Shown here piece after piece: positions 1 to 64,000 of a stretch of DNA of 64,000 nt; positions within the stretch are counted from its first letter, which is position 1, and each line of letters opens with the position of its first letter. The notes under the pieces were generated by a model. The model was given only the letters and a program-made list of their open reading frames with translations, was not told the origin of the DNA and did no database searches. The stretch is from positions 6,443 to 70,442 of the IMG/VR virus record IMGVR_UViG_3300037264_003124; one strand, given 5' to 3'. The translations under genes were made by a program, and so were the position numbers. This DNA comes from a virus.

Positions 1-326
1 CCCACGACGTGAATCAGGCACGACTTTAACGGCGACATCAGGCCCTTGCCGTCCACAGCCTTCGACGCAACCGCCGTGACCTGGTACGTGCCGGCCTGGT
101 AGCCGATGACGCGAAGCTTGACGACGTTCGAGTCGGTCGTGTACTCGCGGAATGCGTCCAGCTCGGGCGGCACGGAAAATTGAAAATCGTCTCCGTCGTA
201 GGTCATTTCGACGGCGGCCAAGCGGCCCACCGCGGCCGTGACCGCCTGTGGCATATCGACCGTTTGCGCCCGCAAAGTAAGCGTGAGCGTCAGCAGCAGG
301 CCGATGATGGTGAGGAGGCGGGTCAT
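1..326 (-). CDS. Secreted hypothetical protein (partial, runs off the window start)
   Basis: Manual translation from ATG at 326 gives MTRLLTIIGLLLTLTLTLRAQTVDMPQ... The N-terminus is signal-peptide-like, the frame is open to position 1, and it has an ATGA overlap with the upstream ORF. Confidence 0.7.
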   Translation of the reverse strand, partial: MTRLLTIIGLLLTLTLTLRAQTVDMPQAVTAAVGRLAAVEMTYDGDDFQFSVPPELDAFREYTTDSNVVKLRVIGYQAGTYQVTAVASKAVDGKGLMSPLKSCLIHVV

Positions 327-541
327 GCGGCCTCCCAAACGATGTGCGGCTCGCCAGAATGGCCGCAGACTGGACAAGCGACATATTCGCGGTCGTCATC
401 ATTTGGCGGACGACCGAAGATACCACCGCACACATGGCCACACGTCTGGCACACGGCATCCCAATCGCCGGGCTCGACAGTCGTCGGAACCTTGACCTCA
501 TTGCCGAGCACGTCGGTTACAAGTAGGTGGGGTCGCGTCAC
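323..541 (-). CDS. Small zinc-ribbon protein
   Basis: CQTC...CPVC motifs; GTG start at 541 preceded by GGAGG. Confidence 0.55.
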   Translation of the reverse strand: MTRPHLLVTDVLGNEVKVPTTVEPGDWDAVCQTCGHVCGGIFGRPPNDDDREYVACPVCGHSGEPHIVWEAA

Positions 542-562
542 TTCTGCACCACCTCCGGGAAG

Positions 563-591
563 TTGTGCACGTTGCCACACTTTGCTATACT
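563..591 (+). promoter_or_regulatory. Sigma70-like promoter
   Basis: TTGTGC (563-568), 17 bp spacer, TATACT (586-591), with an extended -10 TG. It points at the HNH gene. Confidence 0.55.
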
Positions 592-596
592 GTTCA

Positions 597-647
597 GGTG
601 GCTAGGGCGACGGCCCGAACTGCCGGCAACTCCACCGGCATGCCACC
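597..647 (+). ncRNA. Putative structured cis-RNA (three-way junction), copy 1
   Basis: GGTGGC-TA-GGGC(GACG)GCCC-GAAC-TGCCGG(8 nt)CCGGCA-T-GCCACC. Same architecture as 44018-44069. Confidence 0.5.
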
Positions 648-678
648 ACTTATCCTTGGAGGCATGAGGAGAGATGCA

Positions 679-1269
679 ATGGGAAAATTCAAGCACGGCT
701 GTAGTTATAATCCCACTCCGGAATATCGTGCATGGAGTGCAATGCTCAAGCGATGCTACTCTCCGAGCACTCAGTACTTCGAGCATTACGGAGGCCGCGG
801 TATCACCGCCTGCGACGAATGGCGAAGTGATTTTTCTCGATTCCTCGCTGACATGGGCGAACGACCTCCGGGAACTACCCTCGACCGGAAGGACAACGAC
901 AAGGGATATTGCAAGGAAAATTGCCGCTGGGCCACAAGACAAGAGCAAGGCCGCAATCGACGCACCAACGCTCTGCTTGTGTATCGCGGAGAAACGCGAT
1001 GTATTACGGAATGGGCGGAAGTTTGCGGCATCAGTGTTGAGATGCTGAGGACTAGACTCAAGCGTGGATGGAGTATCGAGGATGCCATAGCAAAACCCGT
1101 GCAGCAGCGACATGTGCTTTTTACCTGCTACGGCGAATCCAAGACTCTTGCTGATTGGGCTGATTTCTGCGGGCTGGCCCAAACCACGATTCAGGCACGA
1201 CTGATGCGAGGATGGAGCATCCAAAAAGCGATTGAACAACCAGCTCAGAAAAGAAGGACTACTCATTAG
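679..1269 (+). CDS. HNH-type (YGGRGI family) homing endonuclease-like protein
   Basis: YRAWSAMLKRC, YGGRGI, LDRKDNDKGYCKENCRWAT motifs; two C-terminal copies of a ~40-aa putative DNA-binding repeat (GE..C/L..WA...G.....RL.RGWSI). Confidence 0.8.
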   Translation: MGKFKHGCSYNPTPEYRAWSAMLKRCYSPSTQYFEHYGGRGITACDEWRSDFSRFLADMGERPPGTTLDRKDNDKGYCKENCRWATRQEQGRNRRTNALLVYRGETRCITEWAEVCGISVEMLRTRLKRGWSIEDAIAKPVQQRHVLFTCYGESKTLADWADFCGLAQTTIQARLMRGWSIQKAIEQPAQKRRTTH

Positions 1270-2329
1270 TATCCTCCTCGAAATTCGACAAGGATCTTGT
1301 CGGTCCATATAGCGTTCCGCATTTTTGAAACGCAAAACGCGAACGCGATCCAGTGAGTTTCACGTAATCCTTGAGAAACTGGCCGCCAATCCCATCGCAA
1401 TAATTCACGATTAGCTCCCCGGCCGCTTTATCCGTCGAGTGAATGTGAGCCAGCATTCCTCCGCGAAGCTTAGGCTCTGCATGAAAACTGCAAGCCTCGC
1501 AAATCACTCTCGAACCTGGAGCCACTTCCATCAGCGGATGCTCGCTCGTTAGTTGCCCGGCGTTCTGGCTCATCGAAACAAATCGGATTTGGCCGTACGT
1601 CTTCGGAGTCTTTTTGTCGACGAATTGGAGCCATTGCGTTCGTGTACCGTCGCCGTCAATTCGTAGAGACGAAAAATCGAAGCCACGCGTGTTGCTCGCG
1701 ACGTCACCCAGCCGCAGAAGCGTCTTGACCTCATACGTGCCGCCTCCGATAGCGGTCACATCTCCGCCTGCCTGTACATCGATGGCAATGGGGCTGTTCG
1801 CGAACTTTGGCCGCAAAAACAGATGCTCTAGCGATTGGCTGTTGACCGTCCGATAGCACGCTTCGCTTATGCCCTCGAAGTGGCAGTTATCCGACGTAAT
1901 GTTCGCGCACGTTTGCTCGCCATGCTCAGTCCCACATTGCACGCCGACCTTCATTCCCATGAAGCTGCAATCGCGGATGGCGATGTTGAGCGTCCCCCCA
2001 CTACCGTGCCGGAAGAGAATTCCATGATTGGCCAGCCCGACAAGATTGAGGCCATGAAGAACGAGGCACGTCGCGCCGCTGACCTCGATCATGGGCTTGT
2101 CGGCCGGCCCCTGCCATTCGAGGATAGTTCCCACCCGAACCGAATCCCAGCCCGGATTAGGCGAGCGATTGGGACCGCCCGCCCCGGCTAGGCGGAGTCC
2201 CATCGAACGCCCCACCCGCAACGTGTCTCGGATCACGTAGGTGTGCGGTTGCAGGCAGTCCGGCACACGATTGCCGGGCCGCCGCTCGGCATCGATCCAG
2301 CTCTGAAGTGCTTGGGTATCGTCTCTCAC
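1259..2329 (-). CDS. Pectate-lyase-like parallel beta-helix protein (putative depolymerase)
   Basis: N-terminal DDTQALQ motif; beta-helix-type repeats such as IRDCSF and SDNCHFE. Confidence 0.55.
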   Translation of the reverse strand: MRDDTQALQSWIDAERRPGNRVPDCLQPHTYVIRDTLRVGRSMGLRLAGAGGPNRSPNPGWDSVRVGTILEWQGPADKPMIEVSGATCLVLHGLNLVGLANHGILFRHGSGGTLNIAIRDCSFMGMKVGVQCGTEHGEQTCANITSDNCHFEGISEACYRTVNSQSLEHLFLRPKFANSPIAIDVQAGGDVTAIGGGTYEVKTLLRLGDVASNTRGFDFSSLRIDGDGTRTQWLQFVDKKTPKTYGQIRFVSMSQNAGQLTSEHPLMEVAPGSRVICEACSFHAEPKLRGGMLAHIHSTDKAAGELIVNYCDGIGGQFLKDYVKLTGSRSRFAFQKCGTLYGPTRSLSNFEEDTNE

Positions 2330-2934
2330 TGCTTCGCCACGACACTGATGGTCCCACCGCGATGATCCAGATGAACCGGCGTATAGCTCAGGCTCATCGG
2401 GTCCGGATTCGTGATCGCCACCGCACTCGACCGTCCCTCCGCGGCCGTGTTGACTCGGTACTCCCTGCCAGCCTTGAGCTTCGACGTATCAACGCAGGCC
2501 GTGCAAACGAGCCCGTCCGCCACGATGTCGCCGAACGGCGGTGACCACGGAATGAGCAGAAACCGCGTCGCGTACCCATCACGGCGAACGTCTTCGACCA
2601 GGTGCTGATGCTCGCTCCACAGAGAGCCGTCGAAAGCCTCCTGGTCCGCGTCCACAATCGGAATGAAATCGGCCGTGTCTGTCGGATTCTCGACCCGCAC
2701 CGAGAGGACGATTCCCTCTACCGTCTGGTCTGGATTGTCGCTGCTGATCGTGATTGGGATGCGTACCTGGGCATCGCCTTCGCGGATGTTGACGTTCTGC
2801 GCCGTGATGGTGGCCGTTGGCACGTCGCCGGCCGCACCGAACGTCTGAGGCGCCGTCAGCCGGTCCACCACCTCGGGGGCGTGTTCATGCCCGCACTCGC
2901 GGACGGCCTCGACGAAAGTTTGAAAATCGCTCAT
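2326..2934 (-). CDS. Hypothetical protein with a possible Calx-beta/Ig-like segment
   Basis: ATG at 2934 preceded by GAGGAGG; VNIREGDAQVRIPITIS segment. Confidence 0.5.
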   Translation of the reverse strand: MSDFQTFVEAVRECGHEHAPEVVDRLTAPQTFGAAGDVPTATITAQNVNIREGDAQVRIPITISSDNPDQTVEGIVLSVRVENPTDTADFIPIVDADQEAFDGSLWSEHQHLVEDVRRDGYATRFLLIPWSPPFGDIVADGLVCTACVDTSKLKAGREYRVNTAAEGRSSAVAITNPDPMSLSYTPVHLDHRGGTISVVAKQ

Positions 2935-2945
2935 CTGATTTCCTC

Positions 2946-2966
2946 CTCTGACCTCTGACTTCTGAC
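2946..2966. repeat. Heptamer tandem repeat (CTCTGAC)x3
   Basis: CTCTGAC CTCTGAC TTCTGAC, just upstream of the start at 2934. Confidence 0.7.
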
Positions 2967-3032
2967 TCCAAAAGCCGCCCGCCGCGGCGTGCTGGGGTTG
3001 GCGGCAGCGCCGCGACGGACAACCAGGATGCG

Positions 3033-3323
3033 TTACGCGGCCCCGTCCAACAGTGCGTCGATCTCCCAATCCTTCATCGCCGCCGCCTGGCCGTAGCACT
3101 TGTTCAGAATTTCCTCTTCGTTCTCCCGCCACTCCCGGCGGGTCATGGTGCCAGTAAACGGATTGCAGCACTCCCGCTGTAGCCGGACCTCGAAGCGTCG
3201 CTTGAAGCGTTCCTCGGGCTGGCGGATGAGCCGCCGCTGATTCTCGCGGGACTCGGCTGGGCAGTTTTCGGAGAGGGCCTGGATGACGGCCGTAGCGATG
3301 GAAAGGATGACTGTCCAGTTCAC
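3033..3323 (-). CDS. Hypothetical protein with hydrophobic N-terminus
   Basis: GTG start after GGAGG; WTVILSIATAVIQAL. Confidence 0.55.
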   Translation of the reverse strand: MNWTVILSIATAVIQALSENCPAESRENQRRLIRQPEERFKRRFEVRLQRECCNPFTGTMTRREWRENEEEILNKCYGQAAAMKDWEIDALLDGAA

Positions 3324-3416
3324 GGGGAGCCTCCGGTGCTGATACGAAAAAAGCGTGCTCGACACTCGATAGTGCCAAACACGCCTATTCTTGAGCCCAG
3401 GTGGAGCCTTAATCTT

Positions 3417-3653
3417 TCAGCGTTCCCGGATCAATCCAGGTGGGGCGGCATCCTTATCAGCCGGTATTGTGACCGGCGGCAAGCAAACCGTCAAGACTTT
3501 TAGCGGCCCGTGCTCCGGCAGCCTCTGGATGAGATATTCGGCCGGGGCCACCACCCCAAGCCGCACGCGGTCGTGGCGAATCTCGACGACCTCGACCGTG
3601 ATGGCGTCGCCGATGGCGAGCTGTTCCCCTGCACGCCGCGAAATAACCAGCAT
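3417..3653 (-). CDS. csrA: Carbon storage regulator CsrA/RsmA homologue
   Basis: MLVISRRAGEQLAIGDAITVEVVEIRHDRVRLGVVAP...IQR matches the CsrA consensus. Confidence 0.9.
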   Translation of the reverse strand: MLVISRRAGEQLAIGDAITVEVVEIRHDRVRLGVVAPAEYLIQRLPEHGPLKVLTVCLPPVTIPADKDAAPPGLIRER

Positions 3654-4005
3654 CCGATGCCTCCTCTGTTGGAGGCCATCGTACCACAAATGGCTGCGTG
3701 TTCAACGCCCGCACACCCGCGGCGCAAAAAGACGGCCGCCCAAGCTGAGCGGCCTACGCGAAGAACCCCAGCAGCGCCGCGAGCACCTCGGACAGTCGCC
3801 GCAGGATGACGATGCAGGTGTCGGTCATCGCGTCTGTTTTCGCGAAAAGAGCAGCCCGCCCCGGCGTGTACCAATCTTAGCCTTCGCAGGCAGGACTGAC
3901 CGGAGCGGGCCGCGAGGTTCAAAGGCCGGCCGAGCGGAATATCGAGTCTGCGTTTGGACGCTCCCGAAAAACAAACCGCTTTAATGGGGCCGCTCGGCCG
4001 GACAA

Positions 4006-4227
4006 TTAGCGACGAATGCACTCTCCGTTTGTCTCGACGATTCGACGATTCAAAGCTGCTGCCCTCAGCGCCTCCAAGGCCTTGGAATGTGTCACAGTGA
4101 TCGTGCCGCGCTGTCCGCACACGACGAACCCACTCGGCGTTGGCTCGGCGGAAAATAGTCCGCCGCCCATGAATTCAGCAGCAGCAGACATTTTTTCGTT
4201 TTCGGAATAGAATGCGTATTCGCTCAT
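4006..4227 (-). CDS. Hypothetical early protein
   Basis: 73-aa ORF with GAGGGA upstream. Confidence 0.55.
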   Translation of the reverse strand: MSEYAFYSENEKMSAAAEFMGGGLFSAEPTPSGFVVCGQRGTITVTHSKALEALRAAALNRRIVETNGECIRR

Positions 4228-4312
4228 CTTTCCCTCGCTTTGCTCTCCCGCCTTTGTTGACCCCTCGCGCCGGCGGGTGGCGCTGGGGGGAGGTGTAAGA
4301 GCAGCCCGCCCC

Positions 4313-4543
4313 TTAGTATTCGCAAGCGATTGCGCCTTGGGTCAACGACTCGATTGCACGCTCGTCGTCGTAACGTGCATCGGCGACGTGCCGATCATCA
4401 CGCTTCATGCGGAGCATGAGTTTTCCGGTCTTGTCCCAAAGTCCGGGCTGCAAGTATCTGGTGTAGCGGCGGCTTGCGCCGACTCGCAGGCCGATTGGGC
4501 GGGTGAAGTCCTTGGTCGCCGTTCTGATCTCGTGGTAGGTCAT
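4313..4543 (-). CDS. Hypothetical early protein
   Basis: ATG at 4543 with GAGGA RBS; MTYHEIRTATKDF... Confidence 0.55.
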   Translation of the reverse strand: MTYHEIRTATKDFTRPIGLRVGASRRYTRYLQPGLWDKTGKLMLRMKRDDRHVADARYDDERAIESLTQGAIACEY

Positions 4544-4605
4544 ATTTTCCTCGCATTGCTCTCCCGCCACGCGCCCGGCGGGTGGGCTTTGGCCGGCATG
4601 GCCGC

Positions 4606-4857
4606 TCAATTGTTGAATTCGGCAAACGGCTTCGGCAACAGTTTCTGAACAATATGTGCCGCAGCACTGGCTGCTACCGCCAGCGTTTTGCGTTCGCATT
4701 CCAGCACCGAGTCTGACCACGTGTCGATGATTACCCGGTCGTCGAAACGATCTACCGCGACCCATCGCCCTGGCTGCCTCTCCTGGATATCACACGCAAC
4801 GTAGTCGTTTAGGAGATCGGTCAGGAGGCGACGATCATCTTTTGTTAGCGTCGCCAT
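4606..4857 (-). CDS. Hypothetical early protein
   Basis: MATLTKDDRRLL...; lies downstream of a promoter at 4903-4930. Confidence 0.55.
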   Translation of the reverse strand: MATLTKDDRRLLTDLLNDYVACDIQERQPGRWVAVDRFDDRVIIDTWSDSVLECERKTLAVAASAAAHIVQKLLPKPFAEFNN

Positions 4858-4902
4858 CGTCTCGTCATTTCGGGTCTGGGTTGCATTGCTCGTCATGCTC
4901 CC

Positions 4903-4930
4903 AGTATACCATTTCATTCGTCCGATGCAA
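4903..4930 (-). promoter_or_regulatory. Sigma70-like promoter
   Basis: TTGCAT, 16 bp spacer, TATACT on the minus strand. Confidence 0.45.
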
Positions 4931-4959
4931 TAGCTTATCGGCCGATTCTGCAAAATATT

Positions 4960-5217
4960 TCAGGTTTTTTTCAGCCCTGGTTTTTTGCGGGGTTTCGGCC
5001 GCTTTTTCGTCCCGCCGAAGTAGTTGCCGGGGACGAATGCCGGATTGCCGGCCACGCCGGGCAGGATTTTGCGGAGGTGCTCGACCTCGGCGGAGGTCAG
5101 CACGATGGATGACCCGACCTTGATACCCACCCCGTGGTGGCGGCACGCCTTGTAAATCGTGGTCCGGTTGCGGCCGATGTCTGCGGCCGCTTCGGGGATC
5201 GAGTAGAGCTTTGCCAT
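4960..5217 (-). CDS. Excisionase/MerR-like HTH DNA-binding protein
   Basis: LYSIPEAAADIGRNRTTIYKAC HTH pattern; basic C-terminal tail. Confidence 0.7.
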   Translation of the reverse strand: MAKLYSIPEAAADIGRNRTTIYKACRHHGVGIKVGSSIVLTSAEVEHLRKILPGVAGNPAFVPGNYFGGTKKRPKPRKKPGLKKT

Positions 5218-5298
5218 GCCACCAGCGTAGTCAATTGCATCGCGACGCACAATAGCTGACGCCAGCCGCACGCTCACGCGGGCCGCGAAGAGGCGGGG

Positions 5299-5541
5299 CT
5301 AGCCGACCAGCGCCTCCTGTAATATCTCGCTACGCGACTTCCAATCAGTTTCCAAAGTGCGCCCCTCTAGTCGCCGCTCCCGCAGAACAGCCTTACTCGT
5401 GATTCCATTGTCGAACCAATCGTGGGTGCAATCTTCGCAAGCAACTCCGCTCATTAAGGTGCACTGGGTCTTCGTGAGTGTTCCGCACGCTTCGCACGGG
5501 ACGCCACTCAGCTCGCCCTCTTGCACTGGCTGGTTATCCAT
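5299..5541 (-). CDS. Zinc-finger hypothetical protein
   Basis: CEAC...CEDC. Confidence 0.5.
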   Translation of the reverse strand: MDNQPVQEGELSGVPCEACGTLTKTQCTLMSGVACEDCTHDWFDNGITSKAVLRERRLEGRTLETDWKSRSEILQEALVG

Positions 5542-5812
5542 CACCGCCTCCCAACGCCTCTTCGGCGAGCTCGTAGCCGTGTTTTCCGGAATCGAACGAG
5601 TCAAACACAACCTCTAGTCCGCCGTGCTGGCCTTTGTACCACGAGGCGTGGTCGGCGTACTCCACGAGCGCCGCCTCCATTCGCTCGATGTGATCGGCAA
5701 TGTTGTGCATGCGATTCTTCTCTCCGCGTTTGTAAGCTACGTTGTCGCCGATATAGCGGAGAAACTCGCTGTCGGTTGCCGGGTGGTCACCTTCGATTAT
5801 GTCAGGATTCAT
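5534..5812 (-). CDS. Hypothetical protein
   Basis: Part of a chain of overlapping, translationally coupled ORFs. Confidence 0.5.
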   Translation of the reverse strand: MNPDIIEGDHPATDSEFLRYIGDNVAYKRGEKNRMHNIADHIERMEAALVEYADHASWYKGQHGGLEVVFDSFDSGKHGYELAEEALGGGDG

Positions 5813-6032
5813 CGGCGGCCTTGCTTTCATTCGGTTTGGTTTGGCGGAGGGCGTGCATTCTTTTCAGCGCAGCCCGCGCCCTAGCCGCATCAGCGCCCCT
5901 ATTCGATTCTTTGCCGAGTTCCACCAACGCCTTCTCCGCCACGATCAGCTTGCGGCGGAGGGAGTCGATTTCTATCACGGCCTGCTTCATCACGTCACGA
6001 GCCGTACAGAGTTCTTCAATCGTCAGTGTCAT
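5802..6032 (-). CDS. Hypothetical coiled-coil protein
   Basis: Start overlaps the stop of the upstream ORF. Confidence 0.5.
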   Translation of the reverse strand: MTLTIEELCTARDVMKQAVIEIDSLRRKLIVAEKALVELGKESNRGADAARARAALKRMHALRQTKPNESKAADES

Positions 6033-6505
6033 AGTTGGAACTTGCCTTTCTCGGCAGCTTCCAGGCGGTCGGCGAGCAAGCACATTGCCGATGCTATACG
6101 GTTAGAATTCAACAGGCTATGGAATCGCTTTAGCCAATCGTCCTTTACCTCCGCGTCCTTCTCCGCCGCGACTATCGGTGACTCGGCGCGGACGTAGCGG
6201 CCACAAGCACAATCAAAAGCCATTCCACTTCCATAATTAGGCACTCCCGATGATCTCATGGAAATGTTGAAGCATTTCCATTCCTCATTGTGGCTATCAA
6301 ATTGCCACCACCAGCCCTCCGTGTCCGGCAGCGGAAGCACCGTAGCCGGTTGGGAGCGGCGGGGAATATGAGCCTCAAACCGACTGCCGTCGAACCAAGT
6401 CGTGCCGCACTCGGCGCACTTCCGCAGTTCGCATGCTTGATGCAGCAGATGCAGCAGCAGCACTTCGTCGCATTTGCAGTTTGGACACTGGATCATCGCT
6501 CTCAC
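6029..6505 (-). CDS. Zinc-ribbon hypothetical protein
   Basis: CPNC...CAEC and LPDTEGWWW motifs. Confidence 0.55.
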   Translation of the reverse strand: MRAMIQCPNCKCDEVLLLHLLHQACELRKCAECGTTWFDGSRFEAHIPRRSQPATVLPLPDTEGWWWQFDSHNEEWKCFNISMRSSGVPNYGSGMAFDCACGRYVRAESPIVAAEKDAEVKDDWLKRFHSLLNSNRIASAMCLLADRLEAAEKGKFQL

Positions 6506-7032
6506 TCCGCCGCCGCAGCGGCCTTAAGCATTGCCTCTGAATTCGCATGGACCATCACGAGGGCGCATTCAACACATTGGGTCCACTTCTTCAGACACTT
6601 CGAATACGCAAAAATCTGCCTGTCATCAACATAGATGATGCCAGTCATCGCGTCTTCCAGGGCACGTATCAGTTTCGACAGATCCGGCGATTGAGTAAAT
6701 AGCATCGGAGCCGATGGCTTCATTCGCTCTGCGTTTTTGCCAGTTCCGAAGTGCGCTTGCGGGCGAGCAAAATGAAACTCAACGTCGAGCATGATCGGAC
6801 AGCGAAGCGGCTCCCAGTCAAATCCAACGGCCTCCATCGCTGCTGAACGAACACTGTCCATCCACGCCTTGCTGCGGACGTTGGAATCTCGCGTTGCAAT
6901 TACGGGCCGTCCGTTCCGCATTACCATTGATCCGTCTTTGTGCTTCGGTATCCACGGCGACTTGCTGCCGCGCTGCTGCGGACGACCTAGGACCGTGAAT
7001 TCAATCGTCGTCTGTGTCGGGGGTTTGGGCAT
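6502..7032 (-). CDS. rusA: RusA-like Holliday junction resolvase
   Basis: G.PQQRGSK, PDLSKLIRALEDAMTGIIYVDDRQI. Confidence 0.9.
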   Translation of the reverse strand: MPKPPTQTTIEFTVLGRPQQRGSKSPWIPKHKDGSMVMRNGRPVIATRDSNVRSKAWMDSVRSAAMEAVGFDWEPLRCPIMLDVEFHFARPQAHFGTGKNAERMKPSAPMLFTQSPDLSKLIRALEDAMTGIIYVDDRQIFAYSKCLKKWTQCVECALVMVHANSEAMLKAAAAAE

Positions 7033-7337
7033 CAGTCTTGCTCGTCGTCGTATTCCAACAAAAACTCGCCCTCGCGTCGATTGTCGAGCTTATCGCCATT
7101 GATGTGGTGTACATGCTCGGTTGTAGCCAATCGCCTGCCGAGTCTCGCTTCTATTGTGGCCCGATGAACCGCCTGGCCAGTCGCGATGCGCTTGTATCGT
7201 GTTTTCGTGCCCACTGTGCGAACCCTGGAAAGGCTTGAGCACGATAGCGAGCAGTGTTTTCTTGTGGTCCATTGCTTATGCGACAAATCCTTTGGGAGAG
7301 TGAAAACTCGTCCGCATCGTTCACATGCTTTTTCCAC
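7032..7337 (-). CDS. HNH endonuclease, possibly truncated
   Basis: CERC...HCSLSC, then HR...LGR.L...EHVHHINGDKLDNR; the usual ENL continuation is absent. Confidence 0.7.
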   Translation of the reverse strand: MEKACERCGRVFTLPKDLSHKQWTTRKHCSLSCSSLSRVRTVGTKTRYKRIATGQAVHRATIEARLGRRLATTEHVHHINGDKLDNRREGEFLLEYDDEQD

Positions 7338-8094
7338 CTGTCGCCTCCATAACTGCTTTCGCTATCGCACGCGCCATGGGAATTGGTACGCCATTACCGA
7401 CCGCCTTGCATTTCGCCTCGACCGTGAACGCTGGGATATCGAACCCTTCCGGCAGCCCTTGCTTGCGGCACACCTCCGCGAACGCCAAGCGACTCTTCGA
7501 GTTGAACGGCATAGCTCCTTTGACGCCTCTGAATTTCGGCTTGTCACTGCCGCCGATTGCAATCGGCACTGAACGCGAGCTCCCGCCCGTCGCTGCGTAC
7601 TCGAATTCCTGAGACTCAAAAACGGCCGTATCGATCATCAATGCCGTTGGCATCCCGCGTCGCCTGTCCCCAAACGTCCACCGCCTCACGCGATTCTGTA
7701 CCGCAGGCTTGCCGTCCTCATCGAAGCACTGCCGATTGTTCAGCAGCGTGCTCCACGTCGCGTAGCCAAGCACTTGCGGCGTCGGCGCGTCCGGCACGTT
7801 CTCCATGACGAACCACGTTGGCTGAGCCTCGGCAACGCACCGCTCGAACTCCGGAATCAAGTTGCCGAACTTTGACTCGTAGCCGTTTTGCCGGACCATG
7901 TGAGCAAGACGGCTGAACGCCTGGCACGGAGGGCCGCCGATTATACCGCCCCAGCAACCGGCCGGCGGGTGGAAGCGTCGGATGTCGCCGCCCCACAACA
8001 CGTCTGGGCCGCGCACCACACAAAATCCCTCGAGTTCAAAGGCATGATCCAGGAGTCCTATTCCTGGAAAGAGCGACAAGACGAGGTTGTTCAC
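7321..8094 (-). CDS. DNA (cytosine-5) methyltransferase
   Basis: Motifs FPGIG, GGPPCQAFS, ENV, Q.R.R and GNGV in the canonical order. Confidence 0.93.
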   Translation of the reverse strand: MNNLVLSLFPGIGLLDHAFELEGFCVVRGPDVLWGGDIRRFHPPAGCWGGIIGGPPCQAFSRLAHMVRQNGYESKFGNLIPEFERCVAEAQPTWFVMENVPDAPTPQVLGYATWSTLLNNRQCFDEDGKPAVQNRVRRWTFGDRRRGMPTALMIDTAVFESQEFEYAATGGSSRSVPIAIGGSDKPKFRGVKGAMPFNSKSRLAFAEVCRKQGLPEGFDIPAFTVEAKCKAVGNGVPIPMARAIAKAVMEATGGKSM

Positions 8095-8677
8095 GACACG
8101 CCTCCTGCCACCGTAACTTCACCGTTGGCCACGAACAACCAAGCTCCTTGGATATTTGCAAAAAAGACAATCCCTTGCTTCTCAGAAATACAACGGATGC
8201 AACCAAAATATCCGGTCGATGCATGTGCTGGCCAAGCAGCTTTTCTCTTTGGCGTGCCCTTGCGGATTCCGGAACAGCGCGCCCCATTTTGTGATCGCTC
8301 AAATGTTGCGAGCGCGTCTTGACTTCCAGATTCTCCAAGCGATTGTCGTCCCTTATGCCGTTGATATGGTGTACGTCTTCGTGCCGCTGAAGAGCGCGAC
8401 CAATGGCCTTCGCCATCAAAACTCGATGCTCGAACAACCACTGACCATTCACATATAACTTCACATATCCCTGTCCATTGAGTTTGCGCCCGCCGCCTTT
8501 GTAAAAGTGGTTGTCCTTGCCGTAGCGACGCTGCGGCCTCATTTTGGCGCCGCCACGCACGAGCCTGTCCCACATGGCTTGTCTCGTTACGACAAATATA
8601 TCGGCTACCTGCTGAATCGATTGGCCGGAGTTGTACAACTCCACAGCTCGCAATGTCTCTTGGCTTGGTGTTTTCAT
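8036..8677 (-). CDS. HNH endonuclease with flanking HTH domains
   Basis: EHRVLMAKAIGRAL...VHHINGIRDDNRLENL; N- and C-terminal HTH-like segments. Confidence 0.85.
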   Translation of the reverse strand: MKTPSQETLRAVELYNSGQSIQQVADIFVVTRQAMWDRLVRGGAKMRPQRRYGKDNHFYKGGGRKLNGQGYVKLYVNGQWLFEHRVLMAKAIGRALQRHEDVHHINGIRDDNRLENLEVKTRSQHLSDHKMGRAVPESARARQREKLLGQHMHRPDILVASVVFLRSKGLSFLQISKELGCSWPTVKLRWQEACREQPRLVALSRNRTPGSCL

Positions 8678-8817
8678 CGAACATAGAATACATTCTGTTT
8701 GCCCATCATGTCAATAGTTTCCGGCTCTGCCTTGAAAGCCATTCCGAGAAGGTCTATGCCTGGCATGAGACTCAGCACAAGTTGCATCGCTTCTCCACCG
8801 GCAAAAGGCGGTTAGGG

Positions 8818-10206
8818 TTATCGCCATCGTTCTTCATATCCTTCGTCGTCGTTCATTTCTTCCAACGCCTCGCAATAGTTCGTGGCCACTAGTTCCTGAC
8901 GCGATGGAATTATTCGGCACTGCATCTCGGTCGCGTTCGTTGCACGATTGCGGTTCTTGGCGACGTAGATGAAATACCGATGGTACGGACTGTACGCCGC
9001 GTTCTCCTTGAGCGGCCATTGCAGAAATAGAATCACGTCAGCGTCTTGTTCGATCTGGCCGGAGTCGCGGAGGTCAGTCATCTTCGGTTCGACGCCGCGG
9101 ACCTGGCCATCGTCCTTGCGTGGCGTGCGGGTCTTGTCCGGTCGAGACAGTTGGCACAACAACACGATCACGAGATTGCGACGTAAGCAAACCCGCTTCA
9201 ACTCCATCGAGACGTTCGTGACTTGCTCGTATCGATTGTGACCAGCACCCTTAAGCAACTGAGCGTAATCCACCACGACGACTTTCACACCGGACGCCGC
9301 CGCCTTGTCGATTTGAGCGACAGCCGCCCGGACTGTTCCGCACGGCTCGGCAATGACAATAGGAGAGCGAGACGAAAAGAATCGCTTGCTGTCGGCAAGA
9401 ATTTGAGCCATGCGGTTTTTCCACTGTTCGGACGCCACTCGTGTTTGATGCAAGAGCGAGCGTCCAGCCAACAAGCTCGCGGACATTTCCTCACTGATTA
9501 CAAGACCCGGAAGCCTTCTCGTTGCGCAGTGCTCCAGAATCTGCATGGCACACATCGTTTTTCCATGTGTAGGTCGCGCACCAATCACAACCATTTCTCC
9601 AGGCGCAGCGCCGCCGCCTATCGCGTCGTCGAGCCCCGGCAGGCCGAGTTCAATCAGGTTTGGTTTATCCGTGGCAAGCGTGCCGAGAACTCTCAAACAC
9701 TCTTCGTTGAGCAACTTCGGACCAGCCGCATCGTTGTCCAAAAAACTAAGCTCCGATTCCATCGCCATGATTTCCTCGAAGCCAGCGTGACGCTCCGTGT
9801 CGGTAGCATCATTGAGCGTGCTGGCCTTAGATGCGATTTCTCGCCGTAGTCCCGTTTGAGCTACCAAGCGAGCGTAATACACGGCGTGCGCCCCGGTCAC
9901 GGTCGATTGCGTGATGTGGTCGACGAAGACTCCGGCGTCGGCCATGTGCTCGGCGGCCGATTCGGTCATGGCCACGTCCCGCCGTTCGCGGACCATGCGA
10001 AGGATTTGAACCACCTCGATTAGCGATTGCCTGGCGTGGAGCTCCAAGGCGGCCTCGTACACGGCCCGGTAGAGCCGGTCGAAAAAGTGCTCCGGCCGAA
10101 CGACTTGGGCGACGTCGGCCATCCGCCGTGGGTCGAGCAGGATTGACCCGACGAAGGCTCGTTCGGCGTCGTCGTCTCGGAGCTTGCTGTGGCGGCCGTC
10201 GGTCAT
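8818..10206 (-). CDS. dnaB: DnaB-like replicative helicase
   Basis: AERAFVGSILL N-domain, GARPTHGKT, VVVDYAQL, LCQLSR, DLRDSGQIEQDAD, AKNRN. Confidence 0.95.
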   Translation of the reverse strand: MTDGRHSKLRDDDAERAFVGSILLDPRRMADVAQVVRPEHFFDRLYRAVYEAALELHARQSLIEVVQILRMVRERRDVAMTESAAEHMADAGVFVDHITQSTVTGAHAVYYARLVAQTGLRREIASKASTLNDATDTERHAGFEEIMAMESELSFLDNDAAGPKLLNEECLRVLGTLATDKPNLIELGLPGLDDAIGGGAAPGEMVVIGARPTHGKTMCAMQILEHCATRRLPGLVISEEMSASLLAGRSLLHQTRVASEQWKNRMAQILADSKRFFSSRSPIVIAEPCGTVRAAVAQIDKAAASGVKVVVVDYAQLLKGAGHNRYEQVTNVSMELKRVCLRRNLVIVLLCQLSRPDKTRTPRKDDGQVRGVEPKMTDLRDSGQIEQDADVILFLQWPLKENAAYSPYHRYFIYVAKNRNRATNATEMQCRIIPSRQELVATNYCEALEEMNDDEGYEERWR

Positions 10207-11015
10207 TTACCGGATTCCTTTCGTTGCTTGGCCAACTCTCTCTCGCGGGCTATGAGAAACTTCTCGTTCGTGATAGCGAAACCTCCGTCGAACACCTGTG
10301 GCGTCTCTGGCTTGTCAAAGCGGCCTTCCGAGCGTTCCCAGGTGATTACAGCGGCCTTCCAGTCCACGATTGGCTTTCCGGTCCTGCCCTGGACCCACCC
10401 GTTCGCCCGATAGTGGGCATGGAACTTGACGGGGTCGACGGAGTTGCCGCGTTCCTGGCAGTAGGCCCGGACTTCTTCTTCGGAAGGTTCGACAAATCGC
10501 GTGGGCGCGCGCCTCCCTCTTCTTCCCTTCTTCCCTTCTTCCCTTCTTACTCCGTGTTCACTGTTGGTCCACTGTTGGTCCACTGTTGGTTCACTGTTGG
10601 TCCACTGTTGGTCCACTGTTGGTTCATTCGTGTCTGGTAAATCTTGGTAACGTGAGTAATTGCAAACAGTTACGATTGTGTAGTGCTGTTCACTTTTCAG
10701 GGAAATTTGACCACCTAACTCGAGATTTTTTAGCCTCCTCCACAAAGTCGATTCACTTGGTGGCGGAGTTTCCCGTTTGATTTTTCGCCCATCGGAATCT
10801 CGTTCCGGGTAAAGTTCGCTGTGCAGAGAACGCCTCCCGGTGATGAACTGACCTCGCTTGATATTGATCTGGCGAGTGCTGCCAGGAAGTAGAATATTCC
10901 TGTCCTGCCAATTCGCCCGTACCAGGCAGTAGACCCAGAGATGACAGAGTCCGTCGTGCTGCATCACGGCGCTAGTGAGCATCTTCCGATGAAGCTTGAT
11001 CCAGTCCCCGGCCAT
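10203..11015 (-). CDS. Phage replication initiator (lambda O/DnaD-like)
   Basis: MAGDWIKLHRK...RGQFITG; C-terminal F..P..EEV..YC...F..HY..NGW...DWKAAV.TW; internal iterons; directly upstream of dnaB. Confidence 0.85.
   Translation of the reverse strand: MAGDWIKLHRKMLTSAVMQHDGLCHLWVYCLVRANWQDRNILLPGSTRQINIKRGQFITGRRSLHSELYPERDSDGRKIKRETPPPSESTLWRRLKNLELGGQISLKSEQHYTIVTVCNYSRYQDLPDTNEPTVDQQWTNSEPTVDQQWTNSEHGVRREEGKKGRRGRRAPTRFVEPSEEEVRAYCQERGNSVDPVKFHAHYRANGWVQGRTGKPIVDWKAAVITWERSEGRFDKPETPQVFDGGFAITNEKFLIARERELAKQRKESGK
10516..10626. repeat. Putative replication origin iterons
   Basis: Six tandem 11-bp CACTGTTGGT(C/T) units (10559-10624) plus CCCTTCTT repeats (10516-10548), inside the initiator gene. 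Confidence 0.75.
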
Positions 11016-11091
11016 ATCCGTACCTCGCGGCCACTCCGGCCGCCCGTAAATCCATAAACAGTCCAAAGCCGCAGTCCGCGGCTTACAATGC

Positions 11092-11331
11092 CTAATCCGG
11101 AATTCCCTCTCGTTCGTCCCGTTCCGAGTTTCGGCGAATCTGCCGGATTACCATCTCGAAATGAGCTACCAAGTCGTCTAGTTCGGCCGGGTCGACGTAC
11201 CTCGGAACCTGAATGACCACCGGCTCAGACCACGGCAGCGAATAGTGCCACGTCGCAACTTCCCTACGCCTGAACGACTTTGGTTTCTTCGGTGGAGTCG
11301 CCGACGGTTGTTCTAATTTTTCTTCAGCCAT
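11092..11331 (-). CDS. Hypothetical protein
   Basis: 79-aa ORF in the operon. Confidence 0.5.
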   Translation of the reverse strand: MAEEKLEQPSATPPKKPKSFRRREVATWHYSLPWSEPVVIQVPRYVDPAELDDLVAHFEMVIRQIRRNSERDEREGIPD

Positions 11332-11371
11332 ATTTGTCCCACGTTCCGCCCGCGCGCCGCGGGCTAAATGC

Positions 11372-11590
11372 CTACTCCGAAATCGTCACTTCAATCGGCC
11401 GGCTCTTCAGCGTGACCGGCTCGCCGCCATCGAAGCGGCGCAGCTCCACTTCCGCCTCCGCAAGAAACGCCGTCTGCTCATCTTGCAGGGCTTTAATCAG
11501 CCGTTTGGCGAATTCTTCTCGCATCCTGTTGCCTGGATTGGTGACCTCAATCGTCTCGCGACCATCGCTAATCCTAATCTTGTAGTCCAT
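11372..11590 (-). CDS. Hypothetical protein
   Basis: 72-aa ORF in the operon. Confidence 0.5.
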   Translation of the reverse strand: MDYKIRISDGRETIEVTNPGNRMREEFAKRLIKALQDEQTAFLAEAEVELRRFDGGEPVTLKSRPIEVTISE

Positions 11591-11623
11591 CCGTACACCT
11601 TTTTGCCGACGCCGCGAAAATGG

Positions 11624-11917
11624 TCAGGCAATTGCCTCTCCGCTAGCTTCAATCATCTGCCGAATGGCCTCCCGCAGTCCCGGCACGTTCGGCCAAGTCT
11701 CCCGCACCCGCTGCCGTCGCTTCTCACGCTCTTTCTGTCCCGACCACAGCCTCCCCGCGTCCCCGCTGAACTTACATCCACATCCGCCGCACTCGTAATG
11801 TGGTGGATGCCACTCGTACAGCGTCACGATAAACCGCCGCCTCTGTTTGCACGTTGAGCAACGACGGATCGCACGGCCCTGCCAACTCTGCGGTCGGTAA
11901 ATGTGGACGTGGCTCAT
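11624..11917 (-). CDS. Zinc-ribbon hypothetical protein
   Basis: CSTC...CGGC. Confidence 0.55.
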   Translation of the reverse strand: MSHVHIYRPQSWQGRAIRRCSTCKQRRRFIVTLYEWHPPHYECGGCGCKFSGDAGRLWSGQKEREKRRQRVRETWPNVPGLREAIRQMIEASGEAIA

Positions 11918-11919
11918 TC

Positions 11920-12399
11920 TCAGTCAGCCGCTTCCTCCGGTTGTTCTTCCGCCGTCGTCACCAGTTCCTCAAACAGCGGTTGCGGCTCGTCCAGCGACTT
12001 CGTGAGCGCCTCCTCCCACCCCTTCAGATCGTCCTTAGCAGCGTCCGCGGCGTCCTTCGACGTGTTCATCCGACGCCGTGCATTCGTGACGTCACGCTGG
12101 GCCTCCTGGACCTCCTCGACCTCAGTCGCGGTAGAGATGATCCTGTTGCGTTTGGCGACGAGCAGCTTGTGCTCAGCCTTGGCCTGGCCGTGCTTCGCCT
12201 TCGCCTCCTCGAATTCCAGCCTGGCGTCGTTGACGTGCCGCTCGGCTTCTTTTGCGTTCACCAGGCGGTCCTCGGTAATCGCGACTTCGCCGTTGGCCTT
12301 GGTGGTTTTGTTCTTCTTCTTGCGAGGCGTCGCCGCAAGGCGGTTGTCGCGCCGCCGCCTGGTCTTCGCGGGCACTCGGGTGCGTGTTGGCATGTTCAC
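11920..12399 (-). CDS. Coiled-coil hypothetical protein
   Basis: Basic N-terminus, long heptad-like helical region, QPLFE near the C-terminus. Confidence 0.6.
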   Translation of the reverse strand: MNMPTRTRVPAKTRRRRDNRLAATPRKKKNKTTKANGEVAITEDRLVNAKEAERHVNDARLEFEEAKAKHGQAKAEHKLLVAKRNRIISTATEVEEVQEAQRDVTNARRRMNTSKDAADAAKDDLKGWEEALTKSLDEPQPLFEELVTTAEEQPEEAAD

Positions 12400-12423
12400 T
12401 CCTAGTGTTCAGGTTTTCAGATA

Positions 12424-12477
12424 AACCCCGCCCCCGCCGCGAGACCGGCAACGAGCCGGAGGCGGCGGGGGAAGGGG
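12424..12477 (-). terminator. GC-rich stem-loop after the SSB gene
   Basis: CCCCGCCCCCGCCGC...CCGG...CCGG...GCGGCGGGGGAAGGGG nested inverted repeat. Confidence 0.4.
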
Positions 12478-12487
12478 ACTTCAGATT

Positions 12488-13018
12488 TCAAAAGGGAATT
12501 TCTCCATCGGTTGGAGGTCCAACCGGCACAGTCTCTTTAACGGGCGGCCTCGCCTTTTTTGGGGCATTACCGTTGCCCTTGAGCGCCTTGCCAAACATCA
12601 CATTGAGCGCCCGGCTGACGTTGGGGTCGCTGTCCGTATCGACCCCACTTCCGGTCCCCGGCAGCTCCCACTTGTCGTACACCTTGTCGCCAACCTGTTC
12701 ATGCTTGCAGTGGACAACAATCTCCTTTCCGGAGAACGAATGGCCGTCTGGATTGGCCGGTTCTAGGTCACGGAAGTCGTCGCCTGTCCACCCCATCGCG
12801 CGCAGCTTGCCGACGACGTTTTCAATCGTTTTGTCCGTGATGTAGAGGTTTACGGCCCGCTCGTAAGTCCCTTCGACCGGCTCGCATTCCTCTTCCGTGA
12901 TGAATATTTCGTAGGGTTTGATGGCCAGAAAAAAGAACGGCGTGCCCTTGTCCTTTGACTTGTTGAAGCCTTGAGCCGTGACCGTGCACCAGTACCGTCC
13001 GGGGTTGTAGTACGCCAT
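12488..13018 (-). CDS. Phage single-stranded DNA-binding protein (DUF669/gp2.5-like)
   Basis: YNPGRY...SKDKGTP N-terminus; acidic-aromatic tail DGEIPF; follows the Sak4-like ATPase. Confidence 0.7.
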   Translation of the reverse strand: MAYYNPGRYWCTVTAQGFNKSKDKGTPFFFLAIKPYEIFITEEECEPVEGTYERAVNLYITDKTIENVVGKLRAMGWTGDDFRDLEPANPDGHSFSGKEIVVHCKHEQVGDKVYDKWELPGTGSGVDTDSDPNVSRALNVMFGKALKGNGNAPKKARPPVKETVPVGPPTDGEIPF

Positions 13019-13866
13019 TAGTTTGAACCTCCCTTGATAGCTGTCGTCAGATTCGTCCACGCTTCGCTTCCGGAGTTGCCCATGGGAATTTCTTCCGGCA
13101 GGCTGTAGCGGTTCTTGGCCTCATAGGCCGCGTGGTACTGCGTGTACATGACTCGCTCTTGGCCGCCGTGGGCCTTCGCCCTCCCGGCTTTTTTGTCTAC
13201 AACAACGAAGTAGTTTGCAAAGAGCACGATGTCCGCCCACTTGTGTGTGAGCGACCACGTTTTGTGGTGGCAGTCGGGCGCGTAGCGGTCGTAGTCTTCG
13301 CCCTCAGGATTGCGGAACGGCTTCACCTGCGAATGGCCAAGGAGCAAGGTTCGCATGCCCTTCTTGGTCCGCAGTTGATCGAGCCCGTTGAGAAATTGCC
13401 GCCAGTCGGCCAAGGCTACCTCGTAGCCCTTCTGGTAGCTCGCGAATCCTTTGTCGCCCCACTCGCCGTGAAAGTCCCGATTGCAAACGTGTTCGTGGCA
13501 CAATCGCTCCATGCCGCCCAGGGCGTCGATGACGAGACACTGATAGTCGTGCTCGCCCGTCAGCAGGGCCGCAATCGAATTGAGCACGTCATCCCATGTT
13601 TGAGCAGGCGGGAAGATGGGAATGTCCGCAGCAACCTGCCTGGCGTTCTTCAGCGTGTTGATTCCGTCCTCCTGCGCGTCGTGTAAAAAAACGCACTTCG
13701 GGATGGCAGCGCCAAACGAGGTTTTCCCCACGCCTGGCGGGCCGAACAGGACCATGGCGACTGGTCGAGCCTTTGCCGCAGTTGAAATCTCAGAAAGGAA
13801 GTCCCGTATGGGACCGGCCTGCGGAGGCCGGCTCGCTGCCGGTGGTCGCGCTAATGTCATGGCCAT
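13018..13866 (-). CDS. Sak4-like AAA_24 ATPase (annealase)
   Basis: GPPGVGKT, LVIDAL, LLGHS, WADIVLFA, EAKNRY. Confidence 0.85.
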   Translation of the reverse strand: MAMTLARPPAASRPPQAGPIRDFLSEISTAAKARPVAMVLFGPPGVGKTSFGAAIPKCVFLHDAQEDGINTLKNARQVAADIPIFPPAQTWDDVLNSIAALLTGEHDYQCLVIDALGGMERLCHEHVCNRDFHGEWGDKGFASYQKGYEVALADWRQFLNGLDQLRTKKGMRTLLLGHSQVKPFRNPEGEDYDRYAPDCHHKTWSLTHKWADIVLFANYFVVVDKKAGRAKAHGGQERVMYTQYHAAYEAKNRYSLPEEIPMGNSGSEAWTNLTTAIKGGSN

Positions 13867-14896
13867 TTTCTTCTCCAATCGTGCGGCAGGTAAGGGACCA
13901 GAACTTGTCAAGCGCCGCGTGCATGCAAGTCCCGAAATAGATTGCCTCTTTGTCTTTAGCGTCAACACGTTCGACAGAGAGGTCGTACTGATAATGTGCC
14001 TTACGCCTGCAAGTGAGAAATGTTCTCAGCCGTGAATTGCTAATCAGGTCTTCACCGTCTCCATCATAGTCAAGCTCTGAATGGCGTCTTTGTTTCTTTG
14101 TCCAACGATCGGAGGTGATTGAGTCTGACCCAGAACATACCCCCAAAAATTGGCAAGGCACGCCATAGGCCATGCAAGCACCAGCGTTGCGGTAGTGCGT
14201 CCCATCGTTGCGCGCCTCACGCATCGAATCGGCAGTGCTCCAAAGCTCGCCAGCATACTCAATCAATTCATCGTTCGTGCGGACTACGGAGCGACGAGCG
14301 AAATAGCGGTTCGGGTTTTCAACTGTCTCCGCAGCGACCCGCAGGGCGAACAACTCCACGTTCTCGCGTTCCTCTCGCGTGTACCACTCTCGTGAGTAGT
14401 CGGAGATTCGATGGCCACAATAAGTGCCCGTCGCCACAATGCCTTGTCGTTCCTTCTTGGCCAGCTTTTTGGGCCGAATGCCCGGCTTCCGGATGACGTC
14501 CCAGACGATGCGATCCACTTTCAAGCCATTGAGCCATAGCAGCAGCTCGTAATGTTGGTGCTGAGAATCAACCTGGAGCGTTCGCCAATAGACCGCGTTC
14601 GGATCTTCAATGTCCTGCGAGGTCGTCTTGTGATCGTAGAGCACGCGTGCCCCGTCCTCGCGAACGAGCTTGTCAATCTTGCCGGCCACGCGCCACGTCC
14701 GGCTCGGCTTGCCAGTTGCTGGATTTATCAGCGGACCAACGTAGGTCCGCTCCATTGCCTCGATCTGTTTCGACGCCATACCCTCGCCCCACATCGTCGC
14801 GTAGCCGCACATCAGTCCCTTGACCGTGGCGGCAACGATTTCGTCGCCGCACGTCTCGTCAACCAGTCGATAGGTTTCTTGCAATGGGTCGTTCAT
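13790..14896 (-). CDS. PD-(D/E)XK Cas4/AddB-like exonuclease, apparently circularly permuted
   Basis: GKID...DHKT...Q..HY core and a C-x6-C-x5-C cluster, followed by the normally N-terminal SNSRL..F.TC.RK..Y.Y...FGT.MH.AL motif. Confidence 0.85.
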   Translation of the reverse strand: MNDPLQETYRLVDETCGDEIVAATVKGLMCGYATMWGEGMASKQIEAMERTYVGPLINPATGKPSRTWRVAGKIDKLVREDGARVLYDHKTTSQDIEDPNAVYWRTLQVDSQHQHYELLLWLNGLKVDRIVWDVIRKPGIRPKKLAKKERQGIVATGTYCGHRISDYSREWYTREERENVELFALRVAAETVENPNRYFARRSVVRTNDELIEYAGELWSTADSMREARNDGTHYRNAGACMAYGVPCQFLGVCSGSDSITSDRWTKKQRRHSELDYDGDGEDLISNSRLRTFLTCRRKAHYQYDLSVERVDAKDKEAIYFGTCMHAALDKFWSLTCRTIGEENGHDISATTGSEPASAGRSHTGLPF

Positions 14897-14991
14897 TTCA
14901 AAAACTCAACAATACGCGGAGCGCGCCGTCCTGGCCTGCCTCCTGCCACGTCATGCTCGCGGTTCTCCGTGCGTTTTCCGACGCTCCGCTC

Positions 14992-15219
14992 CTAGTTTTT
15001 GTTCTTGATGCTCACTTCAAGTTCCAGCCCCAACGCCTCGCACCACCTGTCCAACACCTTCACGCTCGGTTGCGCCGCCCCACGCTCCAGCATGGACACA
15101 TAGGCCCAAGTCACCTTGAGCGCGTCGGCCAAGTCGCCTTGGTCGATGCCCTTGGCGACGCGGGCCGATATCAGTCTGCGTAGCATCTGGTCCGTCAGGA
15201 GCTTCCGTGCCGGGGTCAT
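14992..15219 (-). CDS. XRE/Cro-like HTH regulator
   Basis: ARVAKGIDQGDLADALKVTWAYVSMLERG..QPS. Confidence 0.85.
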   Translation of the reverse strand: MTPARKLLTDQMLRRLISARVAKGIDQGDLADALKVTWAYVSMLERGAAQPSVKVLDRWCEALGLELEVSIKNKN

Positions 15220-15431
15220 GTGTACATACTCGCTTTATCAATCGCGCCCCAAATGGCCGACAAGACCATCTGGCTCTCCTCCCAATTGCACCACTCCGCG
15301 TGCCGCCAAGCCTGCACTGTACGCACACACCGTTTCCAGTCGCGGACGCCGAACAACAGCACGCACGTCTGGCGCGACGAGGCGAACGGAAAACGCAGTC
15401 GGATGGCGACGGTGGGTTTGGTGGCGGTCAT
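15216..15431 (-). CDS. Hypothetical protein
   Basis: ATGA-coupled on both sides; GGAGG RBS. Confidence 0.45.
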   Translation of the reverse strand: MTATKPTVAIRLRFPFASSRQTCVLLFGVRDWKRCVRTVQAWRHAEWCNWEESQMVLSAIWGAIDKASMYT

Positions 15432-15673
15432 TTTTCCTCCACGGCTGCGCGGCCGGCTGGGGTTAGGGTGTAGGGACAACCGAACGGCTTAGTCTTCTGC
15501 TCAGGACAGATCAGCTTCTTGTCCAGAAGCGACCGCCCAGTTTCCGTGGCGCTGCTAGACTCTTCTGGTCCTTTTAGCAGCCACGTCTCGTGGAATGTCC
15601 CACTGCATCGGTACAGCTCCCAGCCGTCCCGCATCTTTTCGAGCACGTCGCGCTGTCTCTCGCTTAGCTTCAC
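15428..15673 (-). CDS. Winged-helix-like hypothetical protein
   Basis: KLSERQRDVL...SLLDKKLI...YTLTPAGRAA. Confidence 0.55.
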   Translation of the reverse strand: MKLSERQRDVLEKMRDGWELYRCSGTFHETWLLKGPEESSSATETGRSLLDKKLICPEQKTKPFGCPYTLTPAGRAAVEEK

Positions 15674-16035
15674 AACGGCCTCTCCTGAATATCCGTCTCA
15701 ATCGCCCGCACCAACTGCCGCAGCTTCGCCAGCAGGTCCGGCCGGCAGTCGTACCGGACATCCGGGTCGTAGTAATAATCCCGACCGTCGCACCACGTAT
15801 CCGCCGCGTTGAGCGCCGGAATCGGGATGTGCAGCGTCAGCCACTCCTGATCCACGTCGCTGAAGAATCCAATGTTGTCGCTGCCGAGCACGTTGGCCAC
15901 GGCTTCCATGTTTTCTTCGATGATGCGGTCGCGGGCATCTTGCCATGCTCCAAAGTCGATGTAGCCCGGTGGTGGCTCAATCTGCTCGTTCTCTGGCGGG
16001 GTGAACCGGGATGGAATGTCCAGGGCTTGGCTCAT
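15670..16035 (-). CDS. Hypothetical protein
   Basis: Coupled ORF starting MSQALDIP... Confidence 0.5.
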   Translation of the reverse strand: MSQALDIPSRFTPPENEQIEPPPGYIDFGAWQDARDRIIEENMEAVANVLGSDNIGFFSDVDQEWLTLHIPIPALNAADTWCDGRDYYYDPDVRYDCRPDLLAKLRQLVRAIETDIQERPL

Positions 16036-16316
16036 TCTGTCGCTCCCTGAAGGTTTATTCTGTTTCGCCGCTTGGCCTCCGCGCCGTAGCGCTCCAGCGC
16101 GTGGTCGACGTAGACCTCGGCCGTTGGAGCTGGGAGTTGCGAGGCGGCGTAGGCTGGTCGGGCGAACAAGAGACCATACAACTCCTCGACCTCCATGCAC
16201 TCGCCGTGGAAATGCCGGTAGAGCTTCTCGGCCCGCTCTGCGGCGGACACGTTGTAGGCGTACAGGCTCAGGGCCACGGCCACGTCGAGCGGTGATAGGT
16301 CGTCGTAGTTAAGCAT
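16032..16316 (-). CDS. Hypothetical protein
   Basis: Coupled ORF MLNYDDLSP... with GGAGGGG upstream. Confidence 0.5.
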   Translation of the reverse strand: MLNYDDLSPLDVAVALSLYAYNVSAAERAEKLYRHFHGECMEVEELYGLLFARPAYAASQLPAPTAEVYVDHALERYGAEAKRRNRINLQGATE

Positions 16317-16608
16317 CGGTCCCCTCCGTGGCGAGGCGGATGGCGGCACGGATTTTTTTCAGGGCCAGAACGTCTGATTCATCGGCACTAAGTCGCATCA
16401 CAGAGGCAGCTATGAGACACGCCGCCAGCAGCGCTGGCGCCGCGGCTATCAGCCGCCCATTCTCCCGCGTCTCCGCCGGCGTCTTGTCATCGTCGTGGAT
16501 GACCCAGGCGATGTTCGCCCCGTTTGCGGCCCCGATATCGCAGCCAGGGTGCGTGCCGATCTCGCGGAACGTGCCGCAGTGCCAGGGGAGTGCTGTGTGG
16601 GGGGTCAT
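16309..16608 (-). CDS. Phage protein of the HTPGPW...NARLIAAAP type
   Basis: HTALPW...ENGRLIAAAPALLAAC. Confidence 0.7.
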   Translation of the reverse strand: MTPHTALPWHCGTFREIGTHPGCDIGAANGANIAWVIHDDDKTPAETRENGRLIAAAPALLAACLIAASVMRLSADESDVLALKKIRAAIRLATEGTDA

Positions 16609-16637
16609 GTTGGCCTTTCGCGGGGCGGGGCGGGGGG

Positions 16638-17663
16638 TTAAACTGCTTCCATCCGTTCGGATGACACGCGAAGAGTCTGTATCTCACGCCCCTCGCGCCA
16701 CGCATTCCAGCACGTAATGCAAAGACGATACATCGACTCTTGCGAGATCAGGGAGTTCTTGGCCATCCTTGCGATCGTGGTCCCGCAACCACCCTTGACG
16801 TTGCTCGTCAGCAGCATCTTGTGCAATCGTTTCCGTGGATCACCAGCGGACTTCAAGTTCAAGCCGCTTACGACAGGCTCCCAAAACTCGGGTGACTCCG
16901 CTGGCTGTTTCGAGAAGGTTTCCAGCATTGCCGCCACCACGGGAGCACGTCGCACGTGGCGTATTTCATCTGTTCCGAAGCGAGTTAGAAACTTGATGAC
17001 GTGCTGCGTGACAACCTTCTCGCCTTCAAGCAATAGGTACGCAATGTCTTCCGCGTCGTGTTCCTGCCTCTCGTGGATCGTGCTCCATTTCCACATATTC
17101 ATAGCTGGGGCAAGTTGGGCGCGAACGTGACCAGGGCAATCCGTGAAGTCCTTCGTACCGCCCACGTAAGAATCAATGACATTCGCCTTCGTCCTGGCAG
17201 CTCCTCGGTCGATTGTGCTGTATAGGCGTCGCATATCGGCTTCGGTCTCGGCTGAGTAACGCACTAGCTTAACCGGCGCACGGAGGGAAGCCGCCAAGAG
17301 GCGAGAGTGGCAAGTGTGCTGGCCGTTCATCCGGAACGTCGTGCCCGCGGCGTGCTCGCCATGCGCCTCTCGGCAGCGGCACGTAATCAGCGTGACGAGA
17401 TTCCAGTGGAATGTCCCGCGTCGCATGTGTCGCAGCAGGGTCTTGACGTGCGTCTTTCTGAGCGGTCGCTCCGAATGAAAGGCTGGCATCGCGAGCAACT
17501 CATGGGCCAAGTCAGTTGTCAATTCCACGTTCTCCTGACTCGTGAGCTTGAGGGACCCGCCCAAGGACTTGATGTCGTAAAAGCCGTTGCTGCTAACCTC
17601 TTCGCTTGACTCCGCAGCCGCCTTTTGCTTGGCTCTCTTTACGCGGGCTTGTATTCTTGCCAT
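16638..17663 (-). CDS. ParB/DGQHR-like domain protein
   Basis: T.DLA.ELL...RPLR..HV......M..G.F and NGQH motifs; TIDRG..RT. Confidence 0.65.
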   Translation of the reverse strand: MARIQARVKRAKQKAAAESSEEVSSNGFYDIKSLGGSLKLTSQENVELTTDLAHELLAMPAFHSERPLRKTHVKTLLRHMRRGTFHWNLVTLITCRCREAHGEHAAGTTFRMNGQHTCHSRLLAASLRAPVKLVRYSAETEADMRRLYSTIDRGAARTKANVIDSYVGGTKDFTDCPGHVRAQLAPAMNMWKWSTIHERQEHDAEDIAYLLLEGEKVVTQHVIKFLTRFGTDEIRHVRRAPVVAAMLETFSKQPAESPEFWEPVVSGLNLKSAGDPRKRLHKMLLTSNVKGGCGTTIARMAKNSLISQESMYRLCITCWNAWREGREIQTLRVSSERMEAV

Positions 17664-18469
17664 AATTCGATCCTCCGTTGAAACTCCGCGAACAACTTGA
17701 CGCACTCGGCGTGGTCTTCCAAGCCGCCAAGCCTGTCAGCACGCCGTTTCATCCAATCAGTCAGTTGTTCGCACAAGGACAAAAACTCGCCGTCACGAAA
17801 CGGACGTGACGGCTTTTTCTTTTTCTTGGACTTAGGCTTGTTGCCGACGAGCTTCTTGTAGACGCCAAACACTTTTCCCGTCCTGTCCATCTCCTCACGC
17901 AAGGCTCCGTATTTCTCTGGTTCAGCTTCGGCGGCTTCGACGACAGCCTTGGCACGCTGATAAGTTGCCCCGCTCATGCCAACGGCCGCGCCGACTTTTT
18001 CGCGAGTCATCGGGGCGCGAGTTCTGCTTGACGATAACTTATCGTCAAGCTGACTTTGACGAGCCTTGCCTCCGCGTTTTTGGCCTTCGACTTTTCTTGC
18101 CGCCGACTTCGGCTCCTCAAGTGCCTCGATCGCCTTTCCCATGTTCACGGCCTCCGATGGGGTGAAGCCCTCCCGACAGGTGTTCTCGTCGCGCTCCGCG
18201 ATCAGCCGAGCCGCTGCATCATCCAGGTCGTTCGCGATTACCGCGTCGATGTGCGTCCGCGCCATCTGCTTGAAGGCAGTCAGCCGTCGATAGCCGGCGA
18301 CCAGTTGCTTGCTTGGTCCGATGGTGATGGGGTGGATCAGGCCAACAGCCTGGATGCTCTGGCGAAGAGCGGCCATGTCGCCCATGTCTTCTCGGTGGCG
18401 GACGCCGATTACGACGTCGGACACAGCGACGCGCACGAGCGCACGCGATTCCTTCGGAGTTGCCTTCAT
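17639..18469 (-). CDS. ParB N-terminal domain protein with HTH
   Basis: LRQSIQAVGLIHPITI...LVAGYRRL..., DENTCR..FTPSE. Confidence 0.85.
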   Translation of the reverse strand: MKATPKESRALVRVAVSDVVIGVRHREDMGDMAALRQSIQAVGLIHPITIGPSKQLVAGYRRLTAFKQMARTHIDAVIANDLDDAAARLIAERDENTCREGFTPSEAVNMGKAIEALEEPKSAARKVEGQKRGGKARQSQLDDKLSSSRTRAPMTREKVGAAVGMSGATYQRAKAVVEAAEAEPEKYGALREEMDRTGKVFGVYKKLVGNKPKSKKKKKPSRPFRDGEFLSLCEQLTDWMKRRADRLGGLEDHAECVKLFAEFQRRIELWQEYKPA

Positions 18470-18580
18470 GACTTTCCTGAGTCCAGGGCACCCGCCCGCC
18501 ACGCGGGAGAGAGTGCCGGCTATTCGGGCCGGCTCGATTGCGGTAGCAAAAGAAGGCCGGCGTCAACTTCAACGCTGGCC

Positions 18581-18609
18581 ATTATAAAGACTACGCTATA
18601 CCCTGTCAA
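18581..18609 (-). promoter_or_regulatory. Consensus sigma70 early promoter with operator in the spacer
   Basis: TTGACA-GGGTATAGCGTAGTCTT(17 bp)-TATAAT on the minus strand. Confidence 0.8.
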
Positions 18610-18838
18610 CAGCCAAAGCGTCTGGTTCCAAGAAAATTCTTTCTGGGTTTACCCCCGCCGCTTTGGCCAATTTCTCGCAGGTTTCGATGGTCGGGCTGAT
18701 GTGGCCGTTGAAAATCCGGTTGATTGTGACGAAATGAATCCCGGAAATTTCGGAGAGGGACGTTTGGGAAATGCCCTTTTCCTTGCACGCCTGGCGAAGA
18801 TTCGACACGAAATTATCGATGAGGGCCACGTCTTGCAT
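18596..18838 (-). CDS. XRE-family repressor
   Basis: NLRQACKEKGISQTSLSEISGIHFVTINRIFNGHISPTIETCEKLA. Confidence 0.88.
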   Translation of the reverse strand: MQDVALIDNFVSNLRQACKEKGISQTSLSEISGIHFVTINRIFNGHISPTIETCEKLAKAAGVNPERIFLEPDALAVDRV

Positions 18839-18844
18839 TACCCT

Positions 18845-18872
18845 ATGGTAGCGACTACGCTATAGCTGTCAA
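18845..18872 (-). promoter_or_regulatory. Repressor promoter (probably leaderless mRNA) sharing the same operator
   Basis: TTGACA-GCTATAGCGTAGTCGC(16 bp)-TACCAT; the ATG lies 7 nt after the -10 box. Confidence 0.65.
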
Positions 18873-19341
18873 TAAAGGGCTGCTGGCCAGTCCGCGACGA
18901 AGTTGTTGAAGCTAACGCCGGGTGGACTGACCAGCAGCTTGTTCCGATTTGTCAACGCCCCGCCCGGCGGTTTGTCGGGACGAACGCCGGGGGCGGCCAC
19001 CAGGCAGGCAGCGAGGTTTGGTTCACGCAGGTTTCGGAAAGAGGTGTGGTTATGGATTACGGAAGGGTCGCTGCTGTCCTGGAGGAGAACATGGTTCCCT
19101 TCATAAAGCACTTGGTAGACATCAAGCGGTTGGAGGATGCTGGTTACGTCTGCCAGAACGTTCACTGGATTCTGGACCGGCTGAATCTCTTAGCCGCTCT
19201 GGAAGCTTCGCGAGCGTCACCTGAAGGAGTTGTAGCGGCTCCCGCAGCAAGTCCAGCGTCGCCGTCAGCCGGTTGACGGCGGCGGTCAGTTCCTTGGTAT
19301 CGGTTTGGTTCTGGTCATTCATCTTTTTTCACTGAGGTCGT

Positions 19342-19548
19342 ATGAAAACCATTTGGGTACGTAGCTGCGGAAGAATCCATGAATTCGAGGCTGACCGCTG
19401 GGTTGCCGGCAACGGGACCCTGGAAATAATCGGCGAAGGCGATTCATACGTCGCTTCGTTCACGACTTGGGACTGGGTGCGGCTGAAGGGCGACGGTGAC
19501 TTGCTGGACGACGCGAACATGCAAAACACTTGCTCCATAGCGGCCTAG
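19342..19548 (+). CDS. Hypothetical protein
   Basis: GAGGT RBS; 68 aa. Confidence 0.5.
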   Translation: MKTIWVRSCGRIHEFEADRWVAGNGTLEIIGEGDSYVASFTTWDWVRLKGDGDLLDDANMQNTCSIAA

Positions 19549-19676
19549 CGGCCAGTTTTCGGCTTTGCTCGATTCGGTTCGCCGCGTTTGGGCTCTGCTC
19601 GGTTTGGCGTACCGCGTTTTGGCTTGCCGGTAGGCTTCTGAAGTCGCCAAAGAGGCCGCCTGATTTGTAGGACCGC

Positions 19677-21029
19677 ATGGACGCTTTTACAACCGTGATT
19701 GCTGTAGACCGCGAGCACCTCGCCGAAATCCGCGAGACGTGGCCGACGTGGCAGCGATTCCACCCGGAGATTGCGGCCAATCCGCTGCTCATGCTGACGG
19801 ACGGCACGGCGGAATTCACCAGCGGATTCCCAGACGGCATGCGCGAATGGCGGCTGCACCAAATAACCACAGCCGACAGCCCCACGCAAAAAGACCGCAT
19901 GCTGTCTAGCCTGTTGCTCGACGCACCGCGTTTAGTGACAACCCAGCAGTGGATCAAAATTGACACTGACACGATTGCCGTCGGACCAGGCAAGCCACTG
20001 ACGAAGTACCTCGGCGTCGAGTCACTCGCCGCCCCAGCGTGGCCGTACACGATTCCGGTCGACGCACTCGACCAACTCGACGCCTGGTGGAAGCGGGCCG
20101 GCGAAGAGGCCGCCACGCCGCCGCTGGCCGAACAAGGCCGCAAGGAGCCGGAGCGGGACCGCGTGCACTTATCGAGAGTCATCGGCTGGCTAACCATCAT
20201 CGACACGGCCTTCTCCCGCCGCGTGGCTGAGCTTGTCCGCCGCTGTTCGCCGCCGTTCATCTCGCACGACACGATTCTCTGGTACGCGGCGCAGCGATGG
20301 GGAATTCCGGCCAAGCCGGCAAACTTCAAGCGAGACGGATGGGACCATGTCCTGGGTCTGCGTAGTATCAAGAGGAGAGTCTCCGAAGTTCAATTGGGGT
20401 GGGAAATGCCTGCCTTCCCGCCTCCTGATCCTTTTGTCGACGAGGAAGTATCACGAATGATGGGCCTTGCTCCACCGCACTCCCGCGTTCTAGCCGGTGC
20501 GCTAAAAAACCACTTCGGCGGCACAGGCAAAAGTCTGGTTGGCGTCGAAATAGGCGTCTACCGCGGCGAGACGGCCTCGCACTTGCTGTCGGTGTTCCCC
20601 AACTTGACGCTGTTCATGGTCGATCCGTGGAGGGAGTTTCCGGCGAGCGAGCACGAGACCTTGCAGTACGACAGAATTAGCTGCCAGACGCAGTGCCAGC
20701 ATGACGAGTGCCGCAAGCTAGCCTATAGGACGACGCAGGAGTTTCGTGACCGGCGGGTTGTCTTGGAAATGACGAGCCGCGCGGCAACAGCGGTGTTGCC
20801 CGACGGACTCGACTTTGGATTCGTTGACGGGCGGCATGATCGTCCGTCCGTGGAAGAAGACCTCCGCGACTTATGGCCGAAGATTCGCTCCGGCGGAGTT
20901 TGTTCCGGGCATGATTTCAATCACCGCCGCTTCACGGGCGTCACGGAAGCGGTCAATGACTTCGTCGCAGCGAATCGACTTGAGCTGAAAACGTACCGTC
21001 GAAAAATTTGGAGCGTGGTGAAACCGTGA
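19677..21029 (+). CDS. Fusion of a GT-A-like domain and a class I SAM methyltransferase (Methyltransf_24-like)
   Basis: N-terminal WIKIDTD (DxD); C-terminal GVEIGVYRG, MVDPW, FVDGRH, GGVCSGHDF. Confidence 0.8.
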   Translation: MDAFTTVIAVDREHLAEIRETWPTWQRFHPEIAANPLLMLTDGTAEFTSGFPDGMREWRLHQITTADSPTQKDRMLSSLLLDAPRLVTTQQWIKIDTDTIAVGPGKPLTKYLGVESLAAPAWPYTIPVDALDQLDAWWKRAGEEAATPPLAEQGRKEPERDRVHLSRVIGWLTIIDTAFSRRVAELVRRCSPPFISHDTILWYAAQRWGIPAKPANFKRDGWDHVLGLRSIKRRVSEVQLGWEMPAFPPPDPFVDEEVSRMMGLAPPHSRVLAGALKNHFGGTGKSLVGVEIGVYRGETASHLLSVFPNLTLFMVDPWREFPASEHETLQYDRISCQTQCQHDECRKLAYRTTQEFRDRRVVLEMTSRAATAVLPDGLDFGFVDGRHDRPSVEEDLRDLWPKIRSGGVCSGHDFNHRRFTGVTEAVNDFVAANRLELKTYRRKIWSVVKP

Positions 21030-21877
21030 ACTGGCCCAGACATTCCGGCTGGCAATCGACTCGAACGGTCGGCCCCACGCCGCCTTTCGTTGAACGCATC
21101 TGCCACCCGCCCGATTGCTGCATCGTGCAAGGTCTCTGGCACCCCGGCGACGACTTCGAGTCGCACGAAGAAAAGGCACGCTGGGAAAACAAGATTGTCA
21201 GCAACGTGCTGAATTCCAGCGGTACGGCCGTGCACAACGTCGGGCGATTAACGGGCCTGTCTGGTGCGGCACTGGCCAAAGAACTAAAGTCGATCGTCTA
21301 CGCATTCGATGAAGCCAGCTACGATGTTCTGGTAAAGGCGGACTTGTCACCAGTACAGTTTTTCGACTACGACCGCTCGCTCTGTGCGTCGAAGAGTCAG
21401 CAATTTCGCCGCAAGCTGCTGGCCATCCGCGACGCCCTGCATAATTATCAGCACGTTCTGTGGATGGACATTGACTGCATCAAACTTGGGCCTTTTCCCG
21501 CCGACTTTTGGGACAGGCTCAAAGATGGTGCACCGATTCAGGCGAAGATTAGACAATACCACCGTCGCAAGGCTCATTGGCGGCATGGACAGGCGCGGAT
21601 CCTGCAAGGCGGGGCATTCATTTACTGCCGGTCGCTGCCGATAATCGAGCGGGCGCTCGACGTGATGGCCACGCCAGTCTATGATCTGGCCCCGCGTTTT
21701 TATCCATCGGGAACTGGTCGTGCATTCGACGACGAAATGGCGATTGCGTGGGTGATTGACGAGATGAACGGCGGCTGGATGGGGCAGGATGCGTACCGCA
21801 AGGGATGGGACGTGCCGCACTACACGATTAGGGGCGAGGTTTGGAAGGTTGAACGGCCGGTGTTTACGGCGAGGTGA
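21026..21877 (+). CDS. Putative glycosyltransferase (paralogue of 34231-35010)
   Basis: FRRKL..I...L....HVLWMDIDC DxD motif; DDEMAI. Confidence 0.65.
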   Translation: MNWPRHSGWQSTRTVGPTPPFVERICHPPDCCIVQGLWHPGDDFESHEEKARWENKIVSNVLNSSGTAVHNVGRLTGLSGAALAKELKSIVYAFDEASYDVLVKADLSPVQFFDYDRSLCASKSQQFRRKLLAIRDALHNYQHVLWMDIDCIKLGPFPADFWDRLKDGAPIQAKIRQYHRRKAHWRHGQARILQGGAFIYCRSLPIIERALDVMATPVYDLAPRFYPSGTGRAFDDEMAIAWVIDEMNGGWMGQDAYRKGWDVPHYTIRGEVWKVERPVFTAR

Positions 21878-22758
21878 AGTTGTCGCGTTGTGTCATCTAC
21901 TTCTTGTGCGGTCGCTGGCGGCAGTATCTCGGACCGCTCGTCGTCTCGCTGCATTCGCTGCGGAAGTGGTGGGATGGGCCGGTATGCGTGATGGCAGGCA
22001 ACGACATTTTGATGGTTTCGGAACGCACGGAACCTAAAGGCCCAATTGGCAGTCCGGAATTCTTTAGAAGGGACTGCGAGGTCGCTTATTTGAGCGTCCC
22101 ACTTGCTCCCGTCCGCCGCCACGCCGCCTACGTGACAAAAAGCTCGCTATGGCGACAGAGTCCTTTTGATCAAACCGTATTGCTGGATGCCGATACCATC
22201 GTCACGGGCCCCATCGACGAGCTATTCGACTCCCCGCTGACCTTGACCAAGTTCGCCCACTGGATTACCACCGGCCGCATCGTCGGCGGCCGAATTGCCC
22301 AATGGGAGCGGCGCGGCATCCACGTAGAAACGGCACAGCGGCTTCGCAGCGAGCCGCAACCGGCAATCAATACCGGCGTCGTCGGCTGGAACCGAACGCG
22401 AGCGACGCCAATTCTGGAAGCGTGGGAGGCCCTGTCGCGAGAAGGGTGGGCGTGCTCGTTCACGGATGAGCTGGCCATGCAGATTTTGGCGGCTGAGCGG
22501 CCGGACGAATTACGGCTGGTTGACGATCGATTCAACTGCTCCGCCTCGTTCGGCCAGGCCGTTGATGACGTGCGTGTCCTGCACTTTCACGGCCGCCGGA
22601 TGATTCCCGGCCGCGGCAAGCCGGATTGTGCCGCTCTGTATCGGCCGCACCTCTTGGCGGCCCTAGAGGCCAACGCGGGCTGGATTGCCGATTGGCTCGA
22701 AGAAATCGACCCGCCACTGTGGGAGCTGGCCAAGTGCTCGCCAGGCGTCGCGGTCTAG
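21874..22758 (+). CDS. GT8-like glycosyltransferase
   Basis: LVVSLHSLR, K......PFDQTVLLDADT, INTGVV, DE.AMQ, RFN, VLHFHG. Confidence 0.75.
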   Translation: MKLSRCVIYFLCGRWRQYLGPLVVSLHSLRKWWDGPVCVMAGNDILMVSERTEPKGPIGSPEFFRRDCEVAYLSVPLAPVRRHAAYVTKSSLWRQSPFDQTVLLDADTIVTGPIDELFDSPLTLTKFAHWITTGRIVGGRIAQWERRGIHVETAQRLRSEPQPAINTGVVGWNRTRATPILEAWEALSREGWACSFTDELAMQILAAERPDELRLVDDRFNCSASFGQAVDDVRVLHFHGRRMIPGRGKPDCAALYRPHLLAALEANAGWIADWLEEIDPPLWELAKCSPGVAV

Positions 22759-22784
22759 GCTAGGATCACTGTCAGGCCGGCAAC

Positions 22785-22819
22785 AAAAAAGGCCGCGAGG
22801 GACGGGCATCCCTGCGGCC
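22785..22819 (-). terminator. Intrinsic terminator-like hairpin
   Basis: AAAAAA-GGCCGCGAGGGA...TCCCTGCGGCC; the U-tract falls on the minus strand. Confidence 0.5.
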
Positions 22820-22842
22820 GGTACTCAACGGAGGTTCGTTCC

Positions 22843-23925
22843 ATGAGCAGATTCATTCTAGCGTTTCTGGTTGGCCTGTCGACGGCGGCCGGGCAGGACT
22901 TGAGCATTGAATCCAGGGACTATCTCACATTCGGCGAACGTCCAGGAATGTTTAACGGGTTCCGGCCGGGAGTAGGCATTGCGATTGCGGAGGGATGGAA
23001 AGTATGGCGAGGCGGTCAATCAATCGAGCTTCCATTCCCTGAAGTCGAAGAGGAAAAGTGGTTTTGGAATCGAGCATGGGCTCAATTCTCCGTCCCTGAA
23101 TTGCAAGGGAGCATTAGTTCTGCTGTCTTGCGACTTCCATTGAGCGGTCGCACAAATGGACGTCCGCAGATGTCCGAACAAGTTGACCTCGTTTTGCACG
23201 ATGTGACCCTGTGGCCACCGGAAGGATACTCAAGGTCGCCGTTTCCTACAGACGAAGAACTCGCAAACAAAATCGCGACATGGCATGACTTTGGAAACGG
23301 AATGTTTTACGGAATGCGAGATTTTTCACCAGACATACTGACGCCGTATTGGAGTCAGCATGTACCATCTTCTGGAACTGGGTCTGATGGAACGTTCCTG
23401 CCGTATTACACTTCGCCTCCGAACTACGGGATTGTGAGTGGCGACTCACTGCCGTTTGAAAGCTGGATGTTTCACGGCCTTGGAGAGAATTACGACGATT
23501 TTTATCACGACTTCCGCCTTAGTCCCGCTGCCGTTCGGGACATCGCGAATTCTTCAATGAGCTCCTGGATGATTGGTGCAATGTTGTCGCCGCCTACTTC
23601 CCTGACCGAAGGCGAGCAGCCCTACAGCCTGAATGAATACGCCGCAGTTTACGCCAATGAATACCCGCTGATCCTCGACCTCACCTACGGCCCGCCCCCT
23701 CCCCTCGGCGACTTCTCCGGCAACGGCCGCGTGGACCAAAGCGACCTTGACTTCGTGCTGCTGAACTGGGGAATCTTCGACCAAGAGGAGCTAGACGCCG
23801 TGCTGATGACCTGGGGCGATGGCGGGCTAGCGGCGGCCAGTGTGCCGGAGCCGGCGGGCGTTTGGATTGCGGCGGTGGTTGTTATAATTGCGGCGTACTT
23901 CAGGAGACGGGAATGCCCACACTAG
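22843..23925 (+). CDS. Secreted PEP-CTERM protein with a dockerin/EF-hand-like motif
   Basis: Signal peptide; GDFSGNGRVDQSDLDFVLLNWG; C-terminal VPEP, TM helix, RRR. Confidence 0.85.
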   Translation: MSRFILAFLVGLSTAAGQDLSIESRDYLTFGERPGMFNGFRPGVGIAIAEGWKVWRGGQSIELPFPEVEEEKWFWNRAWAQFSVPELQGSISSAVLRLPLSGRTNGRPQMSEQVDLVLHDVTLWPPEGYSRSPFPTDEELANKIATWHDFGNGMFYGMRDFSPDILTPYWSQHVPSSGTGSDGTFLPYYTSPPNYGIVSGDSLPFESWMFHGLGENYDDFYHDFRLSPAAVRDIANSSMSSWMIGAMLSPPTSLTEGEQPYSLNEYAAVYANEYPLILDLTYGPPPPLGDFSGNGRVDQSDLDFVLLNWGIFDQEELDAVLMTWGDGGLAAASVPEPAGVWIAAVVVIIAAYFRRRECPH

Positions 23926-25433
23926 CCGAACGCCTTCACTTGGAATTCAGCCGCCATACGGTGCAGCGGTACGCACGGGCGCTGTCGGCTGAATTCTCCC
24001 GCCGGCAACCAATTCGCTACGGCTGGGAAAAAGTGACGTTCAACGAAGATGACCACCCTCGCGACGACGAAGGAAAGTTTACTTCGTCCGGCACGTCTGG
24101 CCACAAGAGCCTGAAGGCCGACGATATTTACACGGTCAACGACATTGAGAATATAGGCCTGTATCGCAGCTTGGTGAAGGACTTCCGACAGAATGGATGG
24201 AAGGGCCGCCCAGTTCTTGTAGTGGACATTGGCGACGGGCGTTTTCAGGCACTTACGGGAAGCCACCGTGTTATTGTCGCTCAGGAAGTCGGTATTGAAG
24301 TGCCGTCGATGGTGATTGCTGGCCAGATGGCCAAGGAAGCTGCCGAGTTGCTGTTCGTTGGCGACGAAGAGAAAGTAGCCGGATTGAGAAAGCTCGGCTT
24401 GGACTCGGAAGCGGACTTAATGGAACAAGAGAATGCGGTTCAGCACTATTCACGTCGTCTCTCCTCAGAGTTTGCGCGCCGTTCGCCGCATCGCTACGCC
24501 AAGTTTGTCGAGATCGAACATCCAAGGGATGAGGATGGGAAGTTTGCGGATGGTGGCGGATCGTCCAGTACGCAAAGCTGGTCCGGCGTCGAGTGGAAAA
24601 GCCACACGGAGACAAGCAAGACCGGCAAGACTCGTGAGACAAAGCTAGCTACGCTACCGGACGGCAAGCCGCTGCCGGAGCATATCGCCAAGCTACGTAT
24701 CCCGCCAGCGTGGACGAATGTCCGCGTGAATCTCCACCCGGCGGCAGACCTCGTGGCAACTGGAGTCGACGCCAAGGGCCGCAAGCAGGCAATCTACTCG
24801 GCGAACCACGCTACCCGACAAGCGGCGCTCAAGTTCTCTCGCATCCGCGAGCTACAACAAAAGTTTAGCGGCATCCTGCAAGAGAATTCCCAGAATCGTG
24901 CGTCCAACAAAGAGGCGGCCGACGTGACGCTGCTTATTGCGACAACTGGTTTGCGCCCTGGATCGGAACGAGATACGAAGGCCGAGAAGCAGGCCCACGG
25001 CGCGACTACGCTACTCGGCAGACACGTCGTCATCGATGGCGACAACGTGCGGTTGGAATTCGTTGGCAAGAAGGGAGTTGACCTGTCGATTCCGATTCAC
25101 GATCCGCAGGTGAAGGCAATCTTGCGCGAGCGGATGAATCGTGTAGGACCGAACGGGAAGTTGTTCGGAATCACCGATGGACAGCTTCGCGATTACGTCC
25201 ATTCTCTTGACGGCGGGGCGTTTAAGCCCAAGGACCTGCGGACCCACAAAGGCACGTCGCTGGCCGCCACCGAAGTTCGGGAGATCAAGACATTGCCCAA
25301 GAACGAGAAAGAGTACAAGGCAATCGTCCGCCAGATTGCGACGAAGGTATCTACCGCCCTTGGCAACACCCCTGCCATCGCGCTGCAGAGCTACATTGAT
25401 CCAACTGTATTCGCAAAGCTGAGGGCCGCATGA
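23913..25433 (+). CDS. ParB/Srx-like domain plus DNA topoisomerase IB fusion with HPRD..GKF linkers
   Basis: GWKGRPVLV...LTGSHR (ParB/Srx). IPPAWT, GVDAKGRKQ.IY, GLRPGSE, GKKG, KDLRT, LGNT and SYIDP give the TopoIB catalytic set. Confidence 0.9.
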   Translation: MPTLAERLHLEFSRHTVQRYARALSAEFSRRQPIRYGWEKVTFNEDDHPRDDEGKFTSSGTSGHKSLKADDIYTVNDIENIGLYRSLVKDFRQNGWKGRPVLVVDIGDGRFQALTGSHRVIVAQEVGIEVPSMVIAGQMAKEAAELLFVGDEEKVAGLRKLGLDSEADLMEQENAVQHYSRRLSSEFARRSPHRYAKFVEIEHPRDEDGKFADGGGSSSTQSWSGVEWKSHTETSKTGKTRETKLATLPDGKPLPEHIAKLRIPPAWTNVRVNLHPAADLVATGVDAKGRKQAIYSANHATRQAALKFSRIRELQQKFSGILQENSQNRASNKEAADVTLLIATTGLRPGSERDTKAEKQAHGATTLLGRHVVIDGDNVRLEFVGKKGVDLSIPIHDPQVKAILRERMNRVGPNGKLFGITDGQLRDYVHSLDGGAFKPKDLRTHKGTSLAATEVREIKTLPKNEKEYKAIVRQIATKVSTALGNTPAIALQSYIDPTVFAKLRAA

Positions 25434-25603
25434 GCGACAAAGACCCATTCAATACCGGGGCGGACGTGACGTTTCCACGCGACGCGGGCGATTGGCGCAA
25501 GGACGTCAAGGACGACGACCCAGATGACGAGGAGATTGAAACGCCGGCGGACGTAAAGGCGATTCTTGGATTCGACCCGCGCGAATTGAACGATGCAAAT
25601 TGA
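25430..25603 (+). CDS. Small acidic protein coupled to TopoIB (absent from the ORF track)
   Basis: 57 aa, MSDKDPF...DWRKDVKDDDPDDEEIETPADVKAILGFDPRELNDAN; ATGA overlap with the topoisomerase stop. Confidence 0.65.
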   Translation: MSDKDPFNTGADVTFPRDAGDWRKDVKDDDPDDEEIETPADVKAILGFDPRELNDAN

Positions 25604-26306
25604 GATCGTGACTCACAGTTTCGGCCCCTTCTACTTTCGCCTGCTGGATCAACAACTTCGCTCGCTCGACACAATCCCCAACGCCGCCGCGACTGTCTTC
25701 GTCTGGAAGGAGGACATGCTTTTGATTCCTGCGATCATGGGCGGAGTCATTCCACCTGGCGTCTGGTGTCCGCTCGGCAAGCCACAGCTACTCAACCGCA
25801 CAATCGGCCGCAACATGGCCGCGAAGGCAACCACGGCCGATTGGATCTGGTTCACCGACGCCGATTACCTCTTCGGACCAGGCAGCCTCGAATCGCTGGC
25901 CAACCTTGACCCGCACACGGCGTGCATGTACTACCCGCGTAGGATCATGCGGCCGGCGGCTACCGACTATTTCGAAGACTTGGCAAACGACGTGAACCCG
26001 ATGGAACGCTGCACCGTGGCCCATAGGACGCCCTACGCTATCGGCGGCGCTCAGATAGTCCCAGGCCACATTGCCCGTCAGTGGGGCTACCTGGACGGCG
26101 TGCGGCGTTACCAGCAGCCTGCGACGGGCGACAAGTTCTTAGACACTCGCGGCGATGCGGCATATCGGGTTTGGCTAGCCAAGAAAACGGGACTGCCGAC
26201 TATATCGGCAGACATTCCTAACGTCTTCAGACTACGGCACCGGATACCGGAGACGAGCGCGCGGAATCACCTTCTGCCGATGGTGCCAGCCCCGGCGATA
26301 TCCTGA
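25593..26306 (+). CDS. GT2-like glycosyltransferase
   Basis: GRNMAAKATTADWIWFTDADY. Confidence 0.75.
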   Translation: MQIEIVTHSFGPFYFRLLDQQLRSLDTIPNAAATVFVWKEDMLLIPAIMGGVIPPGVWCPLGKPQLLNRTIGRNMAAKATTADWIWFTDADYLFGPGSLESLANLDPHTACMYYPRRIMRPAATDYFEDLANDVNPMERCTVAHRTPYAIGGAQIVPGHIARQWGYLDGVRRYQQPATGDKFLDTRGDAAYRVWLAKKTGLPTISADIPNVFRLRHRIPETSARNHLLPMVPAPAIS

Positions 26307-26631
26307 CAATATCCGACTCGTCGATTTCGTGGCCTGGCAGGGCGTAGTAAGTCTCGATGCCCTCCGTATCTTCCAGGAATACAAACCGATGCGAATGCGT
26401 GGTAATTCGCAAGACATGGCAACTTCCCGGATAAAGTTCAATGTCGTCGTCGATGGTTTCACCAATAACCAGTCTCAGGAGACCTATGCGAACGAACGTA
26501 TCCTGACGCATCCACCTATGGTAATGCGTCGATGATTCCCCACATTTCATCCCCCTGAACCCCACGACCCACACGCTCTTGTCTCGGTAGATCGTCCAGG
26601 ACTCTCCCCACAGGTGTCGGTTGCCGATCAT
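26227..26631 (-). CDS. Hypothetical protein (possible cupin-like)
   Basis: Coupled to the phosphatase gene; STHYHRW motif. Its 3' end overlaps the convergent GT gene. Confidence 0.45.
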   Translation of the reverse strand: MIGNRHLWGESWTIYRDKSVWVVGFRGMKCGESSTHYHRWMRQDTFVRIGLLRLVIGETIDDDIELYPGSCHVLRITTHSHRFVFLEDTEGIETYYALPGHEIDESDIVRISPGLAPSAEGDSARSSPVSGAVV

Positions 26632-27119
26632 GATCCGCTCGACTCCTCGTCGTATTGATCCACTGACCATTCCCCCATAATGTCCATGGATGAATGGTAA
26701 TAATTTCTTCCCCTCGCTAAACCAGGCACAAGTTGCAAGGCCCTAGCGTGCAATTTCTGAAGGTCATTCATGCCACGTCCCGCAAGCTCCCAGGCAGCAA
26801 TAATCGCCGACGTTGGGCCGCGATGCCCGCCTAGTTGGCAATGCGTGAGAATCGGGAGCTTTTTGGACTGGAACGCTATATGGACTACCTGGCATAAGGC
26901 GGACATGTAGTGAGCGTCCACGTCTTCCCGGTCCTTTTTGGACAGTCGGAAATACAGAACGTGGTGCGGAAGCTCCTTCAACTTTGACCAGTACACGTCT
27001 CGTCCATGCCGTGGGCTGAAGTGGTGAGCGATGTTGATAATGGTCCCGACTTTTCCGATGCACTCGAATGGAGCTTCCCAGTTGCCGAACCAAACTTGTT
27101 CGGTCAGCTTGTGGATCAT
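26628..27119 (-). CDS. Dual-specificity/PTP-like phosphatase
   Basis: CX5R loop ILTHCQLGGHRGPT; QVWFGN and IINIA N-terminal motifs. Confidence 0.8.
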   Translation of the reverse strand: MIHKLTEQVWFGNWEAPFECIGKVGTIINIAHHFSPRHGRDVYWSKLKELPHHVLYFRLSKKDREDVDAHYMSALCQVVHIAFQSKKLPILTHCQLGGHRGPTSAIIAAWELAGRGMNDLQKLHARALQLVPGLARGRNYYHSSMDIMGEWSVDQYDEESSGS

Positions 27120-27811
27120 ACAGGCACTCCTAGTTTCCGCGCCGTCTCCGTCAGAAACGCCCGGCTGCGGTTGGGTATCGGGCTGTGCAGCACGAACGGC
27201 TGGCCGCCCGTCGTGAGGTTGGTCAGGCGGCCGTTTTCGATGCGGGCTAGATTGCGGGCCTTTTTCCATTGCCCGGCACAGCACCAAAAGAGGTCGCAGT
27301 TGTAGTCAATGTCCACCATCTGGACTGCACAAGCCGACGATAGGAACCACTGTTCATTTCTGTGAAAATCGTTCTTCATTGCACGGCAGTTCATGTCCTC
27401 GAACAACAGCCGCACGTCATGTACTTTTCCAACAAATGAACCACCGTTCGGGTAGCGGTAAATTGAATCTCCGCCATGACGTTTCGCTAGTTCGTCAAAA
27501 TGCGGTTGCAAACACGGGTCGCGTTTGCGGAACCATTTCTCGCCGGCGTATGTGATACTTTTTGTCCTAATTGGGACAGGTCGTGGGTCACGTAGGTAGA
27601 TGCAGTCATGGGCATCCGTGCAAACTAGAATCTCGTCGTGGGCAAGTGGCTGAAAACAGAGCCACTCATAGAGCCACTCAATCTTACTCACCCCGCCGCG
27701 ATACTCCTTGCCGATCCCAATCGGCTCGACCTCAATCCCAAAGTTCCGGGCCGACGCGAACAACAGCTCGCTCCGCTCGTCAATCTTGTTGCACCACGTC
27801 ATAAAACGCAT
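27116..27811 (-). CDS. PLOD/procollagen-glycosyltransferase-like GT-A protein
   Basis: L..SA..FGI....IG.G..Y.G...KI, ILVCTDAHD, YAGEK, YRYPNGGSFVG, IDY.C.LF. Confidence 0.75.
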   Translation of the reverse strand: MRFMTWCNKIDERSELLFASARNFGIEVEPIGIGKEYRGGVSKIEWLYEWLCFQPLAHDEILVCTDAHDCIYLRDPRPVPIRTKSITYAGEKWFRKRDPCLQPHFDELAKRHGGDSIYRYPNGGSFVGKVHDVRLLFEDMNCRAMKNDFHRNEQWFLSSACAVQMVDIDYNCDLFWCCAGQWKKARNLARIENGRLTNLTTGGQPFVLHSPIPNRSRAFLTETARKLGVPV

Positions 27812-27815
27812 ATGG

Positions 27816-28169
27816 CTACAGCAGGCGTTGCCCCTCGATTGGTAGCGGGACGGATAGTGCGTTCTCGAATTCCCTCTCCATCTCCACCTTGTCGCGGCCA
27901 CGCCGAATGAGGCCCGATAGCTCGCTTGGGCATTTCAGCAGGTCCTCTGCCGGCAAGTCCTGGAATCGCATGTAGGTGTTGAAGCCGCCTTCGCCAAGAT
28001 GGTCGAGCCGCGCTACGAAGATGCAGTATCGGCCCGCGGCCAGGGCCTTGTAGACGGCATCTTCCGGGCTCTTGATGCCGCTCTCCTCATTTGGCGACGA
28101 GGTCGTCAACTTCGTACCATCCAAAGGTATCGAGTCGTGTGGGGAAGGAAGAGATGCTGTTGACGTCAT
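27816..28169 (-). CDS. Hypothetical protein (start uncertain)
   Basis: Fills the gap within the operon. Confidence 0.4.
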   Translation of the reverse strand: MTSTASLPSPHDSIPLDGTKLTTSSPNEESGIKSPEDAVYKALAAGRYCIFVARLDHLGEGGFNTYMRFQDLPAEDLLKCPSELSGLIRRGRDKVEMEREFENALSVPLPIEGQRLL

Positions 28170-28992
28170 ACAAACAGTCCTCGAAGGAACGAAACGGAAA
28201 CGCGGTCAAACCGCTGTACTCGTAGCAATTAAACACCTTAAGGCCCGCCTTGTCAAAATACGGGACCAAGGCCGTGTAGCACTTGTTCATGTCGCGGAAG
28301 TGCCCGTTGCACTCGATGACGCCCCCCTGATGCTTGGCCTGCATGAACCCGTAGGGCCGATCGACCGACATGTGGAAGTCGCAGCCGACCAGGTAAATTG
28401 TGCGGATGCCAAGCCGGGGGAGAATGCCGAGTATGGAAAACATCGTATTGATGACCCGCGGCCAGCCGTTGGGCTTAATGCCCGGAATTGGTTTGTCATG
28501 CTTGTCGAGCGCCAGGGCGTGTTTCTTGTCGTTCCCCTGATTCACGCTGTCGGCAGTCAGCCACGTCGACGGGTCGAAGACGTGGTTCCTCTGGTAGCCG
28601 ATTACTCCCGGAAGTTCTTTTGGGTACTTACCGGTGGGTGTGAACTCTCCATTGTCGTTCCGATGATAGACGCACCAACCTTTCTTGCGATTGCTCCACA
28701 TCGTCGAGGGGACGATTTTCAACATGCCAGGGTCGTTCCAAATGGCCTCGTGGAACTTGACCGGCTTGTCTGAGTGATGCCAAATGTGTGGCCGGATAGG
28801 GACGCCGCCGACGTCTGGCAGCACGCCCGCGCAGTTGTTGAAGCTGGCGATGAGGACGCCACGCTGGGCCAGCTTTTCGAGCGGCAGTTTCTTGGCGGAC
28901 GGGCCACCGGCGACGAGAAAGCAGCGGCCATCTCGGTACAGCGTGTCGAGGTACAGCTCGCGGTCTTGAGAGTCTCTAAACGCGGTTCCCAT
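28087..28992 (-). CDS. Maf/DUF115/sialyltransferase-like CMP-sugar transferase candidate
   Basis: CFLVAGGPS...FNN, LGIRTIYLVGCDF, VFNC...S.L..FP. Confidence 0.65.
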   Translation of the reverse strand: MGTAFRDSQDRELYLDTLYRDGRCFLVAGGPSAKKLPLEKLAQRGVLIASFNNCAGVLPDVGGVPIRPHIWHHSDKPVKFHEAIWNDPGMLKIVPSTMWSNRKKGWCVYHRNDNGEFTPTGKYPKELPGVIGYQRNHVFDPSTWLTADSVNQGNDKKHALALDKHDKPIPGIKPNGWPRVINTMFSILGILPRLGIRTIYLVGCDFHMSVDRPYGFMQAKHQGGVIECNGHFRDMNKCYTALVPYFDKAGLKVFNCYEYSGLTAFPFRSFEDCLYDVNSISSFPTRLDTFGWYEVDDLVAK

Positions 28993-29701
28993 CTTCCTTG
29001 AATTTGTCTGCGTCCTCCGGGACGTTGATGGAGCGGAGACGTCGCGGATCGATTGTGCGATGCGGATTAAAAGCTTCCCACGCATAACCTATTGCCATCG
29101 TGCGCAGTTGTTCCAAAGACTGCGATTCCTCGGCTGGCGTAGGTGGAGTCGTCAAGTATTGCTCCAAGAGAGCACCGTCGTACAAGTAACATCCTACGTG
29201 ACGCTGCCTGCCGTCTGACTTTGATTCCCCACGACGGAACCAACGAATAGCACCATCGCACCAAATGTTTTCCTCCCAGTCGTGCATGAGCATGTACTGG
29301 GCAATAACGGAGTTTGGATTGCCCCAATCTGAATCTGCACAATGGCTGACCAAGGTTGCTGGCGATTCCATGCCGGTCAAAATACCAAGGTCGTCAGGTC
29401 GCAAGTCCGGCTCGTCACACTGCAACACGACGACCCGGTCCCACTTCTCTTCACGGTTGGCCAACGCAGCCCGCTCCGTTCCATTGCGGCACTGGTCCGT
29501 ATGTCGCCGCGGAACGCCGTTTTCGTGACACCACTTGTAGATTTCCATGTCGCTGGTGGCCACGACGTAGGGCATCCCCGTGCCCTTTGCACACTCGACA
29601 GCGTAGGAGAGGAGCGGCTTTCCGCCGACGAGTGCCAGCGGCTTGCCGGGGAAGCGGGTGGAGTGGAGATGGGCGGGGATAATTACGCCGGTAATCGACA
29701 C
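28976..29701 (-). CDS. kdsB: CMP-Kdo synthetase-like cytidylyltransferase
   Basis: IIPA.L.STRFPGKPLA, VVLQCDEP, RHVG.Y.Y, E...SLEQLR, SINVPED. Confidence 0.85.
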   Translation of the reverse strand: MSITGVIIPAHLHSTRFPGKPLALVGGKPLLSYAVECAKGTGMPYVVATSDMEIYKWCHENGVPRRHTDQCRNGTERAALANREEKWDRVVVLQCDEPDLRPDDLGILTGMESPATLVSHCADSDWGNPNSVIAQYMLMHDWEENIWCDGAIRWFRRGESKSDGRQRHVGCYLYDGALLEQYLTTPPTPAEESQSLEQLRTMAIGYAWEAFNPHRTIDPRRLRSINVPEDADKFKEDGNRV

Positions 29702-29744
29702 GACAGCTTGCTCCTGTCCGTTGTTCCTAATGGTGGAGGATTGG

Positions 29745-30137
29745 TCACGCTACGGCTTCGGCCACGGGTTTATATTCTGAACAGTCCAAGCAGGAATGAT
29801 AACCAGGACTGACGTTCCAAGGCAAGCAAACCGCGTAAATATCGCAGGCGAACAGCGCCCGCAGCCCGCCACCACACCCGCCGCATTCGACGCTCTCGCC
29901 CGTGGCCTTGTGCTGGTAGATGCACGGAAATCGATAGGTATCCCGTCCCGGTTGGCGGCTTGGTTCAGAGCGCGCAGGCCGCTGATCCTCCGGTACGCCC
30001 GACCAGCATTCGGCGTGGCATCGATCCAACGGGTAGTCAGCGGACGGAACCCGAATGGTATTGGCACACCCCGGATTCGTGCAGCGGACCAAGGTTGGAT
30101 CGCTCGTTCTCTCGAAAACGCATTGCATACGTCCCAT
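29745..30137 (-). CDS. Small Cys-rich protein
   Basis: More than ten Cys residues, including CGGC and CLDC; lies downstream of the poly-Ser genes. Confidence 0.6.
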   Translation of the reverse strand: MGRMQCVFERTSDPTLVRCTNPGCANTIRVPSADYPLDRCHAECWSGVPEDQRPARSEPSRQPGRDTYRFPCIYQHKATGESVECGGCGGGLRALFACDIYAVCLPWNVSPGYHSCLDCSEYKPVAEAVA

Positions 30138-30141
30138 TCCT

Positions 30142-31614
30142 CTAGACTCTGTTCCGCAGACGCCCCATTGGCAGACCAAGAGGACCCAGGCCGCCACGAC
30201 TCGTCAAAATCAAAGGAACACGCTGAATTGTAAGAATCGTCTCTTCCCAATTGCAGAGCGGCGGCCCCTGATTGGCGCACCACGTCAGTATTTCGCCAAG
30301 GGCCGGGTCATTACAAGCATCGTGCGCAAATCCACCGGGTCCAAATATGTCGAGTATGGGATTGTCATGCGTGAAGCAGGCCACCGAAGTCTCGAATTGG
30401 ATGATTTCTCCAAATATCTGCAAGCTGCAATTTAAGATTCCAAATAGGACCCTCAGCTCGGTAATCTGCCGGCCACTCTCTGGATCGCACATAAGCGGCG
30501 GATCGAAGACGTATTCGTAAACGCACCACTCACCCTGAAGTCCCTCGCCAAATCCTGGGAATGTGCAATCAAAGCACGCGGGAGACGCGATGCGATTTGT
30601 CTTGTGCAGGACATACGTCCCTTCCACCGACTGGCAGGTGTCGTTGTCGCAGATCAATCCTGCCCCGACACCTTCAATGGTCATTTGCACTTGGTCGGCG
30701 CAATTGGTGCAGCAGGCGTCCAGCCGGCCGAACGACACCTCGGCGACGGCGAACTGATTGTCGCAGTTCAGGCTTAGCGGTACGATTGGAAATAGCTCGT
30801 GGACTTGCGCGCAGCCGGCACACTCGATTGTCTGGCCCATTCGCTGCGTGCGAAATCGCATCGGCGGCTGCTGGTCGCCGCAATTGAGTGTCGCGGTCAA
30901 GTCTATCGTAACGCTATCCCCATCGCATGACAGCAAAAGCGTGAAGCTCATCGTCATTGCGCCGACGGTCTTCACCCCAGACCACTGGCATCCGCCAGTG
31001 TGCACCAGAATAAGGCACTGTTCGTTAAACGACTCGCAGTCGCAGGCGATATCCGCGTCAAGAATGTCATGCAGTCGGATGTAGGCCAGGTCGTTTGTCG
31101 ATAAGTCGGGATCGCAGCACAGGCAACCGGGAAACGCCGACGACTCTGAAGACGACGTAGAACTCGAAGATGAGCTGCTGGAGCGCTCTGATGACTGGCT
31201 TGAGCTGCTGGAGGTCGACAAGGACGATGGGCTGCTTACCGAGCTGCTGGACGACGAACTGAGTGAGCTGCTTGAGGACAAGCTTGACGAGCTAGACGAG
31301 TAGCTTGAAGAAGAACTCGAATAGCTGCTACTGCTGGAGCTGCTAGAGGATGAGCTGCTCGAATGGCTCGACGACGACGACGTGGAAATCGATGAGCTGG
31401 ACGAAGAGCTGGACGACGAGTGGCTGCTACTGCTGGAGCTGCTCGACGAATCGGACCGTGACGAACAACTGCTTGATGAGCTGGAGCTGCTGGACTCCTC
31501 TTCGTGGAACTCCGTCAGGTTCTCCGTGACGCCAAACGCCCAAGCGTGGCTCGCCACGCGGGTCCACTCGCCGTAGGGCATTTCTTGCAGGAGGTGCGGG
31601 GCGAAGTGGGGCAT
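30142..31614 (-). CDS. Poly-serine plus Cys-rich protein (short paralogue)
   Basis: About 120-aa Ser tract after EEE, followed by a Cys-rich domain. Confidence 0.8.
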   Translation of the reverse strand: MPHFAPHLLQEMPYGEWTRVASHAWAFGVTENLTEFHEEESSSSSSSSSCSSRSDSSSSSSSSSHSSSSSSSSSSISTSSSSSHSSSSSSSSSSSSSYSSSSSSYSSSSSSLSSSSSLSSSSSSSVSSPSSLSTSSSSSQSSERSSSSSSSSTSSSESSAFPGCLCCDPDLSTNDLAYIRLHDILDADIACDCESFNEQCLILVHTGGCQWSGVKTVGAMTMSFTLLLSCDGDSVTIDLTATLNCGDQQPPMRFRTQRMGQTIECAGCAQVHELFPIVPLSLNCDNQFAVAEVSFGRLDACCTNCADQVQMTIEGVGAGLICDNDTCQSVEGTYVLHKTNRIASPACFDCTFPGFGEGLQGEWCVYEYVFDPPLMCDPESGRQITELRVLFGILNCSLQIFGEIIQFETSVACFTHDNPILDIFGPGGFAHDACNDPALGEILTWCANQGPPLCNWEETILTIQRVPLILTSRGGLGPLGLPMGRLRNRV

Positions 31615-31618
31615 GCGG

Positions 31619-34228
31619 CTACAAGCTCTGAATACGGATAGTCGCCCCGAAATGATCGTCGCAATTCCAGTTCTTGTCGACGCAGCGACTTGTGGCAGTT
31701 AGCGTGTGATCCAGTTGGGTGCATTTCTGGAATATATTTCCGCCTGGCTTCGTGCTCCATGCTTGTCGCTGGTCCGTAGCCCCGCAGTTCTCGAATTCCA
31801 GGGCGTCGTATCGGATTTCGACAACAATATCCAGGCTGCAATCATCACGTGTGCGGATGAAAATGTGAATGGAGCAGAATCCGTAGCGGACATCGGAGCA
31901 TCGATGAGTCAGGTGCACCATCCACTCGCACCAATTAGTATTGGAATCAAAGCTGCAAGTAACCCATTCCACGGGACGTCGATTCGAGCCGACGAAATCC
32001 AGCAGGTAAATGTTGTTCCCGAAGAACGTGACGCAATTCGCGCTGTTGCACTTCGGATCGGCGAAATTGCCAAAGAAGTTTTGAAAGTGGAGCTGGTAGC
32101 GTGACGGGCAATGCTGGCAGCAATCCTCTTGAGGTTTATCGAAGCGAATGTGCACCCAACTTTGCTGCGTATCGCAAAACGTACTGTCGTTCGTGTGAGT
32201 AATTGGGAATAACTCATGCGTTTCGCACTGTGTGCAATCCTGAGCGCCCGGTATCATCTGCATCCAGCGGTAGACCGCCGTGCCATTGGCTCCTGGTCCC
32301 AGCACCCAATTGAGCGTGAGTATCCGAAGTCCGACGGAGCATGTCAGCGTCAAACTTACGGACCCAGTTGGAAAGCATGTGGCATTCGTCGTAGTCACAC
32401 CCGACCATGTGCACGCCCCGGTTCTCGTCAATTTAAAACATACGTCGTTGAGTCCCTCGCAAGGTGTATCGCAGACGTCCCCGCCCAACATACGTCCGGT
32501 AACTTGGAAGAACTTGATATACGCAAACTCCGGCGTTGTCCCAGCGGTGCAACACGGACATTCCAACACCATTCCGCCCGACTGCGAGGAGGACGAGTTG
32601 CTGGATGTGGATCTGGACGAGCTGGATTGGCTGGAGGTGCTGGATTCTGAGCGGCTGCTTGACGTGCTCTGCGACGACGTGCTGGACCGCGAGGAACAGG
32701 AAGAGGAGCTAGACGACGGAGACGATGGCGACTTGCATGAGCTGGAATTGCTCGACGTAGATACCTTGGATGAACACGACGACGTAGATCGAGATGATTT
32801 GCTTGAGCACGACGAGGAGGACGAAGACGACGTGGATCTAGAAGACCGGCTGGAACATGAGGACGACGAGGACGACGAAGTAGACCTCGATGAGCTACTA
32901 GAACACGATGATGATGATGATGACGACGTACTGGACTTACTTGAGCAGGATGATGACGACGAGGACACCTCCGACCGAGATGACGAGGAGCATGAACTAG
33001 AAGAGCTGGACAACTCGGACAACGATGACTTTGACGAACAGGAAGAACTCGACGAGGATGACGCCGATGATGAAGACGATGACTCGCTCGACGGGCTAGA
33101 GCATGATGATGACGATGTGGACGACTTGCTTGAACATGAAGACGAAGAAGAGGAAGACGTAGATCGTGACGATCTACTGGAACATGACGACGAAGACGAA
33201 GACGACGTCGATGACTGGGAGCTGCAAGAGCTTGAGGAGCTGCTGGAGTTTGAGGAGCTGCTTGAGCTGCTCGATGAATTTGAAGACGAAGAACTCGTTG
33301 ACGATTTAGACGAGCAGCTTGAGGAACTGCTGGATACCTCCGACAGGCTTGATGGACTAGACCGCGACGAACAAGAACTGCTGCTGCTAGAACCGCTAGA
33401 GGTGCTTGATTCGCTGCTGCTGCTAGAGGAGGCCGACGACGACGATGACGACGTAGAAGATTTGCTTGAAGAAGATGAATTGCTGGAAGTGCTCGACTCT
33501 GAGGAGCTTGACGTCGATACCGACGAACGGCTTGAACAAGAGCTGCTTGATGTGCTAGATCTGGACGACGACGGCGACGAGGAAGAGCTGCTTGAAGAAC
33601 TTGACCCGGAAGTTGACTCGCTGGACGTGGAACTCTTTGACGAGCTGCTTGACGACATCGAAACGGATGACGTCGACGATTCGCTCGAAGTGCTGCTGGG
33701 ACTGGAAGTGCTTGACGTGGATGAGGATGACGAAGACGAGGTTGACGACCGGCTAGACGTGCTCGATTCGCTGCTGCTGCTGGAGCTGCTTGAAGACGCT
33801 GATTTGGAGGATGACGACGTTGATGAGCGAGACGAAGATGAACTGGTGGAGCTTGGCGAAAAACTGGATTCGCTCGACGTGGACGACGGCGAGCTACTGC
33901 TGGTTGACGACCGGCTGCTGGACGGCGAGCTGGAGCTTGACGAAAGGCTGGAGGAACTCGTTGATGATTTCGATGAGCTAGACGATGACGTACTGCTGAC
34001 TGACGACGTCGAAATCGACGAGTTGCTGGAGCTGACCGAGGAGGATGAAGAAGACGACGTACTCGATACGCTGCTTGTCGAGATGGAAGACAGTGATGAG
34101 CTGGAGGAGCTGCTGGACGATTCCTCTTCAAAAAGCCCGGAGAGGTTCTCCGTCACGCCGAAACTGGTAGGCAAAGACGCAATCCGCGTCCAGCTTACGT
34201 GCGGCATTTCGGTGATGATCGACGGCAT
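31619..34228 (-). CDS. Poly-serine plus Cys-rich protein (long paralogue)
   Basis: About 510-aa Ser tract with mixed codons; N- and C-terminal domains homologous to 30142-31614. Confidence 0.8.
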   Translation of the reverse strand: MPSIITEMPHVSWTRIASLPTSFGVTENLSGLFEEESSSSSSSSSLSSISTSSVSSTSSSSSSSVSSSNSSISTSSVSSTSSSSSSKSSTSSSSLSSSSSSPSSSRSSTSSSSPSSTSSESSFSPSSTSSSSSRSSTSSSSKSASSSSSSSSSESSTSSRSSTSSSSSSSTSSTSSPSSTSSESSTSSVSMSSSSSSKSSTSSESTSGSSSSSSSSSSPSSSRSSTSSSSCSSRSSVSTSSSSESSTSSNSSSSSKSSTSSSSSSASSSSSSESSTSSGSSSSSSCSSRSSPSSLSEVSSSSSSCSSKSSTSSSSSNSSSSSSSSSNSSSSSSSCSSQSSTSSSSSSSCSSRSSRSTSSSSSSSCSSKSSTSSSSCSSPSSESSSSSSASSSSSSSCSSKSSLSELSSSSSSCSSSSRSEVSSSSSSCSSKSSTSSSSSSSCSSSSSRSTSSSSSSSCSSRSSRSTSSSSSSSCSSKSSRSTSSCSSKVSTSSNSSSCKSPSSPSSSSSSCSSRSSTSSQSTSSSRSESSTSSQSSSSRSTSSNSSSSQSGGMVLECPCCTAGTTPEFAYIKFFQVTGRMLGGDVCDTPCEGLNDVCFKLTRTGACTWSGVTTTNATCFPTGSVSLTLTCSVGLRILTLNWVLGPGANGTAVYRWMQMIPGAQDCTQCETHELFPITHTNDSTFCDTQQSWVHIRFDKPQEDCCQHCPSRYQLHFQNFFGNFADPKCNSANCVTFFGNNIYLLDFVGSNRRPVEWVTCSFDSNTNWCEWMVHLTHRCSDVRYGFCSIHIFIRTRDDCSLDIVVEIRYDALEFENCGATDQRQAWSTKPGGNIFQKCTQLDHTLTATSRCVDKNWNCDDHFGATIRIQSL

Positions 34229-34230
34229 AT

Positions 34231-35010
34231 CTAGTGCACCAATACCGGATCATTTGGTGCGTAGAGAATGTGCCGAGCACGAACCCACGGCAGGTGATGC
34301 CCGCGCTCGCGATAGTGGTCCGGTCCCTGCCAACCCCCTGTCATCTCGTCAATCGCAAACGACAAGGCGTGTTCGTCGATGAAGTCCGGGTGTTCATCCA
34401 TGATTTCCAGCAAGCGATCGAGGATGGAAGTTTCTCGGCAATACCAGCACCAGCCGCCAATCAAGTAGCGGGCCGCATTTCCCTGCCGAAAGAACGCATG
34501 ACGTCTGTCATGCTCTTGCAAAGGAGCTTGCAGCGCCGCACCTCTTGCCAGAAGTCTCCAGAAGTCTGGAGGTATGGGTCGCGTGAGAACGCAATCGATG
34601 TCCAGCCACAATACTTGCTCGTGCTCCTCTAGCGTCCGCCGCATGGAAATGACTTTCCGCCGCCATTGGCCGTTGATGGTGTTGCAGGCCGGGCTGTCGT
34701 CCTCCAGTCGCTCGCTCGCGAGTCCAATGTTGTCGAATACGGATCGGGCGTCGTCATCGAACGAGTACACCGAGCCGTTCAGTTTGCGGACCAAGTTGGC
34801 CCCGGTCGCTCCCTTACCGCGCCGGACTTTTTGCCAGTCGTCGAGCTGCCGCTTGGCATCGGGGGCGATCTTGGAAACCCAACGCTCTTTGGGGATGCCT
34901 CCCCACAAGGCGAACACGAATTTTCCGACATCTGGATTAGCCAGCCATTTTCGCTGCGTTTGTGGTGGGTCCAAAGACCGCAGTCGCTCCTTATCTAATT
35001 GCGTCCACAT
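34231..35010 (-). CDS. Putative glycosyltransferase directly upstream of the poly-Ser genes
   Basis: WRRKV...EQVLWLDIDC, P.P.DFW, IDEM.GGW.G; aligns by eye with 21026-21877. Confidence 0.65.
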   Translation of the reverse strand: MWTQLDKERLRSLDPPQTQRKWLANPDVGKFVFALWGGIPKERWVSKIAPDAKRQLDDWQKVRRGKGATGANLVRKLNGSVYSFDDDARSVFDNIGLASERLEDDSPACNTINGQWRRKVISMRRTLEEHEQVLWLDIDCVLTRPIPPDFWRLLARGAALQAPLQEHDRRHAFFRQGNAARYLIGGWCWYCRETSILDRLLEIMDEHPDFIDEHALSFAIDEMTGGWQGPDHYRERGHHLPWVRARHILYAPNDPVLVH

Positions 35011-35013
35011 GCT

Positions 35014-36333
35014 CTACATGGCTCCTGCGCGTGCTTGCTCGACATATTCCAAGCCCGCTGCGTAGGGCAGGCGGTTCTGGAATCCAAAATGCCACCAGAT
35101 GTAGTCGTCGAATCCGTTCGGGGTCCACGTCATGAGGCCGACGCCCGTTTCGTCGTACTGCTCGCTCAGCCACTCGTAGTAGGCGGTGGCGATTTCGACC
35201 GCCAAGGCATTCACCTGCGCGATGTTATTGGGAGTGGCCGCTCCGGACTGAGCGGTTCCGGCAAGGATGCTGGCATGCGAAAAAATTGCCGGCGCGGTGG
35301 TATGGACCACCTTCTCAGTTCCCGGAATGAATCCAGAATTGTCATTCGAGACACTAATTTTAGGAACAGTTACTTGATATACCTCCCCACCTGGAATGAA
35401 CTGGCCAGTGTCTGCATCCATGATCGGAAACACGGTCCGCACAGTTTGCGGATAGAGCGTTTGGCGAAATTGCGTATGCTCGCCGCCAGCAACAAAGCCA
35501 CGCTGCTCTAGCCGTCTTTGGTTCGCTTGTCGCTGTATACGGGCCGTGTCGGGATTCTGAGCACGCACCACGTTGTCGAGTCCGTAGACGATTCGCTGCC
35601 CGACCGACCACGCTACGCCGTCCATGATGAGGGCAATATTCTCAAAACGGCGGGTCAGCTCAACAATGTTTGGAGAGACGTACCCCGCCTTGATGGGGTC
35701 GTAGACGATGGATTTTCCAAGGTGCGTGCCAAGGTGCGCGTAGACTTGCTCCCAAGTCGTATTGCCGGTTATTTCCATTCGGTCTGTGTCGAGAAACTGC
35801 CAATAGAACCGCTCGTCGACGAGGCATAGCAGGTAGCCGTTTACGCCGCTGTTGGTGTTGTTCAGCTCGCGGGGCGGCAGGAGGTACATTTGCGTCGATA
35901 GAATCACGCCGGGCGAGCCATTGACGTACTCCTGCACTATCAGGCTGCCTAGGCCATTTGTGGTTGAGACGCGGCGTATGATTCTCCTGAGTGACGCCGC
36001 ATCGCAAAGAAACAGGCCGATCCCCCAACGGGTCGCGCCTGTCGGCCACCAGAGCGTGTTAATCTTCCACCGCGGCGGGCGGCGGGCGGCGTAATTGGGC
36101 ACGGGGATGCCTACGAACGGCTTGCTGGGAAGCGTGACGTTTCCGCTGACCACCGGAAATATACCGCCGACGAACGGACCGCGGGGCCGGTTGCGGCCGT
36201 TGGCCAGGTCCCACGGCTCGATACCGAACAGTAAAAGGTCCTCCAGCGACAACGACCGCTCTAGCCAGACCTGGAACTCGTATCCAGGGTCTTCCATGAG
36301 CAATCGCACGCCGGCGTAAGAGATATGAGGCAT
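35014..36333 (-). CDS. Putative tail/baseplate hub protein
   Basis: Position in the tail module; LxLVDERFYW motif. Confidence 0.5.
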   Translation of the reverse strand: MPHISYAGVRLLMEDPGYEFQVWLERSLSLEDLLLFGIEPWDLANGRNRPRGPFVGGIFPVVSGNVTLPSKPFVGIPVPNYAARRPPRWKINTLWWPTGATRWGIGLFLCDAASLRRIIRRVSTTNGLGSLIVQEYVNGSPGVILSTQMYLLPPRELNNTNSGVNGYLLCLVDERFYWQFLDTDRMEITGNTTWEQVYAHLGTHLGKSIVYDPIKAGYVSPNIVELTRRFENIALIMDGVAWSVGQRIVYGLDNVVRAQNPDTARIQRQANQRRLEQRGFVAGGEHTQFRQTLYPQTVRTVFPIMDADTGQFIPGGEVYQVTVPKISVSNDNSGFIPGTEKVVHTTAPAIFSHASILAGTAQSGAATPNNIAQVNALAVEIATAYYEWLSEQYDETGVGLMTWTPNGFDDYIWWHFGFQNRLPYAAGLEYVEQARAGAM

Positions 36334-36342
36334 GAGTCATGG

Positions 36343-36415
36343 GGCTGTTGGCTGTTAGCTATTGGCTGTTAGCCAGAACTGTCTGGCTAAGAGCTAACAG
36401 CCAATAGCCAAGAGC
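36343..36415. repeat. Heptamer-repeat inverted hairpin
   Basis: (GCTRTTR)x4-GCCAGA-ACTG-TCTGGC-(YAANAGC)x4. Confidence 0.8.
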
Positions 36416-36420
36416 TTCCG

Positions 36421-36951
36421 TTAGTCGAGTTCCCAGTCGAAGCCGCAACGGAAGGTCAAAAGCATCCGCAGCATTTCGATTCCGCCGGAGTTGGCCGCAC
36501 CCTCCGCGCCACTCGTGGCGACGTGATGGGCCTCCGTGCAAAATGTCGGCCGCCACAATTCTCGACCGAACGTGTTTCCGCCCACTATTAAGTCCGCGCC
36601 GGCGAATGCGTTGAGGACCAGCCGTTTGATGCGGATGATGCCGCGACCAGCCTTGATGAGCATCTCGCGGGCGTGGCCCGTCTGGTCGAGATAGACGCGG
36701 GTGTACATACCCACGACGATCGTCATGTACTCAGTAAGCTGCTCCCGCACGGCCCCGGTCATCAGCGAATCATCGAAACTCCCGCTGCCGAGAGCGATTT
36801 GTAGCCAGTAGTCGCCCGAGATTGGAAACGGCGGCTCCTCGTTCGGGTCGATGACTTCGTAGCAGCGCGTCTCGTTGAGAGAGAGCTGCGTCCGCATGTG
36901 GGCCACCACTGCGGTGAGAACATCGGATTGGTCTACGTCGGAGCGTGGCAT
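36421..36951 (-). CDS. Putative tail completion/terminator-like protein
   Basis: Size, position and alpha/beta pattern ending FRCGFDW. Confidence 0.45.
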   Translation of the reverse strand: MPRSDVDQSDVLTAVVAHMRTQLSLNETRCYEVIDPNEEPPFPISGDYWLQIALGSGSFDDSLMTGAVREQLTEYMTIVVGMYTRVYLDQTGHAREMLIKAGRGIIRIKRLVLNAFAGADLIVGGNTFGRELWRPTFCTEAHHVATSGAEGAANSGGIEMLRMLLTFRCGFDWELD

Positions 36952-38594
36952 TAGCCAACGAGCGCCTCGCTAATCGAGTTGCTCCCGCTGGTAGGCAGCA
37001 AGAGGCGCTTACCGGCCGTGTCGAAAAAGGCATCAAAATACTTCTGGAACTCGCTCGCGTTATTGTTCGTCACCGTGAGATTCCAGGCGTCCTCTTTGAG
37101 GACGGGCCGGCTACCCGCCATTGCGGCCACAAACGGCCCGCCCGGATACAGCTCCGTAGCCTGGACAAGCACTACTTCGTCAACCACAAAGTTTCTCGTC
37201 GGTTCCGCGATTGTCTTCCGCAGGACAACATAAAGCTGCCCCTGCGTAGACGGCTTGACGGCAAAGAAGAATCCCTTGCCAGTCTTGGCGGAGAGGCCCG
37301 ATAGGTTAGTCAGCTCGCTGATATTGGCCCCTGAGCGGTCGGTTAGCGTGACACCGCCGATCGAGTTAACAATCGCCACCTCGAATTGCCCCGTGCCAGC
37401 GGCCGTGGGCGTCATCCAATACCCCAGGAAATAAACTTTGTCCGGGTCGATGTCGACCGGCTGATAGATCGTCGTCAGCTCCGTGGCATGAGCCATGAAT
37501 TTCAGGCCGCGTCCCTTAATCGGAAGCGGATCGCCAGCCTGAACCTCGGCAATCACAAAGCTGCCGCCAGTAGTATGGTTGGAAACCATAACCGCCCCAA
37601 GATTTCCAGCTACACCAACAAATTCGATGGTATGTACATAGTTGGGACTGATTCCGGTCGTCGCGACCGTGACCTCCTCTAAACTTTGAACAGTCAGCGG
37701 GAGTTCCCGCAATGCGGTTTGGACGCCGCTGCCGTCATCGTTGTAGACGATATTTTCGGTCGAGTGATAAAAGCCTGTCACCGGGTCCAGAATCTTGATC
37801 CCGTAGAAACCGGCCGTCGGCGTACCGCTGATGGTAATCGACTGCTTTTCGTACTTCGTCAATTCCAAACCCGTACCCATCACGTCTGGAATCCAATCGT
37901 CGGGGGCATTGGTGATCTCTGCTTCTTCGAATCCTCCGTTTAGCAGAACAGAATCAGAGATCGTCAGCGGCCGAATGGTCTTGCTGATTCCGCTGCCGGT
38001 CGGCCAGTCCTCGGCCAACTTAGACCGCGCGGCTCGCTCGCCACGAATTCGCAGCACCGCGGCGTCGGCATCCGCGATAGCCAGGCCGCCCGACGTGCAA
38101 ATGACCTCCAGGACTTCGACGATGAACGTGTCGCTCTGACGGGCCAGGTGGTTCTTGATGCTGACCTTGAGCACCAGGTCCGTAGCCGAGTTGCCAGCCA
38201 CCGCCACATAGGTAGCGCTGACCGTGTTGGCCGTGACGTGGTAGGAATCGTCCTCCATCTCGTCGATGAGGTATTGCAGGGCGGCAGTCAGGTCGTCCCG
38301 CACCAGCTCCGAGTCGGCCTTGGCGGCCTCCCGCAAGAATCCCTGGCAATCCCTCTGCAAGGCGGCAGCCATTGCATCCCCGGCAGTCCGCCACGACAGC
38401 TCCGCCTTGGCCGCGGCATCCACGGAACGGTCGAAGTCCAGCGTGGCGTTAGTCTTTGCCTTGTAAGCGTTTACGAAATCGAGGACCTCTTGCTTGACAG
38501 TGGCAGAACGGACCGTCCCCAGCGTCTTGTGGGCGAAGAACGCCTTGCCAAGAATCGTGAAAATGCCGTTTGTGCCGGTGTAGGTCAGGGCCAT
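36951..38594 (-). CDS. Putative virion structural protein (carbohydrate-binding-like C-terminal part)
   Basis: LLNGGFE; QSITISGTPTAG...VQTALREL motif; located in the tail module. Confidence 0.5.
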   Translation of the reverse strand: MALTYTGTNGIFTILGKAFFAHKTLGTVRSATVKQEVLDFVNAYKAKTNATLDFDRSVDAAAKAELSWRTAGDAMAAALQRDCQGFLREAAKADSELVRDDLTAALQYLIDEMEDDSYHVTANTVSATYVAVAGNSATDLVLKVSIKNHLARQSDTFIVEVLEVICTSGGLAIADADAAVLRIRGERAARSKLAEDWPTGSGISKTIRPLTISDSVLLNGGFEEAEITNAPDDWIPDVMGTGLELTKYEKQSITISGTPTAGFYGIKILDPVTGFYHSTENIVYNDDGSGVQTALRELPLTVQSLEEVTVATTGISPNYVHTIEFVGVAGNLGAVMVSNHTTGGSFVIAEVQAGDPLPIKGRGLKFMAHATELTTIYQPVDIDPDKVYFLGYWMTPTAAGTGQFEVAIVNSIGGVTLTDRSGANISELTNLSGLSAKTGKGFFFAVKPSTQGQLYVVLRKTIAEPTRNFVVDEVVLVQATELYPGGPFVAAMAGSRPVLKEDAWNLTVTNNNASEFQKYFDAFFDTAGKRLLLPTSGSNSISEALVG

Positions 38595-38597
38595 GAT

Positions 38598-40400
38598 CTA
38601 TACAAGTGTGCTCTCGTAGGAATCACTAGGCGTGATGAACGTCGACACTGTTTTCAGGTTCGGGTGTTGGCCAATGCGAATCTGCTCCTCATCCTTGGGT
38701 GGACGATTCAGGATATAGACGTACCGCGCCTCGACCCGGAATATCTGGCTCCTTCCGTCCGGAGAAATTATTGGCGGATACCAGCGTTCGTTCTTTGACT
38801 TCCGCGTGGCTACTAATGTGCCATCTCGAATCTCGGAATGTGGCTCTGGAAGCTGCGGTGGCGTTCCCGTCCGCTCGGCGTCAATCTCGATGACCTTGAA
38901 CGCTTGCGGCTCGCACAGATCGAATACGACCGTCGTGGCGGAATCGGCATTCCTGCTTCCCGCAACACGGGCCAGCGGCATGCCCACCTTCATATCGTGC
39001 CGGGTATACTCGGCGGTAATCTTGGACATCGTATAGATTCCCTTGCGGGCCGATTCGCTGTAATTGTCGAGTGGCTCGTCTGGAATGCTGCCGGGCGACT
39101 TTTCGATGATCTCCGTTTCGTGCCGCTCGGTTTCTGATTGCTCTTCTCCTGTCGATGTTGGTGGCGTTCCCTGCAAGATTCCATGCACGTTTATACATGG
39201 GTCTTGCAAGTAACAGTGCAAGAGCAACAGAACCGTTGGCCGTCGCTCGCTGCCATGCGGGTCGTATCCGTAGAGGGCCGGATAGGGAGACAAGCGTGGA
39301 TCATACTCAGTACCTGCAATGTCGTCGCCTTGATTTTGCAGCGGCGGGAGTTTCAGCGGAGTACCCAGCACTTCCTCGCGGATGTGTGTTAGCAACTCGC
39401 CCGCGTCACGCAATTGCTTAACCCGCATCGTCAATTCCACGACGGCTTGCTCGCCGGTGTAGTCGATTACCTCGGCGTACTCAATCAGCATCGTCGGTTC
39501 TTTTGATGCCGAGTTGGACTGATTGATAAAGTCCAAGCGGTTGTCGGCAATCTGCGTAGCCCGCTCAATCAGCAGCCGCTTGTCGACGTGCGGTGGGCCT
39601 TCCAAGCGAACATTGACCTGAGATATGAACGACACACCGTCATTGGTCGATTCCGAGTGCCGGGCCTCCATCTTCGTAGCGGGCCACGGAGCGGCCGTGT
39701 GTACCTGCTTATCGACGATGCTGTAGGTGCAATCGAGCCCGTTCTCTTCAACCGTAAAATCTACTCGGTCGCGTCGGAAACCGTGCTCCAAACCTGGAAC
39801 GACCAAAGCCTTAGTGGCATGCCCTGGAATTGGCCCTGCAGCGCGTAGGCGGCCTTCAATACGACGGGTCGTGAAGAAATTCGAGTCCATGCTTTCCGTG
39901 ACCCGCCAACGGTTATTAAGCACGAAATTAGATTGTCCGGGACTGCATGTCCCGATCATGCACTCAATTTCAAACTGCACCCGATATACTGAGTTGCCGC
40001 TGACGTGCATGATGCTAACGCGGCGGGGCTTTGGTCCGTTGTTGACGTCCGGGTCAAGCGGCGAAGTGACACCATCTCCCTGGACAACCGCCGGGCCGGC
40101 GCTAAGTACGGTTTGCCCTCCAAATTGAACAATCAACGCCCGCCGCGGCTTACTCAGAAGAACTTTCACGGCGCTGTAAACAGCCGCAGAACTTCCGCCG
40201 CTATTCGTTCCAGTCCGTGCGATATAGGCAGTAGATCCCGTTAGCGGAACTCGCTGGGCGTGCAAAATGCCTTCAAACGACAGGTTGAACTTGCTACCAA
40301 TGGTGTCTGTTTCTGATTGGTCGTAGACTATCTCTTGCTCAAACCGCCGCGTCACGACGTTGTAGAGAGTGATTCCGTTGTAGGTAACGGTTGTAGCCAT
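38598..40400 (-). CDS. Putative distal tail/baseplate protein
   Basis: Immediately follows the tape measure gene; begins TVTYNGITL. Confidence 0.5.
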   Translation of the reverse strand: MATTVTYNGITLYNVVTRRFEQEIVYDQSETDTIGSKFNLSFEGILHAQRVPLTGSTAYIARTGTNSGGSSAAVYSAVKVLLSKPRRALIVQFGGQTVLSAGPAVVQGDGVTSPLDPDVNNGPKPRRVSIMHVSGNSVYRVQFEIECMIGTCSPGQSNFVLNNRWRVTESMDSNFFTTRRIEGRLRAAGPIPGHATKALVVPGLEHGFRRDRVDFTVEENGLDCTYSIVDKQVHTAAPWPATKMEARHSESTNDGVSFISQVNVRLEGPPHVDKRLLIERATQIADNRLDFINQSNSASKEPTMLIEYAEVIDYTGEQAVVELTMRVKQLRDAGELLTHIREEVLGTPLKLPPLQNQGDDIAGTEYDPRLSPYPALYGYDPHGSERRPTVLLLLHCYLQDPCINVHGILQGTPPTSTGEEQSETERHETEIIEKSPGSIPDEPLDNYSESARKGIYTMSKITAEYTRHDMKVGMPLARVAGSRNADSATTVVFDLCEPQAFKVIEIDAERTGTPPQLPEPHSEIRDGTLVATRKSKNERWYPPIISPDGRSQIFRVEARYVYILNRPPKDEEQIRIGQHPNLKTVSTFITPSDSYESTLV

Positions 40401-41156
40401 CTACGGAAGCCTCTGGTCCCGTCCTGGACGTTGATTGATGGGATTTCCGAAGTTGCCGCGGCTGATCTCGCGGAAGAACTTGCGTAGATCGCCTTGCAAG
40501 GCTGCTTGGCCTGTTTCTGTTGGTACGGAAACGAACGGAATCTTGTCGATTAGGTCTAGAGCCTTTTCCACCAGCCATGTCGCCGGACGCATGAGGAAGA
40601 TACCAAGTCGCGCAAACTGAATCAGTGTTGTCCCAACGACATTCATAATGCGTAGTCCAACTTCAGTCAGCGGCTGCATGTCTTCGCGGAGCGCCATGAA
40701 TGCCCTAGCCAGCCCCTGCGTGGACGGCGATATTCCAGCCCCCGTCCGTACTCCCAACAGTAGACTCTGCCGCTCCATGCGTGCGAACGACTGAGCAATT
40801 CCAGAATTGAACATCGCGAACCCGCGGCGACGCTCCAGGACAATCGCCCCGAACGACTCAACGGCCTTGGCCGCCGAGAATGCTGCCGGACCCAACAGCG
40901 CCACGCTCGTCATCGTGGTTGCCATCTTGCGGGCAGATGCAATGAACTGCTCACTGGCTAGCCTCTGCCCTTCGGCCTTGATTTGCTCTTGAGAGGGCTT
41001 GGGTGTTCCCAGACGGCGTGCCAATCCCGCTACATCTACTGCCGTGGTCCCGGCGGAGAATGCCGTCCACAGCCGGCCGCCAAGAAGCGACGCCATGCCA
41101 CGGCCGGCAAGGCCGCGGGCGGCAGCTCCCAAAAGTGGCAAAAAAGGCAAAGGCAT
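40401..41156 (-). CDS. Short tape-measure-like protein
   Basis: Ala/Gly/Leu-rich amphipathic helices; follows the frameshifted chaperone with a TGATG overlap. Confidence 0.6.
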   Translation of the reverse strand: MPLPFLPLLGAAARGLAGRGMASLLGGRLWTAFSAGTTAVDVAGLARRLGTPKPSQEQIKAEGQRLASEQFIASARKMATTMTSVALLGPAAFSAAKAVESFGAIVLERRRGFAMFNSGIAQSFARMERQSLLLGVRTGAGISPSTQGLARAFMALREDMQPLTEVGLRIMNVVGTTLIQFARLGIFLMRPATWLVEKALDLIDKIPFVSVPTETGQAALQGDLRKFFREISRGNFGNPINQRPGRDQRLP

Positions 41157-41787
41157 CAGTGATCCCCGTTCGTCTCAAAATCCTGCGACTGTCGCTCGCT
41201 CTGCTCTTCAATCTTCGCCAACGCATTCTCTCGCTCATGCATCGCCGTGGCCTGTACAGGGTCGTCGTACTGGGCAGCGAATAGCCGGTAGTGCGGGACC
41301 CGCTGAAACGACTGCTGGATGGCGTGATAGGTCCGCAGCGTGTGCCGGGCCTCTACCCGCTCCAGGTTCAGCCAGCAGCCGACGAGAAACTCATAGTCGA
41401 GTTCGGGTCCTCCATGGCACTTGAGGACCTCCCAGCCGTACCCGACGACGATGTCGACCCAGGGCCTAGCTTTTTTTTAGCGGCCGTGACCCAGTCGCCG
41501 AAGTCAGACAGGACATTCAGCACCTCGGCAGCGGTCAGGGAATTCCGGTGCGCATCTTCAAACGCCACCAGTCCAAACGCCTCCCGAGCGGCGGCAATCG
41601 TTGTATCGGCGGCCAAGCCGTCACCTTCGTCAACCTCTTCGAGCTGTTCCCACTTGAATTGTGGATGCGAATCGAGGAATCGATAGACGGCATAGGGATC
41701 CACCGCCCGCGTCTTCGTGCCGTCGAAGAACCGGAAAATAGCCCGGCTTCGCTTACGTCGCAATCGCTTGATGAAGTCAAAGATCAT
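41156..41787 (-). CDS. Tail assembly chaperone G/GT (G = 41368-41787; GT by -1 frameshift, ending at 41156)
   Basis: Slippery A AAA AAG at 41476-41470; the -1 frame stays open until a TGA that overlaps the tape measure ATG. Confidence 0.8.
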
Positions 41788-42380
41788 AGAGCGAACAGGT
41801 CTGTTGTTACTGTGTTTTCCAGAACACCATCCGAATCTTTGTGGCACTCGAATTCCAGAATCGGCGATTGGAACTTCGTCGCCACGTTGAGGTCGATGGC
41901 GGCGCGCAGAAACGCACGTGGGAAATGGTGCACCTCGGCATCGCCACGAACCGCGCGAATAGTCAGCTTCATGGTATAGCTGTTTGTGAACATCAGCGTT
42001 CCGGGCGGCCTTGCTGCGGGAGGGTCAGACCCAGAAGCAGCTATCGGTACAGGACGCCCGAACAGAGTGTTAGCGACCCTTGCCTTGATGGCGGCCACCG
42101 CCGTCGTATCGAACTTGGTAAGCTCGATCCGGACTCGGGCAATACGTCCCAGGTGCTGGACGTCGATTGGCGGTCCGTCGTCCCCACCGTGTTCGTCACC
42201 AGGCACGTCAATCCAGAAATCCTCATAGGTGATCGTGACACCGTTGCGGCTGTATCCAACCGGACGTGGCTTGCCGGCTTCAGTGCCTCCCGAACCACCA
42301 CCAAGATCCGCCTGAGCAATCCAGATTTCGGCGGCCCCCGGAACATGGATTTTGATATTGTTGCTACCGCTATATCCCAC
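41784..42380 (-). CDS. Tail tube protein
   Basis: VGYSRNGVTITYE....DV..D..GG motif; HFPRA; lies between the adaptor and the chaperone. Confidence 0.75.
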   Translation of the reverse strand: MGYSGSNNIKIHVPGAAEIWIAQADLGGGSGGTEAGKPRPVGYSRNGVTITYEDFWIDVPGDEHGGDDGPPIDVQHLGRIARVRIELTKFDTTAVAAIKARVANTLFGRPVPIAASGSDPPAARPPGTLMFTNSYTMKLTIRAVRGDAEVHHFPRAFLRAAIDLNVATKFQSPILEFECHKDSDGVLENTVTTDLFAL

Positions 42381-42386
42381 GTTGGA

Positions 42387-42893
42387 TTACCTCCCCAGCG
42401 GCAGCCGCTGCGAACGGGCCGGGTAGAAGTGACCGCCTAGCCTGTCTGGAATCCAGTTTCCGTAGAGCTTATAGTCGAGCGCCGAAAGACCATCGTGGAA
42501 CACCACGCCCGCGTTCTTGTTGGCGTCGATGTTAAAGACCCTCTCGCCTTTCCGCAGCCGGTCGAGATATTCTTCGGCACGCTGGTGAATCGGGTGGTCC
42601 GCGTCCTTGAACTTCTCCGGCCGGGCCTGAATCAGATAGGACAGGGTAATCTCACAGCAAATACGCCGCAGACCGTGCCTGTCGCTGCCGCTTAATGCTG
42701 CCAAGTCAACAGGCAAATACATCCGCCCAGTCTGGCAGGCCATGTCAATCGCGGCTGTAGCGTCCTGCAAGGCCGTTTCCATGCGGTCGCTGGACGACAG
42801 ATTCGTCTCGGCAGTCCCATCGTCGCGACAGAGGTCCTTGAGGGTCCTCTCGTCGAAACGATGCGTCATTTGCTCGACATCCGCGTAAGGCAT
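42387..42893 (-). CDS. Head-tail adaptor (Mu gp36/DUF1320-like)
   Basis: YAD...M..RF....L..L, AL.DA.A.ID, Y.P, L..ICC.I, A..YL..L..G. Confidence 0.8.
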   Translation of the reverse strand: MPYADVEQMTHRFDERTLKDLCRDDGTAETNLSSSDRMETALQDATAAIDMACQTGRMYLPVDLAALSGSDRHGLRRICCEITLSYLIQARPEKFKDADHPIHQRAEEYLDRLRKGERVFNIDANKNAGVVFHDGLSALDYKLYGNWIPDRLGGHFYPARSQRLPLGR

Positions 42894-42897
42894 AACC

Positions 42898-42922
42898 AGA
42901 GGTCAGAGGTCAGAGGTCAGAG
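42898..42922. repeat. Heptamer tandem repeat (AGAGGTC)x3.5
   Basis: Fills the intergenic gap between the MCP and adaptor genes. Confidence 0.75.
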
Positions 42923-43969
42923 CTAAGAGGCAGCAGTGAACAGTACGCCGCTAGCTGGCGCGGCCAGTTGGTAGTCGATGACCTCCGTCACGCCCAAGAG
43001 CTGCCGCTTGTTGATGGCGTCGTTGACCGTCTCGACTCCCATCTCCAAGAATGCGAACCCTACGCACGTCGAGAAGTTGGGACCTACCGGGGCCTCCAGC
43101 CCACCGGGACGGGCGCACAAGAATGGCGTAGCCGTTGGCAAAATCTGGCTCCTCGCCGCGGCCGCTCCCTTGGCGGACGTAATCTTGCGGGTCCCTTCCA
43201 CTACGAGACTGAACCCGTACAGCTTGTCAGGCAAACCGTAGTCGGAATTCGGGTTAAACGCCTTGCCTTCGCCTTTGATGAAGTAGGGCGCCTCGGGAGA
43301 AGCCTTGATGTAGTCGACGATCTCTTGCGACAGGGCAATCTCGGCGGCCAGCTCGGAGTTGATGACCAGAATCAGCTCATCCATCTCGAGCGCGTCGAGC
43401 GTGTCGTCGCGGATGACTTCGGCCGCTCCAAAGAGGGACCTCTTGATGTCCTGCCGAGCCGTAGTTGACTGCACCCACGTCCCCTGATTCGTTCCCAGCG
43501 AGCTGGAGAACGTCGAGGCGTTGATGACGTGAGACGCCGCATAGTTGCCGGTCGTCGTGAGCTGCGTAATTGCAAGTTGCGTGCGAGCCGTCATCGCCTG
43601 CCGCGAGTAGATCGACAGATGTTGCTGAGACACGTCCCAATCGGCGTTGGAAATCGTCAGGTCTCCCAACGGCAGACCGTAGTAGTACCGCTCGCAACGG
43701 TAAGGGAAGAACTCGAACGACTCGCCACCCTCATTCCGCTCCGGTCGCGGCTGTCCGTCAGCCCACAGCTTGTCATCGAGAGTGGTTGAGAGGACTCGGC
43801 CCGCCTCCTCGATCGTCATCCGCTGATAGTAGTCGTTCAGCTTGGTGACGGGGACAGTCTGCGTGTAGCGGTTGACCGGGAACCGCTTGATGTTGCGGGC
43901 GAAGTCCACCACGAGCCCCTTGTGACTCGGCACGTGGACACTAAATGGTCCTGGATAAGCAGCAGCCAT
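42923..43969 (-). CDS. Major capsid protein (HK97 fold)
   Basis: 348 aa; located between the decoration and adaptor genes; ends LAAPASGVLFTAA. Confidence 0.75.
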   Translation of the reverse strand: MAAAYPGPFSVHVPSHKGLVVDFARNIKRFPVNRYTQTVPVTKLNDYYQRMTIEEAGRVLSTTLDDKLWADGQPRPERNEGGESFEFFPYRCERYYYGLPLGDLTISNADWDVSQQHLSIYSRQAMTARTQLAITQLTTTGNYAASHVINASTFSSSLGTNQGTWVQSTTARQDIKRSLFGAAEVIRDDTLDALEMDELILVINSELAAEIALSQEIVDYIKASPEAPYFIKGEGKAFNPNSDYGLPDKLYGFSLVVEGTRKITSAKGAAAARSQILPTATPFLCARPGGLEAPVGPNFSTCVGFAFLEMGVETVNDAINKRQLLGVTEVIDYQLAAPASGVLFTAAS

Positions 43970-44017
43970 GATCTTTCATCCTTCATGGCCCTCCGCGGCA
44001 GGCTCCCGCATGTGTCG

Positions 44018-44069
44018 CGACGGCGGTCGGCTGCGGTGGCCGATGCTTCGGGAGCTACCCTAGCCGTCG
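44018..44069 (-). ncRNA. Putative structured cis-RNA (three-way junction), copy 2
   Basis: CGACGGC-TA-GGG(TAGCT)CCC-GAAGCA-TCGGC(7 nt)GCCGA-CC-GCCGTCG, in the MCP leader. Confidence 0.5.
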
Positions 44070-44080
44070 TGTTTCAAAAA

Positions 44081-44491
44081 CTAGGCTGGCATCTTGGTGC
44101 CGATGTTGACTTGCACGAGACGCTTTTCGCCCGACGCAGCGCCTTCCTGGGCAATCCCTACGACGTTCTGCATCGTGGTGCCGCTGGTCGCAGCCTGTAC
44201 GCCCTTGCCGTCCGCATCGCTCTTGAGAAAGTCGCCAGCAACCCACGTCCCGCCCGCCTCCAAGAGACAGATATCTCCGTCGCCATGCAGGCGAATTACA
44301 TCATCTGTCTCGGCGTGGTTGTTCGTGGTGACGAGGTCGTTCAGCGGAGGATACTTGCCATCTTGCATCGAAATGCCGATGGCTTGTTCGTTCGCGTCAG
44401 CTTCAGCCCCCTTATGGTTGCCGGACATCTTAACGATGCGAGACGTGCGGATCGTCCCGCTGGCACGTAGGTTGGGAGTGGTGTTGGGCAT
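44081..44491 (-). CDS. Capsid decoration/cement protein (DUF2190-like)
   Basis: AIGIS, LEAGG...AGDFLKSDADGKGV, VGIAQEGAASGE. Confidence 0.8.
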   Translation of the reverse strand: MPNTTPNLRASGTIRTSRIVKMSGNHKGAEADANEQAIGISMQDGKYPPLNDLVTTNNHAETDDVIRLHGDGDICLLEAGGTWVAGDFLKSDADGKGVQAATSGTTMQNVVGIAQEGAASGEKRLVQVNIGTKMPA

Positions 44492-44525
44492 GTTTGTCTC
44501 TCCTCAGATGAGGGTTTCGGTAGTG

Positions 44526-46727
44526 TTAAGCAGCCGCGCCGTTGGTGATCTTTTGCAACTCCTGTTCATACCAGCCAGTGGTATCCGTCGTTGGAGGTGC
44601 ATTTCGAGTGCGAGCCATGACGGCCTTGTACGCCCGGTCCTGATCTTCCTTGCTGTACTTCTCCGTCTCGCCACTCTTCGTGCCGGGCCGATGCCGTGAG
44701 TACCGCTCTACGCCTTCAACGTATGGCAAGTCGAGATTCAACGGAGCACGCGGCGTGTTTTCCAGAAGAGCGTCAACGAACCCGTCGAATTGCGAGTCGT
44801 CACGCATCTTGGAATAGCACAGCCGCTCCATCATCTTGTCCGGGTCGAGAACGTAGCCCTCATGATGGAGCTGCAACAGGCGAGCGCGGCGGTTGGCGTC
44901 GGTCTTCTCCTGATAGCGGGACTGCGACTCCGATTCGAGTTTCGCGACCCTGGCCTTTAGTGCGTCACGCTCGTACTTGAGCGTCTCGTTCTCTCCCGAT
45001 GATCTACTGTGTGCCATCTTTTCAGACTCCTTGCGTGGCGGGCCTCCTGTGCCTTCCTGGATCGTGTGCTCACTTCCCTTGACGCCTTCCGCCTCATTGG
45101 CTGTCTGGTCATAGGTGCCGGCCTCGGCGTCTGGCTGATCGTCGCCGTCGACGTGGCTTTCGGCGGCATAGCTCCGCTTCTTGCGGCCAGCCATGTACTG
45201 GGTCAGCTCCTCGTCCTCCATCGCGTCTAGCGCCGCGTAACAGGCTTTCTGATACGCCATATCCTTCTCCTTGTTCTTGTCAGGTGGTTCTTGAGGTGGG
45301 TCGCCGCCAGGCGCGTCAAGTCCTGGATCACCACCGGGTGCGCCAAGCCCACCGCCTTTCACTTGTGGCGGTGCCGGTGCAGTGGCCGCGGCTTGTGGAG
45401 GTGCCGCCGGCATCGCCCCCGCAGGTGGAATAGGATTCTCGGCTGGAGGCGGTGCGGCGGCGGCTACGGCGGGCGGTGGTGCGGCCCCTGGCGGTGCTCC
45501 CGCTGCTGGAGGTGCACCTGGAGCTACAGGCGTTGGCGGAGTTACCCCAGGCTGTTCAGCACCCTGCCCTTGCATCATCTGGGATTCCAGGAACTGCCAC
45601 TGCGGCAACTGCTGGATGGCGTCCACGATGCGGGCCAGGTCTTGGTCATCGAGCATCAGGTCGCCCTCCGCTTCGTAGTTTTCGGTGATTCCAAGTCCTG
45701 AATTGGCAATGGAAAGTCGCCTGAATTCCTGGTAGTACTCGTCAACGGAAGCTGCTGGCGGAACGCTTTTGGTAACATGTCCTAAAATCTCCACCTTCTG
45801 GGCAGGAGATTGGGAATCAAACCACTTTTCCGCCTGACCGGGAATTCTTCCGGTAGCCAATGCATGCTCTATCGCTTCAGACGCAGCTTTGAGACTGAAA
45901 GAGTCTTCTTGTGAAAGACCAAAGTCTCCGGGGTCTCTTGTCAGCGTCCTTAAAAAGGATTGTGTTTGTTGAGAACTGAGCTTCTTTTCTTTCCCGTTGG
46001 CCCATTCCTTCAAAATCGATACCAGCCACTTCCCTTTATCCGGGGATTTACCAATTGGTTTTTCTTTTGATGACGTGGACGCCCCGCACGTATTTCCTGC
46101 TTTGAATCCCCCATCTCCAGTCCCGCAGTTGTCTGCCGCGTAGTCTTTCTGTGGAATATGCACATTCCCCGGACCCTCGAAGACCGCCGCGTACTTCTCG
46201 ACCAGCTTGCCGGGGTGCACGCGCGAATAGACCAGCCCCATGTCCAGCCGCGGAACTTCCGCCCCCAATAATGCAATCGGGTCCAGGAACATCTCGTCGT
46301 AGGTATCCTCGACCCACAGTTCCGGGCTGCGGCGGGCAATGTACTTCTGCGCCTCTTCCCACTCTGAGCGGCGAACGTGAAAGTCGGCCGTGATGGCGTA
46401 CCGCTCTCGCCCCATCTCGCCCGACATTGACGCCACTCGAAAGGGACCGGCAAAACCGACCGCCTTCAATGGCGGCAGGCCGGAACCGGCCGGTGGCGTA
46501 TGGCCAATCGACAGGGCCGCATAGTCGCCCGTCTCGGCGATCCGGCGGTTGCAGCGATTGGCTACCGCCTCCAGCTCCGTCCGGCCGAACCTCAGAGTGC
46601 GACCGTCTTTGGTAGTCGTCTCGTGCTCCGCGAATACAGGCACGTCCCGAATCGACACGAACTGGTCCGGCGGAAACGGATTGCTGGCCGTTTGTGCGGG
46701 TTCGGTGGCGTTGGGAAATGCAACCAA
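44526..46727 (-). CDS. Mu-like prohead protease/scaffold polyprotein with an inserted domain
   Basis: IGHT, VGF, RRSPEL and IALLGAEVP protease motifs; Pro/Ala linker; coiled-coil scaffold at the C-terminus. Confidence 0.75.
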   Translation of the reverse strand: MVAFPNATEPAQTASNPFPPDQFVSIRDVPVFAEHETTTKDGRTLRFGRTELEAVANRCNRRIAETGDYAALSIGHTPPAGSGLPPLKAVGFAGPFRVASMSGEMGRERYAITADFHVRRSEWEEAQKYIARRSPELWVEDTYDEMFLDPIALLGAEVPRLDMGLVYSRVHPGKLVEKYAAVFEGPGNVHIPQKDYAADNCGTGDGGFKAGNTCGASTSSKEKPIGKSPDKGKWLVSILKEWANGKEKKLSSQQTQSFLRTLTRDPGDFGLSQEDSFSLKAASEAIEHALATGRIPGQAEKWFDSQSPAQKVEILGHVTKSVPPAASVDEYYQEFRRLSIANSGLGITENYEAEGDLMLDDQDLARIVDAIQQLPQWQFLESQMMQGQGAEQPGVTPPTPVAPGAPPAAGAPPGAAPPPAVAAAAPPPAENPIPPAGAMPAAPPQAAATAPAPPQVKGGGLGAPGGDPGLDAPGGDPPQEPPDKNKEKDMAYQKACYAALDAMEDEELTQYMAGRKKRSYAAESHVDGDDQPDAEAGTYDQTANEAEGVKGSEHTIQEGTGGPPRKESEKMAHSRSSGENETLKYERDALKARVAKLESESQSRYQEKTDANRRARLLQLHHEGYVLDPDKMMERLCYSKMRDDSQFDGFVDALLENTPRAPLNLDLPYVEGVERYSRHRPGTKSGETEKYSKEDQDRAYKAVMARTRNAPPTTDTTGWYEQELQKITNGAAA

Positions 46728-46792
46728 GAGACACGGGGCGCGGCGACGTAGATGGTCACTCTAGGCCCAGCGTGCCACGCGGCAGGCGGGAA

Positions 46793-47014
46793 TCACGAAT
46801 CCACCACGCGGCTTTCAGTCCGCGTCTCGGTTGCAGGTTTGAACCGCGTGTAGTGGTCCCCGACCTGGCCGGATTCGAGCGGAACCGCAACAAAGAGGGT
46901 TCCGCTTAGCCCCTTGGACTCGGCTGAGTACAAGAGGTTTTTGAGGGTCTTCAGGCAAGCGTGTATCTGCTTGCCGTTGGACTCTCTTCCTGGATTCTTA
47001 GCATGTTGCGGCAT
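46793..47014 (-). CDS. Hypothetical protein
   Basis: Coupled small ORF. Confidence 0.4.
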   Translation of the reverse strand: MPQHAKNPGRESNGKQIHACLKTLKNLLYSAESKGLSGTLFVAVPLESGQVGDHYTRFKPATETRTESRVVDS

Positions 47015-47726
47015 GGCTGTCAACAGGTTTTGTACCGCTCTTCTTGACCCACCGTTCAAAACTGGCCTCCCCGTAGCGGCTGATCATCTCCCGCCGCTCC
47101 TCGTTCACGGCCTCGGAAATGGCGGGGTCTCGCATCTGGTGTTTGAACGCATGGCTATTGACGTGCTCGATCTTCACGTTGCCCGTCACGCCCACCTTGA
47201 ATCCGGCCTGATGGCAGCGAATCCAGTAATCCTGATCGCTGTACCGCCAATTTAGCGTTTCATCCCAGAGGCCAACTTTGTCGATGACGCGGCGCGGAAG
47301 ATAGAAACACGCCCCCCACGCCCGATCCTTGTGGATTCCGGGTCCGATATTCAGGTGGTTGTCGTCGCAGCACATGACGCCTCCGGCCATGTCGGCGTCG
47401 CGGACCAACGTATCGAGCCAGCCCTTGGGGACGACCGTGTCGCTGTTGAGCTGGACGACGTCACCTTGTACGAGATATAAACCTATATTGAATGCCTTCG
47501 TAAACCCAAGTGGTTTTACCGAGGCGTGAGATTGGGTGAAGAACGATACAAGGCGATCTGCCAAACGGCAGCGAAATTCTATGGGGTTGAATCCATTCGC
47601 CACCACCACCCGCTCGCCGAACTTGCACAGCCCATCCGCGTCCGCCTCCAAGCTGTCCAGGCAGCGGTGCACCACGGCCTCTCCGCCGGGCGGAACGTAG
47701 ATCGGCATGATGAGGCTAATGGTCAC
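46998..47726 (-). CDS. GT2 glycosyltransferase
   Basis: SLIMPIY, CLDSL, GFTKAFNIG, LNSDT, GLWDE....YSDQDY..R...AG. Confidence 0.9.
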   Translation of the reverse strand: MTISLIMPIYVPPGGEAVVHRCLDSLEADADGLCKFGERVVVANGFNPIEFRCRLADRLVSFFTQSHASVKPLGFTKAFNIGLYLVQGDVVQLNSDTVVPKGWLDTLVRDADMAGGVMCCDDNHLNIGPGIHKDRAWGACFYLPRRVIDKVGLWDETLNWRYSDQDYWIRCHQAGFKVGVTGNVKIEHVNSHAFKHQMRDPAISEAVNEERREMISRYGEASFERWVKKSGTKPVDSHAATC

Positions 47727-48571
47727 CCTTCGTCTCCAAAGAACCTCCCACTCGCCGCCAAGCTGCACCCCGTCGTCGATTCAAGCTGTTCCGTACCAGC
47801 CAAATCCCGAACGGACGTCTCAAAATCCACAGTCGTAGGGTAGTCCGAAAACTGGCACACCTGCCTATCAACTTCACCGCCCGCTCGCGGCACGTAGTCA
47901 ATCGGACAGTCGAACATCTCCGCCACTTCGCGGATACTGCGGCCGTGGCAAGATCCAATCTCGGTAATGCCATCCCGGTCAGCCGCTGCAACAATCGCCC
48001 GCACGGCGTCCGTGTAGTGGATAAAGTCCCGCACTTGGCTTCCATCGCCGGTGACAGTGATGCGGCCCTTGGTGCGTTTCTGGTCCATGAACGATGGGAT
48101 GACGTTGCCGCTGGATGGCTTGTGGCGGGGCGAGCCGTAGACGCAATGCAACCGGATAATCGAGGTTGATATTCCGAAATAGCTAGTGTAGTGTTCGCAG
48201 TACCGCTCCCCGGCGTATTTCTCGATGGCATAGGGGAGCGTTCTTGTGTAATGGACGATGGCCGAAGATACGAAGACCATCTTCGCCTTTCGCTCCTTGC
48301 AGAACTCCAGACATTCGACTGTCAGATTTGCGCCATTGTTCAAAGATTCTGCCGGATGCTCAGTAGCCTTTCGCACGCTTGCTTGCGCCGCTAAGTGAAA
48401 GACTACGTCGGATTCAATCTCCATGTCCACCGTCAGATTGGCGACATCCAAGCAGCGCACGCCGTGTTTGTGCAGAATGTCGACCGAGCATACATCATGC
48501 CCTTGCTCCACCAGCAGGTCGCAGACGTGGCTGCCAATGTGTCCGGCTCCGCCGGTGACGAGACACTTCAT
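47723..48571 (-). CDS. NAD-dependent epimerase/dehydratase (extended SDR)
   Basis: VTGGAGHIGS, VFHLAA, YAIEK (YxxxK), VYG, GDGSQVRDFIH. Confidence 0.92.
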   Translation of the reverse strand: MKCLVTGGAGHIGSHVCDLLVEQGHDVCSVDILHKHGVRCLDVANLTVDMEIESDVVFHLAAQASVRKATEHPAESLNNGANLTVECLEFCKERKAKMVFVSSAIVHYTRTLPYAIEKYAGERYCEHYTSYFGISTSIIRLHCVYGSPRHKPSSGNVIPSFMDQKRTKGRITVTGDGSQVRDFIHYTDAVRAIVAAADRDGITEIGSCHGRSIREVAEMFDCPIDYVPRAGGEVDRQVCQFSDYPTTVDFETSVRDLAGTEQLESTTGCSLAASGRFFGDEG

Positions 48572-48693
48572 AGGTCCAGCCAATCAGCCAATTCTGCGAG
48601 TACCAATGGTATTACACCGAATAGTACGAAGAAAAATCCGCACACCAACCCTAGCATCAAACACACTTGCCAGAATTCAATTAGAAAGCTCAT
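48568..48693 (-). CDS. Small membrane protein
   Basis: 41 aa, single hydrophobic helix, ATGA-coupled. Confidence 0.4.
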   Translation of the reverse strand: MSFLIEFWQVCLMLGLVCGFFFVLFGVIPLVLAELADWLDL

Positions 48694-49859
48694 GCGAAAA
48701 ACGGATGGACCCACTCGCCCACCCACTCCTTCTCCTTTTCCTGAATCGCTTCCATCACATTCCACGCCATCAGCACGAATACATCCGCCTCAATCTCTTC
48801 CCGCTTCCGTACAGGCAACTTGCTACCCGGTGCGTACTTGCCCTGCTTGGAAGGCATGTCGTCAATCAGGCACTCCATGAACTCGCCCGCCCCCGTGTAG
48901 TTTAGCATCGTGTTGCCCTTGGCCGGAGCACCGTAGCCCACGATCCGCTTCCCTTCGCCCTTCAAACGATCAAGTCGTCTTCGGAGTCGATTACGCTGGT
49001 CCTCAACTCGGCGAGTGACCTGCTTGTATTGCAGAGGGTGAGTGCGTCTCCGCTCAACGTCAATGTTCTTGTAGTAGTCGTGCTTGTCCGTTCGCTCTCG
49101 CCCCGCAAAGGCCCGCAGCGACGTGCCCTGAACGTCGTGCAACTGGACCTCGCTGATAAACAGTCCGTGCCGCTCGAACAGCGTCGACAACGCCGTGGTT
49201 CCAAACAAGGAAAGATGCTCGTGATAGACAGAATCATACCAGCCTCGCTCCCATAAGTCCTCGGCCCACGGTAGTTCGATGACGGCAATTCCATCGTCCG
49301 TCAGCAACAGCGACATGCCGGCCACGGCGTCATTCAAGTCCTCAATGTGAGCAAAGACGTTGTTGGCCAGAATCGCGTCCGCCCGGCCGTCTCGGGTTTC
49401 AATCTCCCTCGCCACCTGAAGTGACCACAACGCCCTTTGCGTCGGCACGCTCGCTGGAATGTTCTCTGCCGGGTCTATTCCAAGTACCGTGTGATTGCGG
49501 CAGGAGAAGTATTCGAGTAACAGGCCGTCATTTGACCCAATCTCGACAATCGAGACCATGCGACCCGTTGGCAATCGCCGCATCACGTCATCAGCGTACT
49601 TCCGCCAATGCTCGCCAAGCGTGGCAGCTCGTGACGAGTAGATGTAGTCGCTGAAGATTTCCTGGCGGTCCACGACAATCGATAGCTGCAAGTGAATGCA
49701 TGCCGCGCAGAGCATAAGCTCCAACGGATACACAGCCTCGTCTTGTTCGGGAGACGACAGGAACGAATTGGCGAGCGGCTGTTGGCCCAAGTCGAGGACC
49801 TTGGTCAATTCGGTCGAGCCGCAGATGCGACAGGCGGTGGAAGGGGTGAAGGGGATCAT
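48690..49859 (-). CDS. NDP-sugar C-methyltransferase
   Basis: CRICGS, LDLGQQPLANSF, EIGSNDG, YHEHLS, GYGAPAKGNT. Confidence 0.92.
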   Translation of the reverse strand: MIPFTPSTACRICGSTELTKVLDLGQQPLANSFLSSPEQDEAVYPLELMLCAACIHLQLSIVVDRQEIFSDYIYSSRAATLGEHWRKYADDVMRRLPTGRMVSIVEIGSNDGLLLEYFSCRNHTVLGIDPAENIPASVPTQRALWSLQVAREIETRDGRADAILANNVFAHIEDLNDAVAGMSLLLTDDGIAVIELPWAEDLWERGWYDSVYHEHLSLFGTTALSTLFERHGLFISEVQLHDVQGTSLRAFAGRERTDKHDYYKNIDVERRRTHPLQYKQVTRRVEDQRNRLRRRLDRLKGEGKRIVGYGAPAKGNTMLNYTGAGEFMECLIDDMPSKQGKYAPGSKLPVRKREEIEADVFVLMAWNVMEAIQEKEKEWVGEWVHPFFA

Positions 49860-51667
49860 GCGGTATCCCTAGCTGCGGCTTCTAATACTTTTTTGGCCTT
49901 GATATCACTCCGTGGATGTTCGTCCTCATTGAACGCTGCATACCTCTTGCCTGCAAACGCATCCCGCAGCCGCTTCGCAATCCCATTCTCCATCGCCCGC
50001 GGCGCATCCGACCCCAGCACAACACTCCTCTCGCTACGCTCACTCGGCGGACCGTCCGCGTCGTACTCAGCGTTCTCTGGCTGCGCCTCAAGGCCGTGCA
50101 CCATTGCGTTCTTTTCAGGACCACCTGAGTCACCGCCACCGAATCCACCGCCCATCGTTCCCGGCGGCGGCTGAATCGACTTCTGTAGCGCCGCCATGTC
50201 GAGCACCTCCGCGCCAGATTCTGGCACCGGAGTACCCAACAAATCCCGCACGTTTTGCGCATCGATCTTGAGGCCCATGTCGTAGGCCATCTTGATCGCA
50301 TTCAGCCGCGTCTCGGCGTCCGGCGTCTCAGTGTCAATTCGGAAACGGAACCTCGTGTTGGCGTACTGCGGATAATTGAACTGAATCATCGGCAGCAAAA
50401 GGTCCGTCGTAATCGTCTCTTCCAATAGCTGCGCATCGTACCGGACGATTTGCATGAACGTGCCAAGCTGCACCTCGGCCAGGTTGCTGCCGAGCCCCGT
50501 GGCGGACGCCTCGCTGGTAAGCGTTTGGCCCAAGATGTACCGCTTGATCTGGTGGCCGAAATACTCATTGATGACGGCCTTGAGAGACTCTGCGCCGCCC
50601 ATGCCAGGCTCGATATGCTCGACCCGATAGAGGGCCGATTGTTCATCCTGCACCATCGGGAAGAATACAATGTTTCGGCTGCCGCCCGATTCACTCTGCC
50701 GCAAAGCGGCCTTTTCGATTTCCTCTTTTGCCGTGGGGTTGTGCATCGGGTAGTACCAAACATTGAATCCGAACGCACTCCGCTCCAGGTACTCCATCAA
50801 GAGCGACAATGCCTCTTGCTTCTGAATCCACGTCCAATACAGCACACTCCGCAGGCCCTTGCCGTGAATGCGGCCCGCGTTAGTCGGCTCTTCATACTCG
50901 CCGTCCTCGATCTGGTTCTTGTGGATAGCCAGTAGCGGCCGCTCCCACGTGTCGAGAAAATACGCCAGCCCGTAGTCGGTCGGCTGGATCTTGCCCTTCA
51001 TTTGGCCGCGGATGATCGGCAATCCGTCGCCATTCTTGAATGTGGCGTCCTCTTCGTCCTCGCGCTGCCGCTCCCACCGCCTCGCGGAATTCTGCCAACC
51101 CGGATAGGCCATGCCGATGCGGATGCCGACCTGGTCCGGCCTGTACGTCCCCAGTCCGTCGTCATATCGAAAGACGATCTTGTCGCCGTTGACGGGAAGC
51201 CATTGGTCCATGACGATCCGCATCTTGGGACCAACCCGCTTCCACCGCCACTTGTGCTGGATGCCGTACTTGCCGTACCACGTCGCGTGCAACAGGTTCT
51301 CGCGGTATTGCAGGAAGCGGGGGATGTCTTCCAGCATCCGCGTCAACTCCGCAGCCACACCGACTTGTCCCTGGTCCTTTTTGTTCTCCGGCTCGACGTG
51401 CCACTCGAAGAGGCAGCAGGCCCGCTGCCGCATCTCGACGCACTCCATGATGGCCGTGTCGTTACGCATGATGCGGGCATTCTCAAACGATTGCTTGAGC
51501 GCCTCATCGGACGGCCGGTAGACGCGGGCAATCGACGAAACCGTGCCCTGAAACGTGATGGCATGCGGCAGGATGGACTCGCCCATGTTGATAGGCATGC
51601 GCGAGAGGCGTCCTGCCGGATCAAGCGTCGTGTCGTAAAGTGAGAATCCAGGTATCGGCATCTTCAA
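49856..51667 (-). CDS. Portal protein (Mu gp29/DUF935-like)
   Basis: LLHA.WYG, G.GL...LYW.W..K, ILGQTLTS, LAEV; located after the terminase. Confidence 0.85.
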   Translation of the reverse strand: MKMPIPGFSLYDTTLDPAGRLSRMPINMGESILPHAITFQGTVSSIARVYRPSDEALKQSFENARIMRNDTAIMECVEMRQRACCLFEWHVEPENKKDQGQVGVAAELTRMLEDIPRFLQYRENLLHATWYGKYGIQHKWRWKRVGPKMRIVMDQWLPVNGDKIVFRYDDGLGTYRPDQVGIRIGMAYPGWQNSARRWERQREDEEDATFKNGDGLPIIRGQMKGKIQPTDYGLAYFLDTWERPLLAIHKNQIEDGEYEEPTNAGRIHGKGLRSVLYWTWIQKQEALSLLMEYLERSAFGFNVWYYPMHNPTAKEEIEKAALRQSESGGSRNIVFFPMVQDEQSALYRVEHIEPGMGGAESLKAVINEYFGHQIKRYILGQTLTSEASATGLGSNLAEVQLGTFMQIVRYDAQLLEETITTDLLLPMIQFNYPQYANTRFRFRIDTETPDAETRLNAIKMAYDMGLKIDAQNVRDLLGTPVPESGAEVLDMAALQKSIQPPPGTMGGGFGGGDSGGPEKNAMVHGLEAQPENAEYDADGPPSERSERSVVLGSDAPRAMENGIAKRLRDAFAGKRYAAFNEDEHPRSDIKAKKVLEAAARDTA

Positions 51668-52848
51668 CGTCCTCTATTCGGCGTCCCTCTGTTGGGTGTG
51701 CCACGATTCGGCGCACCATCCATCGGAACAATCAGCGGTGCTATCTGCTCCGGCAACGCACTACGCAGCGTCCGCACCTTGCCCGTGCCGACCTTCTGCA
51801 CCCGCACCGTTCGCGGCACAAATAGCTCTTGGCCAGCACCTGCATACGTTGCCTTCCGTGGCACATAGTCATTGCGGATCGCCACCAGCCGGTAGTCGTG
51901 GCGATGGCCACTCCAAGTCCCGCGAATCCGTACATTGTCCCACAGCCAGATGCCTTTCGACGGCGCGTCGTACATCGCCAAAAACTTCTCAGGTTGTACA
52001 TTCGAGTAGGCGTAAAGGCTGCCGGCTCCGCTGCCAAATTGCGGACCCGACCGATAGCGAACGTAGAGCGTGGACGCATCCACGTCGTAGCCGAAAGACC
52101 AGACGTTGGAGGATTCGGCCCGCACCATTTCCTTGGTGATGATTGGGTGATTGGCCGGGAAGCGGCGGCCTGTGCCATCGACCTCGATATCGACGACTTG
52201 TCGCTGCCGACCCGTCGAAGTGGACTTGGGAACACCACCCGGATAAAAAGTCTGCTCCGCGCTTGTGACCGGGTCGTCCTCATCAACTGATACTGGCCGT
52301 CTGGCAGGTGGTGCAATCACCTGATAACCTTCCGCCTCTAGCCTCGCAATCATTGCCTCCATGCTGTCCGCCACGCCGCCAGTTGTCAGCTTTCGAGCAT
52401 CCGGCGAGAGCTTCTCGGGAGCCCACGCTTGCAGTAGTCGCACGGCCGCGTCAATCTCGCCGTCGATACCGCTGCCGCGTGTCTTGGCCCCAGGAGCGAG
52501 CAATGCCTTCAGCAACCGGCCCATCGGCCCCAGCGCCCCCAGCAGCTCCGTAATCAGCCGGGCCGACTCACCTCCGAACGCCTGATACTTGACGACCTCG
52601 CGGACCATGTCTTTGAACGGCATTCCGCTGGACTGGCGGATGAATCCCGCACTGAACCCGTGCCGCGAGTAGCGGTTGAGCATGTCTCCGAAGCGTGCGG
52701 CCGACGATACGACCGTCCGCGGCGTATTGATGGCATCCTTGACGTCGCGGACCAGCTTGTACGCCTCAGTCTGGCGAAACGCCTCCCGCGCCACACGCCT
52801 TTGCTCGCGGTCGAATTCTCGGAACAGCGGGTTGCGGGACCAGGCCAT
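51664..52848 (-). CDS. KTSC-domain protein
   Basis: SSNV.S.GYD....TLYV.Y..G..Y.Y.NV........APSKG; C-terminal PNRG repeats. Confidence 0.75.
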   Translation of the reverse strand: MAWSRNPLFREFDREQRRVAREAFRQTEAYKLVRDVKDAINTPRTVVSSAARFGDMLNRYSRHGFSAGFIRQSSGMPFKDMVREVVKYQAFGGESARLITELLGALGPMGRLLKALLAPGAKTRGSGIDGEIDAAVRLLQAWAPEKLSPDARKLTTGGVADSMEAMIARLEAEGYQVIAPPARRPVSVDEDDPVTSAEQTFYPGGVPKSTSTGRQRQVVDIEVDGTGRRFPANHPIITKEMVRAESSNVWSFGYDVDASTLYVRYRSGPQFGSGAGSLYAYSNVQPEKFLAMYDAPSKGIWLWDNVRIRGTWSGHRHDYRLVAIRNDYVPRKATYAGAGQELFVPRTVRVQKVGTGKVRTLRSALPEQIAPLIVPMDGAPNRGTPNRGTPNRGR

Positions 52849-53109
52849 TTAGCGGCGCACTCCATTCACCATCGCGGCTTGTCGCTGCTGATTGATGCTT
52901 CGCTGCACAAATTCTCGAATCGTCTCCACCACTTGCTCGACCGTCTCCGTCACCTTCCACGGCTCGGCACGATCCACCACGTAGATCGCCGTTCTCGCCG
53001 TGACTCCATCTGATGCCGAATTATCCAACGCCTCCAGGGCGATCATTGTCTCAATCCGGAAGTAGACCCTCTGACCTGTCAGGTAGTTCGTAAACCAGAC
53101 CTGAAACAT
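52849..53109 (-). CDS. Small hypothetical protein (FlbD-like pattern)
   Basis: VYF....I..LE...T.I......V.ETVEQVVE.I. Confidence 0.45.
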   Translation of the reverse strand: MFQVWFTNYLTGQRVYFRIETMIALEALDNSASDGVTARTAIYVVDRAEPWKVTETVEQVVETIREFVQRSINQQRQAAMVNGVRR

Positions 53110-53111
53110 GG

Positions 53112-54791
53112 CTACCGTCCATTCCTGGCCAACTGTACGGTGCCGCGTGCGCCGTTGACGTGGCGGTGCATCTGGACTGCGTTTCGTTCTGCATGGCGGT
53201 GCATCTCTTTCGCGTAGCGGGGCGGCTCCCAACCTTCGATCTTCCGCTCACCCATAATCATATACCTCAGAGCGTCCGGTCCGTGGTCGAATCGCGGAAC
53301 TGGTACCGGCCTGGCTAGTCCAGGATTAAGGGCCATCATGTTGGGCTGACCGCGCTTCCAACGATAGGATCGCATTTCGCTTATCAGATGCTTACAACGG
53401 CTCGATATTTTCAAGAGCGGCTGGTCTGTTTCTCGCTGCGGAGTCAGCAGGTGCTTGATGTAGTAAATTCCCTCCAGAACACTATTCTCGCTCTTGTTGT
53501 ATCCGACGGTGGGAACACCGTAGAGGTTGAACTCGCGGATGTTACCCGGTGCCGCCGAGTCCGCATGGTTGACTCGATACCCAGGCCGCATGGTCAGTTC
53601 AATTTCCTTATGCCCACGCTTTCCATGAATAACCGGCCAGTTCCATTGCTCGCACCGGTCAATCGTCTCATTGATGTGGTCCCGCAAAATCTTCGTTTGG
53701 CTGACGGTCCAGTATTCGTCGTAGACGGTCCACGATCCGTCTGCCGGGTCCCAATACGCCCACAGCGTGCAATGGGCATGCTCGCTGGTCCAGCCCCAGT
53801 CCGTGCCCATGGCGTGAATCAGAGAATTGTCACGTAATGCACGGTCCTCGATAAACTGCTCGTCGACCATGTGGATCGCCTCGGAGAAACCAGCATAGAT
53901 CATGCCCTCGAAAACCGCGAAGTCGCCATAGAGCCGCGTCGCGTGCAACTCATCGGGAGTGAAGGCCAGCATCGAATCGATCCAGTCCTGGCCTCCTGGT
54001 AGATTCGGCAGATTCTTCAGCGTGTTGGCCTTATAGACCTTCCAGCTTGGAGGGGCTTTTTCAATCGCCTGCTCCATCTCCGCCGAGAGCCACGGGTCGA
54101 GCGGCGTGAACTCAATCAGCCGTGCCCCGCGATATTTGTAGTCGCGCAGGCCACGAACCGTCTCCGCACAAAGCACTGACGGCGGCGTCTCGCTAATCCA
54201 GAATCCACCCAGCGACGCCCCTTGCAGGGCAGCACGGCCCTGCTCGAAAGTTTTGAACTCAATCACCCAGTTCTTATCCGGGTGACCGCCGCGATCCGTT
54301 GGCCACGATTTCAAGACAACAGCTTTCGGTTGATTGCGGACCTTGTTGTGCCAGACGATTTCCTGAATCTCGCAACCTGGGATGAATCCCATGCCGTGGA
54401 GCTTCTCGCCCCAGCACACGTTGCAAGTGTTCTCGAACGTGTTCGACATCACCCAGAACGGGGTATTGCGACGCGGCGGCGGTTGTTCCATCAGCATAAA
54501 CCGAGCCGCCTTGTACGCCGCCGCCACAGACGTTCCCGCTCCATTGCCGCCAATAAGGAACGCGACACCATCCTTGCTATTGCAAAATGACTCCTGCTGG
54601 TCGGCTCCTCCCGGTGCGTCCAAGTCATCGGGTCGCGGCCTGAAGCTCAACAAGCCATTGTTGCCCAGCGCGTAATCGAGGTACTCCGCAATCGCCGGAT
54701 TGTGCGGAGCGACCTCCATTGCCATCTTCACGAATTCCAGGCTGGCCCACGAGCCAGCCCCGATTGTCTTAATCGCCGCCCTCCGATTCAT
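53112..54791 (-). CDS. terL: Terminase large subunit
   Basis: QQ.F, GGNGAGTS, FTP, RLYGDF...EG.IY, GTDWG, ADSA, DHGPDALRY. Confidence 0.88.
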   Translation of the reverse strand: MNRRAAIKTIGAGSWASLEFVKMAMEVAPHNPAIAEYLDYALGNNGLLSFRPRPDDLDAPGGADQQESFCNSKDGVAFLIGGNGAGTSVAAAYKAARFMLMEQPPPRRNTPFWVMSNTFENTCNVCWGEKLHGMGFIPGCEIQEIVWHNKVRNQPKAVVLKSWPTDRGGHPDKNWVIEFKTFEQGRAALQGASLGGFWISETPPSVLCAETVRGLRDYKYRGARLIEFTPLDPWLSAEMEQAIEKAPPSWKVYKANTLKNLPNLPGGQDWIDSMLAFTPDELHATRLYGDFAVFEGMIYAGFSEAIHMVDEQFIEDRALRDNSLIHAMGTDWGWTSEHAHCTLWAYWDPADGSWTVYDEYWTVSQTKILRDHINETIDRCEQWNWPVIHGKRGHKEIELTMRPGYRVNHADSAAPGNIREFNLYGVPTVGYNKSENSVLEGIYYIKHLLTPQRETDQPLLKISSRCKHLISEMRSYRWKRGQPNMMALNPGLARPVPVPRFDHGPDALRYMIMGERKIEGWEPPRYAKEMHRHAERNAVQMHRHVNGARGTVQLARNGR

Positions 54792-55138
54792 GCCGCGTCC
54801 CCGTGGTGCACCTTGAAAGCTTCAACCACTTCGTGAGCCATCTTCTCGGCCAGCTCCTTGTCATCCATGCCGGCGAAGCGAAACACCTTCCTGGCCTCTT
54901 CGGACCAATCCAGCATCATCGCCGGCTGCGGCAGGCAGTATTTGGCCAATGCCTCAAACGCCTTGATGTTGCCGGCCATCGCTAATTCCAAGAGCTTCTC
55001 GGTTGCTACGGCCCACTTGTCGAGAGTCACGCACCGGCGGAACGTATCGAGATACTCGCGTTCTTTAGGCGTGCCCTTGGGCCTTCCTGGCCCTCCTGGG
55101 TGTCCTTTCTCGAAAGGTCGACCTCGCTTTGCGGCCAT
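54788..55138 (-). CDS. Terminase small subunit-like protein
   Basis: GRPFEKGHPGGPGRPKG, AMAGNIKA; directly upstream of terL. Confidence 0.7.
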   Translation of the reverse strand: MAAKRGRPFEKGHPGGPGRPKGTPKEREYLDTFRRCVTLDKWAVATEKLLELAMAGNIKAFEALAKYCLPQPAMMLDWSEEARKVFRFAGMDDKELAEKMAHEVVEAFKVHHGDAA

Positions 55139-55166
55139 AACATTTCATCCGCGTTAGAAATGCGGC

Positions 55167-56090
55167 CTATATTGTTGCCCCAACAGGTTCAATTTCTCCC
55201 CTCCGTCTCTTCACGGCCCCAATCTTCTGGCCGCTCACACCAAGCTGGCTGCCGATATCCGCATCGGACATGCCATCATCCACCAGCATGAGAATGCGCT
55301 GCTCGACGGTGATGGGGCCGCCAATCTCATCGACACGTTCGGGGCCACCGAATTCCATGTCGACGTCTCCAAACGCGAGCTGCGGCATGATCTCGCCCAT
55401 TTCCATCCGCTCCGGACGCTGGTGGGCCTCGGCCATGTCCGGGTCGTCGCCCATTTCCAGGCGCGCCCGGATAGAGGCCGTGGTCGTGTCGCGTGCCAGC
55501 CGTGTGGCATACTGAGACCAATAGCCACGCCGGTCTTCCGCCTGCTTCCGCTGCGGCTTGCGGGTTTCTGGTCCGTTATACTTTTCTGGATCTGCCTTGG
55601 CCCGTATAACGCGGTCTACGTCAGGCTGGTTCATGTTGCCACGCCAGCCGTAGATTTTGGCAATCTGTACGTCGCTGACGCCCTGTTTGACCAAGTCGGC
55701 AACAGATTCCAGCTCGCGTTGCGGGACTGTGATCTCGGCCACCATCGCCTTCTTGAGCGCCGCATAGGAGGACCACACGCTCTGACCAGGCCTCCAATTC
55801 GGCCGCGGTGAATTGAGCTGCTTCGTGCGATACTCGACCCAGGCATGTTTGAAAGCCCGCTGTGAGCCGGCCGATGTTCCCGTGCCATCACCCCACACGG
55901 CCGCGAACAGATTGCGGCAGTTTTCGGGGATGGTCCCGAAGTCGCACGCCGCAATCAGCGTGTCGGCCGCAATCCAGAATGGGTTTTTGGAGTCCACGTC
56001 CTTGTCGGCAGAATAGGCGAAGTCTTTGTGTGCGGCCACAAGCTGCGCCACGCAGTTTTTTAGCAGACTCTCTCGTTCTTGTTCGTTCAT
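55167..56090 (-). CDS. Hypothetical protein with HTH-like motifs
   Basis: GVSDVQIAKIYG and GMSDADIGSQLGVS. Confidence 0.6.
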   Translation of the reverse strand: MNEQERESLLKNCVAQLVAAHKDFAYSADKDVDSKNPFWIAADTLIAACDFGTIPENCRNLFAAVWGDGTGTSAGSQRAFKHAWVEYRTKQLNSPRPNWRPGQSVWSSYAALKKAMVAEITVPQRELESVADLVKQGVSDVQIAKIYGWRGNMNQPDVDRVIRAKADPEKYNGPETRKPQRKQAEDRRGYWSQYATRLARDTTTASIRARLEMGDDPDMAEAHQRPERMEMGEIMPQLAFGDVDMEFGGPERVDEIGGPITVEQRILMLVDDGMSDADIGSQLGVSGQKIGAVKRRRGEIEPVGATI

Positions 56091-56110
56091 GGGAAAACGG
56101 TTCTCTAGGT

Positions 56111-56980
56111 TTAATAATACCGGAAACTGAACAGGATATAGCGGTCTTCCTCTTGCGTGTCGCCGAACACGAGCCGGAATTCGCAGAAGTCGAAGATGCC
56201 GTCTGGGATCTGATAAGCTCGGTTGGCTTGCACATCGGTGATCGTCGCAATCAACAGCGTTCCGTTAGCCGCTCGCGGGCGGACCCACTCGCCAATGGCC
56301 ATCTCGCCCGTTTCCAGCTTGGCTGCATTGCGGACCTCGTAATTGACGATCTGGGTTGCCGAGCTGCTCGATGAAGAGCTGCTGGACGAAACGCTAGAGG
56401 ACGACGAATTAGAAGATGGCGACGCTGAGGATGACGAGGACGAACTGTTTTCAGATAGCGAGCTTCTCGACGAACTCGACGAGCTGGACGAGCTGGACGA
56501 ATTCGAGGAGCTGGATGAATCGCTCGAAGGGCTGGAGCTGCTAGACGAACTGCTCGACGAGTTTGACGAGCTGCTGGAATTGCTAGAGCTGGATGAATTC
56601 GACGACGCCGACGATGGGGACATCGACGACGTGCTCGATTCGCTGGAAGTGCTCGATTCGGAAAACGACATGGACGACTGTGACGAAGCCGACACGGAAG
56701 ACGCGGAGGATGACGTGGGGCTGCTGGCGGAGCTGCTGGACGAATTGCTGGAAGAGCTGCTATTGCTTGAAGAGGAATTCGAGCTGGCCGACGATGGAGA
56801 AGACGAAGACTCGTTCGACAGACTCGAGGCCGAGCTGCTTGAAGATTCTTCAATCGCCGCGTCCCAATCGGACGGCAGTTGAAAGCTGCCGCCTACTGCG
56901 CCCTGGGTCATAATCACCCCGGTCACGGTCGCACCTGCCGCGAGCTTCTTGGCAAACTTGACTAATGTCCCCGATGCCAT
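56111..56980 (-). CDS. Small beta-rich virion-type protein with an internal poly-Ser insertion
   Basis: About 160-aa Ser tract between LPSDWDAAIEE and ATQIVNYEV. Confidence 0.75.
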   Translation of the reverse strand: MASGTLVKFAKKLAAGATVTGVIMTQGAVGGSFQLPSDWDAAIEESSSSSASSLSNESSSSPSSASSNSSSSNSSSSSNSSSSSASSPTSSSASSVSASSQSSMSFSESSTSSESSTSSMSPSSASSNSSSSSNSSSSSNSSSSSSSSSSPSSDSSSSSNSSSSSSSSSSSRSSLSENSSSSSSSASPSSNSSSSSVSSSSSSSSSSATQIVNYEVRNAAKLETGEMAIGEWVRPRAANGTLLIATITDVQANRAYQIPDGIFDFCEFRLVFGDTQEEDRYILFSFRYY

Positions 56981-56998
56981 GCTGCACCTCTTCTGCTA

Positions 56999-57301
56999 TC
57001 AAATATTCGGATTCAGGTAAAAGCTCCGGACGTTCGTCCACAAGACGACCGCTCCGTCAGTGAGTTTGCCCTGTACATCCCATTCGCCTTCCACGGCCTC
57101 GCCGGTAGTGAACCTGTAAGTCACGATTCCGTCGGTCCCGTTTGTTTTGTACGCCAGTTGCGCCAGCAAGAGCGTCTTATCCAGCACCGCGCCACCAGGT
57201 TGCTTAAAACGAACCAATACGTCATCCTGCTGAGCCAGGTTTTCGACAGTGGCGCCGGTCTTAAAAAGTAACTCGTATTGGATGGTCGATAGTTCTTGCA
57301 T
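56999..57301 (-). CDS. BppU-N/Ig-like virion protein
   Basis: VRFKQPGG, GTDGIVTY, GEWDVQG. Confidence 0.6.
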   Translation of the reverse strand: MQELSTIQYELLFKTGATVENLAQQDDVLVRFKQPGGAVLDKTLLLAQLAYKTNGTDGIVTYRFTTGEAVEGEWDVQGKLTDGAVVLWTNVRSFYLNPNI

Positions 57302-57311
57302 CTTTGAATTG

Positions 57312-59867
57312 TCACGTTCCCGACGGATGCCGAGTCCTCAACTCAATCTGAATTGTACCAGTTACTTGCAACTCGATCTGCATTGTACCGGCCATTTGCA
57401 ACTCAATCTGCATCACACGGCTGACGTCCAGCTCGATTGTTTCGTACAGGCGATAGTCGATAGACGAAATAAATAGCGATGGCAGTAAAGTCCGATTGGC
57501 CAGCATGACCGCAATCCTGGTTGCTGACTCGGAATCCTGATTGTAGACGTTCCATAGTTGGGCCGGAGTCTGGCGTCTGACAATCCGCGGCCGAAAGATG
57601 TACGGAGCCCTTCGCAGTCCTGCCAGCCCGACAATCTGCCGACGAGGATTTATCCATTGAGCGGGCGGTGCAAAATCTTTCCATCGAAACGCCGGCACCC
57701 TCAGACGGCGGGGTGCGATAGGCTCGATTGCCGTAGTCGGTATGCCGGTATTCGTAATCGGCAAGTTGCGACGCGGGTTCCGCCATTGACGCGGAGGAGC
57801 GTATGTCTCCCATCGATAGGGCGGTACTCGCAGTCGCCTTGGAGTAATGACCTCCGTCGGAGTTACCGGCGCGCCAGTATTCGTGATTGGCAACGCCCTG
57901 CGAAGATTTCTCCACTGCCGCGGCGAAGCGTATGTCTCCCAACGGTACGGCGGCTTGGCAACCCGGCGGCTGTGGATTTCCGACACCGGCTTTCCGGTAT
58001 TCGTGATGGGGAGCTTGCGGCGCGGATTGCGCCACTGAGCGGGTGGCGCATAGGTTTTCCATTGATAAGTCGGTATTCGTAGGCGTCGCGGCGTTATGAC
58101 GTCCGTCGGAGTTACCGGAGCCGCCGTGTTCGTAATCGGCAGCTTGCGGCGTGGGTTTCTCCACTGAGCGGGCGGCGCGTAGGTTGCCCATCGATAGGAT
58201 GGAACGCGGAGACGTCGAGGAGCGATAGGCTCGATTGCCGTAGTCGGCGCGGCCGTATTTGTAATCGGCAATCCCCGGCGTGGGTTTCTCCACTGCCTGG
58301 GCGGCGCGTACGTTGCCCATTGATACGGCGGAGCGCGCAAGCGACGCGGCGATATGACCTCCGTCGGAGTTACCGGCGCGCCAGTATTCGTAATAGGAAG
58401 GTTGCGCCTGATATTTCGCCATTGGGATGGAGGCGCGTAAGTTGCCCATCGATAAGGCGGCACCCGCATGCGGCGCGGCGATATAGGCTCGATCGCCGTA
58501 GTCGGCGCGGCCGTATTTGTGATCGGAAGTTTCCGACGTGGATTTCTCCACTGAGCGGGCGGCGCATATGTCGCCAACCGATAGGGCGGCACGCGGAGAC
58601 GGCGTGGCGATATAGTCTCGATGGACGTAGTTGGCGCGGCCGTGTTCGTGATCGGAAGGTTGCGCCTTGCGTTCCGCCAGATACGCGGTGCATAGACTTC
58701 CCATCGCCACGTTCTTTTCCGCAGAATGACGGATTGCACCTGCGGCGCGGCCGCCGTTACCGAGAACGGAACATTGCGGCGGGGATTTCTGAAAAGCTTC
58801 GGCGCAAAGTCCTGCCACCTGTAAGGAGGCTTGCGGAATACGCAGCCGGTGACCGGCTTGCCAGTGCTGATGATCGGCAGCTTCCGGCGTGGATTGCGCC
58901 ACATCTTCGGCGCATAGACCGACCACTGATAGGGAGGCGCTCGCAGTCGCCTCGGAGTGATGATCTCGATCGGCATAACCGGCGCTGCCGTGTTTGTAAT
59001 CGGCAACTTCCGGCGTGATGTATCGCGCCACATCCTTGGCGCGTAGATTTCCCATCTCCACGGCGGCTTCTTCAGCCTCCGCGTATCGAGGACCATCGTC
59101 CGCAGCTCGCCACGACCAGTATTCGTGATCGGAATCTTGCGGCGCGGATTTCGCCACTGCCTGGGCGGAGCATAGCTTTCCCATCGATAGGGAGGCACCC
59201 TCAACCTGCGAGGCACGATTACAGCTACCGCCGTAGAGGTTAGTGGCGGTGGAACGGACTGCGCTCGGAAGAACTGCGCCCGCCTGTACGGCATGAAATA
59301 AACCCGCGTCCGCGTGCGCGGATATTTCCGGCCGAGTTGGAAGTACCCAACTGGCGTCAGGTTGCCATTGCCCTCCCGATAAACAACACGCCTCGAGGCA
59401 TACGTCACAAATACTGGCGCGCCGGTGTTCGTGATTGGCAGTTTCCGCCTGGACGTGTCCCTCCAGATACGCGGAGGCGCAAAGGATTCCCACCGATAGG
59501 GCGGCCGCCTGGATAGCAATACGGCAGGCGTGACCGGCACACCGGTATTCGTGATAGGAAGCTTCCGCCTCGGATTCCGCCATTGAGCGGGTGGCGCGTA
59601 GTCTTTCCAGCGGAACGCCGGCACTCGCAGACGGCGAGGCGCTACCATCTCGACGACCGTTACCGGCGCTGCGGTATTGGTAATCGGCAAGTTGCGCCGT
59701 GGATTTCGCCATTGACGCGGCGGCGCGTACGTAGCCCATTGGTAGGTCGGCACCCGCAGACGGCGAGGCACGATTACATCGACCGCCGTCACCGGCTTGC
59801 CGGTATTGGTGATCGGTATCTTGCGGCGGACGCCCGTCCAGTAGCGGCGGTAAAGTGCTCCGGCCAT
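57312..59867 (-). CDS. Arg/Pro/Trp-rich tandem-repeat protein (~16 units of up to 43 aa)
   Basis: RRxLPITNT..P....I.PRRLRVPPYRW.TYAPP.QWRNP units with a 129-bp period and synonymous divergence. Confidence 0.8.
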   Translation of the reverse strand: MAGALYRRYWTGVRRKIPITNTGKPVTAVDVIVPRRLRVPTYQWATYAPPRQWRNPRRNLPITNTAAPVTVVEMVAPRRLRVPAFRWKDYAPPAQWRNPRRKLPITNTGVPVTPAVLLSRRPPYRWESFAPPRIWRDTSRRKLPITNTGAPVFVTYASRRVVYREGNGNLTPVGYFQLGRKYPRTRTRVYFMPYRRAQFFRAQSVPPPLTSTAVAVIVPRRLRVPPYRWESYAPPRQWRNPRRKIPITNTGRGELRTMVLDTRRLKKPPWRWEIYAPRMWRDTSRRKLPITNTAAPVMPIEIITPRRLRAPPYQWSVYAPKMWRNPRRKLPIISTGKPVTGCVFRKPPYRWQDFAPKLFRNPRRNVPFSVTAAAPQVQSVILRKRTWRWEVYAPRIWRNARRNLPITNTAAPTTSIETISPRRLRVPPYRLATYAPPAQWRNPRRKLPITNTAAPTTAIEPISPRRMRVPPYRWATYAPPSQWRNIRRNLPITNTGAPVTPTEVISPRRLRAPPYQWATYAPPRQWRNPRRGLPITNTAAPTTAIEPIAPRRLRVPSYRWATYAPPAQWRNPRRKLPITNTAAPVTPTDVITPRRLRIPTYQWKTYAPPAQWRNPRRKLPITNTGKPVSEIHSRRVAKPPYRWETYASPRQWRNLRRALPITNTGAPVTPTEVITPRRLRVPPYRWETYAPPRQWRNPRRNLPITNTGIPTTAIEPIAPRRLRVPAFRWKDFAPPAQWINPRRQIVGLAGLRRAPYIFRPRIVRRQTPAQLWNVYNQDSESATRIAVMLANRTLLPSLFISSIDYRLYETIELDVSRVMQIELQMAGTMQIELQVTGTIQIELRTRHPSGT

Positions 59868-59893
59868 CCACGCTTACTCTCCAGCAGATCCTA

Positions 59894-60367
59894 TTAGCCG
59901 CCGAGTTCCTCAACGGTGGCGACCACCTGAAATGTGATTGAGTCGGCCGGTGAGCTGACCAGTTTAATCATGCAACGCGTGGACGGCGCAAACTCCGGCT
60001 GATCTTGTGGGATCGGCAGATAGTTCATGCCGGCCATGACGTTCCATGTCTCCCGGTGGATTACAACCGATGTACCTCCTGTCAAGTCAGTGGTGTTGAA
60101 CGCCTCGGCGACAATACCTGCCGCCACATCTCCGGATGATACCGGGATGGGGGTGGGCGTCGATCCGCCGGAGCCGGAAGTAGGCGCACCAGTGTTCCGC
60201 TCGATGGTGCAAGTCACCTGCTCGCTGGCGGCGTCGCCGGCCTCGGTGCTCTGCGTGATGACGACCTGATGCAGCTTCATCACGGAATCAGACGGGCACA
60301 GGATTTCAAGGAAATCGCCAGCGGCTGTTTCCGCACCTGAAGCTTCAATTGTGTAAACACGTCCCAT
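59894..60367 (-). CDS. Putative virion protein (paralogue of 61540-62007)
   Basis: Shared VY, D..SEQ, TP.P...GD.A and Y.P.P.. pattern. Confidence 0.6.
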   Translation of the reverse strand: MGRVYTIEASGAETAAGDFLEILCPSDSVMKLHQVVITQSTEAGDAASEQVTCTIERNTGAPTSGSGGSTPTPIPVSSGDVAAGIVAEAFNTTDLTGGTSVVIHRETWNVMAGMNYLPIPQDQPEFAPSTRCMIKLVSSPADSITFQVVATVEELGG

Positions 60368-60407
60368 GTCGAATCTCCCATTGGTTAAGGAAAGGAAAAC
60401 AGTTCTG

Positions 60408-61535
60408 TTAGCGAATAATATTAAGGTCTGGTATTCTGTGGTGCAAGTTGGGACGCTTGCGGCGCGGCGGGAAGCCGACGATGATGGCGGCGACCGTAAA
60501 TGTCGGCGTGGCAACCGCCCCGACGCCCCCAACGAGCGCCGTGCCGGGCACGGTTACGGTGATCGTTTCCATGGCCGTAATATTATACGTCGCAAACGGA
60601 TCCCATGTAATTGTGACTACCGTATCGCTGGTCCTGACTACACCTCCAAGGCTTTGCAGGGCCTTGGGAACTAAGTCCCAGCCGAGCGTCTCCGACTGGG
60701 CTGAGTCGCACCCTGCAATAATCTCATCCCGCTGCAAGTCAAACGATGCCGCGCCAGCGGCAATCCACTGGCCATCCGTCAAGGTAATAATCAGCGTTTT
60801 TCCACCGGTCACGATATCGGCCTCAGTCACCGAGCTAGTAATCGTCCCGGTAATGGCCGCCGTCATCAGCGGTGGGATGCCCAGGTGGATAGACTGAGAG
60901 TTGACTGCGGTGTCATGGTCCCACGTTGTCGCCCCAGTAGTCGTCCCAGCGCACGTAGCTGTGACGATACCAACGCCTCCACCAGCAGCGGTGTTTACAG
61001 TCTGGTCGATCTGCTCTGTGATGCTCGCGAGATTCGCGTTGGCGTAATTGCTCCCGTTGGTAGTGTCGTTTGCGTCGTCTGTAAATCCAATAGCCTGAAT
61101 AATTAGTGAGTTGCCGACAACAGTGATACCAGACGTTGAACAGCCGGTTTGTGTCGTCCCGTGATCCGATTTAGCTCCAACCACGGTATTTGTAATTGCA
61201 GCCAGCCCATGTCCGGCAATGACAATCATCGCCCCGGCACAATGGTCTCCGACGCCGTCTACCGTGACATTGCCCTCACCCGCGCCAGCAATCTTGCCAA
61301 ATACAGTAAGCGTGGAGACTCCAGGTATACCAAGCTCTACCGTTTGCTGATACAGGCTTGTCCAGCCACTTGGGGTATTCGGGGTTCCGGCTGCGGTAGA
61401 CGAACCCGTACTCTCCATGATGATGTACATGGCGTTGCCGGCCACTGGCGCAGACCCGCCAGTCGGGACAGCCGCCGTGAAGCTAGTCGTCCCACTCCCG
61501 AATGCACCTACGCCACGTACTGTCGGAGCAGACAT
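60408..61535 (-). CDS. Thr/Gly/Ala-rich putative virion fibre/accessory protein
   Basis: PTVRGVG, TPSGWT and VVRTSDTVVTIT motifs; beta-rich composition. Confidence 0.6.
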   Translation of the reverse strand: MSAPTVRGVGAFGSGTTSFTAAVPTGGSAPVAGNAMYIIMESTGSSTAAGTPNTPSGWTSLYQQTVELGIPGVSTLTVFGKIAGAGEGNVTVDGVGDHCAGAMIVIAGHGLAAITNTVVGAKSDHGTTQTGCSTSGITVVGNSLIIQAIGFTDDANDTTNGSNYANANLASITEQIDQTVNTAAGGGVGIVTATCAGTTTGATTWDHDTAVNSQSIHLGIPPLMTAAITGTITSSVTEADIVTGGKTLIITLTDGQWIAAGAASFDLQRDEIIAGCDSAQSETLGWDLVPKALQSLGGVVRTSDTVVTITWDPFATYNITAMETITVTVPGTALVGGVGAVATPTFTVAAIIVGFPPRRKRPNLHHRIPDLNIIR

Positions 61536-61539
61536 CTAG

Positions 61540-62007
61540 CTAGCCCATCTCACGATAGATAATCTCGGCCGTCAAGTCCGTGCTGTTGGCGATCGCGTCA
61601 ATCAAACGCAACCCAACCGTGTCACTCGGCTTGATGATGTTCCGCTCCTCCGGCAGCGGCGTGTACTCCCAACCGCCGCCGAGCTTGTTGTTTCCGCCAC
61701 TCTTAATCGAGTCGCCGCTCGCGTCATAAGTTGGCTCGCTCGCCGTAACGTTCAGCTTGGCCGTGCATGCGCTGGCCGCGTCTCCTTCCTCAGTCGGCTT
61801 AGGAGTGATCGTTGTTGCCGTCGGCGTACCCAGCGTGGCGATTCGATTCAGCTCGGCGTAAATCTGCTCGGACGTGTCTTCATCCTGGTCCGTGATGCTG
61901 GCCGATAGAATCTCAATCACCGCCGTTGCCGGCGTCGTGATGTACAACAGCGTTTTGGCAGTGGTGACGCCGCTGATGGTGCCGGATGCTCTGTAAACTC
62001 CTCTCAT
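61540..62007 (-). CDS. Putative virion protein
   Basis: Paralogue of 59894-60367. Confidence 0.6.
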   Translation of the reverse strand: MRGVYRASGTISGVTTAKTLLYITTPATAVIEILSASITDQDEDTSEQIYAELNRIATLGTPTATTITPKPTEEGDAASACTAKLNVTASEPTYDASGDSIKSGGNNKLGGGWEYTPLPEERNIIKPSDTVGLRLIDAIANSTDLTAEIIYREMG

Positions 62008-63047
62008 GCTACTCTCCTTGATCTGCGGATGATGGTGTTTCTGCCGTCGTCAAATTGGTCGATAAGCAATCCCATTGCCAGGCGTTCCGTAGCTGTCTGC
62101 GACCACGATCCACCATCAGTTCTCGTTGTTAAATGAATGTTTTGTCCGCCGCAAAAGGAATCCATAATTGCTGCCGCATTAACGCCAAACCCCATAGGCT
62201 GAACATCAGTCGCCGTCTCGGGAAGTATTGTCAGCCTGTAAGCGGCATCCTTCTGCAGCGTCACTGCGCTTGTAAACCTGCAATGATAATTATTCCCATC
62301 CGTAGACAATATGATGTCTTGATCCAGTGAAGGTGTTTGTGCCAACACTGTACTCCCATCACTGTCGTATAATTTATATCGCATCGTGCCACCGGCCGTG
62401 GGGGAGCACTTGGCCCACGCTCCAATTGCCCTGCACTTGAATGGCAAGCTGAGAATGAGTCCTTTCTCATCAGGAGTGCTGCCTGAATTATACGAGACCG
62501 CAGTTATAGAAGTTATTGGATAAACACCATCGGCAACCCCATAACTTCCATCATTGTATTCCAGAGCTACTAGTGGTGTACCGGTATTCGTGGCCTTTGC
62601 CCATGAGGACGTGAAGTGAGCAGTATACGGGAACATATACTCATCGAACCTCGCCCGGCCTATCTCCATGTTGCCACCACTCGGAGTGACAACAACAACG
62701 GCAATTATGTCTCCCTCCGCTACAACCGCACCAGCAGTAAGAGATTTCAGGAACCAAGTATTGTCGTTCGCGTCTGCAATTACCTGAGCCCCGTTAGTGT
62801 TCGTTGCCCACAACGTACCTGTTGGAAATCCATCACCTCCAACTGTCTCGATTCTCACGTCAACCGTAGCCCCCGTTGTCACCGTTCGAGTGGTAAATCC
62901 AACTTTAGAAATTGTACCGGCCTTCGGGACAGTAAAAATCATCCCGGCCTTTTCATTAGCCGCGTCCAACACGAACGTACCAAAAGAACTGTTTTGTGTA
63001 GACCAGAACAGGGACGGGAAATAAATTGGGCCGGTAGATACAAGCAT
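62004..63047 (-). CDS. Putative virion protein with two beta-sandwich-like halves
   Basis: Internal duplication: EKAGMIF.VP and EKGLIL.LP. Confidence 0.6.
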   Translation of the reverse strand: MLVSTGPIYFPSLFWSTQNSSFGTFVLDAANEKAGMIFTVPKAGTISKVGFTTRTVTTGATVDVRIETVGGDGFPTGTLWATNTNGAQVIADANDNTWFLKSLTAGAVVAEGDIIAVVVVTPSGGNMEIGRARFDEYMFPYTAHFTSSWAKATNTGTPLVALEYNDGSYGVADGVYPITSITAVSYNSGSTPDEKGLILSLPFKCRAIGAWAKCSPTAGGTMRYKLYDSDGSTVLAQTPSLDQDIILSTDGNNYHCRFTSAVTLQKDAAYRLTILPETATDVQPMGFGVNAAAIMDSFCGGQNIHLTTRTDGGSWSQTATERLAMGLLIDQFDDGRNTIIRRSRRVA

Positions 63048-63373
63048 CAGATCACCGTCACTTCCACGGCCTCAAAGGCATCCGTAACATCCACACCTGT
63101 CGTCGGGTCATTTGAATCATCCTGCAATCCGTCGTAGAGCAGATGTTTGAATTCATGCTTCGTGACAGCATTCAAGTTTGGATTCTGGCCTTTGATAAAC
63201 TGGTACGCCTCATTGAGAATCGCCTTGCCAACCTCCTGCTCGATCGCATTGCCGTTCTTGATCGCCTGCACGGCGATGCGGATCAGCGGCGCACGAACTG
63301 CCGGGTAGCGGATGAAGGCCCGATCGAGAACGGTCGCTTTGCCTGCGTTGACTTGAGCGGTAGTAACGGCCAT
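63047..63373 (-). CDS. Hypothetical protein
   Basis: GGAGG RBS; coupled to the downstream gene. Confidence 0.55.
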   Translation of the reverse strand: MAVTTAQVNAGKATVLDRAFIRYPAVRAPLIRIAVQAIKNGNAIEQEVGKAILNEAYQFIKGQNPNLNAVTKHEFKHLLYDGLQDDSNDPTTGVDVTDAFEAVEVTVI

Positions 63374-63386
63374 TGATACCCACCTC

Positions 63387-64000
63387 CTACACAATCACCA
63401 GCACATCGTTTTCCGCCGGAGCAACCGTCAACCCGCTAACCGTCAGCACCCCGCTGCCATTCGATTCAGTAATGTCCGCCTGCTTGCCGCGCAAGGACGC
63501 CGTCAAAGTTGACGATGGAAATAGCACGATCCTGTTTTTGAATTGAGATTGCACCGTAGGCGCAGGCGTCAATCCGGAAGTTATGATATTCGTCACGCTC
63601 GAGCCGGCCGCCACGGTCCCAATTGCCATCGACAGACCGGCTCGCTTCATGGCCGCCACGGCATCCGCATTCCCATCTACCTGCTTCAAATTGGCCGCTA
63701 GATTCTCCACGTTCAGGTCGACCTTGTGCTGAGCGAGGTCATTGCCATACGTGTCGATATGCAGTGTCTTCGCGCTAAAGACAATTGGAACCGTCTGGTC
63801 TTTGATGACGACGTGCGCCTGGCTGGCAGTCCTTTCGGCGGCCGTGAGTGTGAGTGCATAAACACCACTTCCAACAGCCGCCGGTAGATTGATCGTGTTG
63901 GCCAACGCCCCGCCATCCTTCGACAGCTTCACATCTCCCGCCTCAAACGTGATCCCGGACTTCGGCTCCCCGGTCGCTGGATCGTAGAGCGTAAATACCT
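63387..64000 (-). CDS. Putative virion protein (partial, start beyond the window)
   Basis: Frame open to the window edge; GDVKLSKDGGA.AN..NLP and GVY.L.LTAAE motifs. Confidence 0.65.
   Translation of the reverse strand, partial: VFTLYDPATGEPKSGITFEAGDVKLSKDGGALANTINLPAAVGSGVYALTLTAAERTASQAHVVIKDQTVPIVFSAKTLHIDTYGNDLAQHKVDLNVENLAANLKQVDGNADAVAAMKRAGLSMAIGTVAAGSSVTNIITSGLTPAPTVQSQFKNRIVLFPSSTLTASLRGKQADITESNGSGVLTVSGLTVAPAENDVLVIV

Follow-up and report, generated by a model that had tools for sequence, protein, structure and literature searches.

What kind of RNA is the three-way junction that occurs twice in this virus, and what might it do at the two loci where it lies? The window, that is, the whole stretch of 64,000 nucleotides analysed here (positions 6,443 to 70,442 of the record IMGVR_UViG_3300037264_003124), carries one copy on each strand. 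The features of both loci are collected in Table 1.

Table 1. Positions of the two RNA elements and of the features around them in the window
Feature	Position	Strand	Basis or detail
Copy 1, three-way junction	597-647	+	RNAfold, Rfam, R2
Copy 1, helices	P1 597-602/642-647; P2 605-608/613-616; P3 621-626/635-640; P3 loop 627-634	+	P3 loop CAACUCCA
Copy 1, promoter-like element	TTGTGC 563-568, 17-nt spacer, TATACT 586-591	+	sequence
Copy 1, site 1 (proximal 'decoy')	656-662	+	UUGGAGG; UGGAG 657-661 complementary to P3-loop CUCCA, duplex -8.3 kcal/mol
Copy 1, site 2 and ribosome-binding site	666-681	+	GAGGAG 666-671; GGAG 668-671 complementary to P3-loop CUCC; start codon AUG 679-681
HNH-type endonuclease gene, headed by copy 1	679-1269	+	PHROG 3377 'HNH endonuclease', E 3.2e-67
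Copy 2, three-way junction	44018-44069	-	RNAfold, Rfam (sub-threshold), R2
Copy 2, helices	P1 44063-44069/44018-44024; P2 44058-44060/44050-44052; P3 44039-44043/44027-44031; P3 loop 44032-44038	-	P3 loop CACCGCA
Copy 2, site 1	44006-44010	-	UGCGG; complementary to P3-loop CCGCA, duplex -9.0 kcal/mol
Copy 2, site 2	43984-43996	-	GCGG 43996-43993, running into GGAGGG 43994-43989, then AUG 43986-43984
Predicted hairpin over capsid start	43964-43990	-	arms GGCCAUGA / UCAUGGCU, loop AGGAUGAAAGA; folding prediction only
Major capsid protein gene (348 aa), downstream of copy 2	42923-43969	-	AlphaFold2 + Foldseek
Cement/scaffold-like gene, upstream of copy 2	44081-44491	-	Pfam Phage_cement_2 E 3.6e-4 (below cut-off); PHROG 673 'head scaffolding protein' E 3.2e-17

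Family identity of the two copies

An earlier note on this DNA, made from the letters alone, had placed the junction at 597-647 (+) and 44069-44018 (-) and had described its junction letters as common to both copies. The coordinates are right, and GGCUAGGG and CCCGAA are indeed present in both; the pattern GGCTAGGGN{3,10}CCCGAA has two matches in the window, which are the two copies, and none in 100 dinucleotide-preserving shuffles. In copy 1, P1 (GGUGGC/GCCACC) is followed by UA as J1/2, P2 (GGGC-GACG-GCCC), GAAC as J2/3 and P3 (UGCCGG-CAACUCCA-CCGGCA), then U. The corresponding parts of copy 2 are CGACGGC/GCCGUCG, again UA, GGG-UAGCU-CCC, GAAGCA and UCGGC-CACCGCA-GCCGA, then CC. The sequences of P1 and P3 thus differ between the copies and are paired in both.

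Folded in isolation with RNAfold, each copy adopts the three-way junction as its minimum-energy structure, copy 1 at -29.0 kcal/mol (z -4.07, with 0/200 shuffles as good) and copy 2 at -22.5 kcal/mol (z -1.53, 15/200). Judged by predicted folding energy alone, copy 2 is unexceptional. In a context of 141 nt, its predicted minimum-energy fold (-50.7 kcal/mol) is one without the junction, and imposing the junction costs 5.2 kcal/mol.

The earlier note could assign the motif to no named family; cmscan, however, supplies one. Copy 1 matches int-alpA of Rfam (RF02996) with 39.7 bits, above the gathering score of 35.8 (E 1.1e-4 over the window), the match covering 595-662 (+) and positions 1-71 of the 71 of the model. 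Copy 2 scores 24.4 bits, under the cut-off, with E 0.0043 in a 301-nt search, and is not listed in the whole-window scan at gathering scores; int-alpA is its best family, aligned over the full length of the model. Both elements are probably RNAs of the int-alpA class, copy 2 being a sub-threshold member. In the model, P1, P2 and P3 have 8, 4 and 5 pairs respectively, and both copies align to all three helices. They also share with it the CUAG..CGAA letters and a 3' tail ending in GG. The consensus junction reads CUAG before P2, CGAA after P2 and CUG before P1'; the third of these strands departs from the consensus in both copies, copy 1 having AUG there and copy 2 CCG.

The name int-alpA refers to neighbouring integrase or alpA genes. 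Unlike the family's namesakes, neither copy lies beside a gene of these kinds, copy 1 being followed by an HNH endonuclease gene and copy 2 by a major capsid protein gene. The usual source credited for the family is reportedly a study by Weinberg and colleagues from 2017. In the main text of Weinberg et al. 2017 (PMC5737381) the term 'alpA' does not occur; the supplements of that paper may describe the motif, perhaps with a pseudoknot. No functional study of int-alpA was found in the literature searched.

Within the window, a search with model R1 (filters off) gave no third copy, the next-best match scoring 12.2 bits, and the whole 70,442-base record holds no additional copies. Relatives were found in viral contigs. 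A second model, R2, was made from 51 leaders of other contigs with the rows of the window excluded; it recovers copy 1 at 37.2 bits and copy 2 at 37.7 bits, with the next match at 12.6, although much of the score of R1 and R2 derives from the junction pattern by which the leaders were picked.

Several other classes of RNA were considered and rejected. Self-cleaving ribozymes, such as the hammerhead, are absent from the whole-window cmscan at gathering scores, which lists int-alpA only; a relaxed scan around copy 2 lists none either, and J1/2 is only UA. ARAGORN finds 0 tRNA genes in the window. An intrinsic terminator would need a U-run directly behind its stem, and there is none behind either copy, the tails reading UAUCCUUG and ACACAUGC; nor is a terminator-like site present at either.

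Covariation and the genes behind the leaders

The comparison set consists of leaders from at least 120 viral contigs that match the junction pattern of this window exactly; that the junction, P2 and inner P1 do not vary within the set therefore follows from the way it was picked. The P2 loops differ in length and sequence across the family. For covariation, 77 distinct rows from 81 matches in viral contigs were aligned. Helix cells are paired in 89.6% of cases versus 67.8% in shuffles, and the covariation score is 0.465 versus 0.108, a value that 0/500 shuffles reach. When the partner is slid by 1-3 columns, the score is at most 0.109. Two-sided changes occur in 4/4 P3 pairs and 5/8 P1 pairs. 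The compensatory character of P1 and P3, read by the earlier note from two copies, is thereby extended to the family, and its proposal of a conserved structured RNA holds, since homologous leaders with strong covariation in both helices exist.

A gene typically starts about 30 nt downstream of the motif, on the same strand. An open reading frame of at least 100 aa beginning at +12..+85 is found on the leader's strand in 56/69 cases, versus 11/73 in the opposite direction, in agreement with the sense of transcription that had been assumed for the two copies. The downstream genes are varied and include many replication initiators, as well as nucleases, integrases, a tail fibre and a capsid gene; integrase domains occur in 2/72 of the downstream proteins. 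The motif had been presented as a feature of two particular leaders, but it is a modular leader: at least 120 viral contigs carry it, and the genes behind it are many and unrelated. Neither is it a fixed companion of the HNH family seen here, a possibility ruled out by the search of 80 of the 351 loci of HNH relatives, none of which holds the motif (model R1, E<=0.1, default filters); 20 such loci compared with Rfam gave no int-alpA at E<=1.

Copy 1 is a canonical unit, in which a promoter-like box is followed by the leader and then by a free-standing HNH endonuclease gene. The earlier note had put the beginning of copy 1 at about the predicted start site of a sigma70 promoter. A TATACT box does end 5 nt ahead of the copy, but a strict promoter scan lists no promoter there (hexamer matches of 3/6 and 5/6), and for this reason the predicted transcription start after the box is only plausible. 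Among sequencing runs, one DNA run, probably that of the source sample, contains the region, and no RNA run does. The HNH gene behind copy 1 is 679-1269; frame 674-1048, which overlaps it, is a shadow frame and has 0 Pfam and 0 PHROG matches. In the map of open reading frames, the gene is the sole plus-strand gene between minus-strand neighbours, one starting at 501 and the other spanning 1259-2329. The latter has no relative among viral contigs, so that the flank offers no proof of insertion.

The P3 loop and its two downstream sites

The predicted pairing of the P3 loop with two downstream sites is the most informative feature of the element and was missed in the earlier note. Among 73 leaders, the best ungapped complement of the loop in the proximal stretch (site 1) scores 5.41, versus 3.39 +/- 0.12 after swapping of loops among leaders; the complement in the region -20..-3 before the start (site 2) of the same leader scores 5.24, versus 3.96 +/- 0.10. 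These swaps, which leave the relatedness among leaders in place, reach neither value in 500 trials, and the two-site complementarity persists in 51 dissimilar clusters of leaders, which contain 57 distinct loops (0/1000 swaps). Both sites score at least 4 in 40/51 clusters, and 89% of the loop bases are common to both, which makes the two pairings mutually exclusive.

The geometry of the family places site 1 at a median of +6 and the start codon at a median of +33 (inter-quartile range 30-36). Site 1 is the stronger in 38/73 leaders, site 2 in 26, and the two are equal in 9. Site 2 overlaps an SD-like 4-mer in 35/46 clusters; in the remaining 11/46 it lies beside the Shine-Dalgarno sequence rather than on it, and activation is therefore as possible as repression. 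Both copies in the window have both sites at the family positions, with short predicted pairings of 5 and 4 bp in each. In copy 1, site 1 sits 6 nt past the model end, exactly the family median, site 2 has an anti-SD duplex of -9.4 kcal/mol, and the HNH start codon lies 29 nt past the model end, at index 28 when counted from 0.

The possibility that the decoy serves as a standby Shine-Dalgarno sequence was rejected for the family, since the anti-SD energy of site 1 is -2.1 kcal/mol, versus -1.9 for coding sequence and -6.6 for the ribosome-binding window. The copy 1 decoy nonetheless reads UUGGAGG.

The reading towards which we lean, with modest preference, is that int-alpA elements are cis-acting 5' leaders that tune the start of translation through exclusive pairings of the P3 loop. 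It builds on the observed family match, structure, covariation, two-site complementarity and gene orientation; which way the effect goes, what tips the balance, and whether the capsid gene is affected at all are what we infer. The three-way junction (P1-UA-P2-GAA..-P3-..-P1') would position the variable P3 hairpin beside the emerging mRNA, where its loop could pair with one of two sites and never with both. One would be the proximal 'decoy', about 6 nt after P1', and the other would coincide with the Shine-Dalgarno sequence or immediately precede it, some 8 nt ahead of the start codon. The balance between these two predicted pseudoknots would then set how frequently ribosomes start, and the element might act as a translational throttle or switch. 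A family already catalogued in Rfam would thus gain, from its anatomy, a concrete functional hypothesis. A conserved scaffold with a variable loop matched to both a decoy and the ribosome-binding site might be the one portable module by which phages and mobile islands adjust output, for genes that could include replication initiators, selfish nucleases and others.

Two alternatives to a cis-acting RNA leader were considered. In the Rfam entry, int-alpA is typed as 'Gene; sRNA', by which the copies would be small RNAs acting in trans and possibly ended by P1 and a U-run. In the family at large, U makes up 48% of the linker that follows P1', and 20/73 leaders have a UUUU run within 10 nt, which speaks for this reading; in the two window copies, however, P1' is followed by no U-run and adjoined by no terminator-like site. 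The co-oriented genes and the fit of each loop to its own downstream sites, not to a common target, argue against it further. The trans-acting reading is very unlikely, and the anatomy described here points to a cis leader. Still less credible, to the point of being extremely unlikely, is a signal at the level of DNA, for instance a site of recombination or homing, or a direct-repeat operator. It would suit a motif that moves between unrelated genes and is followed by two similar short repeats, but it does not explain why P1 and P3 stay paired, by Watson-Crick or G-U pairs, through two-sided changes, why the repeats covary with the hairpin loop, or why the orientation relative to the gene is fixed.

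A -10-like hexamer ends 0-3 nt ahead of model position 1 in 37/75 leaders, versus roughly 1-2 for each offset elsewhere. About half of the set thus start directly after a box of this kind, and in these leaders the 5' end of the RNA would be buried in P1; in the favoured reading this could be an added property of the element wherever an RNA begins at its own promoter. An element that is nothing but a 5' stabiliser or processing signal, protecting the mRNA from decay at its 5' end or at an RNase-made end within the late operon, would draw on the same observation and on the position of copy 2 right ahead of the gene for the late protein in greatest demand. It leaves unexplained both the fixed distance to the start codon and the covariation of the P3 loop with two sites, one of them at the ribosome-binding site, and is unlikely.

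A further possibility is that the junction is a sensor, either a riboswitch-like aptamer or a protein-binding site; a small molecule, or a factor of host or phage, would bind there and choose between the decoy and the ribosome-binding site for the P3 loop. In the Rfam consensus, whose construction did not involve this window, the junction letters CUAG, CGAAAAG and CCUG stand in upper case as conserved; P1 and P3 vary freely. Two exclusive pairings of similar strength constitute the anatomy of an expression platform, and an autonomous throttle would need one pairing only. Conserved junction and exclusive pairings are thus both present when the element is compared with riboswitches, but such anatomy needs no ligand. 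Riboswitches are recognised also by genes tied to one metabolite or pathway; the genes here are heterogeneous and metabolically incoherent, from replication initiators, nucleases and integrases to tail fibre and capsid. No result points to a ligand or protein, the P2 loops vary, and geometry alone can account for the conserved junction letters. We give the sensor a low probability. If it were true, int-alpA would be a portable and programmable translation switch, attachable to any gene by matching about 6 loop bases.

Known leaders resemble the tuning of translation start proposed here in part. At the start of lambda cIII (Lambda_thermo in Rfam), the mRNA has two exclusive folds, one hiding and one exposing the ribosome-binding site. 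This too is a phage leader with exclusive folds, but it has no three-way junction, no pairing of a loop with a decoy and no family match. In phage T4, homing endonuclease genes such as that of I-TevI carry hairpins that sequester the ribosome-binding site and keep output low; these hairpins are simple, and their effect depends on the promoter of the transcript. The likeness lies in a selfish phage nuclease gene placed under an RNA structure at its ribosome-binding site, while the element here is a modular three-way junction with a matched loop that also heads genes other than nucleases.

Copy 2 at the capsid locus

Within the late operon, copy 2 occupies a gap of 111 nt, with the cement/scaffold-like gene on one side and the capsid gene on the other; the earlier note had placed it in this gap, as lying between decoration and major capsid protein genes. 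The 348-aa product of the downstream gene has no Pfam or PHROG match, and a search by fold was needed because its profile gave 0 matches against PDB sequences. Its AlphaFold2 model (pLDDT 77.6) retrieves HK97-fold phage capsids from the PDB with Foldseek (E 6e-12 to 1e-7; for example 8vb0, 2.8e-11), and by this modelled structure the protein is confirmed as an HK97-fold major capsid protein. The motif is absent from 17/17 loci that encode relatives of the capsid protein (42-57% identity). With 0/17 of these loci holding it, the leader as a conserved part of the capsid module is rejected, and any role of copy 2 in capsid expression is not conserved. A complete leader before a core structural gene is what this window adds to the family, and it may represent either fresh recruitment of the module to a new gene or the footprint of a lost cassette.

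The canonical start position of the family is occupied in copy 2 by AUG 43986, and it is this codon, not the ribosome-binding site of the capsid gene, that site 2 serves. AUG 43986 opens a frame of 49 codons that overlaps the capsid gene out of frame, 17 nt ahead of the capsid start. Copy 2 would therefore act on capsid translation indirectly, or it is what a lost cassette has left behind. For indirect action, the complete leader within the late operon would work through the 49-codon frame and a predicted hairpin holding both AUGs: its loop, AGGAUGAAAGA, contains the SD-like AGGA of the capsid gene, and its arms contain the upstream AUG and the capsid AUG (43969-43967).

A comparable arrangement is known from the repY/repZ leader of IncI/IncB plasmids (PK-repZ in Rfam), in which a hairpin loop pairs just upstream of the ribosome-binding site of the replication initiator. 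In those plasmids the main start is hidden in a structure, which is opened by way of a short reading frame upstream; the pseudoknot is an activator of translation, and an antisense RNA blocks it. Many int-alpA members head replication initiators, and in copy 2 another AUG precedes the main one, which a predicted hairpin covers; the repY/repZ leader differs in lacking the three-way junction, the decoy and any sequence similarity (cmscan lists int-alpA only in the window). By analogy, a sensor-gated junction might have been recruited as copy 2 to gate capsid synthesis through the frame of AUG 43986 and the start-hiding hairpin, which we regard as improbable.

The alternative that concerns copy 2 alone is that it is the functionless leftover of a leader-plus-gene cassette, such as that of a homing endonuclease, whose coding part has been lost. 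This reading is compatible with the family model; it is possible, although we rate it clearly below the cis-acting tuning of translation start proposed for the family. A leftover would fit the absence of the motif from the relative loci, where the gap ahead of the capsid gene is 7 to 144 nt in 16 of the 17, the short out-of-frame reading frame at the canonical start, and the retention by the capsid gene of an SD-like AGGA and start of its own, 17 nt beyond AUG 43986. Leaders of this type, moreover, head mobile nuclease genes elsewhere and in this phage. Against it, no trace of a lost coding sequence is found, the two AUGs being only 17 nt apart, and all three helices of copy 2 are intact together with both sites complementary to its loop, unlike old debris free of selection. 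Structural genes are headed by int-alpA leaders elsewhere too, a tail fibre gene in one case (leader L058) and a terminase large subunit in 1/72 of the downstream proteins.

Two additional members of the int-alpA family

The window, bases 6443-70442 of a 70,442-base IMG/VR virus record, was scanned in full with cmscan against Rfam 15 at gathering scores, a check proposed in an earlier note. A single family was returned, int-alpA (RF02996). The match lies at 595-662 (+), corresponds to copy 1 of the three-way junction RNA and spans the full model, with a score of 39.7 bits (cut-off 35.8). For copy 2, a relaxed scan of 301 nt again gave int-alpA as the best family over the full model length, below the cut-off (24.4 bits, E 0.0043). 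No other Rfam family reached its gathering score in the whole window, and a tRNA search of the window found none. The view of the earlier note that no named family can be assigned therefore fails for copy 1, and for copy 2 it is doubtful. The observation of two copies in that note is real, with both elements at the coordinates it gave; the family had already been catalogued, and both copies are new members of int-alpA (see the table).

Coordinates and composition of the two leaders and of genes discussed in the text
Feature	Position	Strand	Description
Copy 1	597-647	+	P1 GGUGGC, UA, P2 GGGC-GACG-GCCC, GAAC, P3 UGCCGG-CAACUCCA-CCGGCA, U, P1' GCCACC
Copy 2	44069-44018	-	P1 CGACGGC, UA, P2 GGG-UAGCU-CCC, GAAGCA, P3 UCGGC-CACCGCA-GCCGA, CC, P1' GCCGUCG
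HNH endonuclease gene	679-1269	+	PHROG 3377 'HNH endonuclease', E 3.2e-67
C-methyltransferase	within 46998-49859	-	Methyltransf_14/13, E 1e-30
Nucleotide-sugar epimerase	within 46998-49859	-	PHROG 540, E 5e-50
Glycosyltransferase, weak match	within 46998-49859	-	

The int-alpA motif is reportedly credited, as a rule, to Weinberg et al. 2017. No functional study of it was found in the literature searched by 'int-alpA' and 'RF02996', and the latter term had no occurrence. One paper names 'int-alpA' only in a list of Rfam matches from E. coli genomes, and in another the same words denote a gene order. A term search showed that 'alpA' is absent from the main text of PMC5737381, the supplements of which may hold a description.

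The identical junction bases described previously were confirmed: the pattern GGCTAGGGN{3,10}CCCGAA, common to both copies, has 2 matches in 64 kb and none in 100 shuffles. The three-way junction is the minimum-energy structure of each isolated copy. The fold of copy 1 beats its shuffles (z -4.07; 0/200 as good); that of copy 2 is not clearly better (z -1.53; 15/200 as good).

The exact junction pattern is present in at least 120 viral contigs. When the whole records of 47 of the 120 listed loci were scanned with the Rfam int-alpA model, 32 matched at E<=0.01 and 23 were above the cut-off; some carry two or three copies. Among 114 pattern instances with enough flank, the minimum-energy fold was the three-way junction in 61, of which 6 were removed by eye as mis-folded and the other 55 were aligned to build covariance model R1. 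With filters off, R1 found just the two copies in the window (42.2 and 41.3 bits; next match 12.2), and no third copy anywhere in the whole 70,442-base record. Because both window rows were in the R1 seed, a second model, R2, was built from 51 leaders of other contigs. It gave 37.7 bits for copy 2 and 37.2 for copy 1 (next match 12.6), much of the score of either model being supplied by the window's junction pattern, by which all seeds were chosen. By construction, too, the junction, P2 and inner P1 are invariant.

Searched over the window and 99 of the 120 listed loci, R1 gave 81 matches at E<=0.001, from which 77 distinct rows were aligned. In this pattern-picked set, 89.6% of cells were paired, versus 67.8% in shuffles, and the covariation score was 0.465 versus 0.108, a value reached by 0/500 shuffles. 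Sliding the partner by 1-3 columns gave at most 0.109. Two-sided changes were observed in 4/4 P3 pairs and 5/8 P1 pairs, so that the compensatory stems noted earlier hold across the family. In 25-29 of the 77 rows, the three outermost pairs of P1 do not form; thus, only the inner 4-5 pairs of P1 are firm.

A conserved stretch, GGCTAGGGGGCAGTTCCCGAA, also matches the junction pattern; the bases after it are CAATCC in contig loci L037, L049 (second match), L078 and L085, and TAATCC in L097. All five stretches have no R1 score and look like chance matches, not RNA motifs.

Anatomy of the leader and a proposed role in translation start

In the leaders inspected, the P3 loop has two complements downstream, one a few bases beyond P1' (site 1) and the other just ahead of the start codon (site 2), a feature absent from the earlier note. 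Complementarity was scored as the best ungapped complement, with 1 for a Watson-Crick pair and 0.5 for G-U. The 81 matches were reduced to 76 without duplicates or rows with <70 nt downstream, and 3 of these were dropped for having no loop, no usable start or no ORF of >=40 aa, leaving 73; the loop of copy 2 was set by hand from its isolated minimum-energy fold. The proximal stretch scored 5.41 versus 3.39 +/- 0.12 with loops swapped among leaders (maximum 3.74), and the -20..-3 window before the start scored 5.24 versus 3.96 +/- 0.10 (maximum 4.25; 500 swaps in each case). After the leaders were collapsed to 51 dissimilar clusters with 57 distinct loops, the values were 5.20 versus 3.34 and 5.18 versus 3.87, respectively, and 0/1000 swaps reached either. 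Both sites scored >=4 in 40/51 clusters. In those 40, 89% of the loop bases used are common to both sites, and sites 1 and 2 therefore exclude each other.

The geometry is regular: site 1 starts a median of 6 nt past the model end (n=73), the median position of the start codon is +33 (inter-quartile range 30-36), and a median of 8 nt separates site 2 from the start codon. An SD-like 4-mer is present in 46 clusters and overlaps site 2 in 35 of them. Mean anti-SD duplex energy is -6.6 kcal/mol in the ribosome-binding window; site 1, at -2.1 kcal/mol, is near the coding sequence (-1.9) and was ruled out as SD-like. The linker after P1' is 48% U and 5% G, with a UUUU run in only 20/73 leaders. Which site is stronger varies (site 1 in 38/73 leaders, site 2 in 26, equal in 9).

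Of 69 leaders with enough flank, 56 are followed by a same-strand ORF of >=100 aa whose start lies at +12..+85, and in the opposite direction such an ORF was found in 11/73; this points to a cis leader rather than a free gene. In 37/75 leaders, the end of a -10-like hexamer falls 0-3 nt before model position 1; the peak, 17 leaders, is at 2 nt, and offsets outside this range have about 1-2 each. Thus, about half of the leaders would start at or inside P1.

The family match, the helices, their covariation, the two exclusive complementary sites, the fixed geometry and the orientation are shown by the analysis. The best-supported reading of the int-alpA element is a cis-acting leader setting translation start. 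The conserved junction would present a gene-specific P3 loop, which would take either the decoy (site 1) or the ribosome-binding site (site 2), and this choice would set how often translation starts. Formation of the pairings in the cell, the direction in which they act, and what shifts the balance between the sites are points we infer. Where site 2 covers the SD, repression is the likelier outcome; activation is possible instead, as in the repZ pseudoknot, which activates translation. The anatomy of int-alpA lends itself to a sharp and cheap experimental test of function.

The downstream ORFs of 72/74 leaders were scanned, with the near-duplicates L073 and L098 omitted. DUF1376 and 'primosomal'/replication-initiation families each match 8-11 of these ORFs, several HNH families 3-6 each, and primase/polymerase families 4-5; terminase large subunit, holin, Dam and KilA-N occur once each. 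The name int-alpA refers to an integrase/alpA gene context, and integrase domains were found in 2/72 ORFs. A separate scan of ten gave a tail fibre (L058), an integrase (L044) and a helicase loader (L091). Within this pattern-picked set, replication-initiation genes form the largest cargo class, a finding new to the current work, as is the absence of the leader from the relatives searched of both cargo genes of the window.

Copy 1 and the HNH gene

The gene behind copy 1 is an HNH endonuclease gene, as had been noted. The frame 674-1048 (+), 124 aa from AUG 674, was rejected as the HNH gene; it is a shadow frame with no Pfam or PHROG match. AUG 664 is in frame with the HNH start AUG 679, 5 codons upstream. 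The HNH gene is the sole + strand gene between - strand neighbours, as expected for a free-standing inserted nuclease gene. Its 3' end overlaps that of a convergent 356-aa gene, 1259-2329 (-), by 11 nt (1259-1269), and the HNH gene and the copy 1 leader would both be crossed in antisense by transcripts of the - strand genes.

At the sigma70 promoter proposed earlier, promoter-like boxes are present: TATACT at 586-591, with TTGTGC 17 nt upstream, fits a start near 597-598, the first base of P1. A strict promoter scan lists nothing before copy 1, so the predicted start rests on the family-level -10 enrichment. RNA beginning at 597 has the junction as its predicted minimum-energy fold (-37.1 kcal/mol). 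The loop CAACUCCA is complementary to UGGAG 657-661 (site 1, +6) and to GGAG 668-671 (site 2), which is part of GAGGAG and 7 nt upstream of AUG 679. With the promoter-like box, the fold, both sites and the HNH gene, copy 1 is therefore a canonical unit.

Among 80 HNH relatives kept of 351 found, no locus carried the motif (R1, E<=0.1, default filters), and 20 loci scanned with Rfam had no int-alpA at E<=1; on these loci, the leader is not a fixed partner of this HNH family. A SymR-antitoxin-like match (RF01809, 41.4 bits, below its cut-off of 61) lies just upstream of one HNH relative in another viral contig, at 1412-1485 (-) of locus L197.

Copy 2 and the capsid gene

The 348-aa protein downstream of copy 2 has no Pfam, PHROG or PDB-sequence match. 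Its AlphaFold2 model (pLDDT 77.6, pTM 0.76) matches HK97-fold capsid proteins (3bjq at 6e-12; PhiM1 capsid 8vb0 at 2.8e-11), and the designation as a major-capsid leader is therefore right. No promoter-like or terminator-like site was found in the copy 2 gap; copy 2 would therefore belong to a predicted late polycistronic RNA.

The loop CACCGCA is complementary to UGCGG 44010-44006 (-), at +5, and to GCGG 43996-43993 (-), which is followed by GGAGGG and AUG 43986. This AUG, +32 after P1', occupies the canonical start position of the family and opens a 49-codon frame only, out of frame with the capsid gene, whose AUG (43969) is 17 nt downstream. The window thus adds an int-alpA leader in a capsid-gene context with an out-of-frame canonical start. 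A predicted hairpin of 8 pairs, GGCCAUGA/UCAUGGCU at 43964-43990 (-), places the two AUGs in opposite arms and the capsid SD-like AGGA inside its 11-nt loop. After copy 1 there is a weaker predicted analogue, GCAU/AUGC with GAGGAGAG in the loop. In the minimum-energy fold of a 141-nt context (-50.7 kcal/mol), the 3' half of P2 pairs with the site 1 region; with the junction forced, the energy is -45.5, or 5.2 kcal/mol worse. The site 1 region CGGGAGC (44003-44009) is complementary to the P2 3' half GCUCCCG (44049-44055) (-), which gives this alternative fold; it may be a chance match or a third state.

The motif was not found at 17 capsid-relative loci (42-57% identity; filters off, E<=1; one locus without upstream sequence), the three weak matches all lying elsewhere in the loci. 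The gap ahead of the relatives is 7 to 144 nt in the 16 of 17 loci measured. With the motif absent from these relatives and the leader complete, copy 2 is therefore a leader acquired by this lineage. Two readings of it remain: the footprint of a lost cassette, or a recruited element acting on capsid translation via the short frame and the predicted hairpin.

Three sugar-modification-type genes (see the table) occupy 46998-49859 (-), with the portal gene (49856-51667) on one side and the head genes on the other. A 733-aa ORF at 44526-46727 (-), in the head module between the sugar genes and a cement-like gene, has no Pfam or PHROG match.

One group of leaders (L013, L036, L050, L070, L098 and L107), which heads 'PKNWAVFQHYK'-type proteins, has a 5' flank and outer P1 (..UUUGAAACAC-GGCUAGGGUAGCUCCCGAA) similar to the bases just before copy 2, UUUUUGAAACAC at 44070-44080 (-). 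This likeness of sequence may hint at the origin of copy 2.

Follow-up and report, generated by a model that had tools for sequence, protein, structure and literature searches.

Phages that encode glycosyltransferases (GTs) raise the question of what these enzymes decorate: the virus particle, the host envelope or the viral DNA. We addressed this question for 64 kb (the window) of a 70,442-bp virus record from an uncultured phage, in which about a dozen genes for soluble sugar enzymes lie among structural genes and three proteins carry long serine tracts. A previous sequence-only reading had proposed that the phage builds a methylated, acidic-sugar-containing glycan coat on these serine-rich proteins. 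All of the ORFs that it named were found where it placed them (Table 1).

Table 1. Coordinates and assignments of the features discussed in the text.
Feature	Position	Strand	Evidence or architecture
Two-domain enzyme, GT-A-like N domain and Methyltransf_24	19677–21029	+	Pfam
GT-A glycosyltransferase, paralog of 34231	21008–21877	+	35% identity, E 5e-40 to 34231
GT8-like DxD transferase (weak), core cassette gene	21874–22758	+	Pfam GT8 17.2 bits, cut-off 24.3
Secreted-type protein	22843–23925	+	Signal-like N segment, dockerin-like motif, PEP-CTERM-like C anchor
GT2-like DxD transferase, core cassette gene	25593–26306	+	Pfam Glycos_transf_2
PLOD-type GT-A glycosyltransferase	27116–27901	-	Pfam GT_PLOD E 4e-10
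CstII/Maf/WaaZ-like transferase (weak), core cassette gene	28087–28992	-	PHROG, Atlas, profile vs PDB
KdsB/NeuA-superfamily cytidylyltransferase (CMP-sugar synthetase)	28976–29701	-	Pfam CTP_transf_3 E 1.9e-16
150-aa ORF without assigned family	29745–30197		Between poly-Ser protein 2 and KdsB-like genes
Poly-Ser protein 2, fibre-like	30142–31614	-	N segment ~35 aa, Ser tract 37–161, Cys-rich C domain
Poly-Ser protein 1, fibre-like	31619–34228	-	N segment ~32 aa, Ser tract 33–552, Cys-rich C domain ~315 aa
GT 34231, retaining-type GT-A, glycogenin/GT8-like fold (predicted)	34231–35010	-	AF2, Foldseek, VIA
Structural and packaging frame enclosing enzymes	42387–54791	-	Pfam, PHROG
Mu gp36-type adaptor	42387–42893	-	Pfam Phage_Mu_Gp36 E 4.5e-11; PHROG adaptor
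Scaffold/cement-type protein	44081–44491	-	PHROG
Possible GT2-like transferase (weak)	46998–47768	-	PHROG glycosyltransferase 6.8e-4
NAD-dependent sugar epimerase/dehydratase (extended SDR)	47723–48583	-	Pfam Epimerase E 2.2e-37
NDP-sugar C-methyltransferase	48690–49859	-	Pfam Methyltransf_14 E 1.3e-30
Mu-type portal	49856–51667	-	Pfam Portal_Mu E 1e-42
Terminase large subunit	53112–54791	-	PHROG
Poly-Ser protein 3	56111–56980	-	42-aa N part, Ser tract 43–211, 78-aa C domain

The three serine tracts, each noted earlier to follow an acidic EE junction, measure 520 aa (384 Ser, 74%) in poly-Ser protein 1, 125 aa (79% Ser) in protein 2 and 169 aa (73% Ser) in protein 3, and begin at FEEE/SSSS, HEEE/SSSS and AIEE/SSSS, respectively. 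Of 35 distinct Ser tracts, 24 follow an acidic junction. Each of the three tracts here is written in a mixture of the six Ser codons, with both codon families represented, and TRF found only three arrays of ~50 bp each over positions 30100–34300, indicating that the tracts are selected as protein and not as a DNA microsatellite. Poly-Ser proteins 1 and 2 are paralogs (58% identity over 38 aa in the N segment, 33% over 178 aa in the Cys-rich C domain), and in both of them the Ser frame connects the conserved N segment to the conserved C domain. The tracts are real features of the proteins. Poly-Ser protein 3, whose gene lies upstream of the packaging genes, has no family match in Pfam or PHROG. 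Scoring of 1366 candidates gave no relative of the C domain of poly-Ser protein 2 other than a truncated public gene call on the same contig, and Pfam, PHROG and the candidate scoring gave no homolog of known location for any of the three proteins. Their gene positions make them candidate particle proteins.

The minus-strand operon runs from a tail-module gene (35014–36333) through GT 34231, poly-Ser proteins 1 and 2, the small ORF, the KdsB-like gene and the Maf-like gene 28087 to GT_PLOD. As the sequence-only reading had noted, GT 34231 is directly upstream of two poly-Ser genes: gaps of 2–4 nt separate the first four genes, and the 34231 stop codon is 2 nt ahead of the start of poly-Ser protein 1. 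The AF2 model of GT 34231 (pLDDT 91.9) matched glycogenin in Foldseek (E 2e-6) and in VIA (Z 13.6, rmsd 3.0 over 177 residues), and its fold relatives include the protein-glycosylating enzymes glycogenin, Skp1 alpha-GalT and bacterial toxin GT domains. By predicted fold, 34231 and its paralog 21008 (start codon uncertain; 58% identical to its relative P0005) are retaining-type GT-A enzymes. In the 34231 family, to which 320 of the representatives belong, D137 is invariant and D139 is present in at least 90%; none of the 71 members scanned had a Pfam match, and the family is absent from Pfam.

Downstream in the operon, the cytidylyltransferase gene lies directly upstream of 28087. The CMP-sugar synthetase assignment proposed earlier was upheld by Pfam; against the NCBIfam KdsB models, the protein scores at most 109 bits, under all of their cut-offs (155–281). 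For 28087, which probably starts at the Met at 28992 and presumably uses a CMP-activated sugar, the indications are a PHROG sialyltransferase match (1e-4), Pfam MptE-like (0.18), Atlas features (0.94 to a PF01973 cluster) and profile matches in the PDB to GT42 sialyltransferases (E 0.005–0.1) and Maf 5mu5 (E 2.1). The KdsB-like and 28087-like pair is also present in two related contigs, G001 and G002. The last gene, 27116, exceeds the GT_PLOD cut-off (39.8 vs 27 bits) and has no tblastn relative in other cassette contigs.

A second group, consisting of 46998, 47723 and 48690, adjoins the portal and head genes. The C-methyltransferase gene 48690, which also matches Methyltransf_13 (E 1.4e-20) and Methyltransf_23 (E 2e-16) in Pfam, is directly downstream of the portal gene, and the SDR 47723 matches PHROG 540 (E 4.9e-50). 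The 46998 gene is downstream of these two and beside head genes; its product gave Pfam GT2 at 0.012 and NCBIfam MftF at 0.0037. With the portal, terminase, scaffold-type protein and adaptor identified, the enzymes are indeed interleaved with structural genes.

A third group lies on the plus strand. The C half of 19677 is a Methyltransf_24 domain (residues 290–414, E 2.7e-14), while its ~250-aa, DxD-bearing, GT-A-like N domain (DxD in 9/9 family members) has no Pfam match and no family, its only named Atlas lead being GT6 at 0.94; in G001, the two halves are separate adjacent genes. The GT8 score of 21874 is under the Pfam cut-off, and its relatives (24–33% identity) occur in 11 IMG/VR loci, with DxD in 11/11 family members. 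The Glycos_transf_2 score of 25593 is barely above the cut-off (24.8 vs 23.3 bits, over 35 aa only), with DxD in 8/8 family members. By tblastn, a 25593-like gene is present in G001, G002, L019–L022, L023, L024 and L025, and unmatched in L016 and L026. The block also encodes the protein at 22843–23925, with a PEP-CTERM match at residues 333–356 (Pfam E 0.064) and a hydropathy peak of 1.83 at residue 333, which could possibly be an alternative acceptor or a host-surface moron.

In total, Methyltransf_24 of 19677, GT_PLOD of 27116, CTP_transf_3, Epimerase of 47723, Methyltransf_13/14 of 48690 and, barely, 25593 are above the Pfam cut-offs, bearing out the SDR epimerase, C-methyltransferase and methyltransferase fusion named earlier. 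The eight GT-like genes fared unevenly: 34231 and 21008 (by fold), 27116 and 25593 stand, whereas the assignments of 21874, 46998, the 19677 N domain and 28087 are weak. Hydropathy revealed no clear membrane segment in the enzymes, which are of the soluble, nucleotide-sugar type and lie within and beside the late structural operon.

Part of this set recurs in IMG/VR as a cassette of 28087-like, 19677 N-domain, 21874-like, Methyltransf_24 and 25593-like genes, on contigs with mostly unrelated structural genes otherwise. The 28087 gene was matched by tblastn in all related contigs except the 16.9-kb fragment L016. The co-occurrence of poly-Ser genes with this enzyme set, suggested earlier as a check, was found: all 12 cassette contigs examined, including the genome of the window, contain Ser-tract ORFs (1–7 each). 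By an analyst-set criterion, a Ser tract lies within 10 kb in 7 of 11 cassette loci, a non-exhaustive sample gathered by two peptide patterns, as compared to 5 of 79 control loci, which were chosen through an epimerase, are mostly low-GC (median 0.38) and span only 10 kb either side (Fisher p=2.8e-5). With near-duplicates collapsed, the counts are 6/9 and 4/78 (p=3.1e-5). Three of the five control positives have a Methyltransf_24 homolog, so related systems occur in the control as well. In the window, G002, L020 and L021, the Ser-tract gene immediately precedes the KdsB-like/Maf-like genes, with one small ORF intervening in the window.

Only the sugar enzymes are common to the window and G001/G002, apart from a topoisomerase IB in G001; BLASTP found no structural gene shared with either. 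Likewise, the Ser-tract proteins of these three genomes, the only ones compared, have globular domains for which BLASTP revealed no homology from one genome to another, implying that the tract behaves as a portable module. A Ser-tract protein family of ~175 aa recurs in G001–G011. The Ser-tract carriers of the relatives sit in particle modules, one after the tape measure gene in G002 and one as a BNR and beta-helix tailspike-type protein in G001, and Ser tracts in the relatives occur as C-terminal extensions on small particle-module proteins. Two cassette proteins had no tblastn relative in 50,697 GenBank phage records, and our literature search found no paper on a poly-Ser fibre with a sugar-enzyme cassette. 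The recurrent cassette with Ser-tract ORFs is new here.

Given that the same enzymes travel with Ser-run proteins in other phages, the phage probably sugar-coats its own fibres. Our best reading from the genes, which we hold with fair though not high confidence, is that a cytoplasmic kit O-glycosylates the Ser tracts of fibre-like particle proteins, before or during particle assembly; the earlier virion-glycosylation interpretation is partly supported. In such a scheme, the KdsB-type enzyme would activate a host-supplied, Kdo-like ulosonic acid, and 28087 would attach it, either straight onto Ser in the manner of Maf on flagellin or as a capping sugar. Since a nonulosonate synthase gene is absent here, host Kdo or a related sugar is more likely. 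The DxD GT-A enzymes 34231, 21008, 21874, 25593, 19677N and 27116 may use host UDP/GDP sugars to initiate or lengthen short chains, Methyltransf_24 may O-methylate a sugar, and the SDR, C-methyltransferase and 46998 may add a C-methylated deoxy sugar. The methylated, acidic glycan predicted earlier has a basis in the methyltransferase, KdsB-type and CstII/Maf/WaaZ-like genes, the sub-threshold KdsB scores making the identity of the sugar tentative. The product would be a stiff, protease-resistant, mucin-like stalk, with a short particle anchor at its N-terminal end and, distally, a disulfide-rich domain that probably binds the host. At ~0.25 nm per residue, an extended 520-aa tract would reach ~130 nm.

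The enzymes may instead act on the host envelope, remodelling its LPS core, its exopolysaccharide or a secreted glycoprotein of the PEP-CTERM type, for instance to exclude superinfecting phages. In that case, the Ser tracts would be flexible linkers that carry no glycans and are common in the phages of one host clade. The KdsB-type and WaaZ_KDO_III-like genes resemble classic lipopolysaccharide-core enzymes, and the secreted enzymes of Cellvibrionaceae have poly-Ser linkers without known glycosylation. Six enzyme genes are on the opposite strand with the PEP-CTERM-like protein, the block 19677–26306 being transcribed against the structural operon; this fits host-surface or secreted targets, and the signal-like segment and anchor of that protein keep a host-surface target in play. 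The Atlas neighbours of 28087 include a 61% bacterial cluster, with Planctomycetota commonest, so that host-clade co-inheritance could mimic a functional link, and the 34231 family is absent from 7 of 11 related contigs, which also weakens the virion reading. However, envelope remodelling sits poorly with enzymes devoid of clear membrane segments, several of them packed into the late operon, and Pfam scans found no Gtr-type, Wzy-type or flippase genes. Moreover, four genomes keep a Ser-tract gene directly upstream of the cassette, and the enzymes are conserved while the globular parts of the Ser-tract proteins differ. We therefore regard this account as unlikely, though worth serious consideration.

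It is less plausible still, and in our view improbable, that the tracts are modified otherwise (phosphorylation, glycerol-phosphate or lipid-linked block transfer) or that they are the target of only some of the enzymes, with the others making a free or capsule-like glycan. No initiating enzyme was identified, four GT assignments are weak, and one of the structural neighbours of 28087 in the Atlas carries a fused CDP-glycerol glycerophosphotransferase; on the other hand, the cassette members except Methyltransf_24 are all of DxD nucleotide-sugar or CMP-sugar transferase types, and Pfam scans of the window found no kinase or phosphotransferase family. Hypermodification of phage DNA against restriction, as with the glucosylated hydroxymethyl-pyrimidines of other phages, would agree with the C5-cytosine methylase encoded at 7321–8094 and with the statement in PMC12619734 that phage GTs often act on DNA (Pyle et al. 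2024, cited therein). But the methylase is 12 kb away from the nearest GT, the four Pfam scans (40 + 21 + 22 + 35 = 118 ORF translations) found no dCMP/dUMP hydroxymethylase or TET/JBP dioxygenase, and the CMP-sugar genes, the sugar C-methyltransferase and the Ser-tract link would be left unexplained, making this reading very improbable.

Virion O-glycosylation, the reading that we favor, has a precedent in mycobacteriophages Che8, Corndog and Myrna (Freeman et al. 2023, Cell Host Microbe, cited in PMC12619734), whose capsid and tail-tube subunits bear glycan sites at their C-terminal ends. As described in PMC12619734, they share with the present phage soluble GTs that are encoded amid or close to structural genes and are believed to modify proteins of the particle, and the C-terminal Ser extensions of its relatives resemble their glycan sites. 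The presumed acceptors here, by contrast, are tracts of 125–520 residues, 73–79% Ser, inside fibre-like proteins, as compared to the short C-terminal sites outlined there, and the enzyme set is larger, with one arm for a CMP-sugar and another for a C-methyl sugar. The PEP-CTERM-type gene and the Planctomycetota leads suggest that the hosts are not actinobacteria.

Like GT42 sialyltransferases, the group of CstII, 28087 has an LG..IYL.G.DF core; as in flagellin glycosylation loci, a CMP-sugar synthetase gene accompanies it; and its Atlas structure matches MptE-like (PF01973) and WaaZ_KDO_III (Kdo III transferase) clusters (TM 0.59–0.63). Maf, the motility accessory factor (PF01973), is an O-glycosyltransferase of flagellin that goes together with CMP-nonulosonate synthetases. 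Unlike Maf, 28087 scores 12 bits against PF01973 (cut-off 34.6), a domain present in just 1 of 17 sequence relatives, and it would presumably act on a poly-Ser tract instead of flagellin.

Streptococcal and staphylococcal serine-rich repeat adhesins, in which hundreds of Ser form a dense O-glycan acceptor on an extended stalk with a distal binding domain, are served by GtfA/GtfB, GT8-type extension enzymes and an accessory Sec system. The Ser-dense presumed stalk and the GT-A/GT8-like enzymes encoded beside the acceptor gene are alike, whereas Pfam found no GT-B GtfA/GtfB pair, SecA2/SecY2, signal peptide or LPXTG anchor here. The tracts are near-pure Ser instead of SxSx dipeptide repeats, and any glycosylation has to support the assembly of particles in the cytoplasm. 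Secreted carbohydrate-active enzymes of Saccharophagus, Cellvibrio and Teredinibacter carry polyserine linkers that use all Ser codons, and we know of no GT set dedicated to them. The phage tracts are likewise long Ser runs, with all Ser codons, joining functional domains, but they are part of proteins from the late operon of a phage and occur together with a cassette of conserved enzymes.

Nearly all genes of the window, which covers bases 6443–70442 of a single 70,442-bp record of an uncultured virus, lie on the minus strand, the exception being a plus-strand block at 19677–26306. Pfam and PHROGs matches identified terminase, portal, scaffold/cement-type and adaptor genes, together with a replication block comprising DnaB, AAA_24, a PD-(D/E)XK nuclease, RusA and a C5 methylase. 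Read in the direction of transcription, the late operon begins with the portal, continues with the C-methyltransferase, the SDR and gene 46998 (genes are named by their start coordinates), which adjoin the portal and head genes, and then runs through the head genes and adaptor into the tail-module genes. At its end, 34231 sits between a tail-module gene and poly-Ser 1 and poly-Ser 2, followed by a 150-aa ORF without family, the KdsB-like gene, 28087 and the PLOD-type GT. The intergenic gaps are only 2–4 nt across 35014 down to 30142. The plus-strand block holds 19677, 21008, 21874, a secreted PEP-CTERM-like protein, topoisomerase IB and 25593. A KTSC-domain gene lies between the terminase and portal genes.

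Coordinates of the structural, serine-tract and enzyme genes in the window
Feature	Coordinates	Strand	Details
terminase large subunit	53112–54791	−	Pfam/PHROGs
KTSC-domain protein	51664–52848	−	394 aa
Mu-type portal	49856–51667	−	Pfam/PHROGs
NDP-sugar C-methyltransferase	48690–49859	−	above curated cut-off
extended-SDR epimerase/dehydratase	47723–48583	−	above curated cut-off
scaffold/cement-type protein	44081–44491	−	Pfam/PHROGs
Mu gp36-type adaptor	42387–42893	−	Pfam/PHROGs
poly-Ser 1	31619–34228	−	869 aa; tract residues 33–552; 74% Ser; junction FEEE/SSSS
poly-Ser 2	30142–31614	−	490 aa; tract residues 37–161; 79% Ser; junction HEEE/SSSS
poly-Ser 3	56111–56980	−	289 aa; tract residues 43–211; 73% Ser; junction AIEE/SSSS
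150-aa ORF	29745–30197		without family
KdsB/NeuA-superfamily cytidylyltransferase	28976–29701	−	Pfam CTP_transf_3, above cut-off
PLOD-type GT	27116	−	above curated cut-off
GT2	25593	+	cut-off passed marginally
topoisomerase IB	23862–25433	+	within enzyme block
PEP-CTERM-like protein	22843–23925	+	secreted
Methyltransf_24	C-terminus of 19677	+	fused; above curated cut-off

The structural genes have no close relative in GenBank phages or IMG/VR, and blastn of 42923–46727 against GenBank phages gave no match. Scans with single proteins (the portal, P0005 and 28087, and P0015 in genomes) returned nothing useful, no tRNA was found, and promoter and terminator scans of 26000–37000 stayed at chance level. 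The two ends of the record share 668 bp (window 63333–64000 against genome bases 1–668, L015 1–668) at ~88% identity; the 83 mismatches rule out an exact terminal repeat. Many of the listed mismatches fall at every third base, and the match covers the C-terminal region of a minus-strand ORF of 729 aa and, at the opposite end, a truncated copy. Either the genome is circular and was assembled with two diverged alleles, or the two copies are true paralogs.

The long serine tracts starting after an EE(E)S junction, as claimed from the sequence alone, proved real in all three ORFs. Within each tract, the six Ser codons of both families are intermixed, and DNA repeats are scarce, TRF finding only three ~50 bp arrays in 4.2 kb, implying that selection for Ser acts on the protein. 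Poly-Ser 1 and poly-Ser 2 are paralogs, with 58% identity over 38 aa in the N-terminal segment and 33% over 178 aa in the Cys-rich C-terminal domain, and both parts are in the Ser frame. The codon mixing and these conserved flanking domains rule out a microsatellite or wrong-frame origin of the tracts. Among the 1366 candidates scored, the Cys-rich domain had no other relative, its sole match being a public gene call from the same contig. Poly-Ser 2 is represented in the public protein collection by nothing but a 271-aa call, whose start at a Met within the gene leaves out both the N-terminal segment and the Ser tract. This flags gene callers for skipping Ser tracts, and automatic callers may be truncating such genes systematically.

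Within the proposed set of sugar enzymes, the SDR, the C-methyltransferase, the cytidylyltransferase, Methyltransf_24 and GT_PLOD pass curated cut-offs, whereas several of the GT calls turned out to be weak. The cytidylyltransferase falls below every NCBIfam KdsB cut-off (best 109.2 vs 193 bits; TIGR00466 66.2 vs 155.2), and its sequence places it in the KdsB/NeuA superfamily at that level of assignment. Among the weaker calls, 21874 has a GT8 match below threshold, 46998 has weak GT2 and PHROG matches, and the N-terminal domain of 19677 (19677N) belongs to no family, GT6 being the only lead. A DxD motif behind a hydrophobic strand is kept in the family members of 19677N (9/9), 21874 (11/11) and 25593 (8/8). 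Clear membrane segments were found in none of the enzymes.

The 28087 gene, whose start is probably at 28992, overlaps at that start with the CTP_transf_3 gene, and the same pair occurs in two related IMG/VR contigs, G001 and G002. Four concordant, individually weak lines suggest that 28087 resembles the CstII/Maf/WaaZ-type CMP-sugar transferases: a PHROG sialyltransferase match (1e-4), a Pfam MptE-like match (0.18; 12 vs the 34.6-bit PF01973 cut-off), an Atlas structure prediction with TM 0.59–0.63 to PF01973/MptE-like and WaaZ_KDO_III clusters, and profile matches to GT42 sialyltransferase chains (E 0.005–0.1) and to Maf 5mu5 (E 2.1). By score it is not a PF01973 member, and 1 of its 17 relatives carries PF01973. 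Maf and MptE-like systems co-encode a CMP-ulosonic-acid synthetase, paralleled here by the cytidylyltransferase beside 28087; a nonulosonate synthase of the NeuB/PseI type was absent from the Pfam scans of the window and the rest of the genome. On the G002 contig that carries the KdsB-like/28087-like pair, a 202-aa ORF (L013 4233–4841) has a match over 49 residues to GT29, a sialyltransferase family of eukaryote type (Pfam E 3.2e-14).

The 34231 protein has no Pfam, PHROG or PDB sequence match, and scanning with it alone gave nothing useful, with two weak 36-residue matches. It is 35% identical to 21008, and a profile of the two retrieved 320 proteins among 1.84 billion representatives; none of the 71 members scanned carries a Pfam family. 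The AlphaFold model of 34231 (pLDDT 91.9) predicts a GT-A fold, with glycogenin as the nearest structure (Foldseek E 2e-6; VIA Z 13.6, rmsd 3.0 over 177 residues), and also matches other retaining enzymes, several of which act as protein glycosyltransferases. In the DxD motif of the 71 sequences, D137 is invariant and D139 is present in at least 90%. The GT-A fold and the DxD are common to the GT8-like retaining transferases of CAZy, and the gathering score of Pfam PF01501 (GT8) is missed, 34231 and 21008 being without a Pfam family and 21874 reaching 17.2 vs 24.3 bits. When the 34231 family was compared by hhalign with 19677N and 21874, the probabilities (1.1% and 2.5%) were not significant. 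The family is accessory, occurring only in the window's genome, G001, G002 and G005. In G001, there are five paralogs, plus a hexapeptide acyltransferase and a radical SAM gene.

G001 (87.6 kb) was reached through a distant 34231-family member, and G002 (36.5 kb) through an alignment of 28087 with its G001 homolog; scanning such an alignment (A4) in genomes gave nothing useful. In BLASTP of all ORFs, the window shares sugar enzymes with both contigs, and topoisomerase IB with G001, and no structural genes. An alignment of three 21874 homologs then yielded 11 IMG/VR loci in 11 contigs, among which two pairs are near-duplicates. As detected by tblastn, a cassette recurs in these loci, mostly in the same order: a 28087-like gene, 19677N, a 21874-like gene, Methyltransf_24 and a 25593-like gene. 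All five genes are present in G001, L020, L021, L022 and L024; G002 and L019 have no detectable Methyltransf_24 match, L026 has three of the five, and L016, a 16.9-kb fragment, has the 21874-like gene only. The KdsB-like gene was detected in G001, G002 and L022. For two of the cassette proteins, tblastn against 50,697 GenBank phage records gave no match. The window's topoisomerase IB has a 42%-identical copy with the cassette in G001 (21867–24215), where it is either fused to an ART-PolyVal ADP-ribosyltransferase gene or next to it. Midway through the G001 GT cluster is a fragment of an IS1-type transposase (L004 6059–7120).

We scored Ser tracts by a criterion of our own choosing, at least 24 Ser in 40 residues of stop-to-stop frames in all six frames. 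The co-occurrence of poly-Ser genes with the GT set in IMG/VR phages, put forward in the sequence-only reading as a check, was positive: Ser-tract ORFs were found in 12 of 12 contigs, the window's genome included, with 1–7 in each. A Ser-tract ORF lies within 10 kb of the 21874-like gene at 7/11 cassette loci, which were drawn from two peptide patterns, as compared to 5/79 control loci, which were mostly low-GC (median 0.38, 12 above 0.5; Fisher one-sided p=2.8e-5). The controls were picked via a phage SDR epimerase, which returned 80 loci, one of them, G001 itself, being removed. With near-duplicates collapsed, the counts were 6/9 vs 4/78 (p=3.1e-5). In G002, L020 and L021, a Ser-tract gene is directly upstream of the KdsB-like/28087-like genes, as it is in the window behind one small ORF. 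The Ser-tract ORFs among the low-GC, epimerase-selected controls are in L063, L085, L086, L095 and L125, and the first three of these five loci carry a Methyltransf_24 homolog. Related tract-plus-enzyme systems may exist in quite different phages.

The carriers of the tracts differ among the relatives. In G001, a 1722-aa tailspike-like protein combines a BNR_4 domain, a Ser tract and a right-handed beta-helix, and in G002 a Cys-rich Ser-tract protein directly follows the tape measure gene. The window's tracts are internal to proteins that match no capsid or tube family; C-terminal tracts exist in relatives. In G001–G011, a recurring domain of ~175 aa precedes an acidic junction and a tract of 43–501 aa at the C-terminus; the domain's G001 and G002 members align by BLASTP at only E 0.05. 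The AF2 model of this domain (pLDDT 74) suggests only a generic beta jelly-roll (best VIA Z 7.5). The matches include plant virus coats, phage capsid accessory chains and Ena pili, and were too unspecific for us to adopt it as a tube or decoration protein. Since the globular parts of the Ser-tract proteins show no BLASTP alignment between the window's genome, G001 and G002, the three compared, the tract behaves like a portable module. The earlier remark on the EE(E)S junction generalises, as 24 of 35 distinct junctions have an acidic residue no more than two positions ahead of the tract.

Taken together, the data are most economically explained by a glycosylation of the Ser tracts in the cytoplasm by soluble phage enzymes, a process that would produce mucin-like stalks on fibre-type particle proteins. 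The virion O-glycosylation originally proposed is supported in part, by the association of the cassette with Ser tracts; for the window's three proteins, we infer the acceptor role, the initiating enzyme, the sugars and the location in the particle. The main rival holds that the enzymes modify the host envelope or a secreted protein and that the tracts are plain linkers. Because the KdsB/WaaZ-like pair has a lipopolysaccharide-type look and a PEP-CTERM-like gene stands in the plus-strand block, we leave this rival about a quarter of the probability; the cassette/Ser-tract association argues for the virion. That the phage GTs glycosylate DNA is unlikely, since the ORFs scanned with Pfam included neither a hydroxymethylase nor a TET gene. 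The PEP-CTERM-like protein begins with a signal-like segment, carries a dockerin-like GDFSGNGRVDQSDLD motif and ends in a PEP-CTERM-like anchor (Pfam E 0.064), and its sequence suggests a host with an exosortase system; this gene and the Planctomycetota among the Atlas neighbours are the only host leads.

More tentatively, and at somewhat under even chances in our judgment, cytoplasmic tract glycosylation may belong to a portable two-part system in many uncultured phages, whose hosts are probably Planctomycetota and neighbouring phyla. The system would consist of a conserved cassette led by a Maf/CstII-like CMP-ulosonic-acid transferase and a tag of an acidic junction plus poly-Ser. Such a tag could be grafted onto any particle protein, be it a fibre, a tailspike or a small jelly-roll protein, on which the cassette would build a mucin-like glycan brush. 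Phages would have in it a general, programmable means of sugar-coating their particles, with no counterpart described in print. To our knowledge, only a few mycobacteriophages have been shown to have glycosylated particles. If the tracts are dedicated glycan acceptors of a mobile cassette, virion glycosylation would be widespread in environmental phages and predictable from sequence through the tract and the cassette. It would also be transferable to other proteins, as a short tag and a few soluble enzymes would make mucin-like brushes in the bacterial cytoplasm. Moreover, several protein families absent from Pfam, including the 34231 family, are given testable functions.

A literature search of main texts turned up no paper that describes poly-Ser particle proteins of phages together with a set of glycosyltransferases. 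The polyserine linkers known from secreted CAZymes likewise are mixed-codon Ser runs that link domains, but their carriers are secreted CAZymes with a signal peptide; none of the window's three proteins matches a CAZyme or CBM family or begins with a hydrophobic stretch. In serine-rich repeat protein/accessory Sec systems, a long Ser-rich acceptor lies beside a GT, as 34231 abuts poly-Ser 1. However, those systems have a GtfA/GtfB pair (GT-B), SecA2/SecY2 and a cell-wall anchor, and Pfam scans of the window ORFs detected no Glycos_transf_1, SecA, SecY or anchor. As in mycobacteriophage virion glycosylation, GTs stand among structural genes in the window, but the mycobacteriophage system is defined also by glycans shown with mass spectrometry on capsid or tail proteins, and its acceptor sites are described as short and at the C-termini of capsid and tail-tube subunits, where the glycans are said to shield the particles (PMC12619734). 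The system would work like mycobacteriophage virion and serine-rich-repeat adhesin glycosylation, yet lacks defining features of both. We regard it as a probable form of phage virion glycosylation whose acceptor is unusual and whose enzyme cassette is conserved and mobile.

Follow-up and report, generated by a model that had tools for sequence, protein, structure and literature searches.

A conserved header peptide precedes the enzyme modules of portal-linked proteins in uncultured phages and probably marks proteins carried in the virus head

The DNA analysed here, referred to as the window, is a stretch of 64,000 nt (positions 6,443 to 70,442) from the virus record IMGVR_UViG_3300037264_003124, which is 70,442 bp long and has a CheckV completeness of 51%. 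An ORF on the plus strand at 23913..25433 encodes 506 aa from its ATG, arranged as header 1, a ParB-like module, header 2 and a type IB topoisomerase (TopoIB) module. Entry P0001 in the list of relatives is this same 506-aa gene call. A first-pass annotation had described two similar leaders, each ahead of one domain, and both were found, at 23964-24080 and 24441-24545 on the plus strand, with 50% identity over 48 aa (pairwise E 1e-14). Each comprises a lineage-specific helix ending in RY, QRYARALSAEFSRRQPIRY (basic, 23964..24020) in leader 1 and QHYSRRLSSEFARRSPHRY (24441..24497) in leader 2, and a header core, FNEDDHPRDDEGKF (24039..24080) and FVEIEHPRDEDGKF (24504..24545), respectively. A Gly/Ser linker follows core 2 at 24546-24578 on the same strand. 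The helices were predicted at residues 2-30 (pLDDT 57-65) and 166-190, and residues 31-40 of the 45-aa leader had a mean pLDDT of 90. The core is predicted to be a small defined turn (pLDDT about 90) set on low-confidence linkers and unpacked against the TopoIB domain.

A header HMM was trained on 44 motif copies from 41 non-window proteins, the window copies being left out, and the six-frame translation of the window, 1434 pieces in all, was scored with it. Leader 2 gave 51.5 bits, leader 1 35.0 bits and the tail of the portal protein 13.2 bits, the best other piece reaching 5.2 bits; both leaders match this profile, and the portal tail matches its first half only. The string [DE]HPR occurs five times in the six-frame translation, and three of the five are these sites, all inside long ORFs. 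Positions 653-690 of phrog_15528, a 'portal protein' family, align at core 2. Recent duplication of the leaders was ruled out, since the DNA of the three copies (two leaders and portal tail) has a mean column identity of merely 63%.

The second passenger (residues 223-506; 24579..25430, plus strand; pLDDT >90) is a firm TopoIB. PF01028 matched with E 8.6e-18 and 65 bits (cut-off 23.7), and PF21338, the bacterial N-terminal domain, with E 1.7e-7 and 31.3 bits (cut-off 27). In an alignment of 50 relatives R348, K386/K387, R443, N485 and Y494 are nearly invariant; by comparison with the Deinococcus enzyme these may be the catalytic Arg-Lys-Arg-(His/Asn)-Tyr set. The module is like bacterial and poxvirus-type TopIB in its two Pfam domains and conserved Arg, Lys, Arg, Asn and Tyr, and differs in being phage-encoded, motif-headed and, in relatives, portal-fused. 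Relatives numbered 289 at E≤0.001, and among the TopoIB matches listed 21/119 are fused to a portal and 6/119 to MuF. Two of 50,697 GenBank phage records matched the TopoIB at E≤1e-5; the enzyme is nearly absent from cultured phages and a common passenger in uncultured ones.

The label of ParB given to the first passenger (24081..24440, plus strand) is a weak one. This module of about 120 aa had no Pfam or NCBIfam match, PF02195 included. Noc chains aligned weakly (E 0.13) across a GxxR region, ...GDGRFQALTGSHRVIVAQ..., and the nearest ESM Atlas clusters are ParB_N (PF02195; score 0.96, 26 of 30 hits). Its AF2 model is of low confidence (pLDDT 30-50), and the sole relative found, in which it is conserved, is P0114. 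The closest relative of the whole protein, P0002, shares leader 1 and is 76% identical from RYAK to the end; between the same leaders it has ART-PolyVal where the window protein has the ParB-like module, which points to cassette behaviour. A search of IMG/VR gave no close relatives of the N-terminal half of the protein, nor of the portal. The gene is surrounded by glycosyltransferase and methyltransferase genes and lies outside the head module, 25 kb from the portal gene and on the opposite strand.

The Mu-type portal protein is encoded at 49856..51667 on the minus strand (PF06074, E 1e-42; phrog_113; 444 relatives), with sugar-modification genes directly downstream. Its C-terminus reads ...GKRYAAFNEDEHPRSDIKAKKVLEAAARDTA, of which the tail RYAAFNEDEHPRS (49907..49945, minus strand) matches the N-terminal half of the header, with E 0.002 in the window and also with 21 bits, E 3.3e-5. 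The first-pass annotation had placed the pattern RY...HPRD..GKF at this C-terminus; RY...HPRS is present, about 3 nt from the position then given, but GKF is missing. A simple frameshift was rejected because no GKF remnant is found downstream of the tail in any frame. The tail aligns with the junction SYAAFREEEHPRSDDGKF of the portal-ART fusion P0278, and because the match runs up to HPRSD we read it as a truncated portal-passenger junction and not as a full leader. The motif follows the portal core in 35 of 119 relatives of the window portal. The closest unfused portals (P0271-P0274, P0276 and P0277) are without it, so the portal stump may be functionless. Behind the portals of one clade the C-terminal passengers are highly variable. 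Any C-terminal processing of the portal protein gpH of Mu plays no role in the argument here; literature searches on it yielded no usable result.

The conserved part of the leader is the core, [WF]-[DN]-E-x-x-H-P-R-D-x-x-G-[KR]-[FW]-x-x-GGG, of about 20 residues, and not the RY stretch. A 45-position profile run against 1.84 billion representative proteins gave 3365 matches at E≤0.001, of which 347 pass E≤1e-10; the longest protein has 7334 aa, and a single protein can contain as many as 20 matched stretches. The 149 best matches (P0011 excluded), in a ranking that favours multi-copy proteins, contain 546 copies at a median spacing of 259 aa (interquartile range 193-368), ie the length of a domain. 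H, P, R and G are retained at 96-100% in 533 copies. Of 507 copies from the top-scoring representatives, 50 have a Tyr at -6 to -10; among the portal relatives the figure is 18 of 34. The RY/helix part is thus specific to the window lineage, and the cutting next to Tyr that had been proposed is not supported, the residue not being conserved outside the window clade; nor is cleavage in general supported. The header as a whole consists of a clade-specific amphipathic helix ending in RY, a nearly universal core and a Gly-rich linker.

Each header goes with the module that it precedes, as had been suggested, since copies are far commoner near N-termini than near C-termini. Of the 149 top representatives, 53 have their first copy no more than 40 aa from the N-terminus and four have their last copy equally close to the C-terminus; the corresponding figures are 22 and 0 for 62 complete viral ORFs, and 39 and two for 62 complete ORFs from bacterial genomes, which were searched with a degenerate DNA pattern. 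Some small proteins open directly with the motif, for example MSEFNEQDHPRD.... Hosts of core carriers span many phyla, from Actinomycetota to Planctomycetota and including Firmicutes. Cultured strains are among the genomes with the DNA pattern, for instance Methylobacterium spp., Schlesneria sp. T3-172, Oerskovia enterophila DSM 43852 and Desulfovibrio cuneatus DSM 11391. The profile found no chain at E≤10 among PDB sequences, and no Pfam family was found for the motif. Literature searches by spellings of the motif, and for topoisomerase IB together with bacteriophage portal, gave only unrelated papers among those listed. A short-peptide tblastn of leader 2 against the 50,697 GenBank phages, a method blind to the motif, gave only noise at 28-30 bits; no cultured phage with the motif was identified in the analysis.

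The carriers of the header are portals, MuF and DUF2213 proteins. Its passengers are ADP-ribosyltransferases, NUDIX, TopoIB, PBECR and other polyvalent-protein domains, among them ParB-like, 2H, RelA/SpoT, InPase and LPD domains. The first-pass annotation had proposed that matches to a leader HMM be checked for confinement to head-associated and cargo proteins. The Pfam families listed for 220 motif proteins, many of which have no Pfam match, agree with this: all are of the phage head (four portal families, MuF and DUF2213) or effector/polyvalent passengers, with no conjugation families among them. Of 56 non-redundant viral motif ORFs 18 carry one or other of the four portal families, and of 74 motif ORFs from bacterial genomes 12 carry a portal family. 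PF14550, a peptidase family, is seen in some motif proteins, as is DUF2213. Small motif-first proteins are encoded between portal and MuF genes. The gene order at locus L034 is portal, 147-aa header protein, MuF, and at L021 TerL, portal with header, 145-aa header protein, MuF, DUF2213. Three of ten small header proteins matched PHROG families of unknown function and seven matched none. The core is kept in each setting of its module: in a fusion behind a portal, MuF or DUF2213 carrier, within a giant protein of many modules, and in a protein encoded on its own.

The portal, a terminase large subunit (53112..54791, minus strand; phrog_5653, E 5.8e-16) and a head-tail adaptor identify the record as that of a portal-terminase packaging phage. 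The MuF profile (PF04233) matched neither the window protein nor anything else in the record, and the PF10123 profile matched nowhere in it. The one hint of processing of the gp21 type, which had been proposed for the leader, is a language-model lead, a 733-aa ORF of the head module (44526..46727, minus strand) with no Pfam or PHROG match. Clusters with PF10123 make up 14 of its 30 ESM Atlas hits, and it is possibly a Mu gpI-like protease or scaffold.

The capsid targeting sequence of T4 is carried by internal proteins and Alt and is removed by the prohead protease gp21; it ends at an L/I-x-E cut site and is confined to T4-like phages. Like the header, it is a short peptide N-terminal to a cargo enzyme. 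The header differs in having no sequence likeness to the T4 signal, a core that spans many phyla and internal copies, up to 20 per protein. The T4 combination of cut-site peptide and prohead protease was not found: the header has no resemblance to L/I-x-E, and PF10123 gave no match in the record. A second parallel is with the demarcation motifs of polymorphic toxins, VENN in CdiA and PxxxxDPxGL in Rhs. These too are short invariant peptides, placed where a conserved delivery part gives way to exchangeable payloads, and a cassette swap is seen at the header; their sequences are unrelated to it, however, and copies of the header stand ahead of every module and at the start of stand-alone proteins.

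The closest class is that of the phage polyvalent proteins described by Iyer, Burroughs, Anand, de Souza and Aravind (2017, PMC5512222), which are anchored to portal or MuF and were predicted to be packaged and injected. They share with header proteins the joining of unrelated enzyme domains in one phage polypeptide, the portal and MuF fusions and, in the domains named in that article, the passenger repertoire given above (ART, ParB-like, NUDIX, PBECR, 2H, RelA/SpoT, InPase and LPD). The main text of PMC5512222 does not contain 'HPR', 'linker' or 'conserved motif' and has 'topoisomerase' once, so the per-module header and TopoIB as a common passenger are not described in that text. The window protein differs from the class as presented there in being unfused to a carrier and 25 kb from the portal. 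The MuF polymorphic toxins of temperate phages (Jamet et al. 2017, PMC5576092) combine a conserved head-protein carrier with a variable C-terminal effector, and proteins of the form MuF-header-passenger are among the header matches, whereas the window protein has no MuF domain; 'motif', 'linker' and 'cleav' do not occur in the text of that paper. With a firm TopoIB and a separate N-terminal module that weakly resembles ParB, the window protein has the at least two unrelated domains of a polyvalent protein. We place the product of 23913..25433 in the portal/MuF-anchored polyvalent class, as a passenger protein with two modules.

Because the tag precedes enzyme modules on or beside portal and other head proteins in thousands of uncultured phages, the proteins that bear it are, judged from sequence, probably those carried inside the virus head. 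As to mechanism, the header may be a handle that recruits passenger modules to the procapsid interior or holds them there, and perhaps also the point at which a passenger separates from its carrier. On this view the ParB-TopoIB protein would be packed into the head and accompany the DNA on delivery, and the RYAAFNEDEHPRS tail of the portal would be the stump of a portal-passenger junction, the passenger behind it having been lost or moved. We regard the chances of this scheme as evenly balanced. It retains from the first-pass proposal of a head-cargo signal the link of cargo enzymes with the portal, but not the cutting at Tyr or the T4-like processing. The position of the gene, 25 kb away on the other strand and outside the head module, counts against head cargo, as does the failure to find a protease or MuF by profile in the 51%-complete record. 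Near-invariance of the core over four unrelated portal families and many phyla argues for an intrinsic chemistry or a universal partner and not for a phage-specific receptor; a peptide that co-evolved with such a receptor would be expected to drift. A targeting signal would also be redundant in portal fusions. Both points would count against a role in head targeting.

An intrinsic chemistry fits a header that is a maturation site only, where a phage or host protease, or the peptide itself, frees the enzymes by a cut at each header and no targeting is involved. Copies are spaced by about a domain, one ahead of every module and as many as 20 stretches in a protein, and in fusions the header lies between portal core and passenger, where ejection would require release; a peptidase family, PF14550, and DUF2213 are found in some of these proteins. 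We nevertheless think this unlikely: many stand-alone proteins have the fully conserved motif at residues 2-20, with nothing upstream to remove, the record has no protease by profile, and we know of no self-cleaving motif that resembles the header. A universal partner could instead be a component of the bacterial host that the header binds after delivery, or the header could be a signal for modification or degradation, so localising or timing the effectors. Conservation from Actinomycetota to Planctomycetota and Firmicutes, over four portal families, is consistent with such a partner. The dominant signal is nevertheless one of portal, MuF and DUF2213 carriers and head-gene neighbourhoods, the families listed for the 220 motif proteins include none from conjugative elements and no result suggests a host partner, which makes a post-delivery role very improbable.

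The header might also be a passive boundary, a folded cap and Gly linker that insulate domains and mark recombination cassettes, its N-terminal position being inherited from the fission of larger proteins. The swap of ART for the ParB-like module between conserved leaders in P0002, the variable passengers behind one portal clade, the compact turn predicted between flexible linkers and the parallel with toxin demarcation motifs all agree with this. Retention of H, P, R and G at 96-100% in 533 copies exceeds what a linker cap needs, however, and copies with 63% DNA identity give recombination little homology to act on. That stand-alone proteins from many phyla so strongly keep the motif at their N-terminus further argues for selection on the peptide itself, and we consider a purely passive boundary quite unlikely. 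Recruitment or retention in the procapsid remains our preferred reading.

Phages are believed to deliver enzymes along with their DNA and so blunt host defences. To our knowledge, packaged proteins can be told from their sequence by rule in a few model phages only. Being short and near-invariant, the motif precedes passengers on four portal families, on MuF and in stand-alone head-module genes, which makes it a concrete candidate for such a rule. If it is a loading signal, virion cargo could be annotated across metagenomes and the peptide could serve as a tool for loading proteins into capsids. A wider claim, which we hold somewhat doubtful, is that the core is a universal and so far undescribed address label for proteins carried in the heads of tailed phages, read by conserved head machinery across phyla. 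It would then suffice to load a foreign protein into capsids, the injected effectors of thousands of uncultured phages would become predictable from their sequence alone and TopoIB would be a frequent virion enzyme, in parallel with the topoisomerase of poxviruses, the vaccinia TopIB being packaged in the virion.

The 506-residue ParB-TopoIB protein (counted from the ATG; 23913-25433, + strand) had been annotated on first pass as carrying a leader ahead of each domain, and both modules are indeed preceded by one. Aligned over 48 residues, the leaders share 50% identity (E 1e-14). A hidden Markov model trained on 44 copies of the motif, taken from 41 proteins outside the window, was run on all 1434 six-frame pieces of the window. 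Leader 2 scored 51.5 bits, leader 1 35.0 bits and the tail of the portal protein 13.2 bits (E 0.002, matching the first half of the motif only); the next best piece reached 5.2 bits. These three are the only motif sites in the entire 70-kb record. The three DNA copies have a mean column identity of 63%, and the protein pattern is therefore maintained by selection. Recent duplication of the leaders is ruled out by the same figure. In the full-length model the leaders are long helices (residues 2-30 and 166-190), each leading into a short turn that has a single cross-strand bridge and, after that, a low-confidence Gly/Ser linker; neither leader packs on TopoIB. Residues 31-40 (HPRDDEGKFT), modelled alone with the motif alignment, gave a mean pLDDT of 90. 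A profile search of PDB sequences found no chain with the motif.

The conserved part of the leader is its core, or header, and not the RY stretch. In 533 anchored copies, numbered from His as 0, position -5 is W (47%) or F (43%), -4 is D (44%) or N (13%), -3 is E (92%), 0 is H (96%), +1 and +2 are P and R (100% each), +3 is D (59%), +6 is G (97%), +7 is K (47%) or R (30%) and +8 is F (82%) or W (12%), beyond which the sequence is Gly-rich. Upstream, the sole trend is a slight enrichment in Ala. Tyr occurs at -6 to -10 in 50 of 507 copies from the top-scoring representatives, compared with 18/34 in portal relatives and 12/55 in TopoIB relatives, so RY is a clade habit outside the signal. The suggestion that the leader is cut next to Tyr by a protease like T4 gp21 is without support because that residue is not conserved.

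A 45-position profile matched 3365 of 1.84 billion representative proteins at E<=0.001 (347 at E<=1e-10), a lower bound, since single weak copies score under the threshold. The matches are up to 7334 residues long, with as many as 20 matched stretches per protein. The 150 best, a ranking tilted toward multi-copy proteins, yielded 546 copies in 149 (P0011 was left out), 2 to 16 per protein, at a median spacing of 259 residues (interquartile range 193-368). The strict peptide pattern is present in at least 589 stretches of IMG/VR, and the DNA pattern in at least 120 stretches of species-representative genomes, where the pattern's degeneracy predicts about 17 by chance; these genomes include Actinomycetota, Firmicutes, Bacteroidota, Alphaproteobacteria, Planctomycetota, Verrucomicrobiota, Elusimicrobia and Melainabacteria. 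HPR-x(2-5)-G-x-[FWY] lies just upstream of the TopoIB module in 42 of the 120 best listed topoisomerase relatives, the window protein counted, and between portal and TopoIB in fusions of the two. Other TopoIB relatives have variants at that place, for example F-D-P-N-Q-P-R-D-E-x-G-K-W or HPRGQPENxGQF, so the true header family extends beyond the profile used. These sister forms, F-[DN]-P-[NGD]-Q-[PAE]-R-D-x-x-G-[KRM]-W and F-x-E-x-x-HPRGQPENxGQF, occur in the related metagenomic proteins P0015, P0061, P0064, P0067, P0077, P0084, P0098, P0101, P0103 and P0120. PRVPAGxxxGGQF-type stretches near some N-termini are possibly related to the header.

Pfam was run on four sets of motif proteins: two drawn from the top representatives (62 and 28 proteins), one of 56 non-redundant ORFs taken from 59 IMG/VR loci, and one of 74 ORFs at bacterial genome loci. 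The families found all fall into two groups, as expected if the motif is confined to head-associated and cargo proteins, and many of the proteins have no Pfam match. The head carriers are Phage_portal_3, Portal_Mu, Phage_portal_2, Phage_portal, Phage_Mu_F and DUF2213. The passengers (ADP-ribosyltransferases, NUDIX, TopoIB, GNAT, PBECR1/3, LPD1/3/13, Zeta toxin, InPase, RelA/SpoT, 2H, lysozyme and others) are those typical of polyvalent proteins. No conjugation family is among those listed for the four sets. A portal family is present in 18/56 viral and 12/74 bacterial-genome ORFs. The first copy lies within 40 residues of the N-terminus in 53 of the 149 representatives, 22 of 62 complete viral ORFs and 39 of 62 complete bacterial-genome ORFs; the last copy lies within 40 residues of the C-terminus in 4, 0 and 2, respectively. 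The header goes with the module behind it. It also stands at the very start of small proteins of 113-250 residues (e.g. MSEFNEQDHPRD, MFDEDKHPRD), whose genes were inside the head module in two viral loci examined, in the order portal, 147-aa header protein, MuF (L034) and TerL, portal with header, 145-aa header protein, MuF, DUF2213 (L021). On another viral contig (L008:1763-16078, + strand) three adjoining ORFs (2025, 351 and at least 2394 residues), each with the header, form an array of giant passenger proteins.

The closest relative of the window protein, P0002 (566 aa), has a related leader 1 (41% over 61 residues) and matches at 76% identity all the way from RYAK in leader 2 to the C-terminus; between the leaders it has ART-PolyVal where the window protein has its ParB-like module. 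As judged from sequence, that module behaves as a cassette. The type IB topoisomerase (TopoIB) module (residues 223-506; PF01028, 65 bits; PF21338, 31.3 bits) has pLDDT >90 in the AlphaFold2 model, and R348, K386/K387, R443, N485 and Y494 are nearly invariant among 50 relatives. Residues 57-176 form a separate upstream module with no Pfam or NCBIfam match and one relative, P0114, in a word-indexed search of proteins of 278-886 residues. A ParB N-terminal-like assignment has three leads in its favour, short of proof: Noc is matched weakly over GDGRFQALTGSHRVIVAQ (E 0.13); SbnI, a protein of the ParB/Srx fold, is matched at a strength graded weaker still (E 0.12); and the language-model neighbours are ParB_N clusters (score 0.96, 26 of 30 matches). 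A portal or MuF fusion was seen in 27/119 TopoIB relatives among the matches listed. TopoIB is nearly absent from GenBank phages, with matches (E<=1e-5) in 2 of 50,697 records (Bacteroides phage BS162P1 and Burkholderia phage BCSR5), and has many metagenomic relatives (289 at E<=0.001).

Immediately upstream, overlapping the ParB-TopoIB start, a 360-residue protein (22843-23925, +) shows a C-terminal anchor weakly resembling PEP-CTERM (E 0.064) and, judged by eye, dockerin-like GDFSGNGRVDQSDLDFVLLNWG repeats, features odd for a phage gene and consistent with a Planctomycetota-type host. The other flank, 26628-27901 (-) and 25593-26306 (+), holds a PTP-like phosphatase (HCQLGGHR; PF14566, E 4.8e-4, under the Pfam cut-off), a PLOD-type glycosyltransferase (PF25342) and a GT2.

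The record is linear, 70,442 bp long and 51% complete by CheckV; the window spans its bases 6443-70442, and numerous ORFs in the window have no family match. Its head genes include the terminase large subunit (53112-54791), the Mu-type portal (49856-51667, -; PF06074, E 1e-42), whose named relatives come from Planctomycetota assemblies, and a head-tail adaptor (42387-42893). Between terminase and portal, a KTSC-domain protein (PF13619; 51664-52848, -) ending in GTPNRGTPNRGTPNRGR repeats sits at about the place where one could expect a MuF-type head protein; a profile search of the whole record found no MuF. Sugar-modification genes (46998-49859, -) separate the portal from the remaining head module. 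A C-methyltransferase (PF08484/PF08421), whose start codon overlaps the portal stop codon, is followed by an NAD-dependent epimerase/dehydratase and a glycosyltransferase-like ORF, possibly for virion or host-surface glycan modification. Portal relatives have a passenger domain fused to the portal C-terminus at this place.

The portal C-terminus, ending ...GKRYAAFNEDEHPRSDIKAKKVLEAAARDTA, had also been credited with the leader. The first half of the motif is there (49907-49945), but GKF is absent downstream in every reading frame. The motif follows the portal core in 35/119 portal relatives (42-61% identity), mostly long forms, in which the passengers behind it are InPase, ART-PolyVal, NUDIX, TopoIB, Fic, 2H, PBECR3 or GGCT, and it is absent from the six closest unfused portals. 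In the portal-ART fusion P0278 the junction reads PSENSDRKRLASYAAFREEEHPRSDDGKFTDVGE; the window tail, PSERSERS...GKRYAAFNEDEHPRSDIKAKK...stop, agrees with it through HPRSD and then diverges. From this comparison the tail is most plausibly what is left of a portal-passenger junction, a stump that may have no function. Portal tails of this clade (relatives P0275-P0283) share a further conserved element, P-S-E-N-S-[DE]-R, 15-40 residues before the header, and this element might itself serve for processing or docking; the window portal has PSERSERS at about residues 546-553.

The domains of the window protein and its origin in a phage agree with the polyvalent-protein class (Iyer et al. 2017, PMC5512222), as described in that paper's searchable text. 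Only for gene neighbourhood is the agreement indirect, since its gene lies 25 kb from the portal and it is in relatives that TopoIB is fused to a portal or MuF. That text does not mention the header motif and barely mentions topoisomerase; nor is the motif mentioned in the text of the MuF toxin paper (PMC5576092). Literature searches on the motif spellings and on TopoIB with portal returned nothing relevant. A known protein class has a very widespread header signal that is apparently undescribed.

As a unit, the header is conserved and under selection, and it precedes passenger modules that are joined to or encoded beside head-interior proteins and are swapped as cassettes. The likeliest reading is that it serves as a handle for bringing the passenger into the procapsid or keeping it there, and perhaps also as a point of release from the carrier. 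We give roughly even chances to this role together with carriage and delivery of ParB-TopoIB by the head. Against it, no header receptor or protease was identified (protease and MuF profiles had no match in the record), and the ParB-TopoIB gene is far from the head module. Also against it, a core that hardly varies across many phyla and four portal families is more easily squared with intrinsic chemistry or a universal partner than with a phage receptor co-evolving with it. That the header is purely a processing site is unlikely, and the same protease search speaks against it. A passive boundary or linker cap, as its place before a Gly-rich linker might suggest, seems rather improbable for a unit under selection, and action inside the host after delivery is a distant prospect for a header so often joined to portals. 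Were the header a handle for head cargo, ParB-TopoIB would ride in the head and be delivered with the genome, and the entering DNA would then be a possible substrate for the topoisomerase and for a ParB-type nickase/NTPase.
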